Part shown: positions 1 to 64,000 of the stretch, in pieces
Layout of the letters: each line of letters begins with the position of its first letter
Numbering within the stretch: position 1 is the first letter of the stretch
Origin: an uncultured Hungatella sp.
Lineage (GTDB): Bacteria; Bacillota; Clostridia; Lachnospirales; Lachnospiraceae
Length of the DNA: 64,000 nucleotides
Reading direction: 5' to 3'
Assembly (NCBI GenBank): GCA_947066955.1
Contig: CAMTAF010000004.1
Location: 484-64,483, forward strand
The notes under the pieces: model-generated
What the model was told of the DNA's origin: nothing
Database searches by the model: none
What the model saw: only the letters and a program-made list of their open reading frames with translations
Position numbers and translations under genes: made by a program

Positions 1-163
1 ACCGCCCGGTGTTACCAGCACCGAACGGCTTTTACATAGATTCATACCTGGCATAGGAGACCAGAATGATACAAACAATTCCAATGTTATTGTATCATCT
101 CTGGCGCCTCCTGTCAAAGGTATGGTGTTATTTTTTGTACCCATTTTTAAGGAGGTTGATATC

Positions 164-1192
164 ATGGCAAAGAAGAAAAAAAATCAGTTGCCCTCTGGCA
201 GTATCCGTATCCAGGTATACGACTATACCGACATGGACGGGAAGAAGCATTACAAATCGTTTACGGCTCCCACACGCCAGGAGGCCAAGTATCTGGCCGC
301 TCAATGGAAGGCCGGGAAAGCAACCAAGAAACCTGTCCGTATAACGCTCTATGAAGCCGTAGGTCGGTACATAGATGCTAAGGCGGGTGTTTTATCACCG
401 AGTACGATAAGGGGCTATCAGCGAATGCAGGAATGCCGCATGAAGGATATCGGGAGAATATGGCTTGATGAACTGAATACTACTGATGTACAGATATGGG
501 TAAGCAATCTGTCAAAGAGCCTGTCTCCAAAATATGTCCGCAATCTCTATGGGCTTCTCTCGGCCTCAGTGGAAATGTTTGCTCCTGATCTGACGCTCAA
601 AGTGAGTATGCCAGAAAAGAAACGGCCCGATCTATACTGCCCATCTGATGATGATGTTAAAAAGCTCCTCAAGCAAGTATCCGGAACAGATTTGGAGATT
701 GCGATCCTACTGGCGGCATTCGGTCCCATGCGCCGTGGTGAGATATGCGCACTAGAATCCTCTGACATAAGGGGGAACAAGGTATCCGTAACAAAAAGTA
801 TGGTTATGGGCCCAGATCAGACATACCATATTAAACAGCCAAAAACTTATGGATCATACCGTGAAATCGAATACCCGGAATTTGTCATCAAAAAAATGGC
901 CGGGAGAAAAGGCCGGATTATCAATCGGAGCCCCGACGCCATCACCAGAGCCTTTGAAAGGGCCATAGATAAAAGTGGGCTTCCACGTTTCCGATTCCAT
1001 GATTTGCGGCATTATGCAGCCAGTATCATGCACGCTATCGGAGTTCCTGACCAATATATACTAAAGCGGGGAGGATGGTCCAGTGATAATGTAATGAAGG
1101 CTGTATACAGAAATGCCATTGATATTGAGACGGTACGACAAAATAAAAAAATTAATGGTCATTTCCAGGAATTAACATGTGATATCGTGTGA
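164..1192 (+). CDS. int: Tyrosine recombinase / phage integrase
   Basis: Catalytic set R (PMRRGEI), K (QPKT), HxxR (FHDLRH), W (GGW), Y (VYR); N-terminal arm-binding-like domain; SD AAGGAGG before ATG 164. Confidence 0.93.
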   Translation: MAKKKKNQLPSGSIRIQVYDYTDMDGKKHYKSFTAPTRQEAKYLAAQWKAGKATKKPVRITLYEAVGRYIDAKAGVLSPSTIRGYQRMQECRMKDIGRIWLDELNTTDVQIWVSNLSKSLSPKYVRNLYGLLSASVEMFAPDLTLKVSMPEKKRPDLYCPSDDDVKKLLKQVSGTDLEIAILLAAFGPMRRGEICALESSDIRGNKVSVTKSMVMGPDQTYHIKQPKTYGSYREIEYPEFVIKKMAGRKGRIINRSPDAITRAFERAIDKSGLPRFRFHDLRHYAASIMHAIGVPDQYILKRGGWSSDNVMKAVYRNAIDIETVRQNKKINGHFQELTCDIV

Positions 1193-1216
1193 TATTCCGT
1201 GTGATATCTGTGCCAT
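1178..1216 (+). repeat. TGTGATAT direct repeats (1178, 1188, 1200; degenerate TGTGCCAT at 1209), candidate integrase arm-type sites
   Basis: Read directly; 10-12 bp spacing between int stop and tRNA 3' end. Confidence 0.55.
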
Positions 1217-1267
1217 ATTATAGCTTATGATGATATTGTCTGAATGTATGGATATAACATTAAAAAG

Positions 1268-1312
1268 CCCCGAAAATATCGGTTCCAAGCGACAAGTCCG
1301 GTATTTTCGGGG
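1268..1312. terminator. Inverted repeat between convergent int and tRNA-Gly
   Basis: CCCCGAAAATATCGG...CCGGTATTTTCGGGG, 15-bp arms with one G-U, flanked by A runs. Confidence 0.55.
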
Positions 1313-1324
1313 AAAAATTAAAAA

Positions 1325-1395
1325 AGCGGGTGATGGGAATCGAACCCACGTATCCAGCTTGGAAGGCTGGTGTTCTACCATTGAACTACACCCGC
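1325..1395 (-). tRNA. tRNA-Gly (anticodon TCC), CCA not encoded
   Basis: Minus strand GCGGGTGTAGTTCAATGGTAGAACACCAGCCTTCCAAGCTGGATACGTGGGTTCGATTCCCATCACCCGCT: acceptor stem, D arm, CCAGC/GCTGG anticodon stem, GTTCGA T loop. Confidence 0.97.
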
Positions 1396-1423
1396 AGATA
1401 ACCGCTATTTGATTACTTGATAC

Positions 1424-1452
1424 AGTCTACACCATTTTCCCATGATTGTCAA
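1424..1452 (-). promoter_or_regulatory. sigmaA-type promoter of tRNA-Gly
   Basis: TTGACA-17 nt-TAGACT on minus strand. Confidence 0.7.
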
Positions 1453-1475
1453 TAATTTTGCTGTGATTTTTTTCT

Positions 1476-1504
1476 TTGTCATCGCCCTCCGCCTGTGCTA
1501 TACT
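1476..1504 (+). promoter_or_regulatory. sigmaA-type promoter of the DUF4317 gene
   Basis: TTGTCA-17 nt-TATACT with TG extension. Confidence 0.65.
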
Positions 1505-1520
1505 TGGACAGAGGATCACA

Positions 1521-1696
1521 AGGAGGAAGGCAAATGCGCGGCATTTCTAGGATGCCTTCCGACGTCCTGGCAGGTGCCGCTGGGCGGCGCGTGCCGATAC
1601 CATATTATAGGAGGAAGGCAAACGCGTAAGCGTTTCTAGGATGCCTTCCGACGTTCTGGCAGGTGCCGCTGGCGGCGCGTGCCGATACCATATTAT
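1521..1696 (+). repeat. Dispersed structured repeat, two tandem ~88-bp units (AGGAGGAAGGCAAA...TAGGATGCCTTCCGACG..TGGCAGGTG..CGCGTGCCGATAC)
   Basis: Units 1521-1608 and 1609-1696 are near-identical; internal inverted repeats GGAAGGCA/TGCCTTCC and GGCA/TGCC. Confidence 0.9.
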
Positions 1697-1715
1697 ACCA
1701 GGAGGTACGTACATC

Positions 1716-2864
1716 ATGAATAAAAAAGAAGTTGCCGAGATCCGCAGGCAGTATACCCCGGAGCGCTGCACCATCACCCGGATCTGCGGCTGCTACATAG
1801 ATGCCGAGAAGAATGTAAAAACCGAGCTGAAGGAGGCATTTTTGTCCCTTCCGGAGGATGACGCCTTCAAATACTTTGCCATTTTCAAAAAGACCCTGTC
1901 CGGCACTCTGGGGCGCAATCTTCTGAACCTGGATTTTCCTCTGGAGGAAGAGAAGGAGGGCGGGGCCCAGGAGTTTTTGCTGAGGCTGAGGGACAGCCAG
2001 CTAAAGGATGATGATCTGATTCATGAATTTTACAACAAGATCATTGAGACTTACGACTACGGGGAAAATTACTATATCATCCTGATCCATGTGGCCTACG
2101 ACGTCCCAGGCAAGGCTGCGGACGGCCTGGAGATGTACGATGCCTCGGACAATGTGTACAGCTATATCCTGTGCAGCATCTGCCCGGTCCACCTATCCAA
2201 GCCTGGTCTGGGATACAACACGGAAAAAAACTGCATTGAAAACAGGGTCCAGGACTGGATCGTGGACCAGCCTGTGAAGGGATTTCTCTTCCCCTGTTTC
2301 AACGACCGGTACACAGATATCCACAGTCTGCTCTATTACACGAAAAATCCCGCCGAGCTCCAGGAGGATTTTCTCCAGAATATGTTCGGATGCAGCCGCA
2401 TTCCCCTTGCCGCCGACACTCAGAAGGAGACCTTCAATGCCCTGATCTCGGACACTCTGGGGGAGGAGTGCGATTACGGGATCATTAAAAATATTCACGA
2501 GAACCTGAACAGCCGCCTGGAAGAGTTCAAGGACGAACCGGAGCCTCTGGAACTTGGCAAGCAGGAGGTGCGCCGCCTTCTGGAGGACAGCGGAGTGCCT
2601 GACGAAAAACTGGAGGAATTCGACCATCACTATGATGAGTGTGCAGGGGAACAGACTTCTTTCCTGGCCTCCAATATCGCCAATACACGGCGTTTTTCCA
2701 TCGAGACGCCGGATGTGATTGTCCAGGTGAAGCCGGAGTCCGCGGACCTTGTGGAGACCCGCGTCATCGACGGCCGCCAGTGCCTGGTCATTGCCATCAA
2801 TGAGCATGTGGAGGTGAACGGCGTCAATGTCCGGGTGGCCCAGGAGGGCGGGACTTCGGATTGA
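1716..2864 (+). CDS. DUF4317 family protein
   Basis: N-terminus MNKKEVAEIRRQYTPERCTITRICGCY typical of this Clostridia family; SD AGGAGG before ATG 1716. Confidence 0.75.
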   Translation: MNKKEVAEIRRQYTPERCTITRICGCYIDAEKNVKTELKEAFLSLPEDDAFKYFAIFKKTLSGTLGRNLLNLDFPLEEEKEGGAQEFLLRLRDSQLKDDDLIHEFYNKIIETYDYGENYYIILIHVAYDVPGKAADGLEMYDASDNVYSYILCSICPVHLSKPGLGYNTEKNCIENRVQDWIVDQPVKGFLFPCFNDRYTDIHSLLYYTKNPAELQEDFLQNMFGCSRIPLAADTQKETFNALISDTLGEECDYGIIKNIHENLNSRLEEFKDEPEPLELGKQEVRRLLEDSGVPDEKLEEFDHHYDECAGEQTSFLASNIANTRRFSIETPDVIVQVKPESADLVETRVIDGRQCLVIAINEHVEVNGVNVRVAQEGGTSD

Positions 2865-2892
2865 TGCAATATGAGTGTCAATCAGGCAGGAG

Positions 2893-2939
2893 AAAAGCCG
2901 GACATCTGTATCATAATATGGTACAGATGTCCGGCTTTT
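2893..2939. terminator. Bidirectional intrinsic terminator
   Basis: Perfect 18-bp arms AAAAGCCGGACATCTGTA/TACAGATGTCCGGCTTTT between convergent genes. Confidence 0.85.
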
Positions 2940-2976
2940 TCTCTTTTATGCTGTTTTTTGAGAGTGTGTATAATTT

Positions 2977-3525
2977 CTATCCTTCCATCTGCCTCCCTAA
3001 AAATCCGGCAGCCGTGGTTACCAGCTTGATTTCCATGTCCCCCATTTTGGCCTTTGCCTCCCGGCTTAAGAGAGACACGCTTCCGATGGCATCGCCTTCA
3101 CATATGATTGGAGCCACAGCCTCAGCTGTGATCCCTTCCGTCTCCTCCGGGGTCAGGGGGACATAGTTCTTATCTTCCTTTGAAGCCACTACCACATTCC
3201 TCTCCCCAATAACATGCTCCAGCTGCTTGCTGATGGTCTTGCCCAGAAGCTCTTTTTTGGACCCGCCGGACACCGCGATGATCTGGTCCCGGTCAGTGAT
3301 GCACACCATCTGTCCTGTGGCCTGGGCCATGGCCTCGGCATATTGTCCGGAAAAAGCGGTCAGCTCCACCATGGGAGAATATTTTTTCAGAATGATCTCC
3401 CCTTCCCGATCCGTGAAAATCTCAAGGGGAGTTCCTTCCCTTAACCTCAGTGTTCTTCTTATTTCCTTTGGAATCACTACCCTTCCAAGATCATCAATTC
3501 TTCTCACTATTCCCGTAGCTTTCAT
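2977..3525 (-). CDS. spoVT: Stage V sporulation protein T (AbrB-type DNA-binding domain plus GAF)
   Basis: MKATGIVRRIDDLGRVVIPKEIRRTLR...ILKKYSP; 182 aa with C-terminal PIICEGDAIG. Confidence 0.95.
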   Translation of the reverse strand: MKATGIVRRIDDLGRVVIPKEIRRTLRLREGTPLEIFTDREGEIILKKYSPMVELTAFSGQYAEAMAQATGQMVCITDRDQIIAVSGGSKKELLGKTISKQLEHVIGERNVVVASKEDKNYVPLTPEETEGITAEAVAPIICEGDAIGSVSLLSREAKAKMGDMEIKLVTTAAGFLGRQMEG

Positions 3526-3585
3526 ATCACAATTCCTCCATTTTGCATCACCAGCATGATTACCTGATAAGATTTACTGTAAATG

Positions 3586-3614
3586 TAGTATCTGTAAAAT
3601 GGGGGAATTTATAC
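3586..3614 (-). promoter_or_regulatory. Possible forespore sigmaG/sigmaF-type promoter of spoVT
   Basis: GTATA-17 nt-GATACTA on minus strand; spoVT is sigmaG-dependent in B. subtilis. Confidence 0.35.
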
Positions 3615-3648
3615 TGCGGAAATTTTCCCGGGAATATGGCTTTTTTAA

Positions 3649-4794
3649 TCAATATGTAAACAGCTGCACCCAGTATTTTACTCCGCCGGCATTTTCATAA
3701 CAGCTAACTCCAATCTTGGTGAAATTTCTATCCAGAATATTGGCCCTGTGCCCCTGGCTGTTCATCCAGCCGCTCATCACTGCCTCGGGAGTCTGCTGGC
3801 CATATGCGATGTTCTCCCCGCTGCCCATGTACCTGACGCCGGTCTGATCCAGCACAGTTGTATAATAGGTCCCGTTGGGCCTTGTGTGGGAGAAATTCCT
3901 GGAAATCTCCTGCGCTCTCACAGCTGCGGCCGCCGAAACATCCGAGGCTTCCTCCACCGGAGAAAGACCCGCCTTGGCGCGCTCCGCATTGACCAGATCA
4001 ATCACTTTCTGCACATCCGCGCTCTCTGGATCCGTTGTCTGATTTCCAGGGTTCTGAATCCCCGGGTTCTGACCTCCGGGATTCTGCGTCCCAGGATTCT
4101 GCCCCCCGGGGGTCTGGCCCCCAGGAACCTCCGTACCAGGATTCTGCGTTCCGGGATTCTGGCCCCCTGGAACCTCCGTACCAGGATTCTGCCCCCCGGG
4201 GGTCTGGCCCCCAGGAACCTCCGTACCAGGATTCTGCGTTCCGGGATTCTGGCCTCCTGGAACCTCCGTACCGGGATTCTGCGTACCAGGGTTCTGGTCT
4301 CCTGGAGATTGTATCCCGGGATCCTCTGTCCCGGGATCCTGCGTCCCGGGGTTCTGACCTCCAGGGCACAGGATTCCCGGCGTTCCGCTTTCTCCGCTTC
4401 CGAAGCAATCCGGCCATACCGGCGCATTGTCGGCGCATCCAAAATTCCACACATCTTCCCATACAGCCGGAAGGTTTGGAACCAGAGGATTGTCATCCGT
4501 TCCTGGGAGAACAAATCCCCAGCCGCCGGACCAGGCATCCCAGCCTCCCTGATTTCCCCCAAAGCTTCCTCCTGAATTTCCTCCGCAGTTTCCCCCAAAG
4601 CTTCCTCCTGAATTCCATCCAAGATTCCCGCCATAGTTTCCCCCGAAATTCCCTCCCGGATTCCCTCCGGACCAGCTTCCGCAGCTTCCTCCTGCCACAT
4701 ACACGCTCACGGCTGCCTGAGATGTCATAGGCGTCGTCCCTGTCATGGCTGCTGCAGCAGCCGCCGCGTATAATACAAATCTCCTCATGTTCAT
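3649..4794 (-). CDS. Secreted CAP/SCP-domain protein with Gly-rich and Pro-Gly pentapeptide repeat linker
   Basis: Signal peptide; C-terminal LVNAERAKAGL...FSHTRP...GENIAYG...WMNSQGHRANIL; start 4794 or 4788. Confidence 0.88.
   Translation of the reverse strand: MNMRRFVLYAAAAAAAMTGTTPMTSQAAVSVYVAGGSCGSWSGGNPGGNFGGNYGGNLGWNSGGSFGGNCGGNSGGSFGGNQGGWDAWSGGWGFVLPGTDDNPLVPNLPAVWEDVWNFGCADNAPVWPDCFGSGESGTPGILCPGGQNPGTQDPGTEDPGIQSPGDQNPGTQNPGTEVPGGQNPGTQNPGTEVPGGQTPGGQNPGTEVPGGQNPGTQNPGTEVPGGQTPGGQNPGTQNPGGQNPGIQNPGNQTTDPESADVQKVIDLVNAERAKAGLSPVEEASDVSAAAAVRAQEISRNFSHTRPNGTYYTTVLDQTGVRYMGSGENIAYGQQTPEAVMSGWMNSQGHRANILDRNFTKIGVSCYENAGGVKYWVQLFTY
4094..4273. repeat. Coding tandem repeat: two 90-bp units built from 15-bp subunits (PGTEV/PGGQN/PGTQN)
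   Basis: 4094-4183 and 4184-4273 differ at two positions; degenerate 15-mers extend on both sides. Confidence 0.9.
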
Positions 4795-4813
4795 CCTCCT
4801 CGTATCCTATGAT

Positions 4814-4892
4814 GTCAGCACGCCCCGCTTTGCGGAACCTGCCATGCCGCCGGAAGGCATCTTAAAAAATGCTGTGCATTTGCCTTCCTTCT
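4814..4892 (-). repeat. Dispersed structured repeat, diverged full copy upstream of the CAP gene
   Basis: Minus strand GAAGGAAGGCAAATGCACAGCATTTTTTAAGATGCCTTCCGGCGGCATGGCAGGTTCCGCAAAGCGGGGCGTGCTGAC. Confidence 0.85.
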
Positions 4893-4896
4893 GTCT

Positions 4897-4923
4897 GTTA
4901 CAAATTTTTACATTTCTGTTACA
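4897..4923 (-). promoter_or_regulatory. WalR/OmpR-type direct repeat TGTAAC-N5-TGTAAA, plus a third TGTAAC
   Basis: Minus strand TGTAACAGAAATGTAAAAATTTGTAAC matches the TGTWAH-N5-TGTWAH consensus. Confidence 0.5.
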
Positions 4924-5134
4924 AATTAATATTAACATACAGAAGCTGGCAGCTCCATAGGGAAACGCTGGCGGCTCTGGGGGCAATTTCCAGAGGCAGT
5001 AAAATACATCCAAAAAAGAGCCGGACATCCAAAACAATTCCGCCTCTTTTTCTATAAAATATCAATCTTTCCAAACCTGACTCCTGATTCCAATGAATTG
5101 TTGTGCGCTGCATGCTCTCACAATTCTAAAACTA

Positions 5135-6007
5135 TTACAGTGCGTCAAACAATGCCGAACGGTCGCTGGCGTCGGTTTTTGCCAGAAACCACTCATTGAC
5201 ACTTTTCCTGAATAAGCTCCGGATTTCAGCGTTTGGTATGGTCAGCGCAAAGCTCCCGCCGTCAGGAGTCTCCGGGATCTCTTCCGGCCGCATTCTGGTG
5301 AGATAACCGGTGAAATACAGCAGTGTCCAGATATTCCTTTCAGAAGAATGCAGCACATCATAGGTCAAGTTGGGCTCAATCGGTTCAATAATATAGCCTC
5401 CGGAAAGCAAGGTTTCAAATTTATCGTTAATATCCGTTTCTGTTGTGCTGATAAATTGATAGATGATATCATTGTGGCTGGTGTGTTCCCAGTAGCCGGC
5501 CGGCCGCGCAGCAGGATTAAGCAGCAAATTCTTCACATGGTTCATCACATCCCATGGGCAGTACACATCTTGTCCGCCGAAGCGGTAGCCATTATACCAG
5601 TCCTTCATCTCATCTCTATGGCTGGTAAGCTTCGTATCCAAAAGGAGTCTGTCCACATCTGTCTGTGTAAACCCAAAATATTCGTCCAGCCGGGAATCCG
5701 AAATCGTATCGGACACAAAATTGTTGGTACCAGTAAAAATACTTTCTTTCGCGACCTGCAGGCAGCCGGTTACAATAGCAAAGTTAAGAGCCGAGTTGTC
5801 TTTGAGCACAGACATAACGCCTCCAATGGTACTCAGCATTTCTCTGTAGTAGCCTTTTGCGCTTGCCTTTGCCAAAGGAACATCGTATTCATCTATAAGA
5901 AGAATAACCGGCTTGCCGTAGTGCGTGGACATCACACGGGTGAGGATCAGCAAAGCGTTTTGCAATTCACCTGCAGAAGCAGTTCGTTCCGCAATTCGCG
6001 CAATCAC
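5135..6007 (-). pseudogene. Internal fragment of an AAA-ATPase-like / PD-(D/E)XK nuclease family gene
   Basis: Has LLIDEYD, TGCLQVAKESIFTG, WYNGY, YCPWDV, TIPNAEI but lacks the Walker A (RPRRFGK) region and the C-terminal nuclease present in the full paralogue at 29303-30922. Confidence 0.75.
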
Positions 6008-7500
6008 CTTTCCTTTTTCCTTTTCAGCGCCTTATCCAGGACCCGCCTGGCGGCCGGAATATTGCTGACCACCACGAAGATTGTACATGCCAGCAGGATC
6101 ATGGTGGTCCAGTGGCCGAACATGGCGGCCAGCTTGTTGTCTGCCGACGATGCCAGGGACACGGCACGACGGAAGTTGGAGTCCATCACCTTGCCGAGAA
6201 CCAGCGCCAGCACAAGGGGCGCCACAGGGTAACCCCTCCGCCTCATGACAAATCCCAGGGTGCCGAAGGCGAACATGAGGCCCACGTCGAAGAGACGGTT
6301 GTTGCAGGCAAATGCCCCCACCACGCACAGGCTGGTGACAATGGGAATCAAAATATTCTTGGGTATGGTGATGACCCGGCTGATTCTGGGGGCCACCAGA
6401 AGTCCCAGCACCAGGAGGGCGAAGCAGGCCACGAATCCGCCCGCAAGGATGGAGTGGAAAGCTGACGGATTTTCCGTGATAAACAGGGGGCCCGGCTTCA
6501 GCCCGTGGACATAGAACACGGACAGAATAATGGCAGTGACCGCGTCCCCCGGAACCGCCAAGGTCAGCATGGGGATCAGCGCGCCGCCGATGCAGGCGTT
6601 GTTGGAGGACTCGCTGGCCACAATCCCCTCCACAGCCCCCTCCCCGAAGGGAACCTCCGGGTTCCTGGTCAGACGCTTTGCCTCGTTGTAGGCGATAAAT
6701 GCCGCCACCGGGCCTCCGGCTCCGGGCAGGGCTCCGATGAGAAGTCCCAGGGTGGATGTGTAGAGAGATAGTTTCCAGTGTCCCAAGGTTTCCCTTAAGC
6801 TCACCCTGCTCTTCTCCATGGCCAGGACATTTCTCTCCTCATGGATGTTAAAGACCACGCTGAGCACCTCGGCGAATCCAAAGAGCCCTACCAGGGCAGG
6901 CACCGTGTTGATCCCGCTGGTGAGATTCTGGATGCCGAAGGTGAGCCGCCTGGTTCCCACCAGGGGGTCCAGGCCGATCATGCTTAAAATCAGGCCCACG
7001 CCCACGCTGATCAGCCCCTTGGTGTAGCTGCCGGAGCTGACGGAGCCCACGGTGGCAAGTCCGAAGAGGGCCAGAAGAAAATAGTCCATGGCCGTAAATT
7101 TGATGGCGATCTTGGACACCGGGCCTGCCAGAATCCACAGAGCCGCAAGGCCGAACAGACTCCCTGTAAAGGAATAGATGGTTGCGGTGTAGAGGGCCTT
7201 GTAGGACTGCCCCTTCTTGGACATGGGATAGCCGTCCAAGGTTGTCACCACCGACGAGGGAGCGCCGGGAATGTTGATGAGGATGGCTGACACCGCGCCG
7301 CTGAACACCCCCACCACATACACCCCCATGATCATGGCCAGGGCATCCACCGTGTCCCAGGTGTAGGTGACCGACACCAGAAGAGCCGTTGCCATGGACA
7401 CGGAAAGTCCCGGGATGGCTCCCACAAAAAGTCCCGCCAGGGAGCCTAAAAACACCATCAAGATAAAATGGGGATCCATAACCGATATCATGTCAAGCAT
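6004..7500 (-). CDS. tctA: Tripartite tricarboxylate transporter permease TctA
   Basis: GAIPGLS, INIPGAPSSVVTTLDGYPM, ESSNNA, TLAVPGD motifs; highly hydrophobic. Confidence 0.92.
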   Translation of the reverse strand: MLDMISVMDPHFILMVFLGSLAGLFVGAIPGLSVSMATALLVSVTYTWDTVDALAMIMGVYVVGVFSGAVSAILINIPGAPSSVVTTLDGYPMSKKGQSYKALYTATIYSFTGSLFGLAALWILAGPVSKIAIKFTAMDYFLLALFGLATVGSVSSGSYTKGLISVGVGLILSMIGLDPLVGTRRLTFGIQNLTSGINTVPALVGLFGFAEVLSVVFNIHEERNVLAMEKSRVSLRETLGHWKLSLYTSTLGLLIGALPGAGGPVAAFIAYNEAKRLTRNPEVPFGEGAVEGIVASESSNNACIGGALIPMLTLAVPGDAVTAIILSVFYVHGLKPGPLFITENPSAFHSILAGGFVACFALLVLGLLVAPRISRVITIPKNILIPIVTSLCVVGAFACNNRLFDVGLMFAFGTLGFVMRRRGYPVAPLVLALVLGKVMDSNFRRAVSLASSADNKLAAMFGHWTTMILLACTIFVVVSNIPAARRVLDKALKRKKER

Positions 7501-7515
7501 TTTCTTTCCTCCCCT

Positions 7516-8031
7516 CTACGGCAGCAGCACATTGAGCATGGCCCGGAAGGCGATACTCAGAAACAAGGCAGCTCCCAAGGGCACAAGCCCCAGAATCAGG
7601 GGCTTCCTCACCCCCATATACACCATCATGGCCACGAGAAAGATCCAGGTAGCTGCCTCGAAGGTGGAAAACGTAAAGGAAAAGGTAAGGATCCCCACTG
7701 TTATGTAAGGCATTTTCACAAAAAACAGGGCTCCATAATAGAGGGCGCACATTGCCAGAACTGCCGCCACTCCTCTCCAGTTTCTGACCTCCCGGGCCCC
7801 TGCCTTGTCCAAATTCCCGCTCCGCGCCCCCTCCTTTTGTTCCCGCGCCCCCTCCCGGATCAGGCAGGCCGCCAGGAACATAAAGGACACTGCCACCATA
7901 AGGGGAAACAGGTAAGGAGACTGGCTCCAGTCTTTATTGAAGGCCTTTCCGTAAGAGGTGACGGCATAGACAAGCAATGCCGCCCCCGCAAACAGAAAGA
8001 AAATACCCTCCTGAACAGAATGGTTCTTCAC
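7516..8031 (-). CDS. tctB: Tripartite tricarboxylate transporter TctB
   Basis: Small multi-TM protein with SPYLFP and C-terminal LNVLLP between tctC and tctA. Confidence 0.85.
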   Translation of the reverse strand: MKNHSVQEGIFFLFAGAALLVYAVTSYGKAFNKDWSQSPYLFPLMVAVSFMFLAACLIREGAREQKEGARSGNLDKAGAREVRNWRGVAAVLAMCALYYGALFFVKMPYITVGILTFSFTFSTFEAATWIFLVAMMVYMGVRKPLILGLVPLGAALFLSIAFRAMLNVLLP

Positions 8032-9200
8032 TCTCCGATCCTCTCAATTCCGAATTCCTCCGGGCTCTTCTCCGCCACGCCGTTGTCGTACTGGAGCCAG
8101 CAGATCACAGACTGCCATCTGCCGTAGAACTCGTTCATGGCATCTGCGTCCGCATATTTCTCATAGACCTTGTCCGCCGCGTTCTCCTCCACAAAGGTGA
8201 TCCACTCCTCATCCTGGAATACCTTCTGGGTGGCATCCTTCAAAACCGCCACCACATCATCCGGCGTGTCGTTGTTCACCACAAAGGTCAGCAGGGTGTA
8301 GGGCAGGTCAAGATATTTCTCCGCCTCCGGCAGCGTCTCCGTAAAGGCCGGGATGTCCGGGTATGCCTCCATCCTCTCGCTGGCGAACACGGCCAATGGT
8401 TTTACCTCACCGCTGGCAATATATCCCTGGAGGGTGGAAATGTTGGGGTTGGTAAAATCCACCTGCCCGCCGATGACTCCTAAGAGAGCGTCATTGCCGC
8501 TGTCAAAGCTGGTCATGGACACCTCATAGCCCAGTTCTTTCAGGACAAGTCCCTGGTTGTGGCCGCTGCCGCCGGGGCCGGAGTGGGACATGGTGATCTT
8601 GCCGGGATTTTCCTTAATAGCGTTTAAAAGTTCTTCCAGTGTATTGTAGGGGGAATCTTTTCCCACTACCAGAACCTTGGGATCGCCCACCAGCGGGGAG
8701 ATGACGGTAAAGTCGTCATAGCCCAAATCGCACACATTCAGCGTGCGGTAGGTTCCCATGGTCTCCGCGCACACCAGAACAGTGTAGCCGTCAGAGGGCT
8801 GCTCCTTCACAAACTGGCTGCCGATAGAGCCCGATGCTCCTCCCTGGTTGGTGACAGTGACGGACTGGCCCAGCTGCTTCTCAAGAAGGGCCGCCAGCTT
8901 TCTGCCGTACACATCGGTGGTTCCCCCTGCCCCGTAGGGGATGATCATAGTGATGGGTTTTGTGGGGTAATCCGTGGCCGGAGCCTGGGTCTCTTTGGTC
9001 TCTTCCCCCTTGGTCTCCCCTGCTGCCTGGGATTCTGCCGCTCCCCCCTCTGACTGGGCCTCTGCCGCTGTGGTCTGAGCCGCCGCAGTCTGAGCCGCCG
9101 TGGTAGGTGCTCCGCCGTCCTTTGAGCTTGTGGAAACCGTGCATCCGGTCATGGACAGCGCCATGACTGCCGCAAGGCCTGCTGAAAGTAATCTTCTCAT
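8028..9200 (-). CDS. tctC: Tripartite tricarboxylate transporter substrate-binding lipoprotein TctC
   Basis: Lipobox SMTGC, Ala/Thr linker, YPTKPITMIIPYGAGGTTD, NQGGASGSIG. Confidence 0.9.
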   Translation of the reverse strand: MRRLLSAGLAAVMALSMTGCTVSTSSKDGGAPTTAAQTAAAQTTAAEAQSEGGAAESQAAGETKGEETKETQAPATDYPTKPITMIIPYGAGGTTDVYGRKLAALLEKQLGQSVTVTNQGGASGSIGSQFVKEQPSDGYTVLVCAETMGTYRTLNVCDLGYDDFTVISPLVGDPKVLVVGKDSPYNTLEELLNAIKENPGKITMSHSGPGGSGHNQGLVLKELGYEVSMTSFDSGNDALLGVIGGQVDFTNPNISTLQGYIASGEVKPLAVFASERMEAYPDIPAFTETLPEAEKYLDLPYTLLTFVVNNDTPDDVVAVLKDATQKVFQDEEWITFVEENAADKVYEKYADADAMNEFYGRWQSVICWLQYDNGVAEKSPEEFGIERIGE

Positions 9201-9380
9201 AATCGTTGCCTCTCCCTTGTATTATTTTTAAAAACGGCTCTAATTATATCACAGTGTTTCCTTGGTTTCAATAAAAACTTTTGCGCTTTAAAGCATTATT
9301 CACTTTAAAGTTCTTGCAAATTTCTCCGGACCGTTCTATAATGCTTTCAGCGCTGTACAGCTTGCGTAATGGAGGAAAAT

Positions 9381-9905
9381 ATGGAATTGAAAAACAACAC
9401 CGCCGCCCCGCCTGTCATCCTCTGCGGCTTCATGAGCTGCGGCAAGACCACCGTGGGCCGCCCTCTGGCCCGGCGGCTGGGATATGAATTTGTGGATACG
9501 GATGAGATGCTTGTGGAGACCTATGAGATGACCATCCCCGAGATGTTTAAAAAGGGGGGCGAGAGCTATTTTCGGGATCTGGAACACCAGATCGCCAAAA
9601 GGGTCTGCTCCATGCCCCGGACCGTGGTGTCCACGGGGGGCGGGATGATGACCTTTCCCCGCAACGGGGAGATTCTGTCCAAACACGGGATCGTGATCTA
9701 TCTGGAAAGAGATTTCGAAGAGTGCTACAGCCGCCTGGTCTTGGAGAAAGACCGGCCTCTGGTGAAAAGCCGGACCAAGGAGGAGCTGCGGCAGATGTAT
9801 GAGGGGCGGACCCTGTTTTATAAAAGGTACTCGGATTTTACGGTGAGAAATGACGGGACCGCGCAGGAGGCGGTGGAGAGAATTGCCCAGGTGGTGGCTG
9901 GATAG
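9381..9905 (+). CDS. aroK: Shikimate kinase
   Basis: CGFMSCGKTT P-loop, FVDTD, GESYFR, STGGG, RPL. Confidence 0.9.
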   Translation: MELKNNTAAPPVILCGFMSCGKTTVGRPLARRLGYEFVDTDEMLVETYEMTIPEMFKKGGESYFRDLEHQIAKRVCSMPRTVVSTGGGMMTFPRNGEILSKHGIVIYLERDFEECYSRLVLEKDRPLVKSRTKEELRQMYEGRTLFYKRYSDFTVRNDGTAQEAVERIAQVVAG

Positions 9906-9946
9906 CGGCGGTTCGCTGTTATCTGATGGCGAGACCCCCGTCCACG

Positions 9947-11152
9947 TCAGTTGTGGACGGGGGTGATCAGATCAGGGACAAAGACGTCAAACTGGATATA
10001 CACAGCCTCCGCGTCGGGATGGCTGGGGTTTTCCTTTTTGTAGTCGCTGATATAGCAGTTGGTGCTGCCCAGATAGTGATACCTCTCGGCAATCATGGCC
10101 TTGTAGTGGTCCTCGGAGTAGCGGTAATTTATGTACCATGGGGTAGCCGGGCCTTGCCGAAAGGCGTATTCCCTGCTGCGCTGGTATCCGTGGACCGTGT
10201 TTTCCCCCCAGAAATCCGCCTTGATCATATCAATTATCCCGTTGATCTCATCCTGCTTCTCCGGGGCCTTGAGCCAGTCATGGGCATCCCAGTCCTCCAG
10301 GGCATCGATGTAGGCCCGGTAGCAGGCCAGGGCGGAAAGCTCAGCGTCATATTCCAGGGGAGCCGCCCCTGCCTCTGCCCGGTACTTGTTGATGTTATCC
10401 AGCTCAACCTGCTGCATATGAGTCAGCTTAGTTGTCAGCTGCTTCTTCTCGCTGCCAGTGGTAACGATCCCTTTCTGGGTCTTTTGGTTCATGGCATAGT
10501 AGAAGTAGTAGCACTCGTAGTTATCCCCAAAAGCCTTCCGGACTTTGGCATCACAGTTCTTCTGATAGGCGGCCACATTGAACCCCCGGCAGCCCTGGCG
10601 TCCCTCATGGATGCCCACTGTCTGGAAATGCCTAAGGAGCAGGGCCTTGTCCTTGTGGTAAAGGTAGGCCAGGCCGGGAAAAGTCTCGATATAATAGTCG
10701 CCGTCAAAGAGGAGATCCCAGTCCACTTCCTTGACATAGGCGTCGTACATCTCCCCATAGTCCCAGGTGACATCGTAGGGATTCTCCCCCTGGTCCACGT
10801 CCACGACACAGGCGTGGTTGTAGATCTCCACTCTGGCTTGGAGACCCACAAGCCGGGCGATGGCCTGGATGCCGGGACCTACCTGGAGCCTCTCCTCCGC
10901 CTTGGGCTTAGAGGCGGCAGATGAGGACTTGGAGGCGGCCGGGGATGTTTTCCCTTCCTGGAAGAATCCGCGGTTCTCCTGGGCGGCCTTTTGCTGCTCC
11001 TGAATCTTTTTTATCAACTCCTTGGCAATGTCGTGGCAGGATGCGCCGGAGGATGGGACCTCCGCCGGGCTTTGGGCCGGGGCGCATCCGCAGAACCCTG
11101 CCGCCAAAAGGACTGCCAGCGCCACAGCCAGCAGTTTTGTTTTCTTTCTCAT
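9947..11152 (-). CDS. Lipoprotein with FD..YY..P...HF...G..EGR module and divergent CAP-like C-terminal domain
   Basis: Lipobox AGFCGC; FDGDYYIETFPGLAYLYHKDKALLLRHFQTVGIHEGR; INKYRAEAGAAPL...GEN...SEDHYKAM. Confidence 0.65.
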   Translation of the reverse strand: MRKKTKLLAVALAVLLAAGFCGCAPAQSPAEVPSSGASCHDIAKELIKKIQEQQKAAQENRGFFQEGKTSPAASKSSSAASKPKAEERLQVGPGIQAIARLVGLQARVEIYNHACVVDVDQGENPYDVTWDYGEMYDAYVKEVDWDLLFDGDYYIETFPGLAYLYHKDKALLLRHFQTVGIHEGRQGCRGFNVAAYQKNCDAKVRKAFGDNYECYYFYYAMNQKTQKGIVTTGSEKKQLTTKLTHMQQVELDNINKYRAEAGAAPLEYDAELSALACYRAYIDALEDWDAHDWLKAPEKQDEINGIIDMIKADFWGENTVHGYQRSREYAFRQGPATPWYINYRYSEDHYKAMIAERYHYLGSTNCYISDYKKENPSHPDAEAVYIQFDVFVPDLITPVHN

Positions 11153-11332
11153 ATGTTTACATACTCACTACAGCTTTCCGCTTTAGTACCTTTCTCCGTT
11201 CAATCTCTTTTTCCGCTTCTTTTCTAACACCAGTCGGTTCTTTCTGCTTATCTGCTTTTATTATAAGCAGTACCGCAAAAGATGTAAAGCCCTCTCTGCA
11301 CTTCGTTTAGGCGGGTTTCTGACAATCGGCGC

Positions 11333-11361
11333 TTGCCGCCGCGCAAGGGCCTTGGTATAAT
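11333..11361 (+). promoter_or_regulatory. sigmaA-type promoter of the HPr-like gene
   Basis: TTGCCG-17 nt-TATAAT; perfect 12-bp inverted repeat at 11397-11427 downstream. Confidence 0.6.
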
Positions 11362-11461
11362 AGAGCTAAAGGCACGCTTTTTGTGCCGTCCATCCGATTA
11401 TAGGAAGCTGTTTTTGCTTCCTATAATAGAGTTTACTAGGAAAAGCTAGATGGAGGAAGGT

Positions 11462-11719
11462 ATGGTTATATTTACACATAAGATTTCCGATCCCAACGGA
11501 CTCCATGCCATCATTGCCGCCCGTCTTGCCAGATTTTGCCGGGAGTGTACCTGCTGCGTGCATGTGGCCTGCGGGAGCGCGGCCGTGGATGGCAGACAGA
11601 TGATGGGATTGATGAAGCTGAGAGCAAAGAAGGGGGAGGTTTTGGAGTTCAGGGTAGAGGGAAACGGTGAGGAAGAAGCGGCAAAAGAGCTCAAAGTATT
11701 GGCAGAGGAACTTTTATAG
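11462..11719 (+). CDS. HPr family phosphocarrier paralogue (atypical)
   Basis: PNGLHA with His at position 15 from ATG 11462; MGLMKLRAKKGE; FRVEGNGEEEA. Confidence 0.85.
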   Translation: MVIFTHKISDPNGLHAIIAARLARFCRECTCCVHVACGSAAVDGRQMMGLMKLRAKKGEVLEFRVEGNGEEEAAKELKVLAEELL

Positions 11720-11736
11720 ATGGGGAAGATTCTCCT

Positions 11737-11755
11737 TTTCCTAATAGTTAGGAAT
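11737..11755. promoter_or_regulatory. Palindrome TTTCC-N9-GGAAT, candidate PRD-activator site
   Basis: 33 nt upstream of a TATGAT -10; same motif and spacing recur at 13823. Confidence 0.55.
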
Positions 11756-11844
11756 CCGATTTCTCCGCGGCCCAGGGTGATTTTAAGTTATGATGGAATC
11801 ACGGATTACATAGAGAGAGGACGCAAGTGACAGTAGGAGGGATC

Positions 11845-13776
11845 ATGTTGAACGACAGACAGGAAAGGCTCCTTGAGTTGCTGATGGAAAGGCAGGACTG
11901 GATGACCAGCCGCCAGCTGGCTGGGCTTTTGAACGTGACGGACAGGACGATCCGCTCTGACGTGGACACGGTGAATAAGGAACCGGGCCCCATAGGGATC
12001 GAGTCCAGCGTCCGCAGGGGATACAGGGCCGTAAAGAGGCAGGAAAAGGGCGAGGCAGCCGTGGAAAAAGGCGGCAGGGGCCATGGGGGAACCGATATCC
12101 CTCAGACGCCGGGGGCCAGGTGTATCTATATTATCCAGCGGCTTCTGTTTGAGAACAGAGAACTGAACCTGACGGAGCTTCAGAGCCAGATCTATGTGAG
12201 CGGCTATTCGATTCAGAATGACTTAAAACGGATCCGGAAAATGATCGAGCCCTACGGGGGCTTAAAGCTGGCGCGGAATCTGGAATGTGTTTCTCTTCAG
12301 GGAGATGAGCATGTAAAACGGAAGTTCTATCGGGATCTTCTGGTGGCAGAGGTTCAGGAGAATTTCCTCAATCTCAACAGGCTGGCGCATCTGTACAAGC
12401 ATTTTGATCTTATTGAGGTAAAGGACATCTTCGTGAAGGTGCTGGATGAGTATGATTACTCGATCCATGAATCCATGTTTCCCATGCTTATCGTCCATGC
12501 TGGGACGTGCATTGAACGGATTCTTTCCTATCACTATGTCTGTCCTGAGGAGATCCGGCCGGGTCTGAAAGAAACCATTGAGTACCAGATTGCCGACACC
12601 TTCTTTGAGCGGATCGCCGGCCGGCTCCACATCCAGGTGAAAGAGGGGGAGGTGGAAATGTTTGCCCTTGTGATTATGGGGCGGCGCGCCTCCAACTATG
12701 CCAGCGACCATATCAAACTGGGAGATAAGTGGCTCAACACCCGGCGTCTGGTGGACAATTCCCTGATCCGTCTCATGGACGTGTTCGGAGTGGATTACCG
12801 GGGGGATGAGGATCTGGCGGCAGGGCTTAAGATGCATATTCACAGCCTTATTGAGAGAGCCAGGAACCAGGTGGTGCTGGAGGATATTTTTCTGGAGGAG
12901 ATCAAGGAAAATTACCCTCTGGTTTTTGAGATGGGGGTATGCATCACCGGGTATCTGGAGGGGGAGCTGGGGATTCCCATCGCGGACATGGAAAGCGGCT
13001 TTCTGGCCCTCCACCTGGGGGCAGCCAGCGAGAGGCTGAACTCTGTGAGAAAATACAGGGCCATGATGATCATGCCCTACAGCCAGACCTTTTTGGACAT
13101 GTGTGAAAAGCGGATTATGGAGATGTTCCGGGAGAGGATCCAGATCGTCAGGCGGTGCAGTTACTTTGAGGAGAAGGAAGTGAACCAGGCGGCTCCGGAC
13201 CTGATTCTGACCACCACCCCCATTGACCACAGGCTTAATATCCTCACAGTGCCTGTCAGCGTGTTTGTGGATTCGGAGACAGAGGCCAGGATTCTGGAGG
13301 CGTTAAATAAACTGGATAAAAACAGATTCCGCCTGGAATTTGCCTCCCATATCGGACATCTCATGCGCAGGGAGCATTATCACGGGGGCCTGGTGTGTCA
13401 GACACCGGAGGAGGTTATCGGGATTCTGTGCCAGGGGCTTTTGGAGGAAGGGATCGTAGGGGAGGGATTTCAGGATTCTGTTCTGGAGAGAGAGCGGATG
13501 AGCCCCACCTCCTTTGCCAACGCCCTGGCGGTTCCTCATGCCTTCCAGGCCTACGCTTCCAGGTCTACCATCGCCGTAGCCAAGCTGTCCCAGCCTGTAA
13601 AATGGGGCGGATTTGAAGTGCGCCTGGTGATGCTGTTTGCCATTAACGACAGCGACCGGCGGATGATCAAGATCTTTTTCGATTGGGTGTCCAACCTCAT
13701 CGGAAACCCCAGGCAGCTGGAGAGGCTGGCGGAAGAATGTTCTTATGAAGAATTTGTAGAGAGAGTTATGGAGTAG
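11845..13776 (+). CDS. LicR/BglG-type PRD transcriptional activator (HTH-Mga-PRD-PRD-EIIB-EIIA)
   Basis: LNVTDRTIRSD HTH, PRD histidines (LKMHI, LALHL), EIIA LAVPH; the EIIB-like segment lacks the usual Cys. Confidence 0.88.
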   Translation: MLNDRQERLLELLMERQDWMTSRQLAGLLNVTDRTIRSDVDTVNKEPGPIGIESSVRRGYRAVKRQEKGEAAVEKGGRGHGGTDIPQTPGARCIYIIQRLLFENRELNLTELQSQIYVSGYSIQNDLKRIRKMIEPYGGLKLARNLECVSLQGDEHVKRKFYRDLLVAEVQENFLNLNRLAHLYKHFDLIEVKDIFVKVLDEYDYSIHESMFPMLIVHAGTCIERILSYHYVCPEEIRPGLKETIEYQIADTFFERIAGRLHIQVKEGEVEMFALVIMGRRASNYASDHIKLGDKWLNTRRLVDNSLIRLMDVFGVDYRGDEDLAAGLKMHIHSLIERARNQVVLEDIFLEEIKENYPLVFEMGVCITGYLEGELGIPIADMESGFLALHLGAASERLNSVRKYRAMMIMPYSQTFLDMCEKRIMEMFRERIQIVRRCSYFEEKEVNQAAPDLILTTTPIDHRLNILTVPVSVFVDSETEARILEALNKLDKNRFRLEFASHIGHLMRREHYHGGLVCQTPEEVIGILCQGLLEEGIVGEGFQDSVLERERMSPTSFANALAVPHAFQAYASRSTIAVAKLSQPVKWGGFEVRLVMLFAINDSDRRMIKIFFDWVSNLIGNPRQLERLAEECSYEEFVERVME

Positions 13777-13799
13777 GGTCCGGAAATCCGGGCCCTTTT
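13776..13799 (+). terminator. Intrinsic terminator after the regulator
   Basis: GGGTCCGGA-AA-TCCGGGCCC-TTTT. Confidence 0.65.
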
Positions 13800-13822
13800 C
13801 CGTTATGATCCCCAACCATTTA

Positions 13823-13841
13823 TTTCCTGTCAGCTAGGAAA
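13823..13841. promoter_or_regulatory. Palindrome TTTCC-N9-GGAAA, candidate PRD-activator site
   Basis: 32 nt upstream of TATAAT (13874) with no good -35. Confidence 0.55.
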
Positions 13842-13909
13842 CGTCTTTACCGCGCAAAGAAATGATTTCGGGATATAATAAGGGCAGAAAGAAAATGAAA
13901 GGAGGGGAA

Positions 13910-14254
13910 ATGGTGGAAGGATTAGAGATGATATGCTTTCAGATTATTTCCAATGTGGGGACAGCCCGGTCCAACTATATTGAGGCTATCCACAGAGCCA
14001 AGGACAGAGACTTTGAAGGAGCGAAGCAGTGTCTGGAGGCAGGGCAGGCAGAGTTTTTGAAAGGCCATGACGCTCATTTTGAACTGCTTCAGAGAGAGGC
14101 CAAGGGAACGCCTGTGGGCGGTTCGCTGATTCTCATTCACGCGGAGGACCAGCTCATGAGCGCGGAGGGCTTTAAGATCATCGCCGAGGAGCTGATTGCC
14201 AGCTACAGGCAGATCCAGGCCCTGGAGAAAAGGTTGGAAGAGTCAGGAAAATAG
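13910..14254 (+). CDS. PTS Lac/Cel-family EIIA
   Basis: GTARSNYIEA, AH..LLQ.EA, ILIHAEDQLM. Confidence 0.92.
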   Translation: MVEGLEMICFQIISNVGTARSNYIEAIHRAKDRDFEGAKQCLEAGQAEFLKGHDAHFELLQREAKGTPVGGSLILIHAEDQLMSAEGFKIIAEELIASYRQIQALEKRLEESGK

Positions 14255-14284
14255 GAGAAGAAAAATAGGAGAAGGAGAATATTT

Positions 14285-14611
14285 ATGAAAAGAGTATATT
14301 TGTTCTGCAGCGCGGGGATGTCAACCAGTATGCTGGCCAGCAAGATGCAGGGGGTGGCCCAGGACCATGGGCTCCCCATTGAGGTGGAAGCGTTTTCCGA
14401 CGGAAAGATCGGGCAGATCATTGAGGAACGCCACCCGGACGTGATTCTCTTAGGGCCTCAGGTGAAGTTCCGGTATCAGGAGATCGTCAGCCAGTACGGC
14501 TCCACAGGGATTCCCATCGCGGTCATCGACCAGTCGGCCTACGGCATGATGGATGGGGAGAAGGTGCTGAAAATGGCGGTAAAAATGATGAAAGAAGCAA
14601 AAAAGTCATAA
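14285..14611 (+). CDS. PTS Lac/Cel-family EIIB
   Basis: LFCSAGMSTS phospho-Cys loop, ILLGPQV, YGMMDG. Confidence 0.93.
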   Translation: MKRVYLFCSAGMSTSMLASKMQGVAQDHGLPIEVEAFSDGKIGQIIEERHPDVILLGPQVKFRYQEIVSQYGSTGIPIAVIDQSAYGMMDGEKVLKMAVKMMKEAKKS

Positions 14612-14635
14612 GAGCGGAGAGAAAGGGGGTTTACC

Positions 14636-15967
14636 ATGTTACAAAAATTAGAAAAATTCTTTATGCCTCTGGCTGAGAGAATCGGAAGGAACAAATACCT
14701 GATCGCCATCCGTGACGGGTTTCTTTTGTCCATGCCGCTGCTGATTGTGGGTTCTTTTTTCCTGCTGATCGCGAACTTCCCTATACCGGGGTGGACCCAG
14801 TTCTGGGGAAGGTTTTTCGGGGACAACTGGGCGGCTTATTTTTCAAAGCCCACAGATGCCACCTTCTCCATTATGGCGATCCTGGCTGTGATCGGAATCG
14901 GCTACTCCTTTGCGGAGCAGATGAAGGTGGATAAGCTGTTCGGGGCAGCCATCTCCCTGGTAAGCTGGTTCCTGATCATGCCCTATGAGATTCTTTTCGG
15001 GGACAGCGTGGTTGCGGGGATTCCCCTGAACTGGGTAGGTTCCAAAGGGATCTTTGTGGGAATCATCTGCGCCTTCGCGGCAGTCCATATTTACTCATGG
15101 GTGGATAAAAAGGGCTGGGTTATCAAGATGCCCGACGGGGTGCCGCCTACGGTTGAGAAATCCTTCGCGGCCCTGATTCCGGCAGGAGTGTCCCTTCTGG
15201 TGTTCTTTTTAATCAATGTGGTGTTTGCCATGACGCCATTTGGGAATGCCTTTAACTTTGTGTTCGTGATTTTGCAGACTCCTCTGCTGAAGCTGGGCAA
15301 TACCTTGCCTGCCATGGTTATCGCCTATATTTTCCTCCACTTTTTCTGGTTTTTCGGGATCAACGGCGGTTCGGTAGTTGGAGCCGTGTTCAACCCTATT
15401 CTCCAGACACTGTCGGCGGAGAACCTGGCGGCGCTCCAGGCCGGCCAGCCCATACCGAACATTATTTCCCAGCAGTTCCAGGATCTGTTCGCCACCTTCG
15501 GCGGAGCCGGGTCTACCCTATCGCTTCTCATCGCCATGCTGCTGTTCTGCCGTTCCAGGCGAGTGAAGGAGCTGGGCAAGCTGGCTTTAGTGCCGGGAAT
15601 TTTCGGGATCAACGAGCCCATTATTTTCGGCCTGCCCATTTTGCTGAACCCCCTTATGCTGGTGCCCTTTATGCTGGTGCCTACCATCAACATCGTGATC
15701 TCTTACTTCTGCATGAGCATCGGGCTGGTGCCCCTGTGCACGGGTATTGCCATACCCTGGACTATGCCGGTAATTGTGTCCGGCTTCCTGGCCACAGGGT
15801 GGCAGGGGTCTGTGCTTCAGGCGCTGCTGCTGGTGCTGGGAGTGTTTATCTACATGCCGTTTATCAAAATGATGGACAAACAGTATCTGGCCGACGAGAC
15901 AAAGGCAGTGGAGACCAGCGACGATGACGACATTTCCCTGGATGATTTGTCTTTTGATGATCTGTAA
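14636..15967 (+). CDS. PTS Lac/Cel-family EIIC
   Basis: AIRDGF, MPDGVPPTV, GGAGSTL, FGINEPIIFGLP, PWTMP. Confidence 0.93.
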   Translation: MLQKLEKFFMPLAERIGRNKYLIAIRDGFLLSMPLLIVGSFFLLIANFPIPGWTQFWGRFFGDNWAAYFSKPTDATFSIMAILAVIGIGYSFAEQMKVDKLFGAAISLVSWFLIMPYEILFGDSVVAGIPLNWVGSKGIFVGIICAFAAVHIYSWVDKKGWVIKMPDGVPPTVEKSFAALIPAGVSLLVFFLINVVFAMTPFGNAFNFVFVILQTPLLKLGNTLPAMVIAYIFLHFFWFFGINGGSVVGAVFNPILQTLSAENLAALQAGQPIPNIISQQFQDLFATFGGAGSTLSLLIAMLLFCRSRRVKELGKLALVPGIFGINEPIIFGLPILLNPLMLVPFMLVPTINIVISYFCMSIGLVPLCTGIAIPWTMPVIVSGFLATGWQGSVLQALLLVLGVFIYMPFIKMMDKQYLADETKAVETSDDDDISLDDLSFDDL

Positions 15968-15986
15968 TTGTTTGGAGGATAACAAG

Positions 15987-16511
15987 ATGAAAATTGTGAT
16001 GATATTTGACCAGATTCAGTCAGGGCTTGGGACAAAAGACGACACCATGGTTCCCTTAACTGGCAAAAAAGAGGCTGTGGGACCCGCGGTGATGATGCAG
16101 CCTTTTTTAAAGGAAATCGACGGCCGGGTAGCGGCCTGCCTATGCTGCGGCAACGGCACTTACATGGAGAATCCCGACGAGGTCAGCAGAAAGCTGTGCG
16201 CCATGATAAGGAAACTGCAGCCGGACGTGGTGATCTGCGGCCCTGCCTTCAACTACGCGGATTACGGGGACATGTGCGCCCGGGTGGCAGCGGATATCAA
16301 CGCTACAACCGACAGCCGGGCCTTTGCCGCCATGTCCCAGGAAAACGAACAGGTGATCTCCAGGTACAAGGACCAGGTGATGATCGTCAAGACCCCCAAA
16401 AAGGGCGGTCTGGGGCTCAATGACTCTTTAAAGAACATGTGCCGGGTGGCAAAAGCCATGGCAGAGAACAGCAGCGAGCTGGAAAAATTAAAATCCGAGG
16501 TGTGTTTTTAG
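15987..16511 (+). CDS. GrdB-related protein (N-terminal part of the glycine/betaine reductase selenoprotein B family, no Sec)
   Basis: DQIQSGLG, LCCGNGTY, CGPAFNYADYG resembling GrdB GPAFNAGRYG; 174 aa. Confidence 0.65.
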   Translation: MKIVMIFDQIQSGLGTKDDTMVPLTGKKEAVGPAVMMQPFLKEIDGRVAACLCCGNGTYMENPDEVSRKLCAMIRKLQPDVVICGPAFNYADYGDMCARVAADINATTDSRAFAAMSQENEQVISRYKDQVMIVKTPKKGGLGLNDSLKNMCRVAKAMAENSSELEKLKSEVCF

Positions 16512-16556
16512 GAGGAAGGCAAACAGGAGGAAGGCAAACGCGCAGCGGTTTTAGGA
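16510..16556 (+). repeat. Dispersed structured repeat, 5' module with 15-bp tandem duplication
   Basis: AGGAGGAAGGCAAAC twice, then GCGCAGCGGTTTTAGGA; overlaps the upstream stop and abuts the downstream SD. Confidence 0.8.
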
Positions 16557-16570
16557 AGGAGGAAATGTAT

Positions 16571-17524
16571 ATGTGGGGAATGATTGCGACCTGGAGGATG
16601 GCTCTGGAGGGTGTGGGCAAAGGCGCCGAGATGCTGAGACAGGGCGGCGACGCGGGGGACGCTGTGGAGAGGGCGGTCCGTGAGGTGGAGGATTTTCCGT
16701 ATTATAAGTCTGTGGGCTACGGCGGACTGCCCAACGAGGATATGGAAGTGGAGCTGGATGCGGCTTTCATGGACGGAGATACCCTGGATATCGGCGCCGT
16801 GGCGGCTATAAAAGATTACGCCAACCCGGTATCCATCGCCCGGCGTCTCAGCGGGGAACCGGTAAACAGCGTTCTGGTAGGCGAAGGCGCGGAGCGGTTT
16901 GCCCACAAGGAGGGCTTTGAGAGAAAAAATATGCTCACTGACCGGGCAAAGGCTTTTTACAGGAAACGAAAAAAGGAAGACGAGCAGGAGCTAAAGCCTT
17001 ATAAAGGCCATGATACTGTGGGCATGGTGTGTCTGGACCAGAAAGGGAAGATGACCGCAGCCACCTCCACCAGCGGCCTGTTTATGAAAAAGAAGGGACG
17101 GGTGGGGGATTCTCCCATTGCCGGCTCCGGATTCTACGCAGACAGCAAGGTGGGCGGCGCAAGTGCTACCGGGCTGGGAGAGGATCTGATGAAGGGATGT
17201 ATTTCCTATGAGATCGTCCGTCTGATGAAGGAGGGGCTCCATCCCCAGGAAGCCTGTGAGCGCGCCGTCCTCTCTCTTGACAGGGAGCTTAAGGAGCGCC
17301 GGGGCAAGGCGGGGGACCTGTCCCTTATCGCCATGAACAACAAGGGAGAGTGGGGAGCTGCTACCAATATTCAGGGATTCTCCTTTGTGGTCGCCGCGGA
17401 GGGCGCAGAGCCCAAGGTATACTTAGCGACTCTCGGGGAGGATGGCCGCTGTACCTTCCAGGAAGCCTCCAGGGAGTGGATGGAGGATTACATGAGAACC
17501 AGGATGGCTCCTGTGGAGGAGTAG
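16571..17524 (+). CDS. N(4)-(beta-N-acetylglucosaminyl)-L-asparaginase (glycosylasparaginase, Ntn hydrolase)
   Basis: SVGYGGLPN, ELDAAFMDG, autocleavage HD/TVG, TSTSG, GRVGDSP, ATGLGE. Confidence 0.85.
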   Translation: MWGMIATWRMALEGVGKGAEMLRQGGDAGDAVERAVREVEDFPYYKSVGYGGLPNEDMEVELDAAFMDGDTLDIGAVAAIKDYANPVSIARRLSGEPVNSVLVGEGAERFAHKEGFERKNMLTDRAKAFYRKRKKEDEQELKPYKGHDTVGMVCLDQKGKMTAATSTSGLFMKKKGRVGDSPIAGSGFYADSKVGGASATGLGEDLMKGCISYEIVRLMKEGLHPQEACERAVLSLDRELKERRGKAGDLSLIAMNNKGEWGAATNIQGFSFVVAAEGAEPKVYLATLGEDGRCTFQEASREWMEDYMRTRMAPVEE

Positions 17525-17576
17525 AATCCCCATAATATGAGAAACCGGATTTCGGAAAGGAGAGGAGAGGACGGGA

Positions 17577-18677
17577 TTGGAAGATAAGATCATAGAGATG
17601 GCGGAGAGCCTAAAGGACCGGATGCTCCAGGGGATCCTGGAAATGGTCAGGATCGACAGCGTAGAATCGGAACCAAAGCCGGACGCCCCTTTCGGGCCAG
17701 GGGTGAAGAGAGCTCTCGCCAAGGCCCTGGAATTGGGAGAGGAACTGGGCTTCCACTGTGTGAACCTGGACAACTACATCGGATACGCGGAATACGGACA
17801 GGGTGAGGACTATGTCTGCGCCATGGGGCATGTGGACGTGGTGCCTGTGGGGGACGGCTGGAGACAGCCGCCCTTCAGCGGGCACATAGAAGACGGGGTC
17901 ATCTACAGCCGGGGAATCCTGGACAACAAAGGCCCTTTGCTGTCCTGCCTCTATGGGCTCTATGCCTTGAAGGAACTGGGGATCAGACCCAAACACAGAA
18001 TTCGTATTATTTTCGGATGTGACGAGGAATCCGGGTTTGAGGATCTTCACTATTATCTGAAGAAAGAGAAGCCGCCTCTGTGGGGATTTACGCCGGACTG
18101 CAAATTTCCCGTGGTCTACGGAGAGCGGGGCAGAGCTGTAATCCGGGTGAACGGAGAAGAACTGGAGCCTTTTTTTGCATTTGTCACCCAATATTTTATC
18201 GGAGCCAAAAATACGGGGGACCGCCTGGGAATCGATATTTCCCACAAAGAATACGGAACCATGGAGATGAGGGGATATAAACTTGGGGTGGAAGGGGGAA
18301 AACCTTATTTTGAAGCATCCTTAAGTTACCCGGCAGGCTGCGGCATTGAGGAGATCTTAAGGAGGATCCGGGGGAAAGCCGGCGGCCTTTCCGTAGAGCT
18401 GCGGCAAAATTACAATCCAGTGGTCTTTGACAAGGAAAGCCCTTTGGTTTTGGCTTTAACGGAGTGCTATGAAAAGGTAACGGGATTGGACGGGACCCCT
18501 GTAACCACCACAGGGGGAACCTACGCCAAGGCTATGCCCAACATAGTCCCATTCGGCCCCAGTTTTCCGGGACAGAAGGGAATCGGACACAACCCTAACG
18601 AGTGGATGACCGTAGAAGACCTGATGAAGAACGCCAAAATCTATGCACTAGCCCTATACCGCATAGGCAATCTTTGA
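17577..18677 (+). CDS. M20 Sapep/PepV-type dipeptidase
   Basis: GHVDVVP, RGILDNKGP, DEESG, GGTYAK, HNPNE; TTG start. Confidence 0.88.
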   Translation: MEDKIIEMAESLKDRMLQGILEMVRIDSVESEPKPDAPFGPGVKRALAKALELGEELGFHCVNLDNYIGYAEYGQGEDYVCAMGHVDVVPVGDGWRQPPFSGHIEDGVIYSRGILDNKGPLLSCLYGLYALKELGIRPKHRIRIIFGCDEESGFEDLHYYLKKEKPPLWGFTPDCKFPVVYGERGRAVIRVNGEELEPFFAFVTQYFIGAKNTGDRLGIDISHKEYGTMEMRGYKLGVEGGKPYFEASLSYPAGCGIEEILRRIRGKAGGLSVELRQNYNPVVFDKESPLVLALTECYEKVTGLDGTPVTTTGGTYAKAMPNIVPFGPSFPGQKGIGHNPNEWMTVEDLMKNAKIYALALYRIGNL

Positions 18678-18713
18678 GGAAGAAGGCAAACGCGCAGCGG
18701 CGCGTGCCGCTAC
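18677..18713 (+). repeat. Dispersed structured repeat, internally deleted copy
   Basis: AGGAAGAAGGCAAACGCGCAGCGGCGCGTGCCGCTAC joins the head of the 5' module to the tail of the 3' module. Confidence 0.75.
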
Positions 18714-18731
18714 TAGGAGGAGGAAATTGTT

Positions 18732-19481
18732 ATGAACCCTATTGTGGAAATTTGCTGCGGAAGTTATTATGACGCGAAGCAAGCGGCCCTGGGAGGGGCC
18801 AAACGCATTGAATTAAACGGAGCCCTGATGTTGGGAGGGCTGACTCCTACGGAGTCATCGATCCGCATGGTTAAGGAGAACCTGAACCTGGAAGTGATCG
18901 CCATGGTGCGGCCAAGAGGCGCCGGTTTCTGTTACCTTGAGGAGGAGTTTCAGGTGATGGAGCAGGAATGCCGGGAGGTTCTTAAGGCCGGGGCCGACGG
19001 AGCCGCCTTTGGGTGCCTTCTGGAGAACGGCTCCCTGGATCTGGAGAAGAACAAGCGTCTTGTGGACATCGCCAAGGCCATGGGACGCCAGGCTGTGTTC
19101 CATCGGGCCTTTGACTGCACGGACGACCCCTTCCGAACCATGGAACAGCTGATCGGCCTGGGAGTGGACCGGGTGCTGACCAGCGGATTGAAGCCCACTG
19201 CCATGGAAGGACGGGATAGGATCCAGCAGCTGCAGGCCATGTTCGGGGACAGGATCCAGATTCTGGCAGGCAGCGGCATTAACGGAGGAAATGTCAGAAA
19301 CCTGGTGGAGTATACGGGAGTGAATCAGGTTCACAGCTCCTGCAAGGCATGGCGCCAGGACCCTACCACTGTAAGAAACGGGGTTTCCTACAGTATGGCG
19401 GCAGGGGAACTGGCCATGTGCTATGATGTGGTATCGGCGGAGTTGGTAGCGGAACTGATAAAAAAGGGAAATGATTTATGA
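18732..19481 (+). CDS. cutC: CutC family TIM-barrel protein
   Basis: EICCGS, RIELN..L..GGLTP, MVRPRGAGF, FHRAFD, RVLTSG, AGSGI, VHSS. Confidence 0.92.
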   Translation: MNPIVEICCGSYYDAKQAALGGAKRIELNGALMLGGLTPTESSIRMVKENLNLEVIAMVRPRGAGFCYLEEEFQVMEQECREVLKAGADGAAFGCLLENGSLDLEKNKRLVDIAKAMGRQAVFHRAFDCTDDPFRTMEQLIGLGVDRVLTSGLKPTAMEGRDRIQQLQAMFGDRIQILAGSGINGGNVRNLVEYTGVNQVHSSCKAWRQDPTTVRNGVSYSMAAGELAMCYDVVSAELVAELIKKGNDL

Positions 19482-20326
19482 AAAACAGGTATTTGATCAT
19501 GACGGCGGCAGTGACATTTTCCGCCCTTTTACAGGCATTTGCCATGAATATCTTTTTAGAGCCGGTGCAGCTTCTGCCCAGCGGATTTACGGGCATAGCC
19601 GCGTTGCTGTCAAGGATGGCCGCGGCAGCGGGTTTTCGCTTTACCACATCGTTCGGCATGGTGCTTCTCAATATTCCCGTGGCCCTGTTCTGCTATAGGC
19701 ATATCGGGAAAAGGTTTGTTCTGTTTTCCATGGCTCAGGTTGTTCTGGCCAGTGTATTTTTGAGGATTATAAAAAGCGAACCGCTGTTTGACGACGTGCT
19801 TTTAAATATTTGTTTCGGCGGTTTCCTCTATGGGCTTGCAGTATCTGTGGCCCTGAAAGGCAACGCATCCACAGCAGGCATGGATTTTATCGCCCTGTAT
19901 GTCTCCAACCGGATGGGCAAATCCATCTGGCAGTACGTGTTTGTGTTCAACTGCTGCCTTCTGTGCGTTTTCGGAGCCTTGTTTGGCTGGGAGCACGCAG
20001 GGTATTCCATCCTGTATCAGTTTATCTCCACCAGGACCATAGACAGCTTCTATCACCGCTTTAAACGGGTAACTCTCCAGATCACAACCCAGAAGCCTGA
20101 TGAGGTGGTGAAAGAGTATGTAGGAACGTGCCGCCACGGGATCTCCGTGGTGGACGGACACGGGGGATACAGCGGAAAGAAAATGAGCCTGCTGCATACG
20201 GTGGTTTCCACCTATGAGGTTCACGATATCCTTCTGCGCCTGAAGGCCATAGACCCTGCGGTGATTGTCAATGTGCTGCCCACGGAGTCTTTTGTAGGGC
20301 CTTTTTACCAGAAGCCTTTGGATTAA
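19478..20326 (+). CDS. YitT family membrane protein
   Basis: SGFTGIA, LLNIP, ASTAGMDF, C-terminal DUF2179-like GGYSG...IDPAVIVN. Confidence 0.85.
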   Translation: MKNRYLIMTAAVTFSALLQAFAMNIFLEPVQLLPSGFTGIAALLSRMAAAAGFRFTTSFGMVLLNIPVALFCYRHIGKRFVLFSMAQVVLASVFLRIIKSEPLFDDVLLNICFGGFLYGLAVSVALKGNASTAGMDFIALYVSNRMGKSIWQYVFVFNCCLLCVFGALFGWEHAGYSILYQFISTRTIDSFYHRFKRVTLQITTQKPDEVVKEYVGTCRHGISVVDGHGGYSGKKMSLLHTVVSTYEVHDILLRLKAIDPAVIVNVLPTESFVGPFYQKPLD

Positions 20327-21462
20327 GATTTTATCCTCATCTGCCCACGCTTAACCCCCTGGTACACTTCCGCCAGCCGGGGATAAGCGTACTCAAAAAA
20401 TCCTTTATAGGCATCACAGAAATAGTTCTTCCCAGCGCTGTCTTTTGTAACCGGTTCCCGGTTCCTCCGACATCCGCCCCGGCACAGATTGAGCCACCGG
20501 CACTCCCGGCAGTCCTCGTGGATTCTCTCGGACCAACGGATAAATCCCAGCTCCTCCCGTTTTTTATCCATCTCCTCAAAGCTGTTCTCCCGGATATTTC
20601 CCAGGAGCCACTGGTCCAGGGCATAGAAATCGCAGGGGTAAGTGCTTCCGTCGGCCTCAATGACCCACTGCTTCCCGCATATTCCCCTCATATTGCAGCT
20701 CTCCGGCATGCGGCCATCCAGAATCAGCATGAGATTGTCAAAATACCGGTTGTACACCGCCTTGCCCGCCTTCATGTCCAGATACCAGGCGTCGAACAGG
20801 CTTTTTAAAAATGCCTCGTAATGTTTAGGGGTCAGGGAAAATTCCTGGCCTCCCGGTGTCTCCCCCAGGGGATCCAGGCATTCAATATACTGCTGATACT
20901 CCATCTTGTTCTTCTTAAAAAAGTTGTAGATCTTCTGGCCGCTTCTGGCGGAGGCGGCTGTCACCACCGTTAATATATTGTAATCCACATGGTATTTTTC
21001 CAGGAGACGAATCCCGGACATAATTCGATTGTAAGTGCCCTTCCCTGTCCCATCCTTCCGATATTTGTCATGGATCTCTTTGGGTCCATCCAAAGAGACC
21101 CCTACCAGGTAGCGGTTTTTCGCCCAGAACCGGGCCCACTCCTCATCGATCCTCAGGCCATTGGTCTGAATAGCGTACTGAAACCGGATCTTTTTAGGGT
21201 TTTCCCGGCCAGCCATGTAGTCAGCCAGATCCTCATAGAAATCAAGGCCCGCCAGGGTGGGTTCTCCCCCCTGAAAGGCCACTGTACAATAGCCGTCCCC
21301 GTATTCCAGGGTCCGGTCCATAATCCCTCTCATAGTGTCCTTAGACATGATGCCATGGGAGGCCACACTGCGGTTCTCCTGCTCATCGGCATAAAAACAA
21401 TAGCGGCACCTCATGTTGCAGTTCCCTGACGCCGGCTTTATTAATATATTTAAAGGTGGCAT
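20323..21462 (-). CDS. Anaerobic sulfatase maturase (radical SAM/SPASM)
   Basis: IKPASGNCNMRCRYC, FQGGEPTL, QTNG, SLDGP, DGSTYPCDFY, CRGGCRR. Confidence 0.93.
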   Translation of the reverse strand: MPPLNILIKPASGNCNMRCRYCFYADEQENRSVASHGIMSKDTMRGIMDRTLEYGDGYCTVAFQGGEPTLAGLDFYEDLADYMAGRENPKKIRFQYAIQTNGLRIDEEWARFWAKNRYLVGVSLDGPKEIHDKYRKDGTGKGTYNRIMSGIRLLEKYHVDYNILTVVTAASARSGQKIYNFFKKNKMEYQQYIECLDPLGETPGGQEFSLTPKHYEAFLKSLFDAWYLDMKAGKAVYNRYFDNLMLILDGRMPESCNMRGICGKQWVIEADGSTYPCDFYALDQWLLGNIRENSFEEMDKKREELGFIRWSERIHEDCRECRWLNLCRGGCRRNREPVTKDSAGKNYFCDAYKGFFEYAYPRLAEVYQGVKRGQMRIKS

Positions 21463-21476
21463 AATTTTCCCCTCCT

Positions 21477-21593
21477 TCCTAAAAACGCTGCGCGTTTGCC
21501 TTCCTCCTTGCGGTAGCGGCACGCGACGCTTCGCATCACCTGCCAATACGTCGGAAGGCATCCTAAGAAACGCTGCGCGTTTGCCTTCCTCCT
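21477..21593 (-). repeat. Dispersed structured repeat, one full unit plus a partial second unit
   Basis: Minus strand AGGAGGAAGGCAAACGCGCAGCGTTTCTTAGGATGCCTTCCGACGTATTGGCAGGTGATGCGAAGCGTCGCGTGCCGCTACCGCA then AGGAGGAAGGCAAACGCGCAGCGTTTTTAGG. Confidence 0.9.
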
Positions 21594-22386
21594 ACATAAA
21601 CTGAATGATATTGTATACGCAGATCAGCATAATAATCCCCATGAGCCCGATAAACAGCTTGTTCACCATGGTTCCGTCCATGCGTCTGTTCACGGTCCTT
21701 CCTGCCGCCCCTCCCAGGATGCCGCAGGCGACCATGAGGACCAGAAGCCCTATGGTGAACTCCGGCACGGTTCTTGTCACCAGGGTGTTTACCAGGCTGG
21801 CAATCTGGGAAAACAGGATAATGTACAGAGAATTCTGGGCCGCTGTCTTGGTATCCATGGAGAAGAAGAAAAACAGGACCACCAGGTTGATGGGGCCACC
21901 GCCGATGCCCAGGAAGGAGGACAGGATCCCCAGCACCAGGCCGATGGCTATGCACGCAGGCACGTTGGTGACATGATGTGTCCTGATCTTATCCTTCTTC
22001 AGCGTGTAAATAAGGGTTCCAAATGTAATGACCAGCAGGCAGGAGGCCTGGACCGCGCCCACCTGATCCCTGTCCGCTGCCAGGCTGGAAATGTACTGAA
22101 ACATCATTTTCCCCGCCACACCTCCAAGGGCGGCTCCAATGGCCAGGGGAGTTCCCGTCTTCATATCCACAAGAGAAGAACCTCCAAGCTTTGCCTTTAC
22201 CACTGAGTAGCAGGACATGGACAGCACGGTGCAGCCGGAGAGAAAGCTGATGCTGGCCACGCTCAGGACCCCGAAGGTGTCCAGGATAGGCTTGATCAGC
22301 ACTCCGCCGCCGATGCCGCATATGGCTCCTGCCACAGAGGCCAGAAAACTTACCATGGCGAAAATAACGTACAGATACAGATTCAT
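21592..22386 (-). CDS. TauE/SafE (TSUP) family sulfite/sulfate exporter
   Basis: GAICGIGGGVLIKP and SSFLGIGGGPINL duplicated motif; multi-TM. Confidence 0.88.
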   Translation of the reverse strand: MNLYLYVIFAMVSFLASVAGAICGIGGGVLIKPILDTFGVLSVASISFLSGCTVLSMSCYSVVKAKLGGSSLVDMKTGTPLAIGAALGGVAGKMMFQYISSLAADRDQVGAVQASCLLVITFGTLIYTLKKDKIRTHHVTNVPACIAIGLVLGILSSFLGIGGGPINLVVLFFFFSMDTKTAAQNSLYIILFSQIASLVNTLVTRTVPEFTIGLLVLMVACGILGGAAGRTVNRRMDGTMVNKLFIGLMGIIMLICVYNIIQFM

Positions 22387-22410
22387 TACTTTGTCTCCTT
22401 CCTTTGCCCT

Positions 22411-23892
22411 TTATCTAGGGTCTTTTCGATTGGGAACCGTGTCCCCGGTCTCCATGTAGAACCGCAGAAGCCGCATGGCCATGGCCTGGATCTGCTGCTG
22501 GTACTCCGGCTCCCCGATCCTGTTGTCAAGCTCCATGGGATCCTTTTCCAGATCATAGAACTCGTCCTGCTCATAGAGCCGTTTCACATACTTGTACTGC
22601 CCCATGCGGACCATGGCCGCCTTGGTGTGCTCCGGCCCCTCCAGGCACTGGGTGGACAGCCGGGGCCAGTAGGGAGACTGGGGACCGTGACCGCCTTCCA
22701 TAGCCTGAACCTCCCCGTGGATCCGTCCTCCTTCACAGAACACGGCCTCTTTATGAACCGGATTTCCCGCCACCGCGTCCAGGAGAGATTTGCCAAACTG
22801 GGTGTAATCCAGGGAAAATCCCGCCATATCCGCCCATGTAGCCGGAAGATCCAAAAGTTCCGCCAGCGCCTGGCTCTTCCCCGGCTTTACAGGGAACATG
22901 GAGGCGGGCTTCACCAGCAGGGGAACATTGGAAATAGGATCCTCAAAACAGTTCTGAACCTTCTCGGTGATCCCGTAATCCCCGGTGTAATCCCCGTGGT
23001 CGCTGAACACGAAGATGCTGGTGTCATCATAAAATCCGTGCTCCTTCAGCTTATCCTTCACCATCCCGAACTGGTGGTCAAACCGCTCCACCATGCCTAA
23101 ATATACGGCCCGCAGCTCATTGTACTGTTCCTCGCTCCAGCCTGTAAGATTCTGTTTGGAGCGGATGCCCCGAAGCATGGAGGGTTTTCCCTCAAGCTTC
23201 TCCACATCGATCCTTCTGGGGGGCAGGCCCTCCCGGGGGATACTGCTAAACCAGGGCTCCTCGCACCCGTAGGGCGGGTGGGGGAAGCTTAAGGTTATGT
23301 ATAAGAAAAACGGCCTGCCGTCATTTTTCTCCTTCTTCCTGTCCAGATAATCCAGGGCGCTTTTCACGCAGTTCCAGTCAAATGTGGATCCTGCCTGCTC
23401 CTTGTCCATCTTTCCTATATAGAAAGAATAACGGTCATCCTGGTCCATGCATTCCGGCCTCTCACAGGAAACCTTAGGGCCCGGAGCAAACTTAAGTCCC
23501 GCGTCATCCCGATGATTTTCAAAATCGCCGCCACTGTAAAACTCGTCACAATACTCCGTCTTTGCCCTGTCGGCGGGGATCACATCGTTGCGTCCGATCC
23601 AGATCACCTCGTACCCCTGATCCTTCATGGTCCGCAGGATATTGGGCTCCTGGGGCTCCTGAAGAAAATGCATGGTTCTGTGCCCGGTTGTGTGAGGATA
23701 CCTTCCTGTGAGAAAACTGCACCTTGACGGAACGCACACCGGATTCTGGCAGTAAGCGTTGGCAAATGAAACCCCATCCTCCAAAAGAGAATCCAGGTTG
23801 GGTGTCTTTGACGCCGGATTTCCCATATGGGACAGGGAATCGCAGCGCATCTGGTCCGCCACAAACAACAATATATTCGGTCTCTTTTCCAT
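22411..23892 (-). CDS. Cys-type (formylglycine) sulfatase
   Basis: PNILLFVADQ, TPNLD, CVPSRCSFLTG (CxPxR), FPHPPY, SDHGD, YDLEKDP. Confidence 0.93.
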   Translation of the reverse strand: MEKRPNILLFVADQMRCDSLSHMGNPASKTPNLDSLLEDGVSFANAYCQNPVCVPSRCSFLTGRYPHTTGHRTMHFLQEPQEPNILRTMKDQGYEVIWIGRNDVIPADRAKTEYCDEFYSGGDFENHRDDAGLKFAPGPKVSCERPECMDQDDRYSFYIGKMDKEQAGSTFDWNCVKSALDYLDRKKEKNDGRPFFLYITLSFPHPPYGCEEPWFSSIPREGLPPRRIDVEKLEGKPSMLRGIRSKQNLTGWSEEQYNELRAVYLGMVERFDHQFGMVKDKLKEHGFYDDTSIFVFSDHGDYTGDYGITEKVQNCFEDPISNVPLLVKPASMFPVKPGKSQALAELLDLPATWADMAGFSLDYTQFGKSLLDAVAGNPVHKEAVFCEGGRIHGEVQAMEGGHGPQSPYWPRLSTQCLEGPEHTKAAMVRMGQYKYVKRLYEQDEFYDLEKDPMELDNRIGEPEYQQQIQAMAMRLLRFYMETGDTVPNRKDPR

Positions 23893-23909
23893 ATCTGTCT
23901 CCTTTTCTC

Positions 23910-25211
23910 TTAATCCGCCAGTTCCTGCTCTTCTTTTAAGGCCTGGGTGTCAAGCACCTTAAAGAACGGAAAATAACAGCATATCTGAATCAGCACCAGA
24001 ACCACCTGCCACACAGCCAGCTTCCAGCCGCCGCAGAGCATCCCGGACAAAACCACAGGCGTGCCCAGAGGAATCTCCATACCGTTCATAACCGGAATCA
24101 CCCCCAGGAGGGTCATCACATAAGACAGAGTAAAAGTAATCACAGGCGTCAAAAGGAGGGGGATCAGCATAATGGTGTTCAGCACCATGGGAAGTCCAAA
24201 GGTAATGGGTTCATTGATGCCGCAGAGTCCTGACGGAAGAGCCAGCTTGCCCAGTGCCTTGTACCTCTGGCTTTTGGCCATAAAACACATGACAATACAC
24301 AGCCCTAAAGTTCCGCCGGCGCCTCCCAAAGAGGCATACCCGCTCCACGCGGACTTCACGATCATATTGGGAAGCTCTGCCCCCGCGCCGTAGGCGGTTA
24401 AGTTCTCCATAGCCAGAGGCATGTACAGCATGTTGATAAAAGGCATAACAATCATTCCGCCGTGAAGTCCGAAGAACCACATGATGCTGCACATGAGAAT
24501 CAGGACGATCATGGTAAACGGGCTTGCTCCCAGGGCGGAGAGAGGAGCCTTTAACAAGGTGTAGATACAGGTGTTGATGTCTCCAAAGGAAGTCAGAGAA
24601 AATCCAAAACGAATCAGAGCAAATATGAGCAAAATCATGAAGGATGGCAAAATTCCCTGGAACGAAATGGAAATCTGGGGCGGAACACTGTCCGGCATCC
24701 GGATGACCAGCTTTTTGTCAATAAAAAACTTATAAAGCACTGGTATGGCAAGTCCGAAAATCATGGCCGTAAACAGGCCGGCTGCCCCCAGATAGGAGGT
24801 TGACAAAGCCGCTGCCACTGTCACCGTGATCTCATCTTTTGTTCCCGTTACTCCCAATGGAATCATAACAAGAAATACCGCCAATGTCAACAGACCGATA
24901 CTGTTTGCCTGCTTGTCCATATCAATGCTGCCCGCGGTTGCGCGGGAAATGCTGTATACCGCATAGAGGGCCAGCATGTCTGTGGTGATCTTGGGGACAA
25001 ATCCAAAGATCTCTTTTAAATGGACCGCAGTGATCATGGACTGGTAAAAGCTGATGTTTAAATTAGCCAGAAGAGTAAACAGCGCCCCCACGATAACAAT
25101 GGGAAGACAGGCGGAAAAACCGCTGCTGATGGACTTGAGGTATCGGTTCTCGGACAGCTTCTGAGCCAGAGGAAGCAGCGCGTTTCCTAATTTTTCTGTA
25201 AATTTCTCCAT
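23910..25211 (-). CDS. PTS Lac/Cel-family EIIC (no cognate EIIA/EIIB in the operon)
   Basis: MPDSVPP, WFFGLHG, GGAGGTL, CGINEPITFGLP. Confidence 0.9.
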   Translation of the reverse strand: MEKFTEKLGNALLPLAQKLSENRYLKSISSGFSACLPIVIVGALFTLLANLNISFYQSMITAVHLKEIFGFVPKITTDMLALYAVYSISRATAGSIDMDKQANSIGLLTLAVFLVMIPLGVTGTKDEITVTVAAALSTSYLGAAGLFTAMIFGLAIPVLYKFFIDKKLVIRMPDSVPPQISISFQGILPSFMILLIFALIRFGFSLTSFGDINTCIYTLLKAPLSALGASPFTMIVLILMCSIMWFFGLHGGMIVMPFINMLYMPLAMENLTAYGAGAELPNMIVKSAWSGYASLGGAGGTLGLCIVMCFMAKSQRYKALGKLALPSGLCGINEPITFGLPMVLNTIMLIPLLLTPVITFTLSYVMTLLGVIPVMNGMEIPLGTPVVLSGMLCGGWKLAVWQVVLVLIQICCYFPFFKVLDTQALKEEQELAD

Positions 25212-25230
25212 AATTGAACTCCTTTCAATG

Positions 25231-25267
25231 GGTATCGGCACGCGCCGCTTTCGCGTCACCTGCCAGG
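25231..25267 (-). repeat. Dispersed structured repeat, 3' module only
   Basis: Minus strand CCTGGCAGGTGACGCGAAAGCGGCGCGTGCCGATACC, directly before the SD GAAAGGAG. Confidence 0.8.
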
Positions 25268-25350
25268 TGGTCATCAGTTTTACAAGCTACAAGGATCCGG
25301 TTCCCATGAGCACATCATACCTTATTTTGGATAAAAGTTCAATATAATTT

Positions 25351-25530
25351 TGGATAATTATCCATTATCATCATATCTGATAAATATTTTGCCGATTTCC
25401 ACCTATATCACGCATTTTTTTGTGTATATTTCACAAATCCAATCAAGATATCATGGGACTGTCAACGACCTGTCCGCTTTTTCCGGACAATCTATATCCA
25501 AAATCGAATTTTTATCTGGATATTTATCCA
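25351..25530. promoter_or_regulatory. Two 14-bp palindromes TGGATA(A/T)TTATCCA (25351-25364, 25517-25530), candidate RpiR operators
   Basis: Near-identical palindromes in the divergent intergenic region between EIIC and the RpiR gene. Confidence 0.55.
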
Positions 25531-25598
25531 TTACTCTGATAAAATGAACTTAGATTGCTTTATGGGGACAAAATTTTCAAAAGGGGAGGGAACCAATT

Positions 25599-26387
25599 AT
25601 GAATCCACTGGAACTTTTAGAAAAACAGCTGCCTGACCTGACCAAATCAGAAAAGATCATCGCGGAATATATCCTGGCAAATCCTATGTCCATTATCCGC
25701 TATTCCCTGACCCAGGTGGCCAAGGAGTCCAAATCCTCCAACACAGCCATTATCCGCCTCTGCCAGAAGCTGGGCTATCAGGGATATTCGGAATTTAAAT
25801 TCTCCATGTCCAGGGCTGCCCTTTCAGACACCCGCTCCGCAGCCGCGGGCTCTGACTCCGGCCCCAGAACTTCCATGACAGATATCGTGGAGCAGTATGT
25901 CTTCTATCTCAACCAGATGGCTGCCCAGACGGATATGGAGAATCTCCGGACCATCGCCGCCCTCATCTGCCGGGCCTCAAGAGTTGCCATCATGGGAAGC
26001 AACCGCACAGGTTTTTCCGCTTCCCAGCTCTCCTACCGCCTGTCCAAGCTGGGCGTGGCCAACCACCTTCTGACCGACCAGGTGCTCATGAAGGACTACA
26101 TGGAGATCTTCGGCCCCGGCGACTTGTGCCTGATCTTCTCCATCACCACCACTACCTGTGACTACAAGGAGATCAGCCAAAGGCTGAAAAAAAATGGCGC
26201 CGAGGTCATTCTCTTTACCATGAACGCCTCCACGCCTTTAAAAAAAATATGCGGCCACACCGTCTGCCTGCCTCAGATCTCCTACAACAAGAAGATGGGA
26301 TTTTTAGACGACCAGGCCATCTTCTTTGTGTTTATCGAGGTGCTGCTCAGCGAGATCGCGGCGGTGCTGAATCATCTTAGGGACTGA
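25599..26387 (+). CDS. MurR/RpiR family transcriptional regulator
   Basis: LTKSEKIIAEYIL...IIRLCQKLGYQGYSEFK HTH plus SIS domain. Confidence 0.9.
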   Translation: MNPLELLEKQLPDLTKSEKIIAEYILANPMSIIRYSLTQVAKESKSSNTAIIRLCQKLGYQGYSEFKFSMSRAALSDTRSAAAGSDSGPRTSMTDIVEQYVFYLNQMAAQTDMENLRTIAALICRASRVAIMGSNRTGFSASQLSYRLSKLGVANHLLTDQVLMKDYMEIFGPGDLCLIFSITTTTCDYKEISQRLKKNGAEVILFTMNASTPLKKICGHTVCLPQISYNKKMGFLDDQAIFFVFIEVLLSEIAAVLNHLRD

Positions 26388-26411
26388 ATCGCATCCGACA
26401 CGCGCCAAAAA

Positions 26412-26440
26412 CGGGATGCCCTCTTCCTGGGGGCATCCCG
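26412..26440. terminator. Hairpin between convergent genes
   Basis: CGGGATGCCC...GGGCATCCCG. Confidence 0.6.
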
Positions 26441-26493
26441 CTGTCTGGTCTTTCGTGGGGTCGCAGCACGTTCGCCGGCCGGGCGCATAAGGT

Positions 26494-26850
26494 TTACAGC
26501 ATTTCTTCCTTCTTCTCAAGGATCGCCGCCACCGCGCTGCAGGCGGGGCAGTCGCAATATTTTCCTCCCGCGGCTATGATCTCCTCCGCGTGGGCGGCCA
26601 CCTCTTTTGCCTTCTCCTCCCCGAATACCCCGGCTCCGGCATCGGACTTCGCAAACGCCAGCAGCCCCTGGGCAGTCATAATGTCCATCTCCAGCTCCGC
26701 GATCAGGTTTTTGGTCTCCTCTGCCTCTCTGTCCGTGCCCACAGCCTTAAGCCAGTTCTGTCCTGCCTCCTTTGCTTCTTTGCAGCAGCTAGGGGCTTCT
26801 GTCATCTCTTTCACTTTCTGAATTACGTAGTCTTTTACACTCTGATCCAT
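26494..26850 (-). CDS. Small Cys-rich conserved hypothetical protein (PSCC...YCDCPAC)
   Basis: 118 aa, good SD, paired Cys clusters at both ends. Confidence 0.7.
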   Translation of the reverse strand: MDQSVKDYVIQKVKEMTEAPSCCKEAKEAGQNWLKAVGTDREAEETKNLIAELEMDIMTAQGLLAFAKSDAGAGVFGEEKAKEVAAHAEEIIAAGGKYCDCPACSAVAAILEKKEEML

Positions 26851-27004
26851 GGTCTTTCTTCTCCTTTTTCGATTGCATTTTATTTACCTCTTAATCATAC
26901 TTCATCTTCCTTGATTACGCAACCTGTTCACAGCCTCGGGAATTTATCACGCCATGAAGCGCGGGCAGTACAAAAGCAGTTATGTTATGTTTTGTTTTCC
27001 TCTC

Positions 27005-27979
27005 TTAACCCAGGTACTCACGGAAGAATCCTTCCAGCTTGTCAAACGGGATCACGTCCAACCGGTCATAGAGGTCGGTGTGGACAGCGCCGGGGATGAT
27101 CAGCAGCTCCTTGTTCTCGCCGGTCAGCAGAGCGAAGGCATCCTTGCTAAAATAGCAGGAATGGGCCTTCTCGCCGTGCATTACCAGGACAGCGCTGCGG
27201 ATCTCACCGGCATACTGCAAGATGGGCATATTGAAGAAGGACATACAGCCGGTCACATTCCAGCCACCATTGGAGTTCAGAGACCGGGCGTGATATCCGC
27301 GGCTGGTCTTATAGTAGTCGTGGTAGTCCTTCACATAAAAGGGCGCGTCCTCCGGAACCAAATCAGGCAGACCGCCGGCCAGGGCATATTCGCCGCTCTT
27401 GTAGTCCTCGACCCTCTGGGCGTTCATGGCCTTTCGCTTTTCATAGCGGGCCTCCTCGCTGTCCTCAGCATCGAAGTATCCCTTGGCATTCACACGGGTC
27501 ATATCGTACATGGTGGAGGCAACGGTGGCCTTGATCCGGGTGTCGATCGCCGCCGCGTTCAAAGCCATGCCTCCCCATCCGCAGATACCGATAATGCCAA
27601 TCCTCTCCGGATCCACATTGTCCTGGACGGACAGGAAATCCACCGCTGCCTGGAAGTCCTCGGTATTGATGTCCGGGGAAGCCATATAGCGGGGAGTACC
27701 GCCGCTCTCACCGGTGAAGGAGGGGTCAAAGGCGATGGTCAGGAATCCCCGCTCCGCCATGGTCTGGGCGTACAGCCCAGCGGCCTGCTCCTTTACCGCG
27801 CCGAAGGGGCCGCAGACGGCGATGGCGGGCAGCTTCCCGGTCTGGCCCTTGGGGGCGTAGAGGTCCGCGGCCAGGGTGATGCCATATCGGTTGTGGAAAG
27901 TCACCTTGTTGTGGTCCACCTTCTCGCTTTTGGGGAAGGTCTTATCCCATTCCTGGGTTAAAGTCAGCTTTTCTTTCAT
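27005..27979 (-). CDS. Alpha/beta hydrolase (YcjY / S15-like)
   Basis: GPFGAVKEQ, FDPSFTGESGG, nucleophile elbow GICGWGG, HGEKAHS, GAVHTDLYD. Confidence 0.88.
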   Translation of the reverse strand: MKEKLTLTQEWDKTFPKSEKVDHNKVTFHNRYGITLAADLYAPKGQTGKLPAIAVCGPFGAVKEQAAGLYAQTMAERGFLTIAFDPSFTGESGGTPRYMASPDINTEDFQAAVDFLSVQDNVDPERIGIIGICGWGGMALNAAAIDTRIKATVASTMYDMTRVNAKGYFDAEDSEEARYEKRKAMNAQRVEDYKSGEYALAGGLPDLVPEDAPFYVKDYHDYYKTSRGYHARSLNSNGGWNVTGCMSFFNMPILQYAGEIRSAVLVMHGEKAHSCYFSKDAFALLTGENKELLIIPGAVHTDLYDRLDVIPFDKLEGFFREYLG

Positions 27980-28005
27980 GATAATTACTCCTTTTTCTGT
28001 TAATT

Positions 28006-28242
28006 TTATGGCTGTTGATCCTTATCCATCTTGTAAACGAGGTAGTCCAGACAGTCGATCTTCTTTTGTTCCGCATGAACCGCGTCCAGCAGCGTCCTCC
28101 TGTGTGTGGCAAGAATCCTCTTCATCTCTGCGGTATTTTTCCTCTGAACCAAGTCCATGCACCTCTGAATGATCTCTTGACTGCATCCGGCGTCAATAAG
28201 ATTTTGGCGGAGGATGCCTTTTGTATCCGATGCTTCCGGCAC
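28006..28242 (-). CDS. Small conserved hypothetical protein
   Basis: SD GGAGGTG then GTG; NLIDAGCS...HRRTLLDAVH...IDCLDYL. Confidence 0.6.
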   Translation of the reverse strand: MPEASDTKGILRQNLIDAGCSQEIIQRCMDLVQRKNTAEMKRILATHRRTLLDAVHAEQKKIDCLDYLVYKMDKDQQP

Positions 28243-28368
28243 GTTCTCACCTCCCTTATGGCAAGAGTATAATACCCCTCTTCTGAAATAGCAAATACCC
28301 ATTTTCTATTTCAAGATATTCTTGTAAGGAATAGCTGGACCTGCTATACTGGAGCCGGAGGTGTCATC

Positions 28369-29265
28369 ATGGAATTAAGAGTTTTGCGGTATTTCCTGGA
28401 AGCTGCCCACGAGGGCAACATCACCCATGCGGCAGAACGGCTTCACATATCCCAGCCCACATTGTCAAAGCAGTTGAAAGAGCTGGAAGGAGAGCTTGGA
28501 AAAAAACTGTTTATCCGGGGCAATTATAATGTCCGTCTAACCGATGAAGGGATGCTGCTGCGAAAACGGGCTGAAGATATTCTGGATATGGTCGAAAAAA
28601 CGGAAGAGGAATTCAAATCTCTGGGGGAAATCACTGGCGGAGATGTTCGGATCGGCTGTGCGGAATCGGACGGAATAAAGTATCTCGCCCAGCGGGTCAA
28701 GTCGCTGCAAGAAAGGTATCCGCGCTTCCGGCTCCATCTGTATAGCGGCAACACAGAAGATGTGGAGGAACGGCTGGATCGTGGATTGCTGGATTTCGCT
28801 GTCCTGGCTCAGGAAGTAGATCTGTCCAGGTACAACTATTTGAAGATGCCTGAGTCCGATACCTGGGGCGTCGTTATGCGAAAGGACAGCCCCCTTGCAG
28901 AAAAAGAAACTGTCCGTATGAAAGATTTATTGAACCTGCCTCTGATTTGCTCCAGACAGGGGATTACAGAGGACTATCCAAGGTGGTTTGGGGAAAAAAT
29001 CGACACCCTCAACATTGTCGCAACTTTCAATCTGGCGTATAATGCCGGTGTTCTGGTCCGGGAGGGGATCGGGTATCTTATCACATTCGATAAACTGATC
29101 AATACCGGCGCGGACAGCGAGCTGTGCTTCCGCCCGTTAGCGCCAATGCTGGAGACAAAACTATATTTTGTCTGGAAAAAATATCAGGTGTTTACGCCGG
29201 CGGCGGAGCTGCTGCTCAATGAGATGCGTCAGCACTTTGACAGTTCCTTTGGAAGCGATGCATAA
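28369..29265 (+). CDS. LysR family transcriptional regulator
   Basis: MELRVLRYFL...AAERLHISQPTLSKQLKELE. Confidence 0.95.
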   Translation: MELRVLRYFLEAAHEGNITHAAERLHISQPTLSKQLKELEGELGKKLFIRGNYNVRLTDEGMLLRKRAEDILDMVEKTEEEFKSLGEITGGDVRIGCAESDGIKYLAQRVKSLQERYPRFRLHLYSGNTEDVEERLDRGLLDFAVLAQEVDLSRYNYLKMPESDTWGVVMRKDSPLAEKETVRMKDLLNLPLICSRQGITEDYPRWFGEKIDTLNIVATFNLAYNAGVLVREGIGYLITFDKLINTGADSELCFRPLAPMLETKLYFVWKKYQVFTPAAELLLNEMRQHFDSSFGSDA

Positions 29266-29273
29266 GTGTAAAA

Positions 29274-29294
29274 TGGCGGGGAACTTCCCCGCCA
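29274..29294. terminator. Hairpin between convergent lysR and AAA ATPase
   Basis: TGGCGGGGA-ACT-TCCCCGCCA. Confidence 0.6.
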
Positions 29295-29302
29295 GATTTG
29301 GT

Positions 29303-30922
29303 CTAATTTTTAACTTGAGAAATTTCTACTTTACACCGGTGCTTTTTTGTAGTTTTCTCATAACTAATTCCCACCAGCAGAATCTTCCCCGTATACACAG
29401 GCTCCTCCCCTGTCTTCCCCCTAAACCGCAGGTCATATTTTTTCTCTTTTATCTGAGCGAGCGCCTCCTCCGGCGTGCTGTCAACCTTCAGTTCCAGGAT
29501 GATTGCGTCAAGGCTTCTGTCATATTTTGGGTAAAAGATAAAGTCCACATAGCCGATGCCTGACTTATCTTCCCTCTGAACATCATACTGATCCCTGGCC
29601 GAAAGGTAGATCAGATTTACCACAGCGGTGAGCTCTGTCTCATGGTTATAAGTCAAAAGAGGGCTTTCTGTGTTGTGGGCATATTCTAAGATCTCTTCCA
29701 TCACCTTTGTGTTGCCGGTTATGGTCGCGTTCAGCATGCGGTCCGACGCCCTGGCCAGACGGTAAACATATCCCAGATCCTCCTCTTTCCTCAGCATCTC
29801 CTCAAACTTGCCCATTAACTCTCTGTTAGGAATACACACCTTTCCATTGTCATAACTCAAAAAACCATATACCACCATGGCGGAAAAGATCTCATCCTTT
29901 GTGACCAGTCTCATGGAGGTGGCGGCGTACTCCTTTATCCGGGTGGGAACAGCCTCCCCCGATATCATGAGGGCCAGGTCATCTCTGACCTCATTTACAT
30001 TGTTTTTTACGTAAAAGTACAGTTCGTCATAGGGCCCTGAACTGGTCCAATAGTTTCCCAGGTTATCATTGGTCAGAGCCGCCACTACGGAGCGGGGATT
30101 GTACAGCCTCTCCCCTGACCGGGTATGATATCCGTCATACCACTCCTTTAACCCCTGCCTTGTTATCCCGGTGTCGGTCCTGTTTTTTCGGTAAGTTTCA
30201 TACAGAACATCAACCTCTTTTTCCGTAAACCCAAAATAGCTGTCAAAAGTTTTTTCCGTAGCCATATTATATTCCAAAAACATGTTCAGCTCGGAACCGC
30301 TTGAGTATTTCGAGATGGGCAGAATCCCTGTCATATACGCAAGGGACACATATGTCCGGCCTTTTAAAAGCAGTCTGAGAAAATTAAGATATTCTTTTTT
30401 ATCTCTCTCACTGATAAAGTCTTTATGAAAAATGCTGTCCCATTCATCCAGTATAAAGATAAATTTCTCACCTGTCTCCAGGCTGATCCATTTCAGATCT
30501 TCAAACAGAGAAGCGTTGGCCCTGAATGGCACTGTCTTGTATTCTCCCCGCAGGTCCCCCTTTAATATGGTCTGTATCTCAGAAATATACTGACTGTAAC
30601 TGTCGAAATCGCCCACTGCGCTGAAATCAATATAGATCACATTGTACTGATTCCGATGTTTCTCATAAGCCGGTGATTGGGAAATACAAAGCTTATCAAA
30701 AAGATCCCCGGAATCACATGCTTTGGAAAAAAAGGCGCCTAACATAGAGGCCATAACAGTTTTTCCAAACCGTCTAGGACGGGTAACGCAGATATATTTT
30801 TCCGTGATTCCGATCCGGGGAATCATCTCATCAATCATCTGGGTCTTGTCAACAAAGTACGGATTTCTCACCATCTCCTGATACATGGAGTAAGGCTCGC
30901 TGTTGTTTAGATAAAATCCCAT
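29303..30922 (-). CDS. AAA-ATPase-like protein with C-terminal PD-(D/E)XK nuclease
   Basis: YFVDKT, RPRRFGKT, ILDEWD, WYDGY, GYVDF...ILELK...ALAQIKEKKY. Confidence 0.88.
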   Translation of the reverse strand: MGFYLNNSEPYSMYQEMVRNPYFVDKTQMIDEMIPRIGITEKYICVTRPRRFGKTVMASMLGAFFSKACDSGDLFDKLCISQSPAYEKHRNQYNVIYIDFSAVGDFDSYSQYISEIQTILKGDLRGEYKTVPFRANASLFEDLKWISLETGEKFIFILDEWDSIFHKDFISERDKKEYLNFLRLLLKGRTYVSLAYMTGILPISKYSSGSELNMFLEYNMATEKTFDSYFGFTEKEVDVLYETYRKNRTDTGITRQGLKEWYDGYHTRSGERLYNPRSVVAALTNDNLGNYWTSSGPYDELYFYVKNNVNEVRDDLALMISGEAVPTRIKEYAATSMRLVTKDEIFSAMVVYGFLSYDNGKVCIPNRELMGKFEEMLRKEEDLGYVYRLARASDRMLNATITGNTKVMEEILEYAHNTESPLLTYNHETELTAVVNLIYLSARDQYDVQREDKSGIGYVDFIFYPKYDRSLDAIILELKVDSTPEEALAQIKEKKYDLRFRGKTGEEPVYTGKILLVGISYEKTTKKHRCKVEISQVKN

Positions 30923-30949
30923 TCCTGCCACCTCCCCGGGGAACTGCTG

Positions 30950-31729
30950 TTAAGGGCGAAGGCCCATGCCTCCCTCCAGGGTAATGGTCTCGCCGGACAT
31001 ATACTTAAAGTCCGGGGAGCCTAAGTGCACACATACCCGTCCGATCTCTTTCTCCGGATCTCCGAACCTTCCCATGGGAACGGCTTTTAAGTTCTTCTCA
31101 TAGGCCTCTGGGTAGGATGCCTTGAAATTCTCCAGCTGGGAGGTCATGGCCAGGGGGCACACCACATTTACATTGATGTTATCCTTGCCCCACTCTGTGG
31201 CAGCTACCCTGGATAATCCCCTGATGCCCTCCTTGGCGGCCGCATAGGAGCACTGCCCCGCGTTGCCGAAGAGGCCTGCCCCGGACGCGAAGTTGATGAC
31301 AGAGCCTTGGGTTTCTTTCAGATACGGATAACACTCTCTCATGTAATAAAATGTGGCATAGAGCCCGGAATAGATGCCCAGATCAAAATGATCTCTGGTC
31401 TGCATGGACAGAGGAATCCCGGAAGCCGAGGCCTGGGCATTATTGATCAGAACATCGATGCGCCCAAAGGTCTCTATGGTCTCTTTCACCACTGCCTTCA
31501 CCCGCTCCTCCGACTCATCGTCCGGAGTCACCTCGGCCTGCAGGGCCAGCACCTTAATGCCGTACAGCCTCTCTAACTCCTCCTTGGCATCCAGAAGCTT
31601 CTGTTCGTTGCGCCCGGTCAGCGTCAAGTTCGCTCCCTCCTTGGCGTAAGCCACCGCGATACCGTAGCCGATGGATTTCGCCTTTCCTCCTCCTGTGATG
31701 ATAGCTGTTTTTCCGTCAAAAATTCCCAT
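30950..31729 (-). CDS. SDR oxidoreductase, probable bile-acid 12alpha-hydroxysteroid dehydrogenase
   Basis: N-terminus (M)GIFDGKTAIITGGGKAKSIGYGIAVAYAK closely matches my recollection of Clostridium group P 12alpha-HSDH (MIFDGKVAIITGGGKAKSIGYGIAVAYAK); NNAQ, YAAAK. Confidence 0.8.
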   Translation of the reverse strand: MGIFDGKTAIITGGGKAKSIGYGIAVAYAKEGANLTLTGRNEQKLLDAKEELERLYGIKVLALQAEVTPDDESEERVKAVVKETIETFGRIDVLINNAQASASGIPLSMQTRDHFDLGIYSGLYATFYYMRECYPYLKETQGSVINFASGAGLFGNAGQCSYAAAKEGIRGLSRVAATEWGKDNINVNVVCPLAMTSQLENFKASYPEAYEKNLKAVPMGRFGDPEKEIGRVCVHLGSPDFKYMSGETITLEGGMGLRP

Positions 31730-31955
31730 TTTCGTGTGTCTCCTTTTCTATATTTTCAGGACCAATAATGCCGCTGTTAACTCTCCTGCATCCTGTACAT
31801 TTTTCCCGGATCCAGGCTGAGAATTCACCGTCGTCTTATTTTCCACGGCGAAGATCTCTTTGCGACCTATTGTAACACAGCCTTTTCACACTGTCCATGG
31901 GTGTTTGACAGTGAATCACGCCAGTCAATCACACATCCAGTCAGCGGCCGCGCCG

Positions 31956-32363
31956 TCACTCATCCTCCTGGTCCTCCGAGGCCTGGTACTCATTGACATA
32001 GACCAGATGATTTCTGGATTCCTCCACGATCTGCCGGATCTGCTGCCGGGTGAGGCAGGGTTCCTCCGGCTGCAGGGCCAGGCTTAAAGCGCAGGGAAGA
32101 TTGATGCCGCTGATCAAGTGTCTGTGCTCCGACATGTAGGGGCAGAACTTCTGGTTTACGCTGCCTCCCAGCATGTCGGTCATGATGATCACCTCGTCCT
32201 CCGGGGCAAAGGAGGCGAAGACCCGGGCGATCTGTTCTTCCACGTCGCTGTCATCCATGTAGGCGCTGATGTCCGTGATATTGTCCTTGCAGGTGAGAAA
32301 TTCCAAGGTGTCCCGGAGGCCCTGGGCCAGCAGATGATGGGAACCGATCACAAATCTTCTCAT
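31956..32363 (-). CDS. PTS mannose-family EIIA
   Basis: IGSHH, MTDMLGGSV, ISGINLP. Confidence 0.9.
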   Translation of the reverse strand: MRRFVIGSHHLLAQGLRDTLEFLTCKDNITDISAYMDDSDVEEQIARVFASFAPEDEVIIMTDMLGGSVNQKFCPYMSEHRHLISGINLPCALSLALQPEEPCLTRQQIRQIVEESRNHLVYVNEYQASEDQEDE

Positions 32364-33598
32364 ACACAGTCCTCCCTGATTTTTTTCACCATCTGCTCCA
32401 CATATTCCTCCGCCTCCCCCTGGGGGAATGGGGTGGACATACTCTCATATCCTTTGCCGAACTCATCCTTTTCCACGATATACCCGGCGCTGTAGTTGGC
32501 GTATCCCCACACCAGCCTCACGGGGGCTTTCATGTTTTCTTTCATGGTCATGCCGAAGGTGGAGAACAGCTCTCCCGGCACCGTGGCGATCTCCAAGTCT
32601 CCCAGGTGGAAGATCTGAGATTCCAGGGTCACGTCCACTTGTCCCTGTTCCATTTTTCGCTTCATCTGGCGGATGCCGGACCACAGGAGTTTTTTCTGGT
32701 CCTCGTCAGCGGCCGCATCTAACTTCTTCTGATCTTCCTCAATCTGAGCGCGGAGGGCCTCCCTGTCGTAGGTGTGCCGGATATGGTAGTCCATGGTTTT
32801 TACTCCCTGGACTTTCAGCTCCATGGGCCGCTCCTCCTGCCCCATCTCGCGGATCTGGTCCATAATCTGGTCCCGGACCCGCCACAGCTCCCTCTCGTCA
32901 TTGCCCTGACGGTATTGGCGGTTTCCCATATCCCCGCAGGCCCCCTGCATGGTGATGAAGGTGGTCTGATACCGCTCATCCAGAGCCTTGCCCACATTTC
33001 CCAGAAGGTCGGAGCTGATCTTCATATTGTGGATTCCCAGAACCGTGGGGTGGCAGCTGAAATGGAAGATGCCTGCCACCACATGGTTCTCATTGCGAAA
33101 CAGGATCAGGTTCACATCCTTGTCGCTGGGCTTGTCCTTATAATTCCGGTTGCCGTAGACCCCCTCTATGGTTCCCCGCACCCCACAGGGGGTCACCGGG
33201 AGGAATCCCCGGTCAAAGCACTCGTCGGCTGCCTCGAAGATCTGCCCCATGCAGAATTCCCGGTAGATTGCCTTGCGCCTGTTCCGGTCTTCCCCCTCAT
33301 CCTCGAAGCTGATGTCCGGGCCCGAGTGGGTATGTATGGTGGAAATGACGATATGCTCCCGCGGAATCGAATATTTTGCAGCCAGGACCCGGCGGGGATA
33401 GTCGGAGATCTCCTTCTCCAGTCTGCACAGATCCAGGGTGATCCATAAAAATACCTGTCCGTCAATCTTCAGCGCCAGCGCCCTGCAATAAAGCGGGTCC
33501 AGCACGCCGATGGATTTGCCTGTACGCATGGCATAACCCCGCATATACATGGGAAACTTTGGGGTAATGTCCCGTTTTGCCGCACTTACTTCAACCAT
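32360..33598 (-). CDS. Neutral/alkaline ceramidase-like amidohydrolase
   Basis: MRGY, DPLYCRAL, IHTHSGP, FSCHPT, QGACGD, PGELF, GYAN. Confidence 0.75.
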   Translation of the reverse strand: MVEVSAAKRDITPKFPMYMRGYAMRTGKSIGVLDPLYCRALALKIDGQVFLWITLDLCRLEKEISDYPRRVLAAKYSIPREHIVISTIHTHSGPDISFEDEGEDRNRRKAIYREFCMGQIFEAADECFDRGFLPVTPCGVRGTIEGVYGNRNYKDKPSDKDVNLILFRNENHVVAGIFHFSCHPTVLGIHNMKISSDLLGNVGKALDERYQTTFITMQGACGDMGNRQYRQGNDERELWRVRDQIMDQIREMGQEERPMELKVQGVKTMDYHIRHTYDREALRAQIEEDQKKLDAAADEDQKKLLWSGIRQMKRKMEQGQVDVTLESQIFHLGDLEIATVPGELFSTFGMTMKENMKAPVRLVWGYANYSAGYIVEKDEFGKGYESMSTPFPQGEAEEYVEQMVKKIREDCV

Positions 33599-33629
33599 TT
33601 TCTTTTCCTTTCTTTCACGTCCAGTTGTT

Positions 33630-34430
33630 TTATGCCAAGATGCCCAGCGCGGAGCAGATCATGGAAAATACGATAACGATGAGGATGATGGTGGTCACCT
33701 TCATTCCCTTTCTGCCTATGAGCTTGTAGAGAGCCCACACTGCCAGCACGGAGATCATGGATGGGAGGATCTTGTCAAGCAGGTCCCCAAGAGGCATGCT
33801 GATCTCTCCCATCTGGAACACCAGAGGCGTCTTGGCGGTCACCACAGTGGCGGCCAGAGCGCCCACAACGGTGAGCCCCAGGACGGAAGCGGCGTCGGTG
33901 ATCTGGGCGATGCGGTTGCCGAACTTGGTGATCAGCTTGGTTCCCTCTTTGTAGCCGATCCACATCAGTTGGGTGCGGATTCCGATGAAGATTAAGTTGG
34001 TGAGGAGCCACAGGAATACGCCTACCGGGTTGCCCTCCAGTGCCATATATCCGGCAATAGAACCCATGATGGTGGGAAGCAGGGTCCAGATCAGGGTGTC
34101 GCCGATCCCTGCCAAGGGGCCCATAAGGCTGACCTTGATGTTCTGAACCGCGTCGCAGGCGCTGATTCCCTCTTTGTCCTCCAGCGCCAAGGTAGCGCCG
34201 AACACCAGGTTGGCTGCCCACGGGTGGGTATTGAAATATTTAAAATGGTTGTTCAATGCCTCAACATAATCGTCGTCATCGGGATAGATTTTCCTAAGAA
34301 GAGGCCCGATGCCGAATACAACCGCCGGAGCCAGCTGGGTGTCATAGTTAAATGTGGTTACTGCCATAAGGGACCAGCGGATAGCGCCTTTCACACAATC
34401 TTTTTTTGTCAAAACAGGTTCTTTACTCAT
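33630..34430 (-). CDS. PTS mannose-family EIID
   Basis: YFNTHP, LMGPLAGIGDT. Confidence 0.93.
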   Translation of the reverse strand: MSKEPVLTKKDCVKGAIRWSLMAVTTFNYDTQLAPAVVFGIGPLLRKIYPDDDDYVEALNNHFKYFNTHPWAANLVFGATLALEDKEGISACDAVQNIKVSLMGPLAGIGDTLIWTLLPTIMGSIAGYMALEGNPVGVFLWLLTNLIFIGIRTQLMWIGYKEGTKLITKFGNRIAQITDAASVLGLTVVGALAATVVTAKTPLVFQMGEISMPLGDLLDKILPSMISVLAVWALYKLIGRKGMKVTTIILIVIVFSMICSALGILA

Positions 34431-35193
34431 CTTCTAATCCTCCTGCAAATCCAACATTTGCTCTTGCTTCATTATCCATATAGAACTTATAGGCCAGGGC
34501 CAGCCCCAAGAGGGCGATTCCCAGCACCGGCATATTTAAGTAAGCGCTCAGCACAAATCCGATGAGAATGTAGTTAAAATATTTCTTCGCCGGCATGTAG
34601 TGGAGCAGCATGGCGATTCCAAGTCCGGGCAGGAGCTTGCCTGCCAGAGACAGACCGCCGGTAACCCAGGCCGGAAGCACATCCAGGATAGCCTGGACCA
34701 GAGGCGCGCCCGCTGTCAGGGCGATGGCCGTGGGAAGAGACATGAATACGGCTACCATCACAGGACACAGATAGAGGATCCTGTACATCTTGTTAAACTG
34801 GCGCTCATTGGCGTATTTCTGGGCCTTCTGGGCGATAAAGGAGTTGCAGATCTTATACAGCACGTCCATCTGGACGCCCAGCATGCCTACGGGAAGTCCG
34901 ATGGTCATGCCCACCTCCGGGCCCTGGCCGGTGGTCTTGGCAAAGGCGCAGGCGATGATGGTGGCAACTCCGTAATCCGGCACAGAGGAGCCGCCCAGAG
35001 CCGCCACGCCCAGAGACATCAGGGTAAAGGTACCGCCGATATACAGGCCGCTGTTCATGTCCCCCAGGATCAGTCCGCACAGGAAACCTACAATCGCCGG
35101 TCTCGCATGTGTCAGAGACAGTCCCCTGCGGTCTAAGTTGATCTCCGCCGCAACCAGTATCAGCAAAATAATTTGCAAAGCAGAAAGTGTCAT
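34423..35193 (-). CDS. PTS mannose-family EIIC
   Basis: ARPAIVG, LGVAALGGSSVPD, LPGLGIAMLL. Confidence 0.92.
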   Translation of the reverse strand: MTLSALQIILLILVAAEINLDRRGLSLTHARPAIVGFLCGLILGDMNSGLYIGGTFTLMSLGVAALGGSSVPDYGVATIIACAFAKTTGQGPEVGMTIGLPVGMLGVQMDVLYKICNSFIAQKAQKYANERQFNKMYRILYLCPVMVAVFMSLPTAIALTAGAPLVQAILDVLPAWVTGGLSLAGKLLPGLGIAMLLHYMPAKKYFNYILIGFVLSAYLNMPVLGIALLGLALAYKFYMDNEARANVGFAGGLEDE

Positions 35194-35216
35194 GTTATTT
35201 TCCTCCTATTTTAGAC

Positions 35217-35702
35217 CTATTTCAGGAATCCGTCCAAGCTGATGACGGAATCCGCCGGAACATACTGGGCATACAGCTTTGTGCCTGAGGCTTTGATCTT
35301 CTTGTAAGCCTCGATCTCCTCGTCGTTGGCATAGGCTCTCTGATATAATTTTACGCTGTGTTCTCCCTCCGCGGGTTTGGTCGTTCCGCCTACCACCAGC
35401 TCCGGGATCTTTACTCCCTCGTCCAGAAGGCGAAGCAGGGTCACAGGACTTTTTACGATGATAAAGACATTGTGGTCATTGTACTTTCCTGCCTTAAAAT
35501 TGTTGACCGCAACCTCCTCCGTGATGATGGAGACCGCCATGCCCGTGGGCCTTGCCAGCTTCATGCTGGCTTTTGTCAGTTCATTGGTTGCCACCGCGTC
35601 GTCGATGATCATGATTCTCTGCGCTCCCGAACGCCCCGCCCATTGGGTGGCAACGATGCCGTGGAGCAGACGGTTGTCAATTCTTGCTAAAACAACTCCC
35701 AT
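35217..35702 (-). CDS. PTS mannose-family EIIB
   Basis: ARIDNRLLHGIVATQW phospho-His motif. Confidence 0.93.
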   Translation of the reverse strand: MGVVLARIDNRLLHGIVATQWAGRSGAQRIMIIDDAVATNELTKASMKLARPTGMAVSIITEEVAVNNFKAGKYNDHNVFIIVKSPVTLLRLLDEGVKIPELVVGGTTKPAEGEHSVKLYQRAYANDEEIEAYKKIKASGTKLYAQYVPADSVISLDGFLK

Positions 35703-38455
35703 TATTCGTCCTCCTGACCGGCGGTCCCTGTTTGGGAGCCGGCTCCTTTATTTTTTGAATTCATATTAATATAGTCGTAGATGTAAGCGATCTCGCTGAC
35801 CGGCAGTTCCACCTTATAGTGATTGGAAATCCCCTGGAAGCATTCTCTTACCTCTCCGATGAAGTCCTGATGGTGTTCCTCAAAATACTCCAGGTCCTGG
35901 TAGTTCTCAATGGCGGTTTTGGTCACCAGCCGCTCCACCAGGCAGCACAGATGAACATAGAGGCCGATCATGATTCTCCCCTCGATCCTCTGCCCTGTGA
36001 TCTTTTGGAGCCGTCTCACCGATTTTTCCACCTCATCCAAGAGCTTGTCCGGATTCAGGATGGTGATGGAGCCCACCACATTGTTCAAGGTGAAATTCTT
36101 GATCAGGTTCCGGTTAAAGACCTCCAGCTGCCTCTCATCCAGGTATTCGGAGAAGATGTCATTCAGCTGTTCCGTGGCGCTCATGGAGATCATATCCTCC
36201 AGGGGGATAAAGGGAACGCCCTGGATCTGGGGATTGTACAGGCCGATGACGCATTTGACCCGATACTGGTCAAAAACCTCGTCCCTGCTCCCGTTCCTGG
36301 CAAGACTCCGGTAATCGCAGGCAATAAAGTGCACCGGGATGGAGGCCTCGGAGATCTTCAGCAGAAGCTCCTTTAACTGTTCCGCGATATCCATGCCGTT
36401 TTCGCCGCTGAACAGGATGGCATCCTCCTTCTGCACGTTGTTGATAACCCGCCAGGTGCAGATGTTGTTCTCGCTGGCCCTCTGGAGGATGTCCTCGATA
36501 GCCATGTTGCCCAGGATTCCCATGCCGATGTCCACTGCCAGGGCCGTGGAAATGTTATTGATGATGCCGATGTTTACATTGGCTAAATGTTTCATCTCCT
36601 GATGAATCTGCTCCAGGCTCCCCATGTCCACCAGCAGGATGATATTTTTGCAGGTCACATAGTACTCCATGTGGCGCTCTAAGGTTCCCACGATATCCTG
36701 GCTCTGCATGTCAAGGGGCATGTCGATGGCGTCAAACACCTTTTTGCCGATGATCTGGTTGGCCGCATCCGCGATGCTGGAGGCAGTGGAATAGCCGTGG
36801 CTCAAGATGATCCCCGCCGTGGAGGCAAACCGGATCTGCTGATTCTGGCTTCTGATGTTCAGGAGCAGAAGCAGCTGATTTAGGCTGTCCGGCTCAATGT
36901 CCAGGCTCTGCTTCACAGCGCTGGTGATCCTGGCCGCCACTGCTGATTCCTTCTCTAAGTTCTGCCGGGCGCTGACCAGCAGGCTGTCTATGGCCTGGCT
37001 GTTGTCTTTCTGCCACCGGGTGATGATGTGGTCTCCCCGAAGCTGGATGTACAGGCAGCGGGCCAGGAGATAGCTGTACTTTTTGGACAGGCTGATGCCG
37101 TAGAGCTCCCCGGTGCTCTCAAAGATCTGGTTGATCAGCTGTTCGTAGGTGCTGATCTTTGTGTTTACCAGCTTTCTCCCGTAGATCAGGTAGTCATAGT
37201 AATCATTGGCATGGCGGTAGCACCGGTTTAACAGCTCCTCAAAGCTCATGGTGCCTTTCTGGTAATCCTGGTACTCGCTTAAAATCATCTGAAAATACTG
37301 GACCGTCTGCTCATAGGAGTCGGCCTTGGCGTAACTGCCCATGTGGACGACCCGCTCTTCCCTTTTGTCCGTCTCCACCTTCAAGCCTGACAGGATGTAA
37401 TCCGGCAAATGGTAGGTGCGGATCACAATCCCGTCCTGGCTTTTTTCCAGATAAGCCCCTGCACAGCTGCTGGTGATGCAGGATTTCAGCTGGTCGATGT
37501 TGTTTTCAAAGGGGTATTCCAGGATGCACTGGAAGGCATTCTGGCTGATGCTCACATCCACCCCCATGCGCCGTCCCTCTCTCTTTAAAAACGATACCGT
37601 CATCTCCTCTTTCTCGTCAGCTGTACGCTCTGCCAGGGAGGGGACAGGGATCACCATGGGAACCCGGCGGGTGAGGGCCTTGAACATGGCCTCACCCGGA
37701 GGTCTCGATGTGGCAAAAACCAGTCTCGCGCTGGAGCTGAATGTCTTTCTCTCCTCATGGATCATCCTGTACTGTCCGGATATTAAATATGAAAAAATCA
37801 GTTCTTGTCCCGCGGGTGAGAGACGGTCGATCTCGTCAAAAAACAGGATTCCGCCGTCACCCTGTGACAGCCACCCTTTCCCGTCCTCTTCTCCGCAGAG
37901 ATTTCTGGCAAATTTATCGGTATCCTGGGAATACTCGGTGCAGTCTATGGCAATGTACTGCCGCTCCTTTCCGATGACCCCCTCATTCTTTCCGTACTCA
38001 AACATCAGTCTGGAGAGAAAGGACTTGCCTGTACCGTTGGCGCCGTACAGTAACACAGGCAGGCCGTTGGGCGGATAATGGATAGCGGCTTTGCACTGTT
38101 CCACACAGGCCGCAAGGCTCAAGTGATGTCCCACTGCCTTTTGAAAATCTCGTTTGGATTCACCGCTTTGACATTTCAAAAGAAATTCATCCAGGCCTGA
38201 AAACACTCCCGTGTCCAGGCTGGTCTGCCAGAACCGTTCGATGCTTCTGCGATGGAAAAAATACACGGGGCGGGAGTTGACCTTCACTGCCTGCTTCTCC
38301 TTTACCAGCTCATTGAGATACTGGCTGGCCAGATTTCTGGAGATGTTCAGGGTCTCGCTGATGTCGTTTGCCGTAAAACGCCTCAAATCCCTCAGTGAAA
38401 AATCCCTGCTGATCTTTTCCAGATAGCTGTATACCTCTTCCTTCGTGCTGAGCAT
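35702..38455 (-). CDS. LevR/DagR-type AAA+ PRD regulator (HTH-AAA-PRD-EIIA-EIIB-like-PRD)
   Basis: SRNLASQYLN, GANGTGKS, LFFDE, RRVP, SHGYSTASS, LVDMGSL; GAFTGA loop absent. Confidence 0.88.
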   Translation of the reverse strand: MLSTKEEVYSYLEKISRDFSLRDLRRFTANDISETLNISRNLASQYLNELVKEKQAVKVNSRPVYFFHRRSIERFWQTSLDTGVFSGLDEFLLKCQSGESKRDFQKAVGHHLSLAACVEQCKAAIHYPPNGLPVLLYGANGTGKSFLSRLMFEYGKNEGVIGKERQYIAIDCTEYSQDTDKFARNLCGEEDGKGWLSQGDGGILFFDEIDRLSPAGQELIFSYLISGQYRMIHEERKTFSSSARLVFATSRPPGEAMFKALTRRVPMVIPVPSLAERTADEKEEMTVSFLKREGRRMGVDVSISQNAFQCILEYPFENNIDQLKSCITSSCAGAYLEKSQDGIVIRTYHLPDYILSGLKVETDKREERVVHMGSYAKADSYEQTVQYFQMILSEYQDYQKGTMSFEELLNRCYRHANDYYDYLIYGRKLVNTKISTYEQLINQIFESTGELYGISLSKKYSYLLARCLYIQLRGDHIITRWQKDNSQAIDSLLVSARQNLEKESAVAARITSAVKQSLDIEPDSLNQLLLLLNIRSQNQQIRFASTAGIILSHGYSTASSIADAANQIIGKKVFDAIDMPLDMQSQDIVGTLERHMEYYVTCKNIILLVDMGSLEQIHQEMKHLANVNIGIINNISTALAVDIGMGILGNMAIEDILQRASENNICTWRVINNVQKEDAILFSGENGMDIAEQLKELLLKISEASIPVHFIACDYRSLARNGSRDEVFDQYRVKCVIGLYNPQIQGVPFIPLEDMISMSATEQLNDIFSEYLDERQLEVFNRNLIKNFTLNNVVGSITILNPDKLLDEVEKSVRRLQKITGQRIEGRIMIGLYVHLCCLVERLVTKTAIENYQDLEYFEEHHQDFIGEVRECFQGISNHYKVELPVSEIAYIYDYINMNSKNKGAGSQTGTAGQEDE

Positions 38456-38705
38456 ATCCTGTCTCCTGTCTGAATGAAATTTCCTGGTACGTCTATCATT
38501 ATACTGAATTTTCTAAAAATTAAAATAGTCCTTTGTGCATTTCGCCACTTTCTCCTGGGATTCATCAATAATTACAGGGAATTTATGACAAATTTGCCGT
38601 GATTCGACACTTGTCTCGACACTTGATTGACAGAATTGTGGTATGATATCCTTAGAAAAACCCATATGGCCTCCGGGCCAGATGAAAAAGAAAGGACAAC
38701 CATCT

Positions 38706-39548
38706 ATGAACAGAAACGGAATCCGGCTGGCTGCCTTGGATTTAGACGGGACGCTGCTCCGCGATGATAAAACCATCTCTGATTACACCCTGTCCACTCT
38801 GGAAAAGCTGACAAAGGCCGGCATCCTGGTGGTGCCTGCCACGGGAAGAAACTTAGAGGGCCTGAACGACAATATTCTGCGGGTTCCCGGGATTTCCTAT
38901 GCAGTCTGCTCCAACGGCGCTCAGGTTTTCCGGATTGACCATCGAAAACTTCTCTGGGAAGCGGCGATCCCTTTGGAAGATGCTGTCGCCGCCATCCGGT
39001 ATCTCCAGGAATTTCCCACCTTCCTCTATGTCCACACAGAGGAGGGAACTTTTCGCTCCGGCAACTGGCGGGATACGGACTTAAAAAAGCGGTTCCCCTT
39101 CATCCGCTTTGAAGAAAATAATGTGCCCGACCTGCCCGCGTTTGTGGAGGAAAAGCAGCTCCGGGTCATCAAGATCGGGGTGTTTGTCCTGGATGACAGG
39201 ACATTTGGCCGGCTTCTTGAAAAAGGAAGCCCCATGCCCTCCATATCCCAGTTCCGCACCGGCCCCTGCAACTTAGAGCTGAACTCTGCCAGGGCCTCCA
39301 AGGCTTATGGGGTGGAGGCTCTCTGCCGCCATCTAAACCTCTCCATGGACCAGGTGCTGGCCGTGGGAGACAATCAGAACGACATCTCCCTGCTGCGGAT
39401 GGCCGGCGTCTCCGCGGCCATGGGCAACAGCGAGGAGGATGTGAAGACAGCAGCGGCGTATGTCACAGGGACCAACCAGGAGGATGGGGCGGCGCGGTTC
39501 CTTGAGGGGTACTTCGGTCTGCCACCAAGAACGTGCTGCAAAGATTGA
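38706..39548 (+). CDS. Cof-type HAD-IIB phosphatase
   Basis: LDLDGTLL, ATGR, CSNGA, SKAYG, GDNQNDISLL. Confidence 0.92.
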   Translation: MNRNGIRLAALDLDGTLLRDDKTISDYTLSTLEKLTKAGILVVPATGRNLEGLNDNILRVPGISYAVCSNGAQVFRIDHRKLLWEAAIPLEDAVAAIRYLQEFPTFLYVHTEEGTFRSGNWRDTDLKKRFPFIRFEENNVPDLPAFVEEKQLRVIKIGVFVLDDRTFGRLLEKGSPMPSISQFRTGPCNLELNSARASKAYGVEALCRHLNLSMDQVLAVGDNQNDISLLRMAGVSAAMGNSEEDVKTAAAYVTGTNQEDGAARFLEGYFGLPPRTCCKD

Positions 39549-39618
39549 ATCCGGAAAATCTATTCCCAAAGAGCATAAGCTGATCGAGGTATAGAAGTAC
39601 GGCAGGACGGAAAAAGAC

Positions 39619-39652
39619 CCATCAGCTAGCTTGCCGGCGACTGATGGGTCGA
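39619..39652. terminator. Hairpin between convergent genes
   Basis: GACCCATCAG...CTGATGGGTC 10-bp arms; coordinates approximate. Confidence 0.5.
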
Positions 39653-39714
39653 ATGATGATTGCATTAGCAATCAGTAATTCACCAAAAAAAGGGCTAATG
39701 TCTTATTTATGCGC

Positions 39715-40059
39715 CTACTGGATCTCCTCCAGATAAAACTCATCCTGACAGCACCGCCCCTGGTTCTTCACCAGAAGCGCGTATTCATCATACCGTTTCA
39801 TTCCATTGGCCCGTAGGATCTGTCCGATATTCTGTCTGGAAGGGGGAACAATCCGGCTTTGAACCCATCTCATACTCCATTCCGGGCTTACCTTGCAGAG
39901 ACCACGTTTCCAGAAAGATGCCATAACAAACGGTAGTTCATTGGACACCGCATACTCTGGAATATCAATTGTAAATTCTTTCTTTTCTTCATCATAGTTG
40001 AGAACCGACAGAATTTTATTCCGGTCAATCTGATCATTTTTGATTGCGTACCGTTTCAA
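39715..40059 (-). CDS. Conserved hypothetical protein of the type that accompanies HipA-like kinases
   Basis: WSMRWVQSRIVPPSRQNIGQIL...GRCCQD; AT-rich; TTG start. Confidence 0.6.
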   Translation of the reverse strand: MKRYAIKNDQIDRNKILSVLNYDEEKKEFTIDIPEYAVSNELPFVMASFWKRGLCKVSPEWSMRWVQSRIVPPSRQNIGQILRANGMKRYDEYALLVKNQGRCCQDEFYLEEIQ

Positions 40060-40100
40060 AATAACACCACCTTTGCCATATCATTTCCCATATTTTTTCT

Positions 40101-40315
40101 CTACTGATCAAACAATGGGGCCAGCCGCACAGTTTCTGTCTGAATATCCCGCAGTACTTCCCATATCGAAAAAGGCGTCAAATGCTATCTTCTCCTCGTT
40201 TTCTTTTCGAAAATTCAAAGATGCGCTAATCCATGTATCCAGTTCCTGGAGACATCTTACGCTGGGCCCAGTCCAAATGTCTGCAGTCCTGTAACTCCAA
40301 TACAAGGTCTTCCAT
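40101..40315 (-). pseudogene. Internally deleted remnant of a HipA-like kinase gene
   Basis: Three fragments in different frames: MEDLVLELQDCRHLDWAQRKMSPGT, SLNFRKENEEKIAFDAFF, TVRLAPLFDQ*. Confidence 0.5.
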
Positions 40316-40470
40316 CTCTCACGCCCTCTTTCCCATTGAACTGCTACAAGATTCTCACTGCTTTATCCGATTTTATCACAAGAACCTGGGGCAGGCAAGG
40401 GGATCATAATGGGCATTACTGCCCTCTAATGTGCAGACCTGCCCCAGCCGGGGCATATCTGCATATTTCC

Positions 40471-42294
40471 TCACCGCTCCCCTTTATAGTTATCCGGCAG
40501 GCTCTCCCACCGTTTTTTCAGCAGAAAGGCCGCTGTCTTCGGCTGCCTCTGCCTGGTAAAGATCCCCTTCTTGTTGCCGTTGACCCGCATGATTCCCTCC
40601 GTGGTCTGGAAATCCGCGAAGTTCCACACCTGCTCTCCCACCACGAAATCCAGGGAGTCAAAGACCTCATGGATCAGCTCCAGGACCTCCTCCTGATACT
40701 CCTGGCTCCACATCACCGAGGGGAGCTTGTGCTCCATGGCCGAGGTGTCTGTGCCGTACTCTGTAAACATAAAGGGTTTGTCCGGCTCCACCTCTTTCCA
40801 CTGTCTCATCTCCTCCCGGAAATCCTCAAAAGCGTCGGAGATCTCATACCCGCCTTTGATGTACCATCCATAATATCGGTTGAGGCAGATAAAATCGCTG
40901 AACTGATGGCATTTACAGGTATAGGGGCCTGAATTTTTGATCTCGGCGAAGGTTCTGGGCCGCTTCTGGGGATCCAGGGCCAGGGCGTGGGCAAACACCT
41001 TCTCAAAGTAAGGCACGCTCTCATCCGTGGTGGTCTCCGGCTCGTTCAAAAGGCTCCAGGCCACCACGCTGGGGTGGTTCTTGTCCCTGGCGATCAGCTC
41101 CTCGATATCTCTTAGATGGCGGCGAAGAAGCTGGGGAATGGTATCTAAAGAGAAAAAGCACGTCACCTTGCCGTTTGTCACGTCCACAAAATTCTTGGTG
41201 CTCTTGAACAGCCCCACAGCCGCCACCTCGTCGATGATCAGAAACCCCTCCCGGTCCGCCATGCGGTAGATTTCCTCGTCGTAGGGGTAATGGGAAGTGC
41301 GGAAGGAATTGGCCCCGATCCATTTCATCAGTTCAAAGTCCCTCTTCATCATACAGATGTTAAAGCCCCGCCCCGCCACGTCGCTGTCCTCGTGTTTTCC
41401 AAAGCCTTTCAGATACACCGGACTGCCGTTGACGAGAAATTTGGTCCCCTTGATCTCCACTGTGCGGATTCCGATCTGGTCTTCATACTCATCTGTCAAA
41501 ACGCCGTCCCGATACAGCCGGATCCGCATGGTGTACAGATAAGCGTTCCTCACCTGCCAGAGACGGGCATTGTTCACCAACAAGGTTCCTTCTCTGCCCT
41601 GCCCCCTGGCCGCGCGCCTTCCCTCCGCGTCCAGAAGCTCCACCTCCACCTGGCCCTCTCCCACGGTCTCCACCTGGTAGCGGACCCTGGCGTCAGTTCC
41701 CTCCAGCTCATAGGCTGTGCTGTAATCAAAGATGTACTCCTCGGGGCAGATCACCAGGTTCACGGAGCGGTGAAGTCCGGCGTAGTTGTAGAAATCAAAA
41801 TAGGGGGCTGCCTTCTTTTTTCCGTTTTTCAGTGTAATGGTAGCCCCACAGGGGAGGTTGGCCGTGGACAGCTCATTGTTCACTGCCACAGAGATCCTGT
41901 TCTTCCTGTCAAATTCCACCAGCCCGGAGATATCTATGGAGAAGGGCAGAAATCCTCCCTCATGCCTTCCCGCCGGATGCCCGTTGACATACACGTCGGC
42001 AAAATGGGTGGCGCAGCCGAACCGGAGAAAGATTTTCTTTCCCTCATAAGCCGAGGGAACCATCACGTCCGTCTCATACCACACATCTCCCACAAACTCC
42101 CGGATCTCCTTTGTGGTGTAAAAATCCTGGAAACTGGCAGGCACCGGAATCATGTCATAGCCCGAAAGTCCTTCCTGCCACCGCTCCTCCCGGCCCTGAC
42201 CCTCCCAGTCGATCCGAAATTTCCACATGCCGTCCAGGCTGCGAACCTGGCGGCTCACCGTATTTACTGGATATAAAACCGAATACTCTAACAT
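40471..42294 (-). CDS. uidA: Beta-glucuronidase (GH2), Loop-1 type
   Basis: FRTSHYPY, acid/base NEP, NRYYGWY, nucleophile TEYG, WNFADF, N-K motif GNKKG; loop length after AVG similar to E. coli GUS. Confidence 0.88.
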   Translation of the reverse strand: MLEYSVLYPVNTVSRQVRSLDGMWKFRIDWEGQGREERWQEGLSGYDMIPVPASFQDFYTTKEIREFVGDVWYETDVMVPSAYEGKKIFLRFGCATHFADVYVNGHPAGRHEGGFLPFSIDISGLVEFDRKNRISVAVNNELSTANLPCGATITLKNGKKKAAPYFDFYNYAGLHRSVNLVICPEEYIFDYSTAYELEGTDARVRYQVETVGEGQVEVELLDAEGRRAARGQGREGTLLVNNARLWQVRNAYLYTMRIRLYRDGVLTDEYEDQIGIRTVEIKGTKFLVNGSPVYLKGFGKHEDSDVAGRGFNICMMKRDFELMKWIGANSFRTSHYPYDEEIYRMADREGFLIIDEVAAVGLFKSTKNFVDVTNGKVTCFFSLDTIPQLLRRHLRDIEELIARDKNHPSVVAWSLLNEPETTTDESVPYFEKVFAHALALDPQKRPRTFAEIKNSGPYTCKCHQFSDFICLNRYYGWYIKGGYEISDAFEDFREEMRQWKEVEPDKPFMFTEYGTDTSAMEHKLPSVMWSQEYQEEVLELIHEVFDSLDFVVGEQVWNFADFQTTEGIMRVNGNKKGIFTRQRQPKTAAFLLKKRWESLPDNYKGER

Positions 42295-42375
42295 GCTATC
42301 TCCTCTCTTCCTTTTTATTTGCACAGGCTTATCCTATCCTCCTTGGCGGAACGTCTGCCCTGCTTCGGACCGCCG

Positions 42376-43434
42376 TCAGCGGTCAATGGCTCTGTCCGCG
42401 CTTACCTGCTGCCCGCAAAATATTTTTTTCCCTGTCCACGGTTCCTCTTCTCTGCTCCAAAAATCATCTGTTTCCGGAAGCCCCAGAGCCAAAAATACCG
42501 CTGTGCACAGATACAGGCTCCCTGTATTGATATACCTCTCCGCAAGTCCTGGCTGTAATCCGCAGACTCCGGGGACCAGCCACCCTGCCTCATCCACAAT
42601 GCCGCTTTTCATAATCCGCCTGATTACTGCCGTGAGACCGCAGCGAACCTGGGACGGGCTGACACCGTCCGGAAGGCTGTGAAAAAGGGCCATCTGGGAG
42701 AGGGTCTGAAACGCACCAAAGCGATAGCACACAGACCTTCCTACCACGGGATACGCCCCCTCCGGGGAGATCAGCCTCTCCAAAACCCCGCCATACCGCC
42801 GGGAGCGCTCCAGCACGGTCTCATATTCCTCCTGCCACCTTGGAAACTGTCCCATAATGTCCAGCAGCATAGGCTGTATCACGAAACTGTTATAATAATC
42901 CCAGTGAAACCAGGGACCGTCCCCGTAGATTCCGTCTCCCTTGTACCAATCGAGAACCTGTCTCACACTTTTTTCGATCCGTCTCTCATCATAATCCGCG
43001 CCTAATACACAAAGTCCTGTTTCCACCATGGCGCTAAAAAGCACCCAGTTATTGTTGAGCGGTTCTATTTCCCGGGACAGATTCAGGCATTTCACCAGAT
43101 TTTCCCTGACCTCTTTCTCCATAGGTTCCGCCAGCTGTCCGGGCGCCCGCAGGAAAGCATTGCACAAAAAGGCCGCATCCACAAGGGGCCGTCTCTCCCC
43201 TTTTCCTCCAAACAGAAGAAAGTCCTCCGATTCCGGGTTCACCCCGTTGGCCAGAGCCCTGTGAAACCACTGCCTGTAAACTTTCTGGATCTGACCTTCC
43301 CTGCCAGAAACATCTTTAAGCTCCAACCACGGACTGATTCCATACACGCTTCTTCCGAAGGCCTCCAGACAGGCATTCTTTTGGCAGGCCGGATTGATGT
43401 TTGGAAGTGAATCTTTCAGCCTCCCCTCTACCAC
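42376..43434 (-). CDS. DUF2264 family protein (possibly N-terminally short)
   Basis: LEAFGRS, LVDAAFL, NNNWVLF, YKGDGIYGDG, DYYNSFVI, GRSVCYRFG, YINTGSLY. Confidence 0.8.
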   Translation of the reverse strand: MVEGRLKDSLPNINPACQKNACLEAFGRSVYGISPWLELKDVSGREGQIQKVYRQWFHRALANGVNPESEDFLLFGGKGERRPLVDAAFLCNAFLRAPGQLAEPMEKEVRENLVKCLNLSREIEPLNNNWVLFSAMVETGLCVLGADYDERRIEKSVRQVLDWYKGDGIYGDGPWFHWDYYNSFVIQPMLLDIMGQFPRWQEEYETVLERSRRYGGVLERLISPEGAYPVVGRSVCYRFGAFQTLSQMALFHSLPDGVSPSQVRCGLTAVIRRIMKSGIVDEAGWLVPGVCGLQPGLAERYINTGSLYLCTAVFLALGLPETDDFWSREEEPWTGKKIFCGQQVSADRAIDR

Positions 43435-44561
43435 ACAAACAATTCCTTATCTGCCAGCTTAAGTAATGCTTCAATAAAGAAGTAATCGCCGTAAATGAGG
43501 GGATGATTGTGCCTGTCGCCCTCAAAAGCTACCGTACAGCGCTCCAAAAGATGATCCGTCTTCCGGCTCCAGCTTAAACACTCCCGGTCCAGAGTCTGCA
43601 AAAGCCGGACAGCCCTGTCCCGGTAAAGCCGACAGTCCGCCTCACCCACATACTTTGACAGCTCCAAAAGGCCGCATGCCCCGCAGGCGGCGGCTGAATC
43701 ATCTTCCCAGCCGCACTCCGGCGGCTGGCGGAAATCCGCTGGGATCAGATTATTTTCAGGAATATTTGCCAGGAAATAGTTGGCGATCCTCTGGGACGTG
43801 TAGAGATACTCCCTGTCTCCCGTGTGGATATAGCTCAGCAAAAATCCATAGATCCCCCACGCCTGGCCTCTGGTCCATGAGGACCCCTCCCCATATCCCT
43901 GGCCGCCGTGCTCCCTGACAAATTCCCCTGTATCAGGGTCCAGCTCCACGATATGGCGCACCGAATTGTCTTCCCTGACAAAGTGCCTGAGAGCCGTCTT
44001 CCCGTGACCATCCGCCACCTGGAGATACCGGGGATCCTCTGTCTCCTCCCAGGCCCAGTACAGAAGAGGCAGGTTCATCATACAGTCAATAATAGCCCAG
44101 CCGGTATGCTTCTGTCCTCCCCATTCATTCCAGGCCCTCAAAAAACGGCCTGCCGGATTGTACCGCCCGGCAAGAAGCTGGGCGGCAAGAAGTCCTCGAT
44201 TCCGGGATTCAGAACTGCCCATTATCCGGTAATCCGCCACCGCGGACAGCAGCCACTTAAATCCGTTGTCATGATCCAGCTTTTCCGCCATAAGAAAATT
44301 CCGGTCCAGTTTTTCCTCTGTCTCCTCCGCCGCCTGCCGGTACACTGCTTCTCCGGTCAGGTGATGCATCTGCCACATGATCCCCGGCCAGAACCCGTTG
44401 GTCCACCAGTAGACTTTGGATTCTGACATGTCATTGTACACACCGCTTTCCGACAAATAGGGAATCTTGTGAACGTTTCTCACCGCCACATCATACATCT
44501 TGGCCTCTATCTTTCCTATGGTCTGGTCAACCCAGATTTTTTGTTCCTTTGTTATCTTCAC
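43428..44561 (-). CDS. GH88 unsaturated glucuronyl hydrolase
   Basis: WWTNGFWPG, DHDNG, IIDCMMNL, QG....SSWTRGQAWG, DDSAA, YGDYFFIEAL. Confidence 0.9.
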   Translation of the reverse strand: MKITKEQKIWVDQTIGKIEAKMYDVAVRNVHKIPYLSESGVYNDMSESKVYWWTNGFWPGIMWQMHHLTGEAVYRQAAEETEEKLDRNFLMAEKLDHDNGFKWLLSAVADYRIMGSSESRNRGLLAAQLLAGRYNPAGRFLRAWNEWGGQKHTGWAIIDCMMNLPLLYWAWEETEDPRYLQVADGHGKTALRHFVREDNSVRHIVELDPDTGEFVREHGGQGYGEGSSWTRGQAWGIYGFLLSYIHTGDREYLYTSQRIANYFLANIPENNLIPADFRQPPECGWEDDSAAACGACGLLELSKYVGEADCRLYRDRAVRLLQTLDRECLSWSRKTDHLLERCTVAFEGDRHNHPLIYGDYFFIEALLKLADKELFVW

Positions 44562-44645
44562 AATGCCGGTCTCCCTTCCCTCAAGATAAACGTCAGGCGC
44601 CGCCGGACGGCAAAGCCATCCCCGCGGCGCCCCGCATCCCGTCTC

Positions 44646-45953
44646 TTACTGCTGATTCTCAGCCTCCTCCTTGAGGAACTGGTTGTCCAGCATCTTGATA
44701 AACGGCATCCACAGAAGGAAACCAAAGGCAAAGGTAACAAACGTGATCACCACTGCCCACGGATTAAAGTTGGTAGCGATCAGCTGCTTTAAGAACGGCG
44801 GTGTGGTCCACGGAACATCATAGATGGGAATCGCCCCTGTAATTTTCATCAGCAGGTAAGCCAGTCCGGCCTGAAGGGGCTCGCTTAAAATCCACGGGAT
44901 AAAGATCGTGGGGTTCATCACTGCCGGAAGACCAAAGACAAAGGGCTCATGGATATTGAAAATAGCCGGGATCAGGATAGTCTTTTTCATGGCCTTGGCC
45001 CGCTGGGACTTGCCCAGAACGCACAGGGCCACGATCTCCGACAGCTTACAGTGGTTGGTGTACACACGGAAAGCGGCGGTCATAAGGAAGGGCAGGGCCG
45101 CGCCCGCGTTGTAGGCCTCCAAGTTCATAGCCATGGCAACCAGTGCCGCCGGCTGCCAGATGGGCGTTAAGATCAGGTTGGTTCCGTGCAGTCCGAAGAA
45201 CCACAGAACCTGGGCGATAAACAGCAGGAACATAAACACCCAGATATTGTTGGACAGGTTCAAAAACGGCTTTGTGATCAATGTGCTGATACACTCAGAC
45301 AAGGTTCCGTATGGCGTCAGCTGGAACAGCAGGCGGATCGCCATAAACAAAAGCACCGTAGCCCCCATGGGGATCATGGCCAGGAAAGGCTTCATCACAT
45401 TGGGCGGAACCGTGTCCGGCAGCTTGATGGTCAGGTTCTTGTGCTCCAGCCAGGCGAACACGGAGATAGACAGGATCGCTACGATCAGCGCCGGAAATAT
45501 CCCGCCGGCTCCTAAAACTCCCGTGTCAATGACGCCGGAGACCACTGTGGCGATCTTCTCCTCCCCCACAGCAACCTCTGTGGCTTTCTCGAAAGGAGTC
45601 ACCAGAAGAAAGCAGATCACCGCCGTGGTGATGCCGTAAAATTTGTCCACCTGCCTGCCCTCGCTGTAATAGTAGGCTGTACCCAAAAGAGCGTACAGAG
45701 CGATGATTCCCAGTGTGGCGGCATTGATGGGGCCGAAAAATGTCTTAAAGGCAGCGGACAGCGGCGGACAGAACTGATCCAGATACGGAAAGCTGCTTAG
45801 AATCAGCGCCACCGAGGCGATCATGGTGGCCGGAAGCGTGGACATCATGCCGTCCTTGATTCCGGAGATGACGATGTTATTGTTGAGCACTTCCGCCACA
45901 GGCGTCATGTATTTGTCCAATGCCGCCTCCAGCTTGTTCATAAACCCATTCAT
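44646..45953 (-). CDS. PTS Lac/Cel-family EIIC
   Basis: IKDGM, LPDTVPPNV, WFFGLHG, FNIHEPFVFGLP, PWTTP. Confidence 0.92.
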   Translation of the reverse strand: MNGFMNKLEAALDKYMTPVAEVLNNNIVISGIKDGMMSTLPATMIASVALILSSFPYLDQFCPPLSAAFKTFFGPINAATLGIIALYALLGTAYYYSEGRQVDKFYGITTAVICFLLVTPFEKATEVAVGEEKIATVVSGVIDTGVLGAGGIFPALIVAILSISVFAWLEHKNLTIKLPDTVPPNVMKPFLAMIPMGATVLLFMAIRLLFQLTPYGTLSECISTLITKPFLNLSNNIWVFMFLLFIAQVLWFFGLHGTNLILTPIWQPAALVAMAMNLEAYNAGAALPFLMTAAFRVYTNHCKLSEIVALCVLGKSQRAKAMKKTILIPAIFNIHEPFVFGLPAVMNPTIFIPWILSEPLQAGLAYLLMKITGAIPIYDVPWTTPPFLKQLIATNFNPWAVVITFVTFAFGFLLWMPFIKMLDNQFLKEEAENQQ

Positions 45954-46273
45954 TTGTTTTCCCTCCTGTAATTATCCTGTAATTCCTTGGCAAAAGCCAG
46001 GGCCTTCTCCCCGTTCATCTCGCTGTAAATGGACACCGGGATCACGTCTACGGGAATGTTTTTTGGCCCGCAGAGAGCCCTGGCCTTTTTCAGAGCCAGA
46101 CGGGACTGGGGGCCGAGAAGAGCCACATCCACGCCGTCCAGACATTTTTCCATATCCGACTCCGCGTAAGCCCTGATGTCTATGTCCTCCCCGCCCCTTG
46201 CCGCCGCCTCTCTCATGCGGTTTACCAGAAGGCTGGTGGACATTCCCGCCACACAGAACAATCTGATCTTCAT
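45950..46273 (-). CDS. PTS Lac/Cel-family EIIB
   Basis: LFCVAGMSTS, LLGPQ; ATG 46273. Confidence 0.9.
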   Translation of the reverse strand: MKIRLFCVAGMSTSLLVNRMREAAARGGEDIDIRAYAESDMEKCLDGVDVALLGPQSRLALKKARALCGPKNIPVDVIPVSIYSEMNGEKALAFAKELQDNYRRENK

Positions 46274-46590
46274 CTGGCTCTCTCCTCCTTCCTCCTGTAC
46301 AGCTCCACGATCTCCCCGGCTAAGTCCCGGACCGTGATGGCGCCCATGAGATGGTCCTGAGCATGGACCATGAGAAGGCTCACGCTGCCCTGCCCCTCCC
46401 GCAGATCCTCCTGGAGCAGATCGGTCTGGTCGCTGTGGGCGCTGGCCAGAGTCCGGCTGCTCTGCTCTAAGAGAACCGCCGCCCGGGCAAACTTCCCCTC
46501 CCTGGCAGCCTCGATGGCCTCCATGGCAGCGCACCTGGCGTCGCCTCCCTGGATCACCAGTTTCAGAATTCTCCGCTCCTCTTCACTCAT
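46270..46590 (-). CDS. PTS Lac/Cel-family EIIA
   Basis: GGDAR, AH..QT.LLQ, LMVHAQDHLM. Confidence 0.92.
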   Translation of the reverse strand: MSEEERRILKLVIQGGDARCAAMEAIEAAREGKFARAAVLLEQSSRTLASAHSDQTDLLQEDLREGQGSVSLLMVHAQDHLMGAITVRDLAGEIVELYRRKEERAR

Positions 46591-46759
46591 GGTCTCTTGC
46601 CTCTCCTTCTCATGACTCTAAAATTGCCTTAAAGAATTACCGTACCTGTATTCTACCAAAATCCCACCTCCACCTCCATTGAGGTTATTACCGCTGCGGT
46701 TCCGGTAAAATTTCGTTCTGCCTCACAGGCAGATTCTTCCGTCCCCCTGAAACAACCGG

Positions 46760-48652
46760 TTACTCTGCCTCAAAAAGCACCTTCAGAAGGGTCTCATATC
46801 TTCTGCTCCCGATGATTTCTCCCACCTTCTCCGGTGACAAAAGTACTCGGGAGGTGATCTCATAAAACTTCTGCACCCTCTCCTCCATGCTATCGGTGAG
46901 AGCCACCAGCACCACCAGCTGCACCTGGTTTCTGGACCATGTCACCGGCTCCTCTAAGACTGCCGCGGCCACAATATTCCGGTCCACCATGACCCTGGCC
47001 GGATGGGGGATCGCCACTAAGTTTCCATAGTCCGTGGCCCCCAGCTCCTCCCTCTCCAGGACAGAAGAGGCAAATTCCTTTGGCAGAGGATAATACCTTC
47101 GGATCTCCCGGCACATCTCCCGGATAACCTCCTCCCTGGTACTCCCTCTCACATGGGGAAAGAAAAACTCCTTCCGGTAAAACTCCAGAAGGAACTGCCT
47201 GTCCCCGTTCTCCAGGGTCCTCCTGGCCGCCAGCAGATCCCCGTACTCCAAAAAATCGTGGATCTCGATGACTGGAACCTGCACCTCCCTGTAGATGGGA
47301 ACCGTGGCAAAGACATAATCCACCTGGGTCAGATCAAAATCCTCCAGCTCGTACACATTGCACACAAACACCTGATCCAGATAATCCCCGAACTCCTTTT
47401 TCAGCTGATACAAGAGCATCTGGGAACTGGCACGGCCGCTGGCGCACACCAAAAGCACATTCTTTTTCTCGGTCCGGCTGCCTCGCTCCTCTAAGGCCAG
47501 GGCAAAAAGAAAAGCCAGAAATCCCACTTCCTCCTCCGGTATGTCCCTGCCGTAATACTTCTTCAGCACACCGCTTCCCTGGACAGCCACAGAGTAGGCG
47601 AGAAGATATTTCTGCTGGATCCCCGCCAGGAGAGGATTGTCGATCTCGATCCCGTATCTCATGCGGATATCCATAGACACCAGATGCTGGTTCAGCATCA
47701 TTCTCAAGTTCAGATTATCCCGAAACTCCATGTGAAAGGCCTGATACACGGATTCCAGCATATCCACCACCATGCGGTCGATCCGTTCCGAGATGACAAA
47801 ATTGCTCTTACCCGAGCCATGAATCCTCTTTCCTGCCAGAAAGATCCCCAGAAACCAGATCTCCGCCTCCCCTGCCGCAATCCCCCTCTCCTCCTGAAGC
47901 TTCTCCACGATCCGGGAGGCCAGGCGCCGTTCCTCCTGCCCCAGATCGCCGTGACACTCCTGCAGCTCCCGGATCACAAACCCTCTCTCCATCCGCCCCG
48001 CCGCCACATGGATATACTCCAAAATGCTCTCAAATGACATCTCCGAAAACCGGATATGTTCCTCCCGCATCTGCTCCAGCAAAAACCGCGCCATATCCTG
48101 ATCCTTGATCCTGCGCTTTCTCTCCTGTTCCGTGTACTGATCCTCCACCCTCTTCCGGTTTTCCATGATGCACCGCCGGATATCAAACTCTTTTCCCCGG
48201 ATCCGGACTCCGTAAGCCGGCTTTCTCTGGATCTCAATGTGAAATTTCCCAAGCCGGGCCTCCACCTGCTTCATCTCCCCGGACAAGGTGCTTCTTGATA
48301 TGTAGAGAAACTCACAGATATCGTCGAATTTAATATAATCCTCCCGGTTTAAGAGCATGGCCAGAAGATACTCAATCCGACCCGCCGGAGTGTCGGGAAG
48401 CCCCTTTTCCTCCCCCGCCTTCAGCTCCTCCAGCCATTGCCCAAACCGCCCCGGCTCCTCTGCCTGAATCCGGAAGCCCTGTCCCTTTTTGGAGATCAGC
48501 CGCCCGCCCCGGCTCTCGATCTCCGGCTTCATCTCCTTTAACCGAACCCTGACAGTCTTCTCACTGACCCCCCACAGCCGGGCCAGCTCTCCGGCTGTCC
48601 GAAACCCTTCTTCTGCCAGACACCGCAAAACCAGGATTTTCCCGTCCCCCAT
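46760..48652 (-). CDS. LicR/BglG-type PRD transcriptional regulator
   Basis: VSEKTVR HTH, ISRSTL, LVCASG EIIB, AIPH EIIA. Confidence 0.88.
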   Translation of the reverse strand: MGDGKILVLRCLAEEGFRTAGELARLWGVSEKTVRVRLKEMKPEIESRGGRLISKKGQGFRIQAEEPGRFGQWLEELKAGEEKGLPDTPAGRIEYLLAMLLNREDYIKFDDICEFLYISRSTLSGEMKQVEARLGKFHIEIQRKPAYGVRIRGKEFDIRRCIMENRKRVEDQYTEQERKRRIKDQDMARFLLEQMREEHIRFSEMSFESILEYIHVAAGRMERGFVIRELQECHGDLGQEERRLASRIVEKLQEERGIAAGEAEIWFLGIFLAGKRIHGSGKSNFVISERIDRMVVDMLESVYQAFHMEFRDNLNLRMMLNQHLVSMDIRMRYGIEIDNPLLAGIQQKYLLAYSVAVQGSGVLKKYYGRDIPEEEVGFLAFLFALALEERGSRTEKKNVLLVCASGRASSQMLLYQLKKEFGDYLDQVFVCNVYELEDFDLTQVDYVFATVPIYREVQVPVIEIHDFLEYGDLLAARRTLENGDRQFLLEFYRKEFFFPHVRGSTREEVIREMCREIRRYYPLPKEFASSVLEREELGATDYGNLVAIPHPARVMVDRNIVAAAVLEEPVTWSRNQVQLVVLVALTDSMEERVQKFYEITSRVLLSPEKVGEIIGSRRYETLLKVLFEAE

Positions 48653-48790
48653 CGCTTTCACCTCACGCCAGTCCGTGTTTCTTTGGTCTTCTGAAAATAC
48701 TATAGCAAATACGGAAATTTTCTGTTAGAATAAAAATATATGAATTAGAAATATTCTACGATACCATTCAGAAAAAAAAAGGAGGCCCCC

Positions 48791-49984
48791 ATGACACTCC
48801 CTGAAGCCTGCTCCTTTTTGCAGGACCTCACCCAGGTCCCCGCCACCCTGCTGTCCGGCGAGAGACAGCAGGCCCTGTTTTGTTCTGCCTACCGCTTCCA
48901 CCCTGTTCAGAACTACTTAAACCCCCATGCCCTGGAGTCCTTTCTGGCTCACTTAAGCCCCGGCCGGATCGTCCACCTCACCGATCCCCTGGGAATCCAT
49001 TTTTTCTTCACAACGGCCGACCATGTCCCTGTGGTTCTGGGGCCCTTCTGCACGGAACTTCTCACCGTGGCCGACTGCCACGCCATCTTCCGGGGCCTTG
49101 GCCCTCTCCGCCTTCCGGTCAACGACTACCTGGCCTACCGCAGCCCCTTTCCCGTCATCGAGGACAGGCAGGTCCTCCACCTGACCAGGTGCCTTCTAAA
49201 GAGCCTGGGCATTGCCTGCGACGATTGGGAAGTTCTGGCCCTGAACTGCCAGGCCTCCGACCCTCCTGATTCCGACGACCGGAAAATTTACCGGCCCTAC
49301 TCCGAGCTGGTGGTGGAGCGCTATGCCGCGGAGCAGCGGCTTATGGAAAATATCTCTCTGGGAAACCGGTTCGCCGCCATCGCCAACTGGCGGGATCTTC
49401 ACAATTACGTCGCCTACCGGAGAGACCCGAAAAATATCGGGTATACCATAGAAAACGCCAGACTGTCGGCCGCCATCACCAGAACCGTCATCCGCGTGGC
49501 GGCCATAAAAGCAGGGATTCCGGCTGTCCTAAACGACAAAATCTCCGGGGAGAGCGCCGCCATCATAAGAAACGCTTCCTCCATCGAGGAGATCAATAAA
49601 GAACACGAGCGGCTCATCAGCGAATACTGCCGGATCATCTACGACCACAGAACCATGGGCTACAGCGGCCTCATCTTGAGCGCCATCTACCATATGGAGC
49701 ACCACTATTCCCAGCCCGTCACCGTGGCCGCCCTGGCAAAAGAGCTGGAGGTCTCCCCCAACTATCTGACCAGCCGTTTCCACAGAGAAACCGGCCTGAC
49801 CCCCACGGCCCGCCTCACCCGGGTCCGCATGGGTCAGGCTGCCTGGAATCTGGCCAACACCAGGCTCTCCATCCGCCAGGTCAGCGAGCAGGTGGGGATC
49901 CTGGATTCCAACTATTTTGTGAAGCTGTTTAAGAAGGAATATGGGGAGACTCCCAGCAAGTACCGGGAGAGGATGGGGCTGTAG
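48791..49984 (+). CDS. AraC family transcriptional regulator
   Basis: C-terminal LAKELEVSPNYLTSRF...QVG..DSNYFVKLFKKEYGETPSKYR. Confidence 0.9.
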   Translation: MTLPEACSFLQDLTQVPATLLSGERQQALFCSAYRFHPVQNYLNPHALESFLAHLSPGRIVHLTDPLGIHFFFTTADHVPVVLGPFCTELLTVADCHAIFRGLGPLRLPVNDYLAYRSPFPVIEDRQVLHLTRCLLKSLGIACDDWEVLALNCQASDPPDSDDRKIYRPYSELVVERYAAEQRLMENISLGNRFAAIANWRDLHNYVAYRRDPKNIGYTIENARLSAAITRTVIRVAAIKAGIPAVLNDKISGESAAIIRNASSIEEINKEHERLISEYCRIIYDHRTMGYSGLILSAIYHMEHHYSQPVTVAALAKELEVSPNYLTSRFHRETGLTPTARLTRVRMGQAAWNLANTRLSIRQVSEQVGILDSNYFVKLFKKEYGETPSKYRERMGL

Positions 49985-50102
49985 ATCGGCATCTTGATAA
50001 AAGAAATATTTTGACTTGATATAATTCGGAGAAGTGCATATAATACAATTAGCTAAGTTAGTCAAAATGTTTGCATAAGAAATCATGATTGGAGGAATCG
50101 AT

Positions 50103-50345
50103 ATGACTCAGGTAAATATGTTGGAAGCGAAGACCGATTTATCAAAGCTGGTAAAGCTGCTTGAATCGAAACAAGAAGAGGTGATTTATCTGGCGAGAAA
50201 CGGGAAAGCAGTTGTTCAGATGACACTGATCCCAAAGAAACCTGTATGCAAGCGAATCGGCGTAGCAGAAGGACAGTTTAAGGTTCCAGATGAGTTTGAT
50301 AAATGGGATAAAGAAATTGAGGATATGTTCGGAGGAGAGGTATGA
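50103..50345 (+). CDS. Phd/YefM family antitoxin
   Basis: VNMLEAKTDLSKLV...LARNGKAVV; promoter TTGATA-17-TATAAT at 50016-50044. Confidence 0.85.
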   Translation: MTQVNMLEAKTDLSKLVKLLESKQEEVIYLARNGKAVVQMTLIPKKPVCKRIGVAEGQFKVPDEFDKWDKEIEDMFGGEV

Positions 50346-50746
50346 AGATCTTGTTGGACACATACATTCTTCTATGGGTGATTTCCAATGACATGAAACT
50401 GCCGGAAAAGGCAAGGAAATTGATTGAAAACGAGGAGAATGAAATATATTACAGTATTGTTTCTCTATGGGAAGTGGAGCTGAAAAGACTGGCGCATCCT
50501 GATGCAATGCCTGTCTCCGCGGAGCAACTGGCAGAATACTGCGATCGGTCAGGATTCCAAAGGATATTGATCAGAGAAAAACATATTTACGCTTTGGCGG
50601 GATTAAAACGGGATGAAAATGCCCCGCCGCACAAGGATCCATTTGACCGAATGCTGATTTGCCAGGCTTCTGCCGAAAATATGATGTTTATCACACATGA
50701 TTCACAGATACCAGGCTATAATGAGCCTTGTATTCTGGCCGTTTAG
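50342..50746 (+). CDS. VapC/PIN toxin
   Basis: ILLDTYILLW, SIVSLWEV, HKDPFDRMLICQA, ITHD; ATGA overlap with antitoxin. Confidence 0.88.
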   Translation: MKILLDTYILLWVISNDMKLPEKARKLIENEENEIYYSIVSLWEVELKRLAHPDAMPVSAEQLAEYCDRSGFQRILIREKHIYALAGLKRDENAPPHKDPFDRMLICQASAENMMFITHDSQIPGYNEPCILAV

Positions 50747-51170
50747 AGCCTCAAAGATGGGCATCTTTTTCCGTTTTTGGCCCAAAGCAATGGAGTAGGA
50801 TTGTAATCGCCCTGGTATTTCAGTGCGTGAAAGCCTTCTGGATGCCCCACGGCCGGTATTTTGCGTTCCTCTCCGCTTTCCGCCGGTATCCCAAACTGGC
50901 CGTTCTTTCCTGCTGCTGCGCCGCCGGATGGAGAAGCTGGACGGCGTGGAGGTTGGCATTGACCCCATGGGATGCGAGATCGATTTCCGCTATTTCGGGA
51001 TGGATTGGCCCAAAATGGAGAAATGGTATGTCTTTAGGGGGGAGGCGGAATAGGGGGCAGTCGGCCATTTCTTTCCCCGCCATTCATTTCTTTCCCCCAA
51101 AACTTTCTGTAGTATTATCCAAAAGGTTGTGATAAAATCATAGTATAAAAAAGACCGGGGAGGTGTTGCT

Positions 51171-52334
51171 GTGGCCGGGGTCAGTGTTCATGTAAAACCG
51201 GAAATCATCAGCTGGATCCTAAATACTGTTCAGTTTGAAGAAATCACAGGATCCGCCATGGAATTGTTACGTAAATGGCAGACTGGGGAAAAAATTCCTA
51301 CCTTTAATCAAATTGAAGATATGAGCAAAAAAACAATGATTCCTTTTGGCTACTTTTTTCTTGAAAAGCCGCCAGTGGAGAAATTCCCACTTGTTGAATA
51401 TCGCACAATCGGCAGTACCTCTGCCTTAGAGCCAAGCAGAAATCTTATTGATACCATTGATTTAATGACGGATGTTCAGGAGTGGATGGTTGACTATGTG
51501 ACCACAAATGGGCAGGAGAAACTAGAGTATGTGGGAAGTGCGGCAGGTGTCACAGATATCCTGACCATTGTAAAAGATATCAGGAAACGATTGGATATCA
51601 ATGTCTCCTGGTGTGCTGACAGGCAAAGCGCAAAAGAAGCTTTTCGCTTTATTAGGGAAAAAATAGAGAATATTCATATCCTGGTTATGATGAGCGGGAT
51701 CGTCGGGAATAACAGCCGAAGAAAGCTGAATGTGGACGAATTCAGGGCCTTTACTCTTGTAAATCCGTTCACACCATTAATTTTTATTAATTCCTGTGAC
51801 AGTGATACAGGAAAATTATTTTCTATTGTCCACGAACTGACCCATGTATGGATAGGAGAAAACAGTCTTTATAATGCCAAGAACAACGATTATTTTATAG
51901 ATCATGGAACAGAAAGGTTTTGCAACGCGGTCGCGGCAGAGCTACTAGTTCCTACAGAACTCTTTGAAGAGAAATGGAAAAATAGCGGCAGCACAACTGC
52001 CGAAAAAATTGAAAAAACAGCAAAAATTTTCAGATGCAGCAGGCTGGTGGTGGCACGTAAAGCTTTCGATTGCGGAAAAATATCCAAAGTTGTCTATGAC
52101 CAGACTATAAAAGAGCTGACAATAAAATACAAAGAATGGCAGGAGCGCCAAAAAAGAAATAAGGATTCCGGCGGAGATTATTATCGAAATCTGGCCAGTA
52201 AAATAGATAGAAATTTTGTCACCGCATTGGCAAGAAGCATCTATGAGGGAAGAACACAATATACAGAAGCATACCGGCTTACGAATACAAATCGCAAGAC
52301 TTTTGAGAGGCTTTTGGAGGCAATTAGCGACTAA
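51171..52334 (+). CDS. HTH plus ImmA/IrrE (Peptidase_M78) metallo-endopeptidase
   Basis: N-terminal HTH (KWQTGEKIPTFNQI, IPFGYFF), EFRAF, IFIN, HELTH (HExxH), ERFCNAVAAELL; AT-rich. Confidence 0.9.
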   Translation: MAGVSVHVKPEIISWILNTVQFEEITGSAMELLRKWQTGEKIPTFNQIEDMSKKTMIPFGYFFLEKPPVEKFPLVEYRTIGSTSALEPSRNLIDTIDLMTDVQEWMVDYVTTNGQEKLEYVGSAAGVTDILTIVKDIRKRLDINVSWCADRQSAKEAFRFIREKIENIHILVMMSGIVGNNSRRKLNVDEFRAFTLVNPFTPLIFINSCDSDTGKLFSIVHELTHVWIGENSLYNAKNNDYFIDHGTERFCNAVAAELLVPTELFEEKWKNSGSTTAEKIEKTAKIFRCSRLVVARKAFDCGKISKVVYDQTIKELTIKYKEWQERQKRNKDSGGDYYRNLASKIDRNFVTALARSIYEGRTQYTEAYRLTNTNRKTFERLLEAISD

Positions 52335-52746
52335 TTTAGAGCTGGATTCCGTATATCTTTTAGATGTGGCTAAGTATGAAATAGCGAAAGGTGAGGATAA
52401 ACTGTCTCTGTGGTTTGACTCACTTTCTCATGTAAATACAATTGACAGAAGGAATTCAGAAATTATTGCCAAATACAAAGAGATATTAAGTTTTTTGCAG
52501 AATAGCCCATTGTATTCAGAGAAAGCGCTAAGAAATTGGGCAAACATAAATGTAGCTGACCCATGGCTCATTGCCGCGTCAAGCGCATTGGGATATACAC
52601 TGGTTACCTTTGAAACCTCTGCGGGAACGATCTCTGTAAATAGTCCAAGCGGTAAACCCAAGATACCAGATATAGCGTTGAAGTTTAATGTAAAATGTGT
52701 AAATTTGTTCTATTTTATGCGGAAAATGGGGATTGTATGGGCATAA
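52306..52746 (+). pseudogene. DUF4411 (PIN-like) gene lacking its 5' end
   Basis: GFWRQL...LLDVAKYEI..GED...ADPWLIA...VTFE...KIPD..; no N-terminal L(I)DAN strand; the upstream ATG (52216) gives an unrelated sequence overlapping the protease. Confidence 0.6.
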
Positions 52747-53042
52747 AAAACCTATCGGACGTGAATACCGTCTGTTCCCTGCCCGCCTCCCCCCCGTTCT
52801 GTTCCCCAAATCTTCCGAATTTCATTATTCAACCTGTTGCGAAACCCCCAAATACATATTATAATTACTATAAAGCTCTATGGCCGCAGGCGGTCTGAAT
52901 CCGGGGATACTTTATGGCTCGGAACACGCTCGCTCCGGGGGAGTCGGCGCCCGCCATAGTTCACGCGCGGCGGTGTATCTGCTGCCGGGCGCATAGGGTA
53001 TTATGAAGGTCTGCCAAGGGGCAGACGCCACAAGAAGGAGAG

Positions 53043-53804
53043 ATGTTTATGAGGGGGAAAGTATATGCGCTGTCAGATCTTCACGGACATTATGACGCCC
53101 TCTGCGCCATGCTGAAAAAAATAAACTTCAGTGATGATGACACGCTGTATATATTGGGGGACTGCAACGATAGAGGCGAGAAAGCCATGGAGATCTATCA
53201 TTTTATCCAGCAGCATCAGGACAATGTCTTTTTGTTAAAGGGAAACCACGAGCTGATGATGCGGGATTTTCTCATAAAAAATGACTGGACGTGTCCCCAG
53301 GGAAGGATCTGGCAGTGCAACGGCGGCGACAAGACTATGGAACAGATGGATCAGTTCCTGAAAAAGGGATGCGAAAACAAAAAAGACTTTGAGTGCAAAA
53401 GGACGGAATTTAGAGGCTGGCTTATCAAATATGTCAACTCCCTGCCCAGCTACATTGAAGTGAATGTGGGCGGTCAGGCCCTGGTGCTCATCCATGCGGG
53501 GATTGACCCGGAACGCCCTCTTCACGAACAGGACGAAGAGATCTGCGCCTGGATCCGGGAATGGTTTTACATGTCACCGGCCCTCAAGGGCAAGACCATC
53601 GTGTTCGGCCACACACCTCTGTGCCATCTGAACGGCGGCGAGAATTTCGATGTGTGGTTCGACCCTTACTATCACGATAAGATCGGCATTGACGGCGGTC
53701 TTGGGCCATTTGACAACGGGCAGCTCAACTGCCTCTGTCTCAATGACATGTCAGTGACAGTGATTAAGAAAAAAGATCTGGAAGTGAAAAAGGAGGCTGT
53801 GTGA
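53043..53804 (+). CDS. PPP-family (PrpA/lambda-type) metallophosphoesterase
   Basis: SDLHG, GDCNDRG, GNHE, IHAG, FGHT, IDGG. Confidence 0.9.
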   Translation: MFMRGKVYALSDLHGHYDALCAMLKKINFSDDDTLYILGDCNDRGEKAMEIYHFIQQHQDNVFLLKGNHELMMRDFLIKNDWTCPQGRIWQCNGGDKTMEQMDQFLKKGCENKKDFECKRTEFRGWLIKYVNSLPSYIEVNVGGQALVLIHAGIDPERPLHEQDEEICAWIREWFYMSPALKGKTIVFGHTPLCHLNGGENFDVWFDPYYHDKIGIDGGLGPFDNGQLNCLCLNDMSVTVIKKKDLEVKKEAV

Positions 53805-53805
53805 T

Positions 53806-54567
53806 ATGGATGTGCTTTTGGCAAGGATTCTCAAGTATTTAAACGGAGCCCTGTTCTACGACGACTACTACAAATTCTGCACCTACATCGTGGACCATTA
53901 TCTGGAGATGGAATCCGTGACCAAGGAGAGAATCCTCTCTGAGACCGGAATTGATGAGAAGAATCTGGATGATTTTGTCCGCCGTTTAGGCCATGATTTT
54001 GACTGGGAGACCTTTCACAGGACTTTTGTCCAGCACCACCTCACCCGCTTAGATCAGATACGGGGGCGGATGGTAGGACTGCGGGCCGCTGACCTTGTGA
54101 AGGATATGAAAAAAGATATGACCGATGAGGAGATGTTAAACTATATCTCCGTGATCTGTGAAGAGATTGAGTTCCACAAGCGGATTGTCATCGTGGGGGC
54201 TCTCTACCCCATGTCCATTGCCGTGGAGTTCCAGACAGACCTGATCACTTTTGGGAAAAATGTGATTCAGTTCCACACCTTCGACCCCACTATGATGTTC
54301 ACGGAAGACGACATGCTGATCTTCATCTCCGCTACAGGAAGAGCCATGAAGGGCTTCCTCAAGGACAGGGGCAACTTAAACCCAGACGCGGCCACAAGCC
54401 TTCTGATCACTCAGAATCCCATTTACACCAGGCCCGAACACAGAATCAGCAGTTTTGTCCTGCGGCTTCCCGGAAGATATGACGGGCTGGACTTCAATCA
54501 TCAGCTGATGCAGATCTTTGACCTGATCCGCATTCAGTATTATCAAAAGTATTATTTGGGGATGTAA
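53806..54567 (+). CDS. Divergent RpiR-like protein (HTH plus SIS-like)
   Basis: YKFCTYIVDH...ETGIDEKNLDDFVRRLG resembles the RpiR HTH; LIFISATGR resembles the SIS loop. Confidence 0.55.
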   Translation: MDVLLARILKYLNGALFYDDYYKFCTYIVDHYLEMESVTKERILSETGIDEKNLDDFVRRLGHDFDWETFHRTFVQHHLTRLDQIRGRMVGLRAADLVKDMKKDMTDEEMLNYISVICEEIEFHKRIVIVGALYPMSIAVEFQTDLITFGKNVIQFHTFDPTMMFTEDDMLIFISATGRAMKGFLKDRGNLNPDAATSLLITQNPIYTRPEHRISSFVLRLPGRYDGLDFNHQLMQIFDLIRIQYYQKYYLGM

Positions 54568-54600
54568 GGATTACAAATATGAAAACCAGGGGGGTATTAT

Positions 54601-56034
54601 ATGGACCAAGCATCAGATAACACTTTGATTCAACAGTTCAGACAGTGGGTGCTGACTCAGACCAGTTCTCATTATAAGCTCTACATAAATGAAAAAGACA
54701 GCAACGTGATTGTGATCGAAACCAGCTACTGCCGGGGGGAGGTCACCTTCTTTCCCATGGATATTATTCAGTTAAGCGTTCTGAACCTGGTAACGGACCG
54801 CCATGAATTCTATCTTCATTTTCAGATGCACACCTTAGAACATGCCATGAAGCTGTTTCGGGAGATGCTGGAGAGTGTAAAGGAGCTGTCTGTCAAGCCG
54901 CCTGTCCGCATTCTTCTGACCTGCACCAGCGGCCTCACTACCGGATTTTTCGCCCAGAAGCTTAATGAGTCCGCTGAACTTCTGTCCCTGAATTACGAAT
55001 TCACCGCAGTCTCCTACGGCAACCTGTACCATGTGGCCAGCCAGTATGATATCATCCTTCTGGCGCCTCAGATCTCCTATATCTACGAGACTGCCAAAAA
55101 GATCCTGCACAACAAGAAGGTTTATCAGATTCCGCCCAAGGTCTTTGCCACCTATGATGTCAAGACGGTATTTGCGGACTTAGAGCCTCTTCTTTCGCCG
55201 CGCAAGCATTCCGGACGCCCCTATATCCGCCAGCTTCCCCTGAAAAAACAGGTGAAGTCCCATGTAAAGATCTTAACCATCGCCCTCATCCGGGAAGACG
55301 ACCATTTTCTCCTGTCCTCCAGGATCTATACGGAGAACAACGGAATCATCTTTGACGAGGTCAGCATCAAGCCCCAGATCAACATGGACGATGTGTGCGA
55401 TGTATGCGACACGGCCTTTGCCATCTATCCCGAGATCAATACCGTAGGCCTGTCCATGCCAGGGATCATTGATGAGGGACGTCTCACCCTTCTCGCCCAG
55501 GGGTTTGACGAGAGCAATATCCTGGACTCTATGTCAAAAAGGTATTCCCGAAAATTTGTCCTGGGCAATGACGCCAACTGCATTGCTGTGGGCTACTATT
55601 CTTCCCAGGATCAGTACCACTCCATCTCCGCCCTGTTCCAGCCCTTTGTGGCATCCACAGGCGGCCTTGGCAGCATCCACAACGGCCAGCTGATCGAGGG
55701 CTACCGCCATGTGGCCGGGGAGGTCCAGTTCCTCCCCATCAACAGCGAGATCAGCAACAGCAATCTCATGCCTTCCCTGAGGATGACCCCGGAGGGCACT
55801 CTGTCCTGGGCCGCCCAGACCATTGCCTCCATTATCAGCATCTTAGGGCCGGAAGTCATCCTTCTGTCCTGCCGCCTTATTGTTCAGATCGACGGCCTTA
55901 TACAAGAACTGGAAAAATATGTGCCGGGAAAATATATCCCGAAGATCGTCCAGATCGACAGCGTAAAGGATTACATGCTCCTGGGCCTGATGATTCTCTG
56001 TACAGAGGCTATCGAGGAACGGGAGGAGTGCTGA
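54601..56034 (+). CDS. Fusion: unknown N-domain, PTS EIIB (Lac/Cel type), ROK domain
   Basis: ILLTCTSGLTT...IILLAPQISY; VGLSMPGII, LGNDANCIAVG, GLGSIHNGQLIEG...AGEV. Confidence 0.7.
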   Translation: MDQASDNTLIQQFRQWVLTQTSSHYKLYINEKDSNVIVIETSYCRGEVTFFPMDIIQLSVLNLVTDRHEFYLHFQMHTLEHAMKLFREMLESVKELSVKPPVRILLTCTSGLTTGFFAQKLNESAELLSLNYEFTAVSYGNLYHVASQYDIILLAPQISYIYETAKKILHNKKVYQIPPKVFATYDVKTVFADLEPLLSPRKHSGRPYIRQLPLKKQVKSHVKILTIALIREDDHFLLSSRIYTENNGIIFDEVSIKPQINMDDVCDVCDTAFAIYPEINTVGLSMPGIIDEGRLTLLAQGFDESNILDSMSKRYSRKFVLGNDANCIAVGYYSSQDQYHSISALFQPFVASTGGLGSIHNGQLIEGYRHVAGEVQFLPINSEISNSNLMPSLRMTPEGTLSWAAQTIASIISILGPEVILLSCRLIVQIDGLIQELEKYVPGKYIPKIVQIDSVKDYMLLGLMILCTEAIEEREEC

Positions 56035-56043
56035 CAAACGGAC

Positions 56044-56081
56044 AGGGGCCCATATATCCTTCCCTGGATATATGGACCCCT
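56044..56081. terminator. Hairpin between convergent genes
   Basis: CCATATATCC...GGATATATGG; coordinates approximate. Confidence 0.5.
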
Positions 56082-56086
56082 CTCTT

Positions 56087-56689
56087 CTACCGCAAGTAGC
56101 GTTTGACTCTTCCCAGCATCCGCACCTTTTCCGCATAGTCAAACAACCGCTCTATCTGCCTTTCTCCGCTTTTGCGGTAGTTTTCTATGATCAGGTCAAA
56201 GAGATCATCGCCGATGCTGTCCTTAAAACGGATACAGTCACAGACGCTCCTGTCCAAGTCGTACACCCGGTACATCCCTAAAGGAGTTGTCACCTTCTTA
56301 ACGCTGTCTTCAAAATAACTGTCCCCAAAATAGTGCCTGCATGTGGGGAAATTCACTTTCATCTTGCTCCGGTCACTTCTCCTTGTGGCTACGGACAGGC
56401 GTTCCGGCTCCACATCAATCAGTCCCAGATAGAAGCAGGCGCTGTCCGCGCAGATTACGGCGCCGGGATTGGTGATACACACTTCAAGCGCCTTGTAGTC
56501 TCCAGGCTTCTCATGCCTCTCATCCACAAACCAATAATGTCCATGAGATACCTTCTCCAGCATTCCACTTTGCACAAACGCGCCGATCTGACGGTTCGTC
56601 ACCTTCCCTTGCAGCAGTTCCGCAGTTGTAATATACCCTGAGTATTGTTTTGATAAATTTTCCAGTCTCTTCACAGTACTTTCCAGCAT
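56087..56689 (-). CDS. Type IV TA AbiEi-family antitoxin domain protein (orphan)
   Basis: GYITTAEL...LEKVSHGHY wHTH, VICADSAC.Y.GL, RVYDLDRSVCD. Confidence 0.75.
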   Translation of the reverse strand: MLESTVKRLENLSKQYSGYITTAELLQGKVTNRQIGAFVQSGMLEKVSHGHYWFVDERHEKPGDYKALEVCITNPGAVICADSACFYLGLIDVEPERLSVATRRSDRSKMKVNFPTCRHYFGDSYFEDSVKKVTTPLGMYRVYDLDRSVCDCIRFKDSIGDDLFDLIIENYRKSGERQIERLFDYAEKVRMLGRVKRYLR

Positions 56690-56879
56690 ACACGTTCCTC
56701 CTGATAAAAACTCGGGCCAGTGTTATCTGTTTTCAGTATATCATATCCGGTTAACTTCTTCAATGACCGGCTCGTCCGTTTTCCACAAAAAAAGGAGATA
56801 GTTCTGGACTTTCCTCTCTTTCTTCATTATACTAAAAGGCAGAGGTTCTTCTTATACTATACTATGGAGGTATCATTTT

Positions 56880-58259
56880 ATGAAACTGTTTGGAAAAAAG
56901 CCGGCGCCCCGAACCAGCTCCAGGCCTGTCAGCCGTGAATCTGAACCCAGCGCTCCGGCAAATGTCTCCCGGAAAAATTCCTGCTATGAATATCTGGATG
57001 GAGTCATGTCCAACCCTGACCGGCGCAACAGCGGAACCGCCCTTAAGATTTATATTGAAAATTTTAAACGCCTCAACGAGGTTTTCGGCTACGACTACTG
57101 CGAAGAGCTTCTCCAGCAGATCCTCACCTATTTAAGGCAGGTGACGGGAAAAAAGCTTCACCAGTTCATCGGTGTGGAATATATCGTTATCCTGGAGCAC
57201 ACCACAAGCGTTCAGGCACAGGCTGTCTGCCAGGAGATCCTGGACCGTTTTGAGCATGTGTGGACCGTCGGGGAGATCGATTGTGTCTGCTCTGTTCAGA
57301 TCGGCATCTGCGGCTTTCCCACCTATGCCTCCACAACGGACCAGCTTCTGGAATGTTTGGACACCGCTGTGTCAAAGGCTTCCGAGTACGGCCCCAACCA
57401 GATGGTGGTCTACAACAGCACCCTCCGGGAACATATGGCCAGACGCCACGTTATTGCCATGTATTTAAATGAGGCCTTTGACCGCCAGGAGATCGAGGTC
57501 CGCTACCGCCCCACCTACAATATCGAGAAGAAAAAGTTTTCCCGCGCGGAACTGTACCTGCGCATCTTTGTCAAAGGCCTGGGGTTTGTAGGTGCGCCGG
57601 AGTTCACCCCTGTAGCCGAAGATTCCGGACAGATCCGCACCCTGGAATACTTTGCCTTAGAGCACTTGGGAGCCTGCATCGCCCAGCTTCTGGAGCGGGG
57701 TATTGAATTCGAATCCGTGAGCACCCGGATCTCCCCCATGATGCTTCTCCAGGGGGATCTGCTGGAAAAGGTCAAGGCCATCTTGAGCCGCTATCAGATT
57801 CCCGCAGGCAAGCTGGCCCTGGAATTCTCCGAGAATGCTTACCTCACCTCTCAGCTGAACATGACCATGACTCTTCAAAGCCTGTCGGAGATGGGTGTGG
57901 AGGTGATCTTAAATGACTTTGGCTCCGGCTTCTCCAGCATCTCCAGCCTTCTGGAGCTTCCCGTAGACACGGTGAAGTTCGAGCGCCTGTTTATCTGGCA
58001 GCTGGAGAGCAATCCCAAAGCCCGCATCATGGTAGACAGCCTGACCCAGATGGCCAAGAACTTAGGGCTTAAGATGATCGCCGAGGGAGTTGAGACCCAG
58101 CATCAGCTGAAAGTGCTCAACCGGGCAGACTGCATCTACCAGCAGGGCTTCTACTATGCGCCTACCATGGAAAAAGACCTCCTTTTCCAGCTTATGGACT
58201 GCTCCATGGAAGAGTCCAAGGCTGTTCTGGAGAAAGCACGGGAAGCTGTTCGAAGATAA
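56880..58259 (+). CDS. GGDEF-EAL protein with degenerate motifs
   Basis: IGVEY instead of GGDEF; ELYLR, NDFGSG, VKFE, AEGVET, QQGFYY. Confidence 0.85.
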   Translation: MKLFGKKPAPRTSSRPVSRESEPSAPANVSRKNSCYEYLDGVMSNPDRRNSGTALKIYIENFKRLNEVFGYDYCEELLQQILTYLRQVTGKKLHQFIGVEYIVILEHTTSVQAQAVCQEILDRFEHVWTVGEIDCVCSVQIGICGFPTYASTTDQLLECLDTAVSKASEYGPNQMVVYNSTLREHMARRHVIAMYLNEAFDRQEIEVRYRPTYNIEKKKFSRAELYLRIFVKGLGFVGAPEFTPVAEDSGQIRTLEYFALEHLGACIAQLLERGIEFESVSTRISPMMLLQGDLLEKVKAILSRYQIPAGKLALEFSENAYLTSQLNMTMTLQSLSEMGVEVILNDFGSGFSSISSLLELPVDTVKFERLFIWQLESNPKARIMVDSLTQMAKNLGLKMIAEGVETQHQLKVLNRADCIYQQGFYYAPTMEKDLLFQLMDCSMEESKAVLEKAREAVRR

Positions 58260-58267
58260 GCCAAACC

Positions 58268-58564
58268 CTAACCGCGGCTTTCCTGTCTGCCGCCGGAGCC
58301 GGAAGCCCTTGTGCCCGTTTTCGAGTACAGGGCTTTCGCGCTGACCCCCGGCACCCTCCCAAGCCTCCCTGACAGCGCGCTGATCTTGTCCAAAGGGGCA
58401 TCCACCACCACGCTGATGATGTTCACAGACCTTTTCTCATAAGGCAGACCCATGCGGCCGATAATAAACTCTCCATATTGGTGAAGCAGCTCATTTACCA
58501 TGCCCACCGCTGCCTTGTCCTCCACGATGATCCCGATGACCGCGATCCTTGTCTCCTGTTCCAT
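58268..58564 (-). CDS. TM1266-family ACT/CopG-like small protein (Fe-hydrogenase system associated)
   Basis: TRIAVIGIIVED...VNELLH.Y...IIGRMGLPY...LSGRLG. Confidence 0.8.
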   Translation of the reverse strand: MEQETRIAVIGIIVEDKAAVGMVNELLHQYGEFIIGRMGLPYEKRSVNIISVVVDAPLDKISALSGRLGRVPGVSAKALYSKTGTRASGSGGRQESRG

Positions 58565-58584
58565 GCCTCCTCCTTCTTTGGAAA

Positions 58585-58627
58585 CGGCACGCAAGCACGC
58601 GCCGCGACCCGTCACCTGCCAAGTCGT
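58585..58627 (-). repeat. Dispersed structured repeat, 3' module only
   Basis: Minus strand CGACTTGGCAGGTGACGGGTCGCGGCGCGTGCTTGCGTGCCG before SD AAGGAGGAGG. Confidence 0.7.
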
Positions 58628-58636
58628 CTTTTCCGT

Positions 58637-59521
58637 TTAATTTCCGCCATATTTAAAGAAATAGGACAGCGCGCCCAAAAGATTGGCGTCATTTCCCCTC
58701 TCACAGGCCACGATCACAGGCATGAGATACTCCTGCTGCTGCCCCTTCACCAGCTCTCTGTAGGTTCGGTTGATCTCCTCCATAATCCAGGGGTTGGCGC
58801 TGATCCCCCCTCCTATGGCGATGATCTCCGGGTCATAGGCAAACTGAAGGATAAGACAGCCCTCTGCCATGTAGTGAAGGAACTCGTCCACCCTCCTGGC
58901 AGCTTCCTCGTCTCCTCCTCTGGCCAGCTCCACCAGCTCCTTTCCATCCACTGTCCGGTGCTGTTCCTCGGAATATCTCTGGGCTTCCTTCTCCAGAGTA
59001 AAGCTGCTCCAGCACAAAAGGTTTTCGTCTCTCTTTCCGCCCATCAGGAAGTTTCCGATCTCCGCCTTATTCATGGTAGTCCCCGGATACAGCTCCCCGT
59101 TCTCGATGACAGCGCCGCCTACGCCGCTTCCCACGATGGCAAAAGCGATATTCTTATACTTTCTCCCCACGCCCAGCCATGCCTCTCCCAGGGCAGCCGC
59201 GTTGGCGTCATTGACCATGGTGACCTTTTTCCCGCCGCACCGCTGGGAGATCAGCTGTTTCAGAGGACACTTGTGGAGATGCTCCACCGCGCTGATGCCG
59301 TAGATCACGCCCTCCTCACTGTGCACCTCCCCGGGAAAGCTCCCCGCGATCCCCTCTATGGGCGCCGACCTCTCATAGATCGCCTGTACCTGATCCAAAA
59401 ATTTCTCCAGGGTTTTCCCCACAGCCTCCTTTCCCGCTGACAGGATCTCCCCTTCCCCGCTGCACACAGCGTACTTTACACTGGTTCCGCCAACGTCCAG
59501 ACACAGATATCGTTTCTCCAT
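58637..59521 (-). CDS. ROK family sugar kinase
   Basis: LDVGGTSVK, GSFPG, VNDANAAALGEAWLG, GSGVGG, IGGGIS. Confidence 0.9.
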   Translation of the reverse strand: MEKRYLCLDVGGTSVKYAVCSGEGEILSAGKEAVGKTLEKFLDQVQAIYERSAPIEGIAGSFPGEVHSEEGVIYGISAVEHLHKCPLKQLISQRCGGKKVTMVNDANAAALGEAWLGVGRKYKNIAFAIVGSGVGGAVIENGELYPGTTMNKAEIGNFLMGGKRDENLLCWSSFTLEKEAQRYSEEQHRTVDGKELVELARGGDEEAARRVDEFLHYMAEGCLILQFAYDPEIIAIGGGISANPWIMEEINRTYRELVKGQQQEYLMPVIVACERGNDANLLGALSYFFKYGGN

Positions 59522-59662
59522 TTTTTTAATCCCTTCCCCTCTATTTTTGATATATTTCTATTGTACTGAGATGTTATAAAACTGTCAATCTCTGCCTAAA
59601 TATCCTCTTCAATATAGCCTGTCTTTTGTATCAGCCTTTTTCCCCAGCGAATCTGATATTTC

Positions 59663-60988
59663 CTATTTCTCATCCTCATTCTGTAGTTCCAAAATCCTGT
59701 CAAAATCATCATTAATGACTTTTGAAATCTCATCGATCCTTTCATTTTGAATCATATGGATTTCGCTGTCCATACAATTTTCAATAGTACCATCTTTGAC
59801 AAACCAAGAATCAAATTTATTCCTGTCAATCCAAAGAGATTCCGGAATAATTGCGTTTACTTCTTTTACGTTCCGTAACTGAACGGTTCGCGCATATAAC
59901 AAATTATTCAATGTCCCTAAGACATATGGGCTGTGGGTTGTCAATACGACCGAATGCCCGCAATTATTAACCAGAGCGATCAACTCTGTAATGTACTTCT
60001 GAGATTCGGGAAATAGATGTGACTCCGGTTCCTCAATAATAAATAAAATCTGTCTATCCCTCAGCAGATAATAAAATAATAAATTCAAAATCCATACACA
60101 TTCCTGCTGTCCGGAAGAGGAAAAATTAAGTTTCACATATTTTCCGTCATCAAGAACAATCTGGTCCTCGCCATTGCTATAGCGATACGTGCCTCGCAGG
60201 ATCAATTTTATTAGCTTTAATGCCTGACCAGTCACTTCCGACGGCAAAGACGTTTTCCTGGAGTAAAACGCAAGAAGTCCCCGCAGCCCGTCTGAAAATT
60301 CCGGCTTAATACGCAATATCAGTTCAAGATAGTCTTTTGTACAGCTGTCTAAAGAACGCTTTTGAGAGTCATCCATCTTTGCGTAAATATAGCTCAGTTG
60401 TTGTGACAATAATGTTATCATACTGCGCCCCGCGGGAATATACACCGCCTGGCAGTGGTCGTCAAACATTTTGTAAAGTTCCGCCTTAAAGCGCTTTAAC
60501 TCCTCCTCCGGTATGCCTAATGGAGTGATAGAAAAACAATTATTTTTTCTCCTCAAAAATCCGTTCAGTTCTTTACTAAAAGTGAGCCATATATAATTAG
60601 GCGTTTGATATTTGTTGTCAGTCTTAAGTGAAACCCTCACCACACAAGTTTCTGAGAACTTATATTCAATATACATCTCATCCGGCATGCCCCATGAAGA
60701 GCCAAAGGTATTCAAAAATTTCTCCCGCAAGTGATTCTCTAATATTTTTTTCAATTCGCTTTTTCGTTCCGAATCAAACGTTTCCTGAAATTCGGCGGCA
60801 GAAATCTTATTTAGGGCCTGTCCCTTAGCAAGCTCCACAATATCGTCCTTTATCGTCCTAAAGTAATAAATCACCTTGGCAATCGTACTTTTCCCTGATG
60901 CCTGAAATCCTGTTAATGTCATAAAAGGAGAACATTCTAATTCACAATGCTCAATGGGACCAAGTTTGTTAACTATCAGCTTATGCAC
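59663..60988 (-). CDS. AAA_15/AAA_21-type ABC-like ATPase, AT-rich, no intact partner
   Basis: GFQASGKS, SSGQQE, IEEPESHLFP, TTHSPY. Confidence 0.85.
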   Translation of the reverse strand: MHKLIVNKLGPIEHCELECSPFMTLTGFQASGKSTIAKVIYYFRTIKDDIVELAKGQALNKISAAEFQETFDSERKSELKKILENHLREKFLNTFGSSWGMPDEMYIEYKFSETCVVRVSLKTDNKYQTPNYIWLTFSKELNGFLRRKNNCFSITPLGIPEEELKRFKAELYKMFDDHCQAVYIPAGRSMITLLSQQLSYIYAKMDDSQKRSLDSCTKDYLELILRIKPEFSDGLRGLLAFYSRKTSLPSEVTGQALKLIKLILRGTYRYSNGEDQIVLDDGKYVKLNFSSSGQQECVWILNLLFYYLLRDRQILFIIEEPESHLFPESQKYITELIALVNNCGHSVVLTTHSPYVLGTLNNLLYARTVQLRNVKEVNAIIPESLWIDRNKFDSWFVKDGTIENCMDSEIHMIQNERIDEISKVINDDFDRILELQNEDEK

Positions 60989-61041
60989 AGCAAATCACCT
61001 CTTCCTTAAACCCTTTGACTGTTCTATCATGTAAACATGCT

Positions 61042-61075
61042 AAAATCAAGGGGCTGTTTTCTGCCCCTTGATTTT
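61042..61075. terminator. Intrinsic terminator after the surface-protein gene
   Basis: AAAATCAAGGGGC/GCCCCTTGATTTT 13-bp arms. Confidence 0.75.
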
Positions 61076-61115
61076 ATTAAAAGCCCTTTTGACCCTGGCA
61101 TCTTTACATAAAGAT

Positions 61116-64000
61116 TTACCGCACTACCCATGCCCCGGACCCGTCTACGAAATATCCGTCCGGCGTCCTCTCGCTGCAGTACATGGAGCCATAGGGCCTG
61201 CCGGCCTCTGAAACCGGACTCAGATAATACCATACCGCCCCTGCCTGCTGCCATCCAACCAGCATATTCCCGTTAACAAGGTCCAGATAATACCAGAGAC
61301 CGTCCACATCCTGGTACCATCCAACTCTCATTCCTGAATTAATGTCAATGTAATACCAGAGATTTGTTCTATGATCCAATAACCAGCCTTCCTTGGCATA
61401 ACCGTCCGCCCCAAAGGCCCACCAGGCGCCGTTGATCACCTTCCATGAGACATATTCCCGTCCCTCTTCCGTTTTTCCGGCTTCACAGGAGCCGCCTGCG
61501 TACTGATAGCGCCATCTCCCGCTGTCAGAGACCCATGCGCCGGTGCTTCCCTGGTTCGGTCCGCCAGGAGCGCTGGGACCGCCTTTCGAGCCGGAACCTC
61601 CTCCCGAACCGGAGCCGCCTCCCGAGCTGGAACCTCCTCCTGAGCTGGAACCTCCTCCCGAGCCAGAGCCGCCCCCTGAGCCGGAACCTCCTCCTGAGCC
61701 GGAACCTCCCCCCGAGCTGCTCTGTTTCGCTTTATACCCCACAGCTATGGGCGACAGGCTGTAGACCTTAAATCGAAGTCCATCCGCGGTTTTCTCCAGG
61801 GATGGGGTCTCAATTTCTCCCGCGTGATCGCCGGTGGTAAACATATGGGTCACAATAAAATCATACCTGGCCTGCGTTGTCCCTGACGGATAAGGCAGGG
61901 TGACTGTGATCCCTTCTTCCGGGAACGTGCTTTCTGTAGCCTTTGTCCAGGTTGCCCCGCCGTCAGTGGTATACATAAGAGTTACGTCATAGACCAGCAC
62001 ATGGTCTGCCGCGACCCCGGACATGGTCTGCTGTACGTGGGATTTCATCTGCGCCTCGATCTTCTCCGGCGTGTTCAAATCCGGATGATCCCTCAATGCA
62101 TCAGGAACCTGAGAGATCCCTTGTTCCCGCTCTGTTTTATATCCCGGCGCGGAAATAATGGTCAAGGTTCCCGGAAGCACGGTCACCTCATAATTTGTGT
62201 CAGGGTCAGCCGTGCCTGTGATCTCGTAAGTTCCCTCTTCGGAGTCCGGCGAAGCCGCGGTAGACAGGGTGACCCCCAGCATCTCAACGGTGTCATCTCC
62301 TGCCAGCACTCCTTCCTCCGGCGCTTCAAGGGTCAGTTCCGGGTTGTCCCTCCCCGCAAGCCTGACCTTGTCCGCCGCCTTTACGGTCACAGGCTTCTTC
62401 GCCACGGTTATATCAATAGAAGAAGCTCTGCTGTCATTGTAATTCTCGTCGCCCTGCTTTATGACGCTTACTCTGGCAGTTCCCGCTCCCACGGCAATGG
62501 CCTGATTTCCGCTGACAGAGAGAACCCTGCTGCCCTCTGACACAAAGAATACCATCTGTCCGTCTCCGCTTCCTCCGAATGCCGCCAATTCAAAGGGAGC
62601 ATCCCCGTAAATTTTACCATCCACGGAGTTTATGGTCACAGGCGCCTGGCTGGCTTTCTGAATCTGCCATGGAATCGTGACAGACGATCCCTGACCAAAA
62701 TCCCAGACATATTGGTCCGGATCTGCCAGGGCGATCTCTGCCTCATATTCTCCTGCGTTGACTCCCCTGCCGCCTTTCATGATCCGCATAATATCTGGAT
62801 CAAAACCCGTCAGGCTTACTTCTATCTCATTTCCCGTATAAACATAGGTTTTATCAGGCGTCAAAGCAGGCCTGGCCACTGTTATCTTATGGTTCTCCGG
62901 GGAAACCACCGACAGCCTTCCCGGAAGGATTGTAACCGCGTAGTTGCGGGAATCAGCCGTTCCCGTGATCTGATAAATGCCTGACTGTGAATCTTTCCTC
63001 GCTGTGGTGGACAGGCGGATTCCCAGGGCCTCTATGGTGTCATCTCCCACCAGCGCTCCCTGGTCCAGACCCTCTATGGTCAGTTCCGGATTATCCTCCC
63101 CCACATATTTTATCTTGTCCGCGGCTTTCACTGTCACCGTTTTTTTAGCAATGGTCACGTCCGTGAACACGGCGGCGCTGTCCTTGTAATTCCCGTCTCC
63201 CTCTCTCACGGCCTTCACCCTGGCAGTCCCCGCGCCCAGGATCGTTCCTTTATTTCCGCTGACGGCAAGGACTCCGCTGCTGTCTGATACAGAGATCACA
63301 ATCTGACCGTCCCCGCTTCCTCCCGCGGCCTTTAAGTCAAAATCGGGATCCCCATAAATCTTATTTTCTATGGCCTCCAAGGACAGGGGCGCCTGATCGG
63401 CTTTCTGGATCTGCCAGGAAATGTTTACGGACGCTCCGTCCTCATGTTCCCAGGCATAATGAGCCGGGTCCGCCAGCCGGATTTCGGCCGTGTATTCTCC
63501 CGCGTTGATGCCTTTGTCTCCTCCCACCATGCGCATGAGCCCGGAATCAAATCCCGTCAGGCTCACCTGGATCTCCCGGCCTGTATAAACATAGCTTCTT
63601 CCGGCCTCCAAAACAGGTTCTGCCACCCTTGTTTTGAGAGTGGTAATGGACACTGCCTGGGATACACTGTCCTCATAATTTCTGCTGTTAAAGATTCTTA
63701 CATACAGATAATATGTAGTCCCGCGGTTCAGCCCGGAGAATACAGGGCTTGCCTGCCACTGGATATTCCCTTTTCCGCTGTCTGGGGCGATTCCGTATTC
63801 CACGGTTCCCGTCCCGCCGGAACCAGGGCCTAAGTCCGCGGGCTTAAGGACAATCTGGCTGTCTGTAACGCTGTCCGCCTCAGGCGTCGGCACAACCAAG
63901 GCTTTTTCAATGGTAAATATTCCAGGGTTAAAGGTAATCCTGTAGTTCGGATTTTCTTCATCCGTCAGGGTTCCCCGGCCGATCCCGTACCCACCGGCCC
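61116..64000 (-). CDS. Large surface protein (5' end outside window): FN3-like, two ~250-aa MBG-containing repeats, Gly-Ser linker, choline/cell-wall-binding repeats
   Basis: Frame is open to the window edge; repeated VTVKAADK..G.DNPELT...Y.VT..PG; GSGGGS 18-bp repeats; W-rich GWYQDVDGLWYYL repeats. Confidence 0.85.
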   Translation of the reverse strand, partial: AGGYGIGRGTLTDEENPNYRITFNPGIFTIEKALVVPTPEADSVTDSQIVLKPADLGPGSGGTGTVEYGIAPDSGKGNIQWQASPVFSGLNRGTTYYLYVRIFNSRNYEDSVSQAVSITTLKTRVAEPVLEAGRSYVYTGREIQVSLTGFDSGLMRMVGGDKGINAGEYTAEIRLADPAHYAWEHEDGASVNISWQIQKADQAPLSLEAIENKIYGDPDFDLKAAGGSGDGQIVISVSDSSGVLAVSGNKGTILGAGTARVKAVREGDGNYKDSAAVFTDVTIAKKTVTVKAADKIKYVGEDNPELTIEGLDQGALVGDDTIEALGIRLSTTARKDSQSGIYQITGTADSRNYAVTILPGRLSVVSPENHKITVARPALTPDKTYVYTGNEIEVSLTGFDPDIMRIMKGGRGVNAGEYEAEIALADPDQYVWDFGQGSSVTIPWQIQKASQAPVTINSVDGKIYGDAPFELAAFGGSGDGQMVFFVSEGSRVLSVSGNQAIAVGAGTARVSVIKQGDENYNDSRASSIDITVAKKPVTVKAADKVRLAGRDNPELTLEAPEEGVLAGDDTVEMLGVTLSTAASPDSEEGTYEITGTADPDTNYEVTVLPGTLTIISAPGYKTEREQGISQVPDALRDHPDLNTPEKIEAQMKSHVQQTMSGVAADHVLVYDVTLMYTTDGGATWTKATESTFPEEGITVTLPYPSGTTQARYDFIVTHMFTTGDHAGEIETPSLEKTADGLRFKVYSLSPIAVGYKAKQSSSGGGSGSGGGSGSGGGSGSGGGSSSGGGSSSGGGSGSGGGSGSKGGPSAPGGPNQGSTGAWVSDSGRWRYQYAGGSCEAGKTEEGREYVSWKVINGAWWAFGADGYAKEGWLLDHRTNLWYYIDINSGMRVGWYQDVDGLWYYLDLVNGNMLVGWQQAGAVWYYLSPVSEAGRPYGSMYCSERTPDGYFVDGSGAWVVR

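Follow-up and report, generated by a model that had tools for sequence, protein, structure and literature searches.

GA-cis (RF02987), a structured RNA family of Lachnospiraceae, probably behaves as a mobile repeat at ribosome-binding sites

REP/BIME-REPIN repeats are high-copy extragenic hairpins within transcripts and are able to affect mRNA stability; REPs are found chiefly downstream of genes, either in both orientations or as inverted pairs, and are accompanied by a RAYT gene. Correia/NEMIS, ERIC, RUP, and BOX elements are non-autonomous, transcribed intergenic repeats with a patchy distribution and lineage-specific bursts, and they are characterized by TIRs, a fixed target duplication, and insertion in either orientation. 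STAB-SD-type 5' stabilisers of Gram-positive mRNAs, such as the B. thuringiensis cryIIIA STAB-SD and the ermC leader, combine a Shine-Dalgarno (SD)-like sequence with hairpins near the 5' end of a cistron, upstream of the real ribosome-binding site (RBS). Mycobacterial MIRUs are described as mobile elements that insert at start codons and preserve downstream expression (PMC12548453). They are short sense-oriented repeats in operon junctions, are capable of tandem amplification, and depend on an internal ORF, coupled at -4 nt, to keep the downstream gene expressed. GA-cis originates from a survey of 224 motifs, the main text of which does not mention it (PMC5737381), and has an entry in Rfam 15 (PMC11701678). 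The GA-cis copies described here resemble all these systems in part; however, they differ from REP/BIME-REPIN repeats in being arranged head-to-tail, before start codons and without a Y1 transposase, from the Correia-type elements in lacking TIRs and in having a variable 3' junction and a sense bias of ~92%, from STAB-SD-type leaders, which are single evolved leaders, in forming a dispersed repeat, and from MIRUs in belonging to another phylum, in having two strong covarying hairpins, and in apparently regenerating an SD, with inconsistent mini-ORFs.

The dispersed repeat of the 64-kb window (i.e., the whole stretch of DNA that was analysed) is GA-cis. A sequence-only reading of the window had recognised no named family for this repeat and proposed an Rfam search; that search returned RF02987, so the family is already catalogued and not new. 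A default Rfam scan reported nothing at the window copies, and GA-cis surfaced in a permissive scan, in which the best copy (unit 1, 1520..1604) scored 34.3 bits over model positions 1-88 with a gathering threshold of 34.7 bits, the remaining window copies being unreported by cmscan. The same genome contains 126 matches to RF02987, ~120 of them above the cut-off and the best at 67 bits, and a profile built from these matches retrieved the window copies at E values of 1e-17 to 1e-22 (nhmmer). Copies in the window score at or below the cut-off because the P2 sequence of the dominant subfamily in this genome, GGCAGGUG...CGUGCC, differs from GCCGCC...GGGGGC in Rfam. Alignment to the RF02987 consensus, the consensus and fold of the copies in this genome, and a cross-genus alignment all recover the 88-position layout of the model: AGGAGG, P1 enclosing a nested hairpin and a 3' bulge (UUAGgAU), the CCGACGA linker, P2, and the GC.UAC tail. 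As in the model, copies lie upstream of protein-coding genes and are at times multicopy (two or three units at 67 of 303 loci). Whereas Rfam lists GA-cis as a candidate cis-regulatory RNA, the present data point to a mobile, RBS-targeting repeat.

All seven loci of the sequence-only reading contain the repeat on the strand that it gave, and each copy has the orientation of the next gene and stops shortly upstream of that gene's SD (table 1). The half unit upstream of the asparaginase gene is joined to the functional SD of this gene (16557-16562) at an AGGA microhomology, and the internally deleted unit at 18676..18713 overlaps the TGA stop of an M20 peptidase gene and is followed by an SD at 18715-18723 and the cutC ATG at 18732.

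Table 1. Full and partial GA-cis units in the 64-kb window
Position	Strand	Feature	Support
1520..1604	+	Full unit (unit 1): AGGAGG, P1 (nested hairpin, UAGGAU bulge), CCGACG linker, P2, and tail	RF02987 34.3 bits; nhmmer E 1.4e-21
1607..1692	+	Full unit (unit 2) in head-to-tail arrangement with unit 1	nhmmer E 3.9e-19; sequence
1700..1705	+	AGGAGG serving DUF4317 gene (ATG at 1716)	sequence
4810..4892	-	Full unit before CAP-domain protein gene (ORF from 4794; likely ATG 4788)	nhmmer E 4.1e-17
16510..16524	+	15-nt 5' fragment AGGAGGAAGGCAAAC; first AG completes TAG stop of upstream gene	sequence; empty junction in L003
16525..16556	+	32-nt 5' half unit through UUAGGA bulge, upstream of asparaginase gene (ATG 16571)	nhmmer hmm 3-35
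18676..18713	+	Unit with internal deletion; 24 nt of the 5' end joined to P2 3' strand (14 nt of the 3' end) at AGCG microhomology	sequence; empty site in L001
21510..21594	-	Full unit; AGGAGG overlaps TAG stop of TauE gene	nhmmer E 2.7e-22
21477..21508	-	5' half unit, then SD and ATG (21462) of radical SAM/SPASM gene	nhmmer hmm 4-35
25230..25272	-	3' half unit (P2 hairpin and GATACC tail) before SD and ATG (25211) of PTS EIIC	nhmmer hmm 44-85, E 5.7e-7
58580..58628	-	3' half unit (CCGACGA linker remnant and P2 with small insertion) before SD and ATG (58564) of TM1266-like gene	identical in 7 independent assemblies

Each unit is ~88 nt long and begins with an AGGAGG that is half buried in hairpin P1. 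An ATG ~8 nt after this AGGAGG (SD-N8-ATG) is conserved in most genera carrying GA-cis, and with AGGAGG, spacer, and ATG the 5' end mimics a translation start. Within P1 lie a small nested hairpin, with a C-GNA-G cap, and a bulge of 7 nt (UUAGGAU). The CCGACGA linker, which is conserved, leads to P2, a G+C-rich hairpin with a short A-rich tail, and the next AGGAGG either opens a following unit or serves the downstream gene as its functional SD. The stems covary strongly, as had been read from the window copies, with compensatory changes both within the genome and across genera, the cross-genus signal being quantified for the outer stem of P1 only because MAFFT misaligns the length-variable inner hairpins; the last of four inner stems originally listed as covarying (GACGC/GCGGC) contains an A.G mismatch, which many members of the family share. 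This covariation and a conserved T.G wobble on the sense strand would also fit an RNA that is selected for its function in place, a counterpoint to the mobile-repeat reading developed below. P2 lacks a following U-tract in the window copies inspected, so an intrinsic terminator was rejected. A metabolite-sensing riboswitch or leader-peptide attenuator, to which the 5'-UTR position and an occasional tandem layout as in some riboswitches might point, is extremely improbable given this missing terminator, the simple fold of two hairpins, inconsistent mini-ORFs, and hundreds of copies ahead of unrelated genes; any gene-specific cis-regulator likewise fails on the diversity of the downstream genes and on the lack of common orthologous sites described below.

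Across the 4.22-Mb genome nhmmer identified 380 units, far more than chance would give. They are distributed over 303 loci, of which 236 hold one unit, 57 hold two, and 10 hold three, and the units make up ~0.8% of the sequence. An ORF of at least 60 aa starts no more than 100 nt downstream at 270 of the 303 loci in the sense direction; for the antisense control the count is 109 of 303. Units most often end 15-22 nt short of the start codon. Of the 285 loci that could be scored, 263 have the downstream gene in the same orientation as the repeat; the earlier statement that the repeat is always in sense thus holds as a strong bias but, on a crude ORF map, not without exception. Genes downstream of GA-cis are functionally diverse and unrelated.

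The upstream stop codon overlaps or abuts the first AGGAGG at 32 of 85 intercistronic loci, 23 of which read TAGGAGG, and the overlap is a MIRU-like trait. The downstream RBS matches at least 10 nt of the 5' end of the element at 27% of loci compared with 1.9% of controls, and the 3' junction is variable, containing between 6 and 18 nt of 5' element sequence. No target-site duplication was found past AGGAGG, with one flank position weakly above the shuffled control, and because junction details are heterogeneous among the loci compared with relatives, no single clean insertion rule emerges. A classical MITE fails as a description since the consensus has no TIRs and the only flanking repeat is AGGAGG itself. 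Another reading is a MIRU-like element, in which a mini-ORF starting from the unit's own SD and ATG is translated and ribosomes are passed on to the downstream gene by termination-reinitiation coupling. For MIRUs, mobility and insertion at start codons have been described (PMC12548453), and the 5' end of GA-cis retains SD-N8-ATG in most genera. However, only about one-third of the units in this genome have the ATG, which lies inside a stem, the majority having ACG instead; SD and ATG occur together in only 72 units, stops are scattered, only 12 of these 72 mini-ORFs abut the downstream start, and 88 nt is not divisible by 3. We, therefore, rejected a leader peptide or coupled mini-ORF and regard the MIRU-like reading as very unlikely.

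The comparison with orthologous empty sites that the sequence-only reading had proposed supports the view that the repeat sits on and duplicates the SD: at positions that read SD-unit(s)-SD in this genome, relatives have a single plain SD. Syntenic flanks in the close relatives G005 and G020 were available for 16 loci, and at every one of these the relatives lack the element and have only a plain SD ahead of the ATG; the cutC locus is empty in L001 (TAA, 18 nt, ATG), and the asparaginase locus is empty in L003 (TAG, 18 nt, ATG). Conversely, at least three element loci of relatives are empty in this genome, and arrays in relatives face empty or "solo" sites here. In 800 kb of sequence from relatives we found three GA-cis matches, where roughly 70 would be expected at the density of this genome. 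Formally, empty sites could also be explained as losses rather than gains, a reading that is unparsimonious because 16 of 16 are empty and outgroups agree. The ~380 copies before gene starts together with their absence at the sites of sister species amount to the behaviour of a mobile repeat, and judged from these sequence comparisons GA-cis here most likely acts as a mobile repeat that the host tolerates, and not as an RNA switch dedicated to particular genes.

These data also bear on Rfam's working annotation, a genuine cis-regulatory RNA in which a 5'-UTR or intercistronic structure would allow a global trans-factor (a protein, an sRNA, or the 30S) to adjust how hundreds of genes are translated or how stable their mRNAs are, with copies kept by selection. 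Strict sense orientation and a fixed distance to the start codon fit this reading, as do stem covariation across genera, the conserved sense-strand wobble, exposed GGA motifs, pairing of the SD-like element with an anti-SD-like CCUUCC, and an in silico accessibility of the downstream SD of 0.50 compared with 0.36 in controls (p = 1e-9). Against it stand the 0 of 16 orthologous sites (and others) held in common with close relatives, a range from no copies to hundreds among congeners, downstream genes without functional relation, and tandem arrays with many truncated copies. CsrA (PF02599), the obvious GGA-binding candidate and the partner that the UUAGGAU bulge had suggested, is missing from this genome (G000) and five other element-rich genomes (G108, G204, G319, G195, and G260), and a CsrA-binding leader was rejected accordingly. 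We consider regulation of this kind unlikely, and the translation-tuning 5'-UTR or intercistronic module offered by the sequence-only reading is weakened by the same total non-conservation at orthologous loci. Within the genus, 17 of 25 species carry the repeat, in widely differing copy numbers; across the family, it was found in 16 of 300 genera, and none of 16 other families has it, and GA-cis is thus a high-copy repeat confined to Lachnospiraceae.

Units within an array are 94% identical compared with 85% between loci; sequence comparisons indicate that arrays grow through local tandem duplication and that copies decay through microhomology deletions. Mobilisation in trans by a Y1 (HUH) transposase, which would read both hairpins as ssDNA and insert the element 3' of AGGAGG as in REP/REPIN or IS200/IS605-derived palindrome-associated elements, is suggested by two subterminal hairpins, orientation-specific insertion beside a short asymmetric target, the lack of a long target duplication, and the C-GNA-G loops. 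Loops of this type form very stable DNA mini-hairpins. The Y1_Tnp domain (PF01797; RAYT/IS200) is, however, absent from this genome and five other element-bearing congeners, whereas four of five element-free congeners tested encode it. In addition, the units are direct, head-to-tail repeats 15-22 nt before start codons and not the inverted REPIN pairs, mostly 3' of genes, of a REP/REPIN-RAYT system, and the 3' junction varies where an IS200/IS605-derived PATE would have fixed cleavage sites at both ends. The Y1 reading is therefore largely refuted, and we give it a very low probability; the earlier REP/MITE-like or RNA-mediated interpretation survives as a structured, sense-oriented, SD-duplicating repeat and not in its link to a RAYT or IS200-type enzyme.

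We favour a non-autonomous, essentially selfish repeat that targets translation-initiation regions and is probably tolerated by regenerating the SD. Resemblance to a start site (AGGAGG, sometimes with spacer and ATG) would supply both the target and junction homology, and copy-choice or microhomology recombination is our best guess for dispersal. Tolerance would follow because, after each insertion, an exposed SD is still present or newly formed at the correct distance from the ATG; as RNA, the unit would form two stable hairpins just before an accessible SD, and from the predicted fold these may have the incidental effect of insulating the RBS or making the downstream cistron more stable. By analogy with STAB-SD-type leaders, mRNA stabilisation is a plausible side effect at the RNA level. 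More tentatively, GA-cis might be an unrecognised kind of mobile repeat, a mimic of the translation-initiation region (SD-spacer-ATG) that homes to arbitrary RBSs without a dedicated transposase (through copy-choice or microhomology recombination or a host enzyme), is near-neutral through RBS regeneration, and occasionally supplies host genes with an SD, a spacer, a start codon, or even their terminal codons.

Reinterpreting an Rfam candidate cis-regulatory RNA as a burst-amplified repeat that lands on RBSs may matter in several respects. If confirmed, GA-cis would be a Firmicutes counterpart of mycobacterial MIRUs and a natural element that rewrites RBS contexts across a genome, with a bearing on operon evolution; it would also caution that location upstream of genes plus covariation is no proof of regulatory function, and its VNTR-like arrays could be used for strain typing of gut Lachnospiraceae. 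Contigs found through exact-protein matches showed no strain-level polymorphism, being identical except for one truncated contig (L014), which is compatible with a one-unit allele; this near-identity counts against the mobile-repeat reading. Several strain contigs break inside the GA-cis repeat, which makes the element relevant to metagenome assembly.

The sequence-only reading had described a structured repeat of ~88 nt at seven loci of the window, each copy co-oriented with the next gene and ending just 5' of its Shine-Dalgarno (SD) sequence, and had recognized no named family for it. Sequence reading of the loci together with repeat detection bears out the repeat and the placement of all window copies; the family, by contrast, does have a name. 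A default Rfam scan of the window reported only a tRNA; a permissive scan matched the first locus to RF02987 (GA-cis RNA) over model positions 1-88 of 88, scoring 34.3 bits where the gathering threshold is 34.7, and the blocks AGGAGG, UUAGgAU (bulge), CCGACGA, and GC.UAC match the model. cmscan with RF02987 reported none of the other full window copies. Applied to the complete assembly (4.22 Mb, 240 contigs), the model gave at least 126 matches with 150 of 411 candidates scored, ~120 of them above the cut-off and the best reaching 67 bits, and a profile built from 45 of these genome hits recovered the window copies at E values of 1e-17 to 1e-22. Because of the full-model match, the genome-wide matches, and the profile recovery, we assign the element to GA-cis. 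In the dominant subfamily of this genome the sequence of the second hairpin (P2) is unlike the Rfam consensus, which may partly cause the lower RF02987 scores. The observation is real and striking, but the family is already known: GA-cis comes from a survey of 224 motifs, the main text of which does not mention it (PMC5737381), and the Rfam 15 paper lists it with one further covarying pair (PMC11701678).

The genome consensus of the unit is AGGAGGAAGGCAAAYGCGnAGCRTTTTTAGGATGCCTTCCGACGACnTGGCAGGTGnCGCGAAGCGnCGCGTGCCGATACC. The window contains four full units and five partial pieces, and the latter look like microhomology deletions.

GA-cis units and partial copies in the window
Feature	Position	Strand	Basis or junction
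Full unit	1520-1604	+	Sequence reading, repeat detection
Full unit	1607-1692	+	Sequence reading, repeat detection
Full unit	4810-4892	-	Sequence reading, repeat detection
Full unit	21510-21594	-	Sequence reading, repeat detection
5' half unit	16525-16556		Ends at bulge AGGA, directly joined to next AGGAGG
5' half unit	21477-21508		Ends at bulge AGGA, directly joined to next AGGAGG
Deleted copy	18676-18713		Inner-hairpin AGCG fused to P2 AGCG
P2-only partial copy	25230-25272
P2-only partial copy	58580-58628

An nhmmer search of this genome identified 380 units, 292 of them full length, distributed over 303 loci, comprising 236 singles, 57 doubles, and 10 triples and amounting to ~0.8% of the genome. 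Many contig ends of this assembly, as well as the short metagenome contigs L012, L013, L014, L020, and L021, begin or end inside units, showing that GA-cis fragments assemblies; the true copy number is probably above 380. Using a greedy, crude ORF map for gene calls, we found a co-oriented downstream gene at 263 of 285 scorable loci, roughly 14 standard deviations from 50:50 by our own arithmetic, so that the claim of an invariably sense placement holds as a strong genome-wide bias and not for every locus. In the sense direction, 270 of the 303 loci have the start of a long ORF no more than 100 nt downstream, versus 109 of 303 in the antisense control, and start codons most often lie 15-22 nt past the end of the unit. 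Of the loci, 191 lie between cistrons and 55 come after a divergent gene. The genes downstream encode transporters, a dehydrogenase, a glycoside hydrolase, DUFs, a radical SAM enzyme, CutC, and an asparaginase, and this diversity led us to reject a pathway-specific switch.

Both edges of the element carry an SD or SD-like sequence. Of the 85 intercistronic loci with good anchoring, 32 have the first AGGAGG overlapping or directly adjoining the upstream stop codon (TAGGAGG in 23, TGAGGAGG in 5, and abutting in 4), and no duplication extending past AGGAGG was found at GA-cis flanks. At the other edge, the ribosome-binding site (RBS) after the array shares at least 10 nt with the 5' end of the element (AGGAGGAAGGCAAAYG) at 27% of loci compared with 1.9% of 1,414 AGGAGG-led control genes, indicating that arrays typically close with a next unit cut short to varying lengths, and from this unit come the working SD and, in some cases, the spacer and ATG.

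Empty orthologous sites support the earlier proposal that the element inserts at an SD and duplicates it. At two window loci, syntenic relatives have a stop codon, 18 nt with one plain SD, and ATG, where the window has 54-57 nt with the element, and none of eight orthologous 12-20-kb loci of relatives carries a GA-cis copy. In 800 kb from two close relatives (G005 and G020) there are only three units, and none of the 16 element loci of this genome whose flanks are syntenic is occupied in these two. Typical pairs are cagTAGGGAGGaaaaatATG in the relative versus cagTAGGAGG[unit]AGGAGGagaagattATG in this genome, and TAAatAGGAGGatagatcatATG versus TAAAAGGAGG[unit]AGGAGGacaaatcatATG. In two cases AAGGCAA of the element stands in place of the native spacer up to the ATG, and in one syntenic case the upstream ORF now ends within the element. 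Conversely, arrays in relatives lie opposite empty sites in this genome: a G020 array of at least four units, each after TGAGGAGG, is opposite ...gttgaaTGAGGAGGtaatataATG, and a three-unit array flanked by AGGAGGAAGGCAAATG is opposite a "solo" TGAGGAGGAAGGCAAATG from which the orthologous gene here takes its RBS and start codon. Adjacent units are 94% identical versus 85% between loci, and for 65 of 118 arrayed units the best genome-wide match is their own neighbor; thus, arrays grow in place.

Solo AGGAGGAAGGCAAA(TG) RBSs with no unit nearby occur in this genome on contigs C13 (~30321, -) and C25 (~7870) and at ~9 other sites; the G020 site orthologous to that on C13 has three units. At solo loci the SD, spacer, and ATG of the gene are all supplied by element sequence, and these sites may either be what is left after units were lost or represent founder sites. 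Element sequence also enters coding regions: at locus L026 (G005, contig C7) the downstream gene apparently starts within a partial unit (MGSMFK...), and at C66:786-1062 (-) of this genome the last codons of the upstream ORF (EEERL*) are encoded by the first unit. Where the related genome G011 has two units, the intergenic spacer C5:27176-27345 of this genome has a different local direct repeat, CCTTTGTGCGCCCGGCAG...CTGCTGTA, present twice, together with a 27-nt motif, AAGTTTGGCGCGCGCACTTGGCATACC, also seen on five other contigs; these may represent another small repeat family.

The covariation noted in the stems is evident within the genome and across genera. Within the genome, pair 15-23 is C.G (164) or T.A (87) with intermediates almost absent, and several further stem pairs have double changes. 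Across genera, the outer stem of the first hairpin (P1) differs wholly in sequence and keeps its pairing (GGAAACA/TGTTTCC, GGCGCC/GGCGCC, GGGGCTG/CAGCCCC, and GTGATC/GATCAC, among others), with 6-12 double-sided changes per pair in 27 sequences. AGGAGG, an ATG ~8 nt later, C-GNA-G loop motifs, CCGACGA, and the GC.UAC tail are conserved across genera, and the conserved AGGAGG with its ATG is a start-site mimic. A helix-internal T.G, equivalent to an A.C mismatch on the opposite strand, is kept in 242 of 262 distinct copies. The oligonucleotide d(GCGAAGC) forms a notably stable DNA mini-hairpin and, by analogy, GA-cis hairpins may be important as single-stranded DNA. Three other roles were also rejected: an intrinsic terminator, as a U-tract is absent after P2; a leader peptide or coupled mini-ORF, as an SD plus ATG mini-ORF is present in only about one-third of units and its stops are scattered; and CsrA sites, as no CsrA is encoded in this genome or in five other element-rich ones.

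Within the genus, 17 of 25 species carry GA-cis; within the family, 16 of 300 genera sampled do, the named relatives being Lachnospiraceae MAGs, and it was not found in 16 other families of the order. Copy numbers are very unequal among the species, and those in relatives are lower bounds because a capped number of candidates was scored, a cap that several of the genera reach.

GA-cis is, then, a lineage-specific, high-turnover repeat of translation-initiation regions in sense orientation. It is bordered by an SD-like copy on the 5' side and by a functional SD on the 3' side, multiplies as tandem arrays, and decays via microhomology deletion. Start-site mimicry would provide short homologies (AGGAGG, sometimes through ATG) to the RBS of any gene, and dispersal would occur by copy-choice or microhomology recombination rather than by a cut-and-paste enzyme. 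The variable 3' junction and the lack of a transposase favor recombination; a link to a RAYT/IS200-type transposase was rejected, with Y1 transposases absent from this genome and five other element-bearing congeners and present in four of five element-free congeners. Dispersal by some enzyme is nevertheless a possibility. Regeneration of the RBS would explain why insertions are tolerated. In function, GA-cis comes closest to the MIRU, which is described as mobile and as entering start codons while affecting expression minimally (PMC12548453); tolerance is achieved there by ORF coupling and in GA-cis would rest on SD regeneration. In silico, SD accessibility downstream of units is 0.50 versus 0.36 in control genes (p = 1e-9), and this predicted difference is compatible with an incidental insulating or stabilizing effect. 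Discussion of GA-cis as a mobile repeat was not found in the searchable literature, and this interpretation is of moderate interest.

Several other features of the window were recorded. The tRNA gene at 1325-1395 (-; 77.5 bits) adjoins ORF 2-1192 (+), annotated in strain contigs as a phage-type integrase (PF00589), and the two may represent one border of an integrated element, a short way 5' of the first GA-cis array. A weak match to the Rfam family Clostridiales-1 RNA (5085-5191, -; 24.9 bits against a gathering score of 48, E = 0.1) is intergenic and adjoins the GA-cis copy at 4810-4892. The gene at 3649-4794 (-) encodes a secreted CAP-domain protein in which a long region consists of collagen/extensin-like repeats, and its DNA shows repeats with periods of 15/45 nt and 12 nt (families D1, D2, and D4 of the repeat detection). 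An 18-nt periodic repeat at 61561-61719, CCGCC/CCTCC-rich on the + strand, lies within ORF 61116-63899 (-) and yields a low-complexity repeat in its ~930-aa protein. Finally, an inverted match of 117 nt with 73% identity (15566-15682 and 24144-24260; I1 of the repeat detection) joins ORF 14636-15967 (+) and the PTS EIIC gene 23910-25211 (-), of which only the latter is annotated; from this similarity, the two may be oppositely oriented paralogues.

Follow-up and report, generated by a model that had tools for sequence, protein, structure and literature searches.

Ten co-directional genes within the window, a 64,000-nucleotide stretch of DNA from an uncultured Hungatella sp., a gut Firmicute, probably form an operon like ega (enterococcal glycosylasparaginase) of E. 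faecalis. This operon would deliver phosphotransferase (PTS)-dependent catabolism of GlcNAc-beta-Asn, and presumably also of short Asn(GlcNAc) peptides. GlcNAc-Asn is the stub that remains from digested glycoproteins. The core of the pathway was known before: in E. faecalis, use of GlcNAc-L-Asn through a PTS is established by the 2023 report of the ega locus (Combret et al., Res Microbiol 175:104169, PMID 37977353). What is new lies in the conserved extra genes: the link between a GrdB-like protein (GrdBL) and one clade of EIIC transporters, the GH170 genes of relatives, and the ties of CutC to nag genes.

The locus and its conservation

Profile searches identify ten intact genes between 11450 and 20326, all on the (+) strand; they are listed here with a hairpin and a repeat fragment.

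11450..11719 (+): HPr paralogue (PF00381 63.6 bits; TIGR01003 50.8 bits); His15 retained, Gln in place of Ser46
11827..13776 (+): PRD-containing transcriptional activator with HTH_11/Mga HTH, two PRDs and an EIIA-Mtl domain (PF00874 81.5 bits; PF00359 73.6 bits; PF08279 47.9 bits)
13775..13796 (+): putative terminator-like hairpin in the regulator/PTS gap, 9 bp with 7 GC and a T-rich tail, identified by pattern match
13910..14254 (+): PTS EIIA, lactose/cellobiose family (PF02255 101.6 bits)
14285..14611 (+): PTS EIIB, lactose/cellobiose family (PF02302 62.2 bits; TIGR00853 90.4 bits); active-site Cys within LFCSAGMSTS
14636..15967 (+): PTS EIIC, lactose/cellobiose family (TIGR00359 456 bits, cut-off 434)
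15987..16511 (+): GrdBL, 174 aa (NF041545 GrdB_like_no_Se 249 bits, cut-off 175)
16510..16560 (+): palindromic intergenic repeat fragment in the GrdBL-GA spacer; the repeat is found genome-wide
16571..17524 (+): glycosylasparaginase (GA), cytoplasmic, an Asparaginase_2 Ntn hydrolase (PF01112 234 bits)
17577..18677 (+): M20 metallopeptidase, PepV/Sapep-like, with a shortened lid domain (TIGR01887 354 bits, cut-off 208)
18732..19481 (+): CutC-family TIM-barrel protein (PF03932 193.5 bits)
19478..20326 (+): YitT-family membrane protein with a DUF2179 domain (PF02588 168 bits; PF10035 40 bits)

These identities are established, and every gene named by a sequence-only reading of the window is intact, co-directional and in its place. 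The candidate transcription unit reaches 5' of position 13910, where that reading began. The HPr paralogue and the PRD activator are assigned to the unit because both recur upstream in related loci. At its 3' end, the start of YitT and the stop of CutC overlap by 4 nt.

Conservation of the cluster is likewise established. The comparison covered 80 related loci from Lachnospiraceae, Clostridium, Erysipelotrichales and Ligilactobacillus, which represent at least four families. The order EIIB-EIIC-GrdBL-GA-M20 is kept in all 80, wherever the contig extends, and a matching order is also seen in Hungatella, C. sartagoforme and metagenome-assembled genomes (MAGs) from mouse gut. The longer order recurs as well, with CutC (65 of 73 related loci) and YitT (46 related loci) as an optional tail. 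Among loci with enough upstream sequence on the contig, most encode a homologue of the PRD regulator there (63/80 by ORF clustering), and an HPr paralogue precedes the regulator in a subset, mainly among the closest relatives (Hungatella/Enterocloster). Such an arrangement is far beyond chance. When co-occurrence was checked, CutC and GrdB-like genes were both found to accompany the GA cluster in other genomes, as the sequence-only reading had expected.

For this organism, we infer the substrate, its phosphorylation at O6 and the following order of steps. The Lac/Cel-type EIIABC would import GlcNAc-Asn and phosphorylate its O6. The adjacent HPr paralogue, probably the dedicated phosphocarrier of the locus, would supply EIIABC, with the PRD activator turning the system on. 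The M20 peptidase would trim a neighboring amino acid to leave Asn with free alpha-amino and alpha-carboxyl groups; its shortened lid may make room for the glycosylated residue. [quoted passage not shown] NagA and NagB, both encoded in the genome outside this locus, would then pass GlcNAc-6P into glycolysis. Here, phosphorylation by the PTS would spare a sugar kinase.

In the M20 peptidase, some 50 amino acids replace PepV residues 193-339, and Ser replaces PepV Arg350. Its metal ligands (H85, D116, E150, E151, D174, H338) are invariant in 73/73. Its role in the pathway is nevertheless a guess, because pepV is dispensable in L. casei (PMC6960285).

Glycosylasparaginase and the choice of substrate

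Its sequence places the Ntn hydrolase with the glycosylasparaginases rather than with the isoaspartyl peptidases. Compared with PDB structures, it reaches 206 bits with Flavobacterium GA (1p4k/9gaa) but no more than 137 bits with isoaspartyl peptidases. It keeps HDT 147-149, R177, D180, T200, G201 and the sugar-stacking W8; that is, it has the nucleophile Thr together with the Arg/Asp/Gly set that binds aspartate. In 75-78 of the 78 orthologues compared, these catalytic positions are unchanged. The enzyme is 56% identical (E 1e-131) to the AsnA2 orthologue of L. chiayiensis, which sits in an alf-2-type cluster (GH29-MFS-GntR-M20-GA-ROK). Its orthology to a proven enzyme is established; L. casei AsnA2 is an experimentally proven glycosylasparaginase, with an activity of 20.9 umol/mg/min on GlcNAc-Asn and 0.26 on 6'FN-Asn, which means that substitution at O6 is tolerated (PMC6960285). 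GA genes occur in PTS operons across orders and within two independent EIIC lineages. The sequence-only reading named this enzyme correctly. Its broader proposal, a PTS-linked import of N-glycan core remnants such as GlcNAc-Asn, is supported by the GA type and by the AsnA2 identity; the roles that it gave to CutC and GrdBL are not supported in the form proposed.

It is possible, if rather unlikely, that the true substrates are larger N-glycan remnants (chitobiosyl-Asn or glycopeptides) and not free GlcNAc-Asn. Here, the PTS would phosphorylate the non-reducing GlcNAc, a GH170 enzyme would free GlcNAc-6P, the M20 peptidase would trim the peptide, and GA would act last. A GH170 (MupG/ChbE-type) gene is indeed present in 43/80 related loci, at four different positions, and the M20 peptidase is invariably found in them. 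The C. sartagoforme locus is flanked by genes for YdjC (a ChbG-type deacetylase) and a GH4. Further, in L. paracasei, the GH170 protein ChbE and a Cel-type PTS are required for the use of N,N'-diacetylchitobiose, and of chitotriose too (PMC12791066). However, the window operon has no GH170, the genome's single copy being on another contig (C49), beside a GH1. The sequence-only reading was correct that neither GH1 nor GH4 is present at this locus, although many relatives, and this genome elsewhere, do have GH170. The ega locus, as described in papers that cite it, also serves GlcNAc-L-Asn with no GH170 among its genes. Last, the inner residue would be released as free GlcNAc, for which a kinase is required; no gene of the cluster encodes one.

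GH170 also invites a reading in terms of peptidoglycan recycling, which we consider very improbable. The PTS would import a MurNAc/GlcNAc disaccharide-peptide, GH170 would serve as a 6-phospho-N-acetylmuramidase, and beta-linked D-Asp/D-Asn bridges, along with stem peptides, would be broken down by the Ntn hydrolase together with the M20 peptidase. MupG, the sole biochemically characterised GH170, has just this muramidase activity (PMC12791066). The [Eubacterium] hominis locus contains an inserted gene for an M23/PcsB-like peptidoglycan hydrolase, and a Mur-ligase gene lies 3' of the cluster in one MAG; these neighbors hint at peptidoglycan fragments, but each is a single case. Against this, the 80 loci show no recurrent gene for a MurQ etherase or a muramoyl-alanine amidase, the window locus lacks GH170, and the GA, with its likeness to a GlcNAc-Asn hydrolase, retains the set that binds L-Asp.

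Least credible of all is that the Ntn hydrolase is an isoaspartyl peptidase/asparaginase that salvages damaged (beta-aspartyl) peptides with the M20 dipeptidase, the PTS serving a different beta-glycoside: PF01112 does take in isoaspartyl peptidases and the NCBIfam beta-aspartyl-peptidase model matches at 141 bits, but this is far under that model's cut-off of 567, and the structural scores, the invariant HDT motif and sugar-stacking Trp, and the fixation of the enzyme in PTS operons of separate orders and EIIC lineages all argue for glycosylasparaginase.

The accessory genes

Foremost among the new points is that CutC tracks the genes of amino-sugar catabolism across genomes. CutC is almost confined to genomes with NagA (93/96 versus 179/453), and often adjoins nagA/nagB/ROK or PTS-GA genes. 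The sequence-only reading had CutC acting on the phospho-glycosylamine. CutC is also found inside plain nagA/nagB/nagE operons, which yield no glycosylamine, and such a role is thus unsupported. Against structures, the window protein scores 145 bits with human CutC and 135 bits with Shigella CutC, and in a fold search sugar-phosphate barrels rank next behind the CutC structures. It is proposed that CutC is a sugar-phosphate-binding barrel that acts on an intermediate related to GlcNAc-6P, with YitT as its membrane partner. The overlapping CutC-YitT pair also stands alone, without a PTS.

GrdBL is a stand-alone GrdB N-terminal domain without selenocysteine; its TAG stop and the absence of an in-frame TGA bear out the earlier description of a 174-aa protein lacking Sec. 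Its AF2 model (pLDDT 92) has a flavodoxin-like alpha/beta fold, with no match in the PDB at E<1e-3. In the EIIC tree, the window EIIC clades with the GA-linked EIICs of Lactobacillaceae (100/99 support), and the genome's other 10 EIIC paralogues fall outside. GrdBL adjoins EIIC in the cluster loci, as it does in 10/11 PTS-linked loci of Lactobacillaceae. Because it follows one EIIC clade and also occurs with a GH1 PTS without GA, GrdBL resembles an accessory protein of the PTS; its most probable role is that of a partner, non-catalytic or auxiliary, to the EIICs of this clade. The same two observations, together with the pseudogene reported as its counterpart in OG1RF, a strain of the very species (E. 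faecalis) for which GlcNAc-Asn use is established, speak against the suggestion that it acts on the phospho-glycosylamine.

Comparison with known systems

The closest system is ega, which citing papers (PMC11549559, PMC11976118) describe as encoding EgaG with EIIB and EIIC, accompanied by a dipeptidase, a GntR regulator and a pseudogene for a "putative oxidoreductase", the PTS working with the EIIA CelA1. Likened by gene families and not by alignment, the two loci have in common a GA, Lac/Cel-type EIIB and EIIC, and an M20-type dipeptidase. As ega is described, both would cleave in the cytoplasm after PTS uptake without a sugar kinase. The label "putative oxidoreductase" agrees with what NCBIfam calls the GrdB-like family, whose member is intact in the window. 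On the same description, the window locus differs in having a PRD/Mga-type activator rather than GntR, its own EIIA and HPr paralogue rather than a borrowed CelA1, a shortened M20 lid, and the added CutC and YitT.

The alf-2 cluster of L. casei/paracasei BL23 (alfHC, asdA, alfR2, pepV, asnA2, sugK; Becerra et al. 2020, PMC6960285) likewise sets a pepV-type M20 gene beside GA, for a glyco-amino acid from the N-glycan core, as is proposed for the window. The sequence-only reading had described it as a PTS cluster; it has instead an MFS permease and a ROK kinase, which the PTS replaces in the window. The GH29 fucosidase of alf-2 has no counterpart in the window locus, and its M20 is full length (441-447 aa) where that of the window has the shortened lid. 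Uptake specificity matters, since L. casei BL23 does not grow on free GlcNAc-Asn (PMC6960285).

With the Elizabethkingia (Flavobacterium) meningoseptica GA (PDB 1p4k, 9gaa, 2gl9), the window enzyme shares the Ntn fold, the HDT autoprocessing motif and the nucleophile Thr. Equivalents of Thr170/Arg180/Asp183/Thr203/Gly204 and Trp11 are present; Phe13 is replaced by Met and Asn12 by Arg. The former enzyme acts on unphosphorylated GlcNAc-Asn, whereas the window GA is proposed to act on the 6-phosphate form.

Last, the chb cluster of Lacticaseibacillus paracasei (chbRCDE/chbBA; Garcia-Telles et al. 2026, PMC12791066) also uses a cellobiose-class PTS for a GlcNAc-containing fragment of the N-glycan core, as proposed here. 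Its substrate is chitobiose, and it has neither glycosylasparaginase nor peptidase. Its GH170 is shared with more than half of the related loci, although not with the window locus itself. In both systems, a gene for a small accessory protein lies directly 3' of EIIC. The accessory of chb, ChbD, is a DUF3284 protein unrelated to GrdB; GrdBL may thus be viewed as its positional analogue.

Layout and conservation of the operon

The unit holds ten genes, all intact and closely packed on the + strand between positions 11450 and 20326.

Genes of the unit 11450-20326, in order
HPr paralogue, first of the ten genes, +
PRD/Mga-type activator with an EIIA(Mtl) domain, between the HPr paralogue and EIIA, +
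EIIA, EIIB and EIIC of the lactose/cellobiose (Lac/Cel) PTS family, + (EIIC: TIGR00359, 456 bits, cut-off 434)
GrdB-like protein, 174 aa, + (NF041545 "GrdB_like_no_Se", 249 bits, cut-off 175)
Asparaginase_2 Ntn hydrolase, after the GrdB-like gene, +
M20 peptidase, PepV/Sapep-like, after the hydrolase, +
CutC, after the peptidase, +
YitT/DUF2179 membrane protein, its start overlapping the CutC stop, +

The gene content and arrangement are as the sequence-only reading had described them. The span then drawn, 13910-20326, covers the PTS and enzyme genes; it omits the regulator and the HPr paralogue, both of which are part of the unit.

A terminator-like hairpin, found by pattern match, lies at 13775-13796 between the regulator and the PTS genes. 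Scans for consensus promoters and terminators gave counts not above those of shuffled sequence, and an Rfam scan of 10800-20700 gave zero matches. The spacers between the GrdB-like and hydrolase genes (16510-16560) and between the peptidase and CutC genes (18677-18720) hold fragments of a palindromic genome-wide repeat, which accounts for unusual N-terminal extensions of ORFs in the raw list. This intergenic repeat of ~85 nt (core GAAGGCAAACGCGCAGCG...GGATGCCTTCC...GGCAGGTGxCGC) occurs in about 185 copies per 4.2 Mb in the window's own genome (G000), many of them immediately 5' of start codons. Two full tandem copies lie at 21483-21600 of the window, between the genes for a sulfatase maturase and a TauE-like protein. 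These two genes are part of a minus-strand group, 20323-25274, convergent with the operon, that also includes genes for a sulfatase and a solitary Lac/Cel EIIC; the maturase is an anaerobic sulfatase maturase and the TauE-like protein an exporter. Elsewhere in the genome (G000:C55:17178-18026), another YitT paralogue, with 81% identity to that of the operon, is solitary beside a small DUF523-like gene.

The gene order of the window operon recurs elsewhere: GrdB-like homologues of a Hungatella MAG and of Clostridium sartagoforme are set in it, as is a CutC homologue from MAGs of the mouse gut. A survey of relatives, with one genome per species, gave 80 loci whose GrdB-like proteins are 61-92% identical. 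Their hosts are Hungatella, Enterocloster, Lacrimispora, many Clostridium species, Ligilactobacillus and Erysipelotrichales (Bulleidia, Longicatena, Coprobacillus and [Eubacterium] hominis). As far as the contigs reach, the order IIB, IIC, GrdB-like protein, hydrolase, M20 peptidase is kept in all 80.

Further genes at the related loci, by ORF clustering
CutC: 65/73 related loci
YitT: 46 related loci
RDD membrane protein: 24 related loci
MupG-family GH170 (PF19200/PF05913): 43/80 loci

At the [Eubacterium] hominis locus (L097, 10691-13835), genes for a secreted M23/PcsB-like peptidoglycan hydrolase and a GH170 enzyme are inserted between the GrdB-like and hydrolase genes. Locus L105 (contig CAVESC010000017.1), labelled Bacteroidaceae, carries the whole Firmicute-type cluster, with an EIIC that groups with that of Clostridium mediterraneense; the GTDB phylum sample for its genome consists of Bacilli/Mollicute-like genomes. 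It looks as if the NCBI label is wrong or the contig mis-binned.

Glycosylasparaginase, peptidase and substrate

GlcNAc-Asn is the final remnant of each digested N-glycoprotein. An operon for its use would therefore mark gut Firmicutes able to live on glycoprotein remnants, host and dietary. Here, GlcNAc-Asn would enter by the PTS, be split into aspartate and 1-amino-GlcNAc-6P, and continue as GlcNAc-6P. NagA and NagB are encoded elsewhere in the window genome, so that GlcNAc-6P is usable.

The identity of the hydrolase is central to this reading. Compared with solved structures, it reaches 206 bits for the Elizabethkingia/Flavobacterium glycosylasparaginase and at most 137 bits for isoaspartyl peptidases and asparaginases; with the beta-aspartyl-peptidase model it scores 141 bits, under the cut-off of 567. 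Alignment to 1p4k/9gaa shows that it keeps the His-Asp-Thr autoprocessing site with its nucleophile Thr, the aspartate-binding set (equivalents of Thr170, Arg180, Asp183, Thr203 and Gly204) and the sugar-stacking Trp11. Residues of these three kinds do not vary in 75-78 of 78 orthologues. To judge from its sequence, the window enzyme is a glycosylasparaginase, of the EC 3.5.1.26 branch of PF01112.

Lactobacillaceae homologues, among them the enzyme of locus L164, are 44-60% identical to it. P0330 of Lacticaseibacillus chiayiensis is an orthologue of AsnA2 from the alf-2 cluster of L. casei/paracasei BL23, and matches the window enzyme over its full length (56% identity, E 1e-131). Both P0330 and the enzyme of locus L164 lie within a cluster of GH29 fucosidase, MFS, GntR, M20, glycosylasparaginase and ROK genes, the alf-2 arrangement. 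AsnA2 itself was proven by experiment to be an N4-(beta-GlcNAc)-L-asparaginase, and it accepts an O6-fucosylated substrate too, at a rate lower by about 80-fold (PMC6960285). This implies that this subfamily tolerates substitution at O6, the position at which a PTS would place its phosphate. Arg9 (Arg12 in Flavobacterium numbering), beside the sugar-stacking Trp, was considered as a 6-phosphate determinant and rejected. It is present in all PTS-linked glycosylasparaginases of Lactobacillaceae and also in the MFS-linked enzymes of alf-2 type, and thus marks the M20-linked subfamily, not phosphate binding.

The glycosylasparaginase-linked EIICs of Lactobacillaceae group with the window EIIC and the orthologues from its cluster in one clade (support 100/99) of a maximum likelihood tree of 39 Lac/Cel EIICs; the clade leaves out 10/10 other EIIC paralogues of the window genome.

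The M20 peptidase has all six metal ligands (PepV His87, Asp119, Glu153/154, Asp177 and His439). Some 50 residues stand for PepV 193-339, which is most of the lid, and PepV Arg350 aligns with Ser. Arg350 reportedly binds the substrate carboxylate, and Asn217 and His269 are said to be lid residues; the full set of these three is not found in the window enzyme. It scores 347 bits with the PepV equivalog model, under the cut-off of 435, and 354 bits with the Sapep subfamily, over the cut-off of 208. Such short versions (about 366-396 aa) are typical of Clostridia-type clusters, and the Lactobacillaceae versions are of full length. The reduced lid may accommodate a glycosylated side chain. In L. 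casei, pepV is dispensable on 6'FN-Asn (PMC6960285). Strain BL23 does not grow on GlcNAc-Asn.

Chitobiosyl-Asn or glycopeptides, as additional substrates, are compatible with the frequency of GH170 among relatives. In L. paracasei, N,N'-diacetylchitobiose is used through the chb cluster, for which both ChbE, a GH170 enzyme, and a PTS of the cellobiose class are required (PMC12791066, 2026), and with this precedent GH170 in the relatives fits larger N-glycan substrates. The gene is found at four positions: before the regulator, between the GrdB-like and hydrolase genes, after CutC and after YitT. The window locus falls in a Hungatella-like subgroup with no GH170 in the operon; the sole GH170 of its genome adjoins a GH1 gene on contig C49. 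The name "MupG" would suggest peptidoglycan fragments as the substrate instead, a reading for which an M23/PcsB-like gene in one related locus and a Mur ligase after another are isolated hints. It is weakened by the chb precedent, and ORF clustering found no recurrent MurQ or amidase among the related loci.

CutC and the GrdB-like protein

What gives this variant its value is its conserved passenger genes, CutC foremost and the GrdB N-domain protein less so. CutC proteins are conserved all the way from bacteria to humans and, to our knowledge, still lack a biochemical function. In E. coli, the copper phenotype of cutC has been found to stem from MicL, an sRNA encoded within the gene (PMC4102768), which leaves the protein with no accepted function.

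The window CutC scores 193.5 bits with PF03932, over the gathering threshold, and 164 bits with the E. coli-type equivalog NF008603, under the cut-off of 311. It matches PDB 3iwp and 1twd. Its model (pLDDT 83) gives Foldseek TM scores of 0.78-0.85 to Shigella and human CutC and 0.73 to the shorter S. agalactiae CutC. CutC structures come first in the fold search and sugar-phosphate TIM barrels next: MJ1099 with PRPP, hexulose-6-P synthase, KGPDC, ribulose-P epimerase, PdxS and PRAI.

Among 401 sampled genomes of the window's own phylum, 39 have CutC, and 35 CutC loci were examined.

Contexts of CutC (locus L202 is counted in both of the first two rows)
Adjoining ROK kinase/NagA/NagB/NagE genes: 11 loci
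At a compact cluster (PRD regulator, IIA, glycosylasparaginase, IIC, CutC, IIB) with neither GrdB-like protein nor M20: 5 loci
Between selD and a glycine reductase operon: 7 loci
Elsewhere: 13 loci

The first group includes one nagA-nagB-nagE-cutC operon and one locus with a GH29 fucosidase. In the compact cluster, CutC lies between IIC and IIB at four of five loci (L201, L205, L220, L221); at L202 it flanks the cluster, is read from the other strand and adjoins nagA and nagB. The EIIC of this cluster is a lineage apart from the ega-like clade in the EIIC tree, and the cluster occurs in two other families. The selD (selenophosphate synthetase) loci, L189, L190, L191 and L216-L219 (G286, G168, G260, G338, G048, G201, G091), come from two families and continue beyond CutC with grdX-trxB-trxA-grdE-grdA-grdB. 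In them, CutC neighbours a gene of the GrdB family for a second time, independently of the first.

NagA (TIGR00221) is found in 37/38 CutC genomes of the phylum versus 154/362 CutC-less genomes, and in a second phylum sample in 56/58 (one as a fragment only) versus 25/91, all raw counts that ignore kinship. The second sample includes TGA-recoded genomes of 0.8-1.3 Mb; in six of its genomes (G557, G556, G601, G591, G626, G672) CutC and NagA are no more than about 3 kb apart. In TGA-recoded genomes of 0.8-0.9 Mb, CutC is kept directly beside nagA (G557:C1:839084-840812, G556:C1:796301-798125, G601:C1:270395-272107), and G601 has an additional, decayed cutC-nagA pair. The idea that CutC, as a non-orthologous protein, stands in for NanE, the ManNAc-6P epimerase, was rejected: NanE occurs in 19/58 genomes with CutC versus 9/91 without it. 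In one genome, G616, the two genes are 2 kb apart.

CutC is present at one of 11 Lactobacillaceae loci that join PTS and glycosylasparaginase genes, and the overlapping CutC-YitT pair is also found without any PTS; CutC is, therefore, an optional and separable module. The module is tied to GlcNAc-6P metabolism and is not required by the GlcNAc-Asn route. The specific role first proposed for CutC finds no support. A search of the literature on CutC together with glycosylasparaginase or nag genes found nothing relevant. The metabolic context of CutC is reproducible: it occurs in PTS-glycosylasparaginase operons of two independent transporter lineages, beside nagA, nagB, nagE and ROK genes, and near-exclusively in genomes with NagA. 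This, in turn, opens its function to direct tests on a small set of sugar-phosphate substrates.

The GrdB-like gene ends in TAG and has zero in-frame TGA codons. Its product aligns to GrdB residues 1-160 only, the Sec-bearing C-terminal half being missing, and shares with the N-domain of true GrdB the motifs DQIQxGxGG, CG[DN] and GPAFN. Score, length near 171 aa, an N-terminal GrdB domain only and the lack of selenocysteine all agree with NF041545; TIGR01918 gives 58.7 bits, under its cut-off of 65.45. The window genome has no further NF041545/GRDB match, and the locus no other grd genes. It does not qualify as protein B of glycine, sarcosine or betaine reductase, ending at residue 174 with neither the Sec half nor, at the locus, grd partners. 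AlphaFold models the protein confidently (pLDDT 92), with a flavodoxin-like fold; a fold search of the PDB gave nothing at E<1e-3, the hits being generic flavodoxin/CheY-like ones with TM of at most 0.52. A metal or redox site was also discarded: Cys54, of the CG[DN] motif, is the only Cys conserved across Lactobacillaceae, true GrdB and f77, another family of the phylum.

The gene always lies amid PTS genes. In f77, a homologue of 176 aa (34% identical) stands in an operon of IIA, GrdB-like protein, IIB, IIC, an unknown 169-aa gene and GH1, with no glycosylasparaginase. At two loci of this type (L037, G092:C1:1992000-2011000, and L038), a GH2 beta-mannosidase gene is close by and a PRD regulator of sigma54/LevR type is encoded divergently. 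In strain OG1RF of E. faecalis, a species with shown use of GlcNAc-Asn, the counterpart is a pseudogene (PMC11549559). With its PTS-only setting, these observations lead us to see in the protein an accessory to a group of Lac/Cel transporters, and not a glycosylamine enzyme; action on the phospho-glycosylamine or sugar product, as suggested from the sequence alone, is unsupported. Its position is analogous to that of ChbD (DUF3284) in chb, a small accessory encoded directly after EIIC, with which the lag is shorter (PMC12791066). The GrdB-like protein may represent a new class of PTS accessory protein.

A tentative proposal, on balance doubtful, is that CutC would be an amino-sugar-phosphate enzyme acting on GlcNAc-6P or a close derivative (for example, the 1-amino-GlcNAc-6P that glycosylasparaginase sets free once the PTS has imported its substrate) with YitT as its membrane partner; separately, the GrdB N-domain would be a dedicated auxiliary subunit of one Lac/Cel EIIC clade. 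The window adds one more well-conserved context that makes both proteins open to experiment.

Relation to the ega and alf-2 systems

The sequence-only reading was right in seeing PTS-linked use of GlcNAc-Asn. Its statement that L. casei has a PTS/AsnA2/PepV cluster was mistaken, since alf-2 transports by an MFS permease and has a ROK kinase (PMC6960285). The MFS permease AlfH, the GH29 fucosidase AlfC and the ROK kinase SugK of alf-2 are all absent in and beside the window locus.

The closer counterpart is ega of E. faecalis, published by Combret et al. (2023, Res Microbiol 175:104169) and represented here by two citing papers (PMC11549559, PMC11976118). As these describe it, a pathway of this type has been reported before, in E. 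faecalis, and is not new. There, too, glycosylasparaginase shares one operon with a Lac/Cel EIIB and EIIC, an association that the window version keeps in 80 loci. The M20 dipeptidase and the GrdB-like protein match EgaP and EgaD by gene family as described in PMC11549559; EgaD probably belongs to NF041545, to judge from its product name there, "putative oxidoreductase". CelA1 is given as the EIIA that serves the GlcNAc-L-Asn PTS (PMC11976118). Regulation differs: the same sources name a GntR-family repressor, EgaR, whose gene shares one promoter with the dipeptidase (PMC11549559), whereas the window has a PRD/Mga-type activator.

Lactobacillaceae loci connect the two versions. In 11 of them a Lac/Cel EIIC adjoins glycosylasparaginase and full-length M20 genes; ten also have the GrdB-like protein (36-50% identity), and one, L160, has a GntR regulator upstream and CutC at its end. 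The window operon is a gene-richer, differently regulated variant of the E. faecalis-type GlcNAc-Asn system.

Follow-up and report, generated by a model that had tools for sequence, protein, structure and literature searches.

Phosphatase, RpiR-like regulator and EIIB-ROK fusion genes as a possible transporter-independent, PTS-linked regulatory module in an uncultured Hungatella sp.

What might a PPP-family phosphatase, an RpiR-like protein and a fusion of a PTS EIIB domain to a ROK-like domain do together in one gene cluster? The three genes lie in the window, i.e. the whole stretch of 64,000 nucleotides analysed here from an uncultured Hungatella sp., and are located on the plus strand at 53043..53804 (PPP), 53806..54567 (RpiR-like) and 54601..56034 (EIIB-ROK fusion). 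All three open reading frames were found to be tightly spaced and co-directional, as the first-pass annotation of this DNA had described, with gaps of 1 nt (PPP/RpiR-like) and 33 nt (RpiR-like/fusion), and no plus-strand terminator was detected between the genes of the trio. A sigma-70-type operon promoter, TTGCGA-17 nt-TATAAT (52837..52865, plus strand; consensus match 10/12, the top in the region), was predicted, and GTTGCGAA...CATATTATAAT is the sole conserved block 5' of the phosphatase gene in the six relatives compared. The short gaps, the terminator-free interior and the promoter kept in relatives suggest that the trio is a single operon.

From the promoter to the ribosome-binding site, the window carries a GC-rich 5'-leader insert of about 150 nt (52880..53025, plus strand), which is missing in five aligned relatives and has two partial copies elsewhere in the genome (80-82% identity). 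A riboswitch or leader RNA 5' of the operon was considered and rejected: there was no Rfam match, the fold (z = -1.2) was not above shuffled sequences and the insert is window-specific. Inspection by eye revealed no operator motif 5' of the phosphatase gene that all lineages share.

The first gene is assigned to the PPP-family metallophosphatases, lambda phosphatase / PrpA-PrpB-like, by Pfam, profile and motifs (Metallophos, 52 bits; cut-off 21.5). Its start is likely the ATG at 53049, because the Shine-Dalgarno spacing is better there and the orthologues begin there. The complete set of PPP metal motifs that had been noticed at first reading (DxH, GDxxDRG, GNHE, H and GH) is invariant in 14/14 orthologues, the residues being D12/H14, G39-D40-x2-D43-R44-G45, G67-N68-H69-E70, H151 and G189-H190. 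The nearest PDB profile match is lambda phosphatase 1g5b (E 8.5e-15), followed by ApaH. The scores against the NCBIfam equivalogs PrpA, PrpB and ApaH are 41-53 bits with cut-offs of 176-332, i.e. below equivalog level, and the family has conserved blocks of its own (NGG.KT, DKIGIDGGLG and GQLNC.CLN).

The second gene, beginning 1 nt past the phosphatase stop, encodes a divergent MurR/RpiR-type regulator with HTH and SIS domains, as judged from the family profile and the AF2 fold. It stays under the Pfam thresholds (SIS 13.6 bits with a cut-off of 25, E=0.059; HTH_6 unreported), and some of its homologues bear precomputed PF01380/PF01418 matches. The family profile detected the MurR/RpiR chains 8tx9 (E 1.3e-5), 8txl and 4ivn over residues 19-205, covering both HTH and SIS, and the AF2 model (pLDDT 92) matches the fold of full-length NanR, RccR and MurR, so that the divergent HTH-SIS protein recognized earlier is upheld by profile and fold. 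A phosphosugar-type loop, ISATGR (residues 174-179), has S175, G178 and R179 invariant and T177 conserved at 90% or more; it was equated with the canonical SIS phosphate loop by eye only. The locus search with a single RpiR-like sequence returned three close relatives only, and the wider set came from an alignment query. RpiR-like paralogues elsewhere adjoin Cof-type HAD sugar phosphatases, a NUDIX hydrolase and a nucleoside phosphorylase, and one such setting also holds EIIB and N-domain-EIIB genes (loci L094, L124). The paralogues beside HAD sugar phosphatases and NUDIX fit a small-molecule substrate for the phosphatase, which counts against the reading that we favour below.

The third gene encodes a protein with an N-domain at residues 1-98 (54601..54894, plus strand), predicted from the AF2 secondary structure to consist of a helix, five strands and a helix. 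Sequence and profile comparison of the N-domain with Pfam and PDB gave no match, and the Foldseek list of the whole fusion is taken up by ROK folds. Among 378 representative clusters the N-domain occurs only N-terminal to EIIB; its F70-Y71-L72-H73 motif is invariant, and His73 is kept in essentially all 117 non-fragment representatives. The Lac/Cel-type EIIB domain follows at residues 99-195 (54895..55185, plus strand; PF02302, 36.5 bits, cut-off 23.6), and its family profile matched CelA 2l2q (E 8.9e-13) and ChbB 1h9c (E 1.1e-11). The candidate phospho-acceptor loop is C108-T-S-G-L-T-T, with the Cys108 codon at 54922-54924. This cysteine aligns with the phospho-Cys10 of ChbB; it is invariant in two family alignments and lost in 1 of about 117 non-fragment representatives. 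The description of the fusion as an unknown N-domain joined to an EIIB that keeps its phospho-Cys loop was thus correct, and the AF2 model of the fusion is confident and multi-domain (pTM 0.85).

The remainder of the fusion, residues 215-477 (55243..56034, plus strand), is a ROK-like domain by Pfam (PF00480, 38.3 bits, cut-off 22.9, residues 277-376 only), alignment and Foldseek, in which ROK kinases and repressors matched with E 5e-12 and weaker. N323-D324-x-N326, G355/G357 and G373-E374 are kept, and NDxN together with G373-E374 is invariant across 40 diverse sequences. The DxGGT phosphate-1 motif is missing (family consensus KILxIxxIRNxxR at this place), as is the GGG adenosine motif (PExIxLxCxLI); no zinc cysteines are conserved after AGE, and in the ExGH sugar motif E374 is retained and the His is replaced (QF/QY). 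Two of the three ATP-binding motifs are absent, and the domain is therefore taken to be a pseudokinase, which can no longer bind ATP and retains sugar-contacting residues. As for the fusion being just a sugar kinase, a case which the first-pass annotation had set against its own proposal, the loss of the ATP motifs argues against an ordinary ATP-dependent enzyme. The usual N-terminal winged HTH of ROK repressors is likewise absent, as had been noted, with the N-domain and EIIB in its place. A canonical ROK kinase is encoded elsewhere in the window (58637-59521) and has LDVGGT and IGGGIS.

The linkage of the three families was analysed around PPP orthologues at 60 loci, drawn from 60 Erysipelotrichales genomes. 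In 42 of these, PPP is directly followed by the RpiR-like gene (with intervals ranging from -60 to +57 nt and most often -3 or 0); in 31, PPP has an N-domain(-EIIB) gene as its divergent neighbour; and 58 have at least one partner (RpiR-like, N-domain plus EIIB, or both) beside PPP. At least eight distinct gene orders join the families. The order PPP>RpiR>fusion was detected in the clade of the window and at locus L087, whose fusion shares just 30% identity; the fusion precedes PPP>RpiR at L067 and L068 and is divergent from this pair at L073; at L116, L118 and L120, PPP is transcribed away from a pair of N-domain-EIIB genes, after which RpiR comes; and further arrangements were found at L017, L124, L135 and L138. 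Among 151 Erysipelotrichales genomes, 79 encode the N-domain (in as many as ten copies) and 69 the PPP orthologue; 67 have both, two PPP only and 12 the N-domain only. Shared ancestry accounts in part for this co-occurrence. In the window's own family (Lachnospiraceae), neither the N-domain nor the RpiR-like subfamily was detected in any of 150 other genera, where PPP has distant relatives only (11 genera, 103-137 bits vs 459), and the module is also present in one mouse-gut genus of the family.

The usual partner of the phosphatase and the regulator is an N-domain-EIIB protein without the ROK domain. Full EIIB-ROK fusions are apart from the PPP and RpiR-like genes at about 35/49 loci, in housekeeping contexts, and in sister species the phosphatase-regulator pair (L055/L056) and the fusion (L009/L023) are on separate contigs. 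As judged from these neighbourhoods, the conserved core is the phosphatase, the RpiR-like regulator and the N-domain-EIIB protein, with the ROK-like domain as an optional extension, added at the C-terminus of the third protein in the genus of the window. Conservation of the trio, by which the earlier proposal was to be checked, is therefore seen for the linked families in their several orders, but not for the ROK part, which most often stands unlinked. The module is flanked by genes with housekeeping roles (histidine synthesis, ClpB, NAD synthase, shikimate dehydrogenase).

The first-pass annotation had stated that no EIIC or EIIA is nearby, which is inaccurate: a Lac/Cel-type operon lies 6.5-8.4 kb upstream of the trio on the minus strand, encoding a PRD regulator (46760-48661), EIIA (46270-46590), an ordinary EIIB of 107 aa (45950-46273) and EIIC (44646-45953). 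This operon is a separate unit, divergently oriented and not conserved with the trio. An apparent N-domain on its EIIB (ORF 45950-46534) was rejected: the extension results from a GTG further upstream and is artefactual. The term transporter-less holds in the sense of no dedicated EIIC, an EIIC homologue being present in the flanks (about 6-7 kb) of 4/63 N-domain loci. Genes for EI and for four EIIA of the Lac/Cel type are present in the genome, and genomes with the N-domain are rich in Lac/Cel PTS genes; EIIA(Cel) was found in 76/79 of them, leaving the N-domain unsupported as an EIIA substitute. At L134, one standalone N-domain-EIIB gene comes directly after that for a GH1 phospho-beta-glucosidase.

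In many gut Firmicutes the three genes have stayed together, and they are therefore probably an undescribed switch from sugar-uptake status to gene control. The domain identities, the catalytic and acceptor residues under selection, the loss of the ATP motifs, the linkage and co-distribution and the lack of a dedicated EIIC are observed, and on these sequence data the trio may be the operon for a transporter-independent, PTS-linked regulatory module with a PTS-phosphorylated sensor, a phosphatase reset and an RpiR-like readout, a reading that we favour tentatively, at somewhat less than an even chance. We infer that Cys108 of EIIB would receive a phosphoryl group from PEP via EI, HPr and an EIIA of the Lac/Cel type, for all of which the genome has genes, and its phosphorylation state would report PTS flux and, here, the sugar bound by the ROK-like domain. 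The PPP enzyme, with the phosphorylated sensor as its presumed substrate, would strip the phosphoryl group and reset the sensor; we know of no case of phospho-cysteine hydrolysis by any PPP enzyme. The sensor state would be relayed to the RpiR-like regulator, presumably by contact; its SIS domain may also bind a phosphosugar, and its putative regulon would include its own operon. The sensory circuit suggested at first reading thus gains from the functional linkage of the families (gene orders, co-occurrence, no dedicated EIIC) and is modified in that the core does not have an obligatory ROK domain. The papers searched on EIIB-ROK fusions, on RpiR with EIIB and a phosphatase, and on phospho-cysteine dephosphorylation gave no account of such a system, in agreement with the earlier remark that none of this composition is known.

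Other explanations have to be weighed. The operon could respond to phosphosugar stress: the SIS domain of the regulator would sense a sugar phosphate and de-repress its own operon, PPP would hydrolyse this or a related small phosphoester, and the soluble EIIB would be a decoy draining phosphoryl groups from EIIA and throttling PTS uptake. We regard this as unlikely, with a small but real share of the probability. The regulator-phosphatase bicistron, translationally coupled in 42/60 loci, the conserved ISATGR loop in a fold like the phosphosugar-binding NanR, MurR and RccR, and the neighbours of the paralogues all point to it, and there are precedents in sppRA of Streptococcus mutans and glcR-phoC of Bacillus subtilis (PMC13454231). 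Against it, the tight tie of PPP to N-domain-EIIB genes, in genomes and as divergent neighbours, is unexpected of a general sugar phosphatase. The known phosphosugar phosphatases of such operons are, moreover, of the HAD type, whereas gene 1 is nearest to a lambda protein phosphatase. That the three genes are neighbours by descent only here, the fusion having an unrelated independent role, is very improbable: the separate contigs in the sister species and the many unlinked fusions are consistent with it, but the linkage recurs in different arrangements over large evolutionary distances and the three families are jointly restricted inside the window's family.

The two remaining alternatives concern the fusion itself. 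It could be a PEP-dependent cytoplasmic sugar kinase, in which phospho-Cys108 would pass its phosphoryl group to a sugar in the ATP-site-less ROK domain; Asp324 would act as the base, the ROK domain would stand in for EIIC, and the product would be the effector of the RpiR-like regulator. This is improbable, and the same low probability applies to the form in which the phosphoryl group would reach the ROK domain from phospho-Cys EIIB or via a His73 relay, a soluble sugar-binding domain replaces the membrane EIIC, and PPP is a dedicated phospho-Cys/phospho-His protein phosphatase resetting the fusion. The NDxN motif with its catalytic-base Asp and G373-E374 are invariant despite the ATP-motif loss, the EIIB Cys is invariant in a confident multi-domain model, no EIIC is associated, and DhaK/DhaL/DhaM, a PTS-dependent soluble dihydroxyacetone kinase with cytoplasmic phosphoryl transfer without EIIC, is a precedent. 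But PPP and the regulator usually partner an EIIB protein without ROK, the ROK-like domain has lost its sugar-binding His and its zinc site, and sugar-contact residues are kept in non-catalytic ROK repressors too. An ordinary transport EIIB with an N-terminal extension, serving a Lac/Cel EIIC encoded elsewhere, with the regulator and phosphatase for local regulation of sugar use, is slightly less probable still. It would agree with the good ChbB/CelA match, the copy after the phospho-beta-glucosidase gene and the many Lac/Cel PTS genes; the rarity of EIIC near the N-domain loci and the housekeeping flanks count against it, and neither a ROK pseudokinase as fusion partner nor so strict a tie to PPP is characteristic of transport EIIBs.

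PTS proteins are the main sugar-supply sensor of Firmicutes, with HPr/CcpA, PRD regulators, Mlc-EIIB and EIIA targets as the known read-outs. The transporter-independent regulatory module would add a new one, built of a soluble EIIB family whose own N-domain is undescribed, a dedicated phosphatase of the lambda type and a regulator of the RpiR type, and widespread in gut Erysipelotrichales (79/151 genomes sampled). If the phosphatase acts on the phospho-protein, this would be a rare enzymatic 'off' step in a PTS phosphorelay, and should the ROK-like domain take up the phosphoryl group on behalf of a sugar that it binds, the fusion would represent a novel type of Enzyme II. In either case there is a function-level lead for three families annotated merely as 'ROK family protein', 'hypothetical / RpiR' and 'metallophosphoesterase'.

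Gene 1 is like lambda phosphatase and PrpA/PrpB in the PPP metal and catalytic motifs and in approximate size, but differs in its scores far under the equivalog cut-offs, its own conserved blocks and its fixed genomic partners. The sppRA and glcR-phoC operons are autoregulated two-gene operons of a phosphosugar-responsive regulator and a phosphatase (PMC13454231). Their bicistronic form is alike, whereas their order is regulator then phosphatase, their enzymes are hexose-phosphate phosphohydrolases rather than a lambda-phosphatase-like PPP, and they have no EIIB-type protein. PRD regulators with EIIB/EIIA domains (MtlR, LicR and ManR type, including the one in the upstream PTS operon of the window) are likewise a regulatory, non-transport use of a PTS-phosphorylatable EIIB-type domain; they are single polypeptides with a Mga-type HTH and PRD, which control an adjacent PTS operon and have no phosphatase partner, whereas the module lacks a PRD, has a regulator of the RpiR type, includes a new N-domain and is flanked by housekeeping genes. 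In the Dha system an EIIA(Man)-like domain passes the phosphoryl group to a bound ADP cofactor, and neither EIIB(Cel) nor a ROK fold, an RpiR regulator or a PPP phosphatase is involved. MecR2 of Staphylococcus aureus has a ROK fold, is no longer a kinase and acts by protein contact with a repressor; its structure 4ija is among the fold matches of the fusion, but MecR2 differs in its vestigial N-terminal winged helix and in having neither an EIIB domain nor a PTS link. The sequestration of Mlc by EIIB(Glc) in Escherichia coli (3bp8) is like the module in pairing a ROK-fold regulatory protein with an EIIB whose phosphorylation reports transport, and both 3bp8 and Mlc (1z6r) are among the Foldseek matches of the fusion. 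There, a glucose-type EIIB belongs to a membrane permease as a separate chain, and Mlc has its own HTH and zinc site, whereas in the module a soluble Lac/Cel-type EIIB is fused to ROK, the predicted DNA-binding function belongs to another protein, of the RpiR type, and the set includes a phosphatase.

The phosphatase gene (gene 1, 53043-53804), the RpiR-like regulator gene (gene 2, 53806-54567) and the fusion gene (gene 3, 54601-56034) are plus-strand ORFs with intergenic distances of 1 and 33 nt and no terminator of that strand within the trio, in agreement with the co-directional, tightly spaced arrangement described in the first-pass annotation. The true start of gene 1 is probably the ATG at 53049, according to ribosome-binding-site spacing and orthologue start positions. 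A sigma-70-type promoter (TTGCGA-17-TATAAT, 52837-52865, plus strand) was predicted from sequence match and is the sole block conserved upstream of gene 1 in six relatives. In the window, a GC-rich insertion some 150 nt long (52880-53025) lies between the promoter and the ribosome-binding site; it is absent from five relatives, matches no Rfam family and does not fold unusually (z-score -1.2). Elsewhere in this genome, partial copies of about 50 nt (80-82% identity) occur on contigs C13 and C149, and the insert may be a small repeat element.

Gene 1 encodes a PPP-family metallophosphatase (Pfam Metallophos, 52 bits), and all PPP metal motifs, as had been read in the window, and all catalytic motifs are invariant in 14 orthologues. 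In profile comparison with solved structures, the lambda Ser/Thr phosphatase 1g5b (E 8.5e-15) ranks first and ApaH second; the protein falls well short of the equivalog cut-offs set for PrpA, PrpB and ApaH. The gene 2 product, previously described as a divergent HTH-SIS protein, has no Pfam match above thresholds, yet its family profile (24 sequences) matched MurR/RpiR chains over both HTH and SIS, and its AF2 model (pLDDT 92) matches full-length NanR, RccR and MurR. The loop ISATGR, of phosphosugar type as judged by eye, is conserved in the family, and gene 2 is a MurR/RpiR-type regulator. Paralogous RpiR-like genes were observed in tandem pairs (L094, L089, L093, L097, L100, L102, L133 and L124, loci from relatives), with pyrimidine-nucleoside phosphorylase, Cof-type HAD phosphatases, NUDIX hydrolase and SDR as neighbours; the L124 block additionally carries an EIIB gene and an N-domain-EIIB gene.

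The AF2 model of the fusion protein is confident (pLDDT 88, pTM 0.85) and has three parts. The N-domain (residues 1-98; helix, five strands, helix) contains the invariant F70-Y71-L72-H73 and has no match by sequence in Pfam or PDB, in line with its first description as an unknown domain of ~100 aa. Residues 99-195 form a Lac/Cel-type EIIB, in which Cys108 aligns to the phospho-Cys10 of ChbB, in line with the retained phospho-Cys loop seen at first reading. By fold and sequence comparison, residues 215-477 have the ROK fold. This domain lacks DxGGT (phosphate-1), GGG (adenosine), the zinc cysteines and the ExGH His; N323-D324-x-N326, G355/G357 and G373-E374 are invariant. These motif losses, with the sugar-side residues kept, make it a pseudokinase that may still bind sugar. 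The lost motifs are present in the canonical ROK kinase at 58637-59521 of the window.

An HMMER scan covering all 1.84 billion representatives detected the N-domain family in 378 clusters, with the domain N-terminal in all except one odd match. The proteins are of two sizes: those made of N-domain and EIIB have about 195-260 aa, and those that also carry the ROK-like domain about 450-500 aa. The N-domain His and EIIB Cys are kept in essentially all 117 non-fragment representatives, one having Cys replaced by Ser. In the representative library, P0285 (2081 aa) has three partial N-domain-like stretches; the examined N-terminal stretch is visibly repetitive, and this entry may be artefactual or an unrelated protein with repeats. 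At G000:C3:36963-37529 (L051:1396-2055) and G000:C7:33135-33679 (L052), the window's genome has further copies: a standalone N-domain-EIIB protein, P0125 (about 205-219 aa), encoded between genes for a flavoprotein reductase and an AAA_15-type ATPase, and a third copy that seems to be broken into frames of 100 aa and 135 aa.

Only 4/63 N-domain loci have an EIIC homologue in their flanks, and the module sits among housekeeping genes, so the term "transporter-less" is fair for the N-domain-EIIB family. It does not hold for the window, where the statement that no EIIC or EIIA is nearby has to be corrected: a PRD regulator, EIIA, EIIB and EIIC (Lac/Cel family) are encoded on the minus strand at 44646-48661, in an operon separate from the trio. 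An AraC gene (48791-49984) and a low-GC island (50085-52746, GC 0.42-0.45) lie between the PRD regulator and the trio; the island carries a Phd/YefM-PIN toxin-antitoxin pair, an unassigned 134-aa ORF and an M78 (ImmA/IrrE)-DUF4411 pair. The PRD regulator gene directly abuts the phosphatase gene in L001 and L003, and not in three other relatives. Downstream of the trio, an AbiEi-like antitoxin-type protein (56087-56689, minus strand, below the Pfam cut-off) is conserved in four relatives, and is followed in the window by a GGDEF-EAL protein (56880-58259), the canonical ROK kinase and an AAA_15/AAA_21 ATPase (59663-60988, minus strand).

The five closest genomes from the locus search share the window's exact gene order (phosphatase, regulator, fusion), with fusions 76-92% identical. 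Sister species keep the phosphatase-regulator pair and have the fusion on another contig, which on its own would weaken the linkage finding; wider sampling reverses this. Around phosphatase orthologues sampled from 60 Erysipelotrichales genomes (60 loci), the regulator gene is immediately downstream at 42/60 (spacing from -60 to +57 nt, in most cases -3 or 0), an N-domain(-EIIB) gene is divergently adjacent at 31/60 (46-613 nt apart), and at least one of the two partners is beside the phosphatase at 58/60. The families come together in many different orders, which include fusion, phosphatase, regulator (L067, L068); a fusion divergent from phosphatase and regulator (L073, Holdemanella); phosphatase, regulator and a fusion only 30% identical (L087); two N-domain-EIIB genes and then the regulator, with the phosphatase gene divergent from them (L116, L118, L120, Beduini); N-domain-EIIB then regulator (L124); N-domain-EIIB divergent from phosphatase and regulator (L135, Massilimicrobiota); and fusion, LysR, regulator, N-domain-EIIB (L017). 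A second fusion copy in Massilimicrobiota timonensis (L138, G001:C1:1846000-1859000) is preceded by an RpiR-like gene and a CapA-like PGA_cap gene of the calcineurin-like superfamily, so that a different metallophosphatase may be in place of the PPP enzyme there.

Among 151 Erysipelotrichales genomes, 79 have the N-domain and 69 a phosphatase orthologue (E <= 1e-50); 67 carry both, 12 just the N-domain and 2 just the phosphatase. These counts are supporting evidence and not proof because related genomes are non-independent samples. Candidate cultured carriers include Thomasclavelia cocleata DSM 1551, Longibaculum muris DSM 29487, Massilimicrobiota timonensis, Beduini massiliensis and Coprobacillus cateniformis. 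The N-domain and the RpiR-like subfamily were found in 0/150 other genera of the window's own family, Lachnospiraceae, and PPP relatives in 11 of those genera are distant only (103-137 bits vs 459 for the window's gene). All three families are limited to this genus within the family and common to a different order, suggesting that they were acquired or retained together.

Other neighbours were observed at fusion loci. At 14 Erysipelotrichaceae loci (L015, L018-L029, L034, L043), a 142-aa P-loop protein is encoded directly downstream in the same direction; it matches the BREX-3 BrxF model NF033453 (78 bits vs cut-off 50), and no BREX context was found around these loci. Further neighbours there are an rRNA methylase (Pfam-confirmed) and, by eye, radical SAM enzyme-like and VanY-like peptidase ORFs. 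Degraded, fragmented fusion copies occur in L046 and L048. In Thomasclavelia/Coprobacillaceae (L035, L047), a fusion paralogue directly follows hprK (HPr kinase, Pfam-confirmed) and an lgt-like gene (by eye), which gives a further and independent pointer to a PTS/HPr link.

Since the window's genome encodes EI and four EIIA(Cel), and EIIA(Cel) is present in nearly all carrier genomes, it is feasible for the general PTS to phosphorylate Cys108. That a lambda-phosphatase-like enzyme is so strictly partnered with the N-domain-EIIB family is best explained by the phospho-protein being its substrate. We tentatively favor, at somewhat less than even probability, a PTS-linked circuit of phosphatase, regulator and N-domain-EIIB, whose mechanism we infer: the PTS would phosphorylate the soluble EIIB at Cys108, the phosphatase would act on the phospho-EIIB protein, the translationally coupled RpiR-type gene product would be the obvious output, and the ATP-less ROK domain would contribute sugar sensing in this genus. 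The model closely resembles the sensory circuit of the first-pass annotation, with the core redefined and the mechanism inferred as before.

The HAD and NUDIX neighbours of the paralogous regulators lend support to a phosphosugar-stress operon, for which sppRA and glcR-phoC are precedents (PMC13454231); we regard this as unlikely, though the strongest of the alternatives. It is less probable still that the fusion is a PEP-dependent cytoplasmic sugar kinase, in which phospho-Cys108 would act on a sugar bound in the ROK-like domain and the conserved Asp324 would serve as base, and slightly less so again that it is an ordinary transport EIIB with an N-terminal extension. A trio of mere neighbours sharing no function is given the lowest probability.

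In the literature searched, no published description of a phosphatase, regulator and N-domain-EIIB module was found, as the first reading had supposed. The PTS-linked circuit would be a new form of PTS-coupled regulation, including a domain that by sequence matches neither a Pfam family nor a solved structure. Each of the nearest known systems has one aspect in common with the module and differs in composition: Mlc-EIIB(Glc), PRD regulators with built-in EIIB/EIIA domains, the sppRA and glcR-phoC operons, DhaKLM, MecR2, and lambda phosphatase with PrpA/PrpB.
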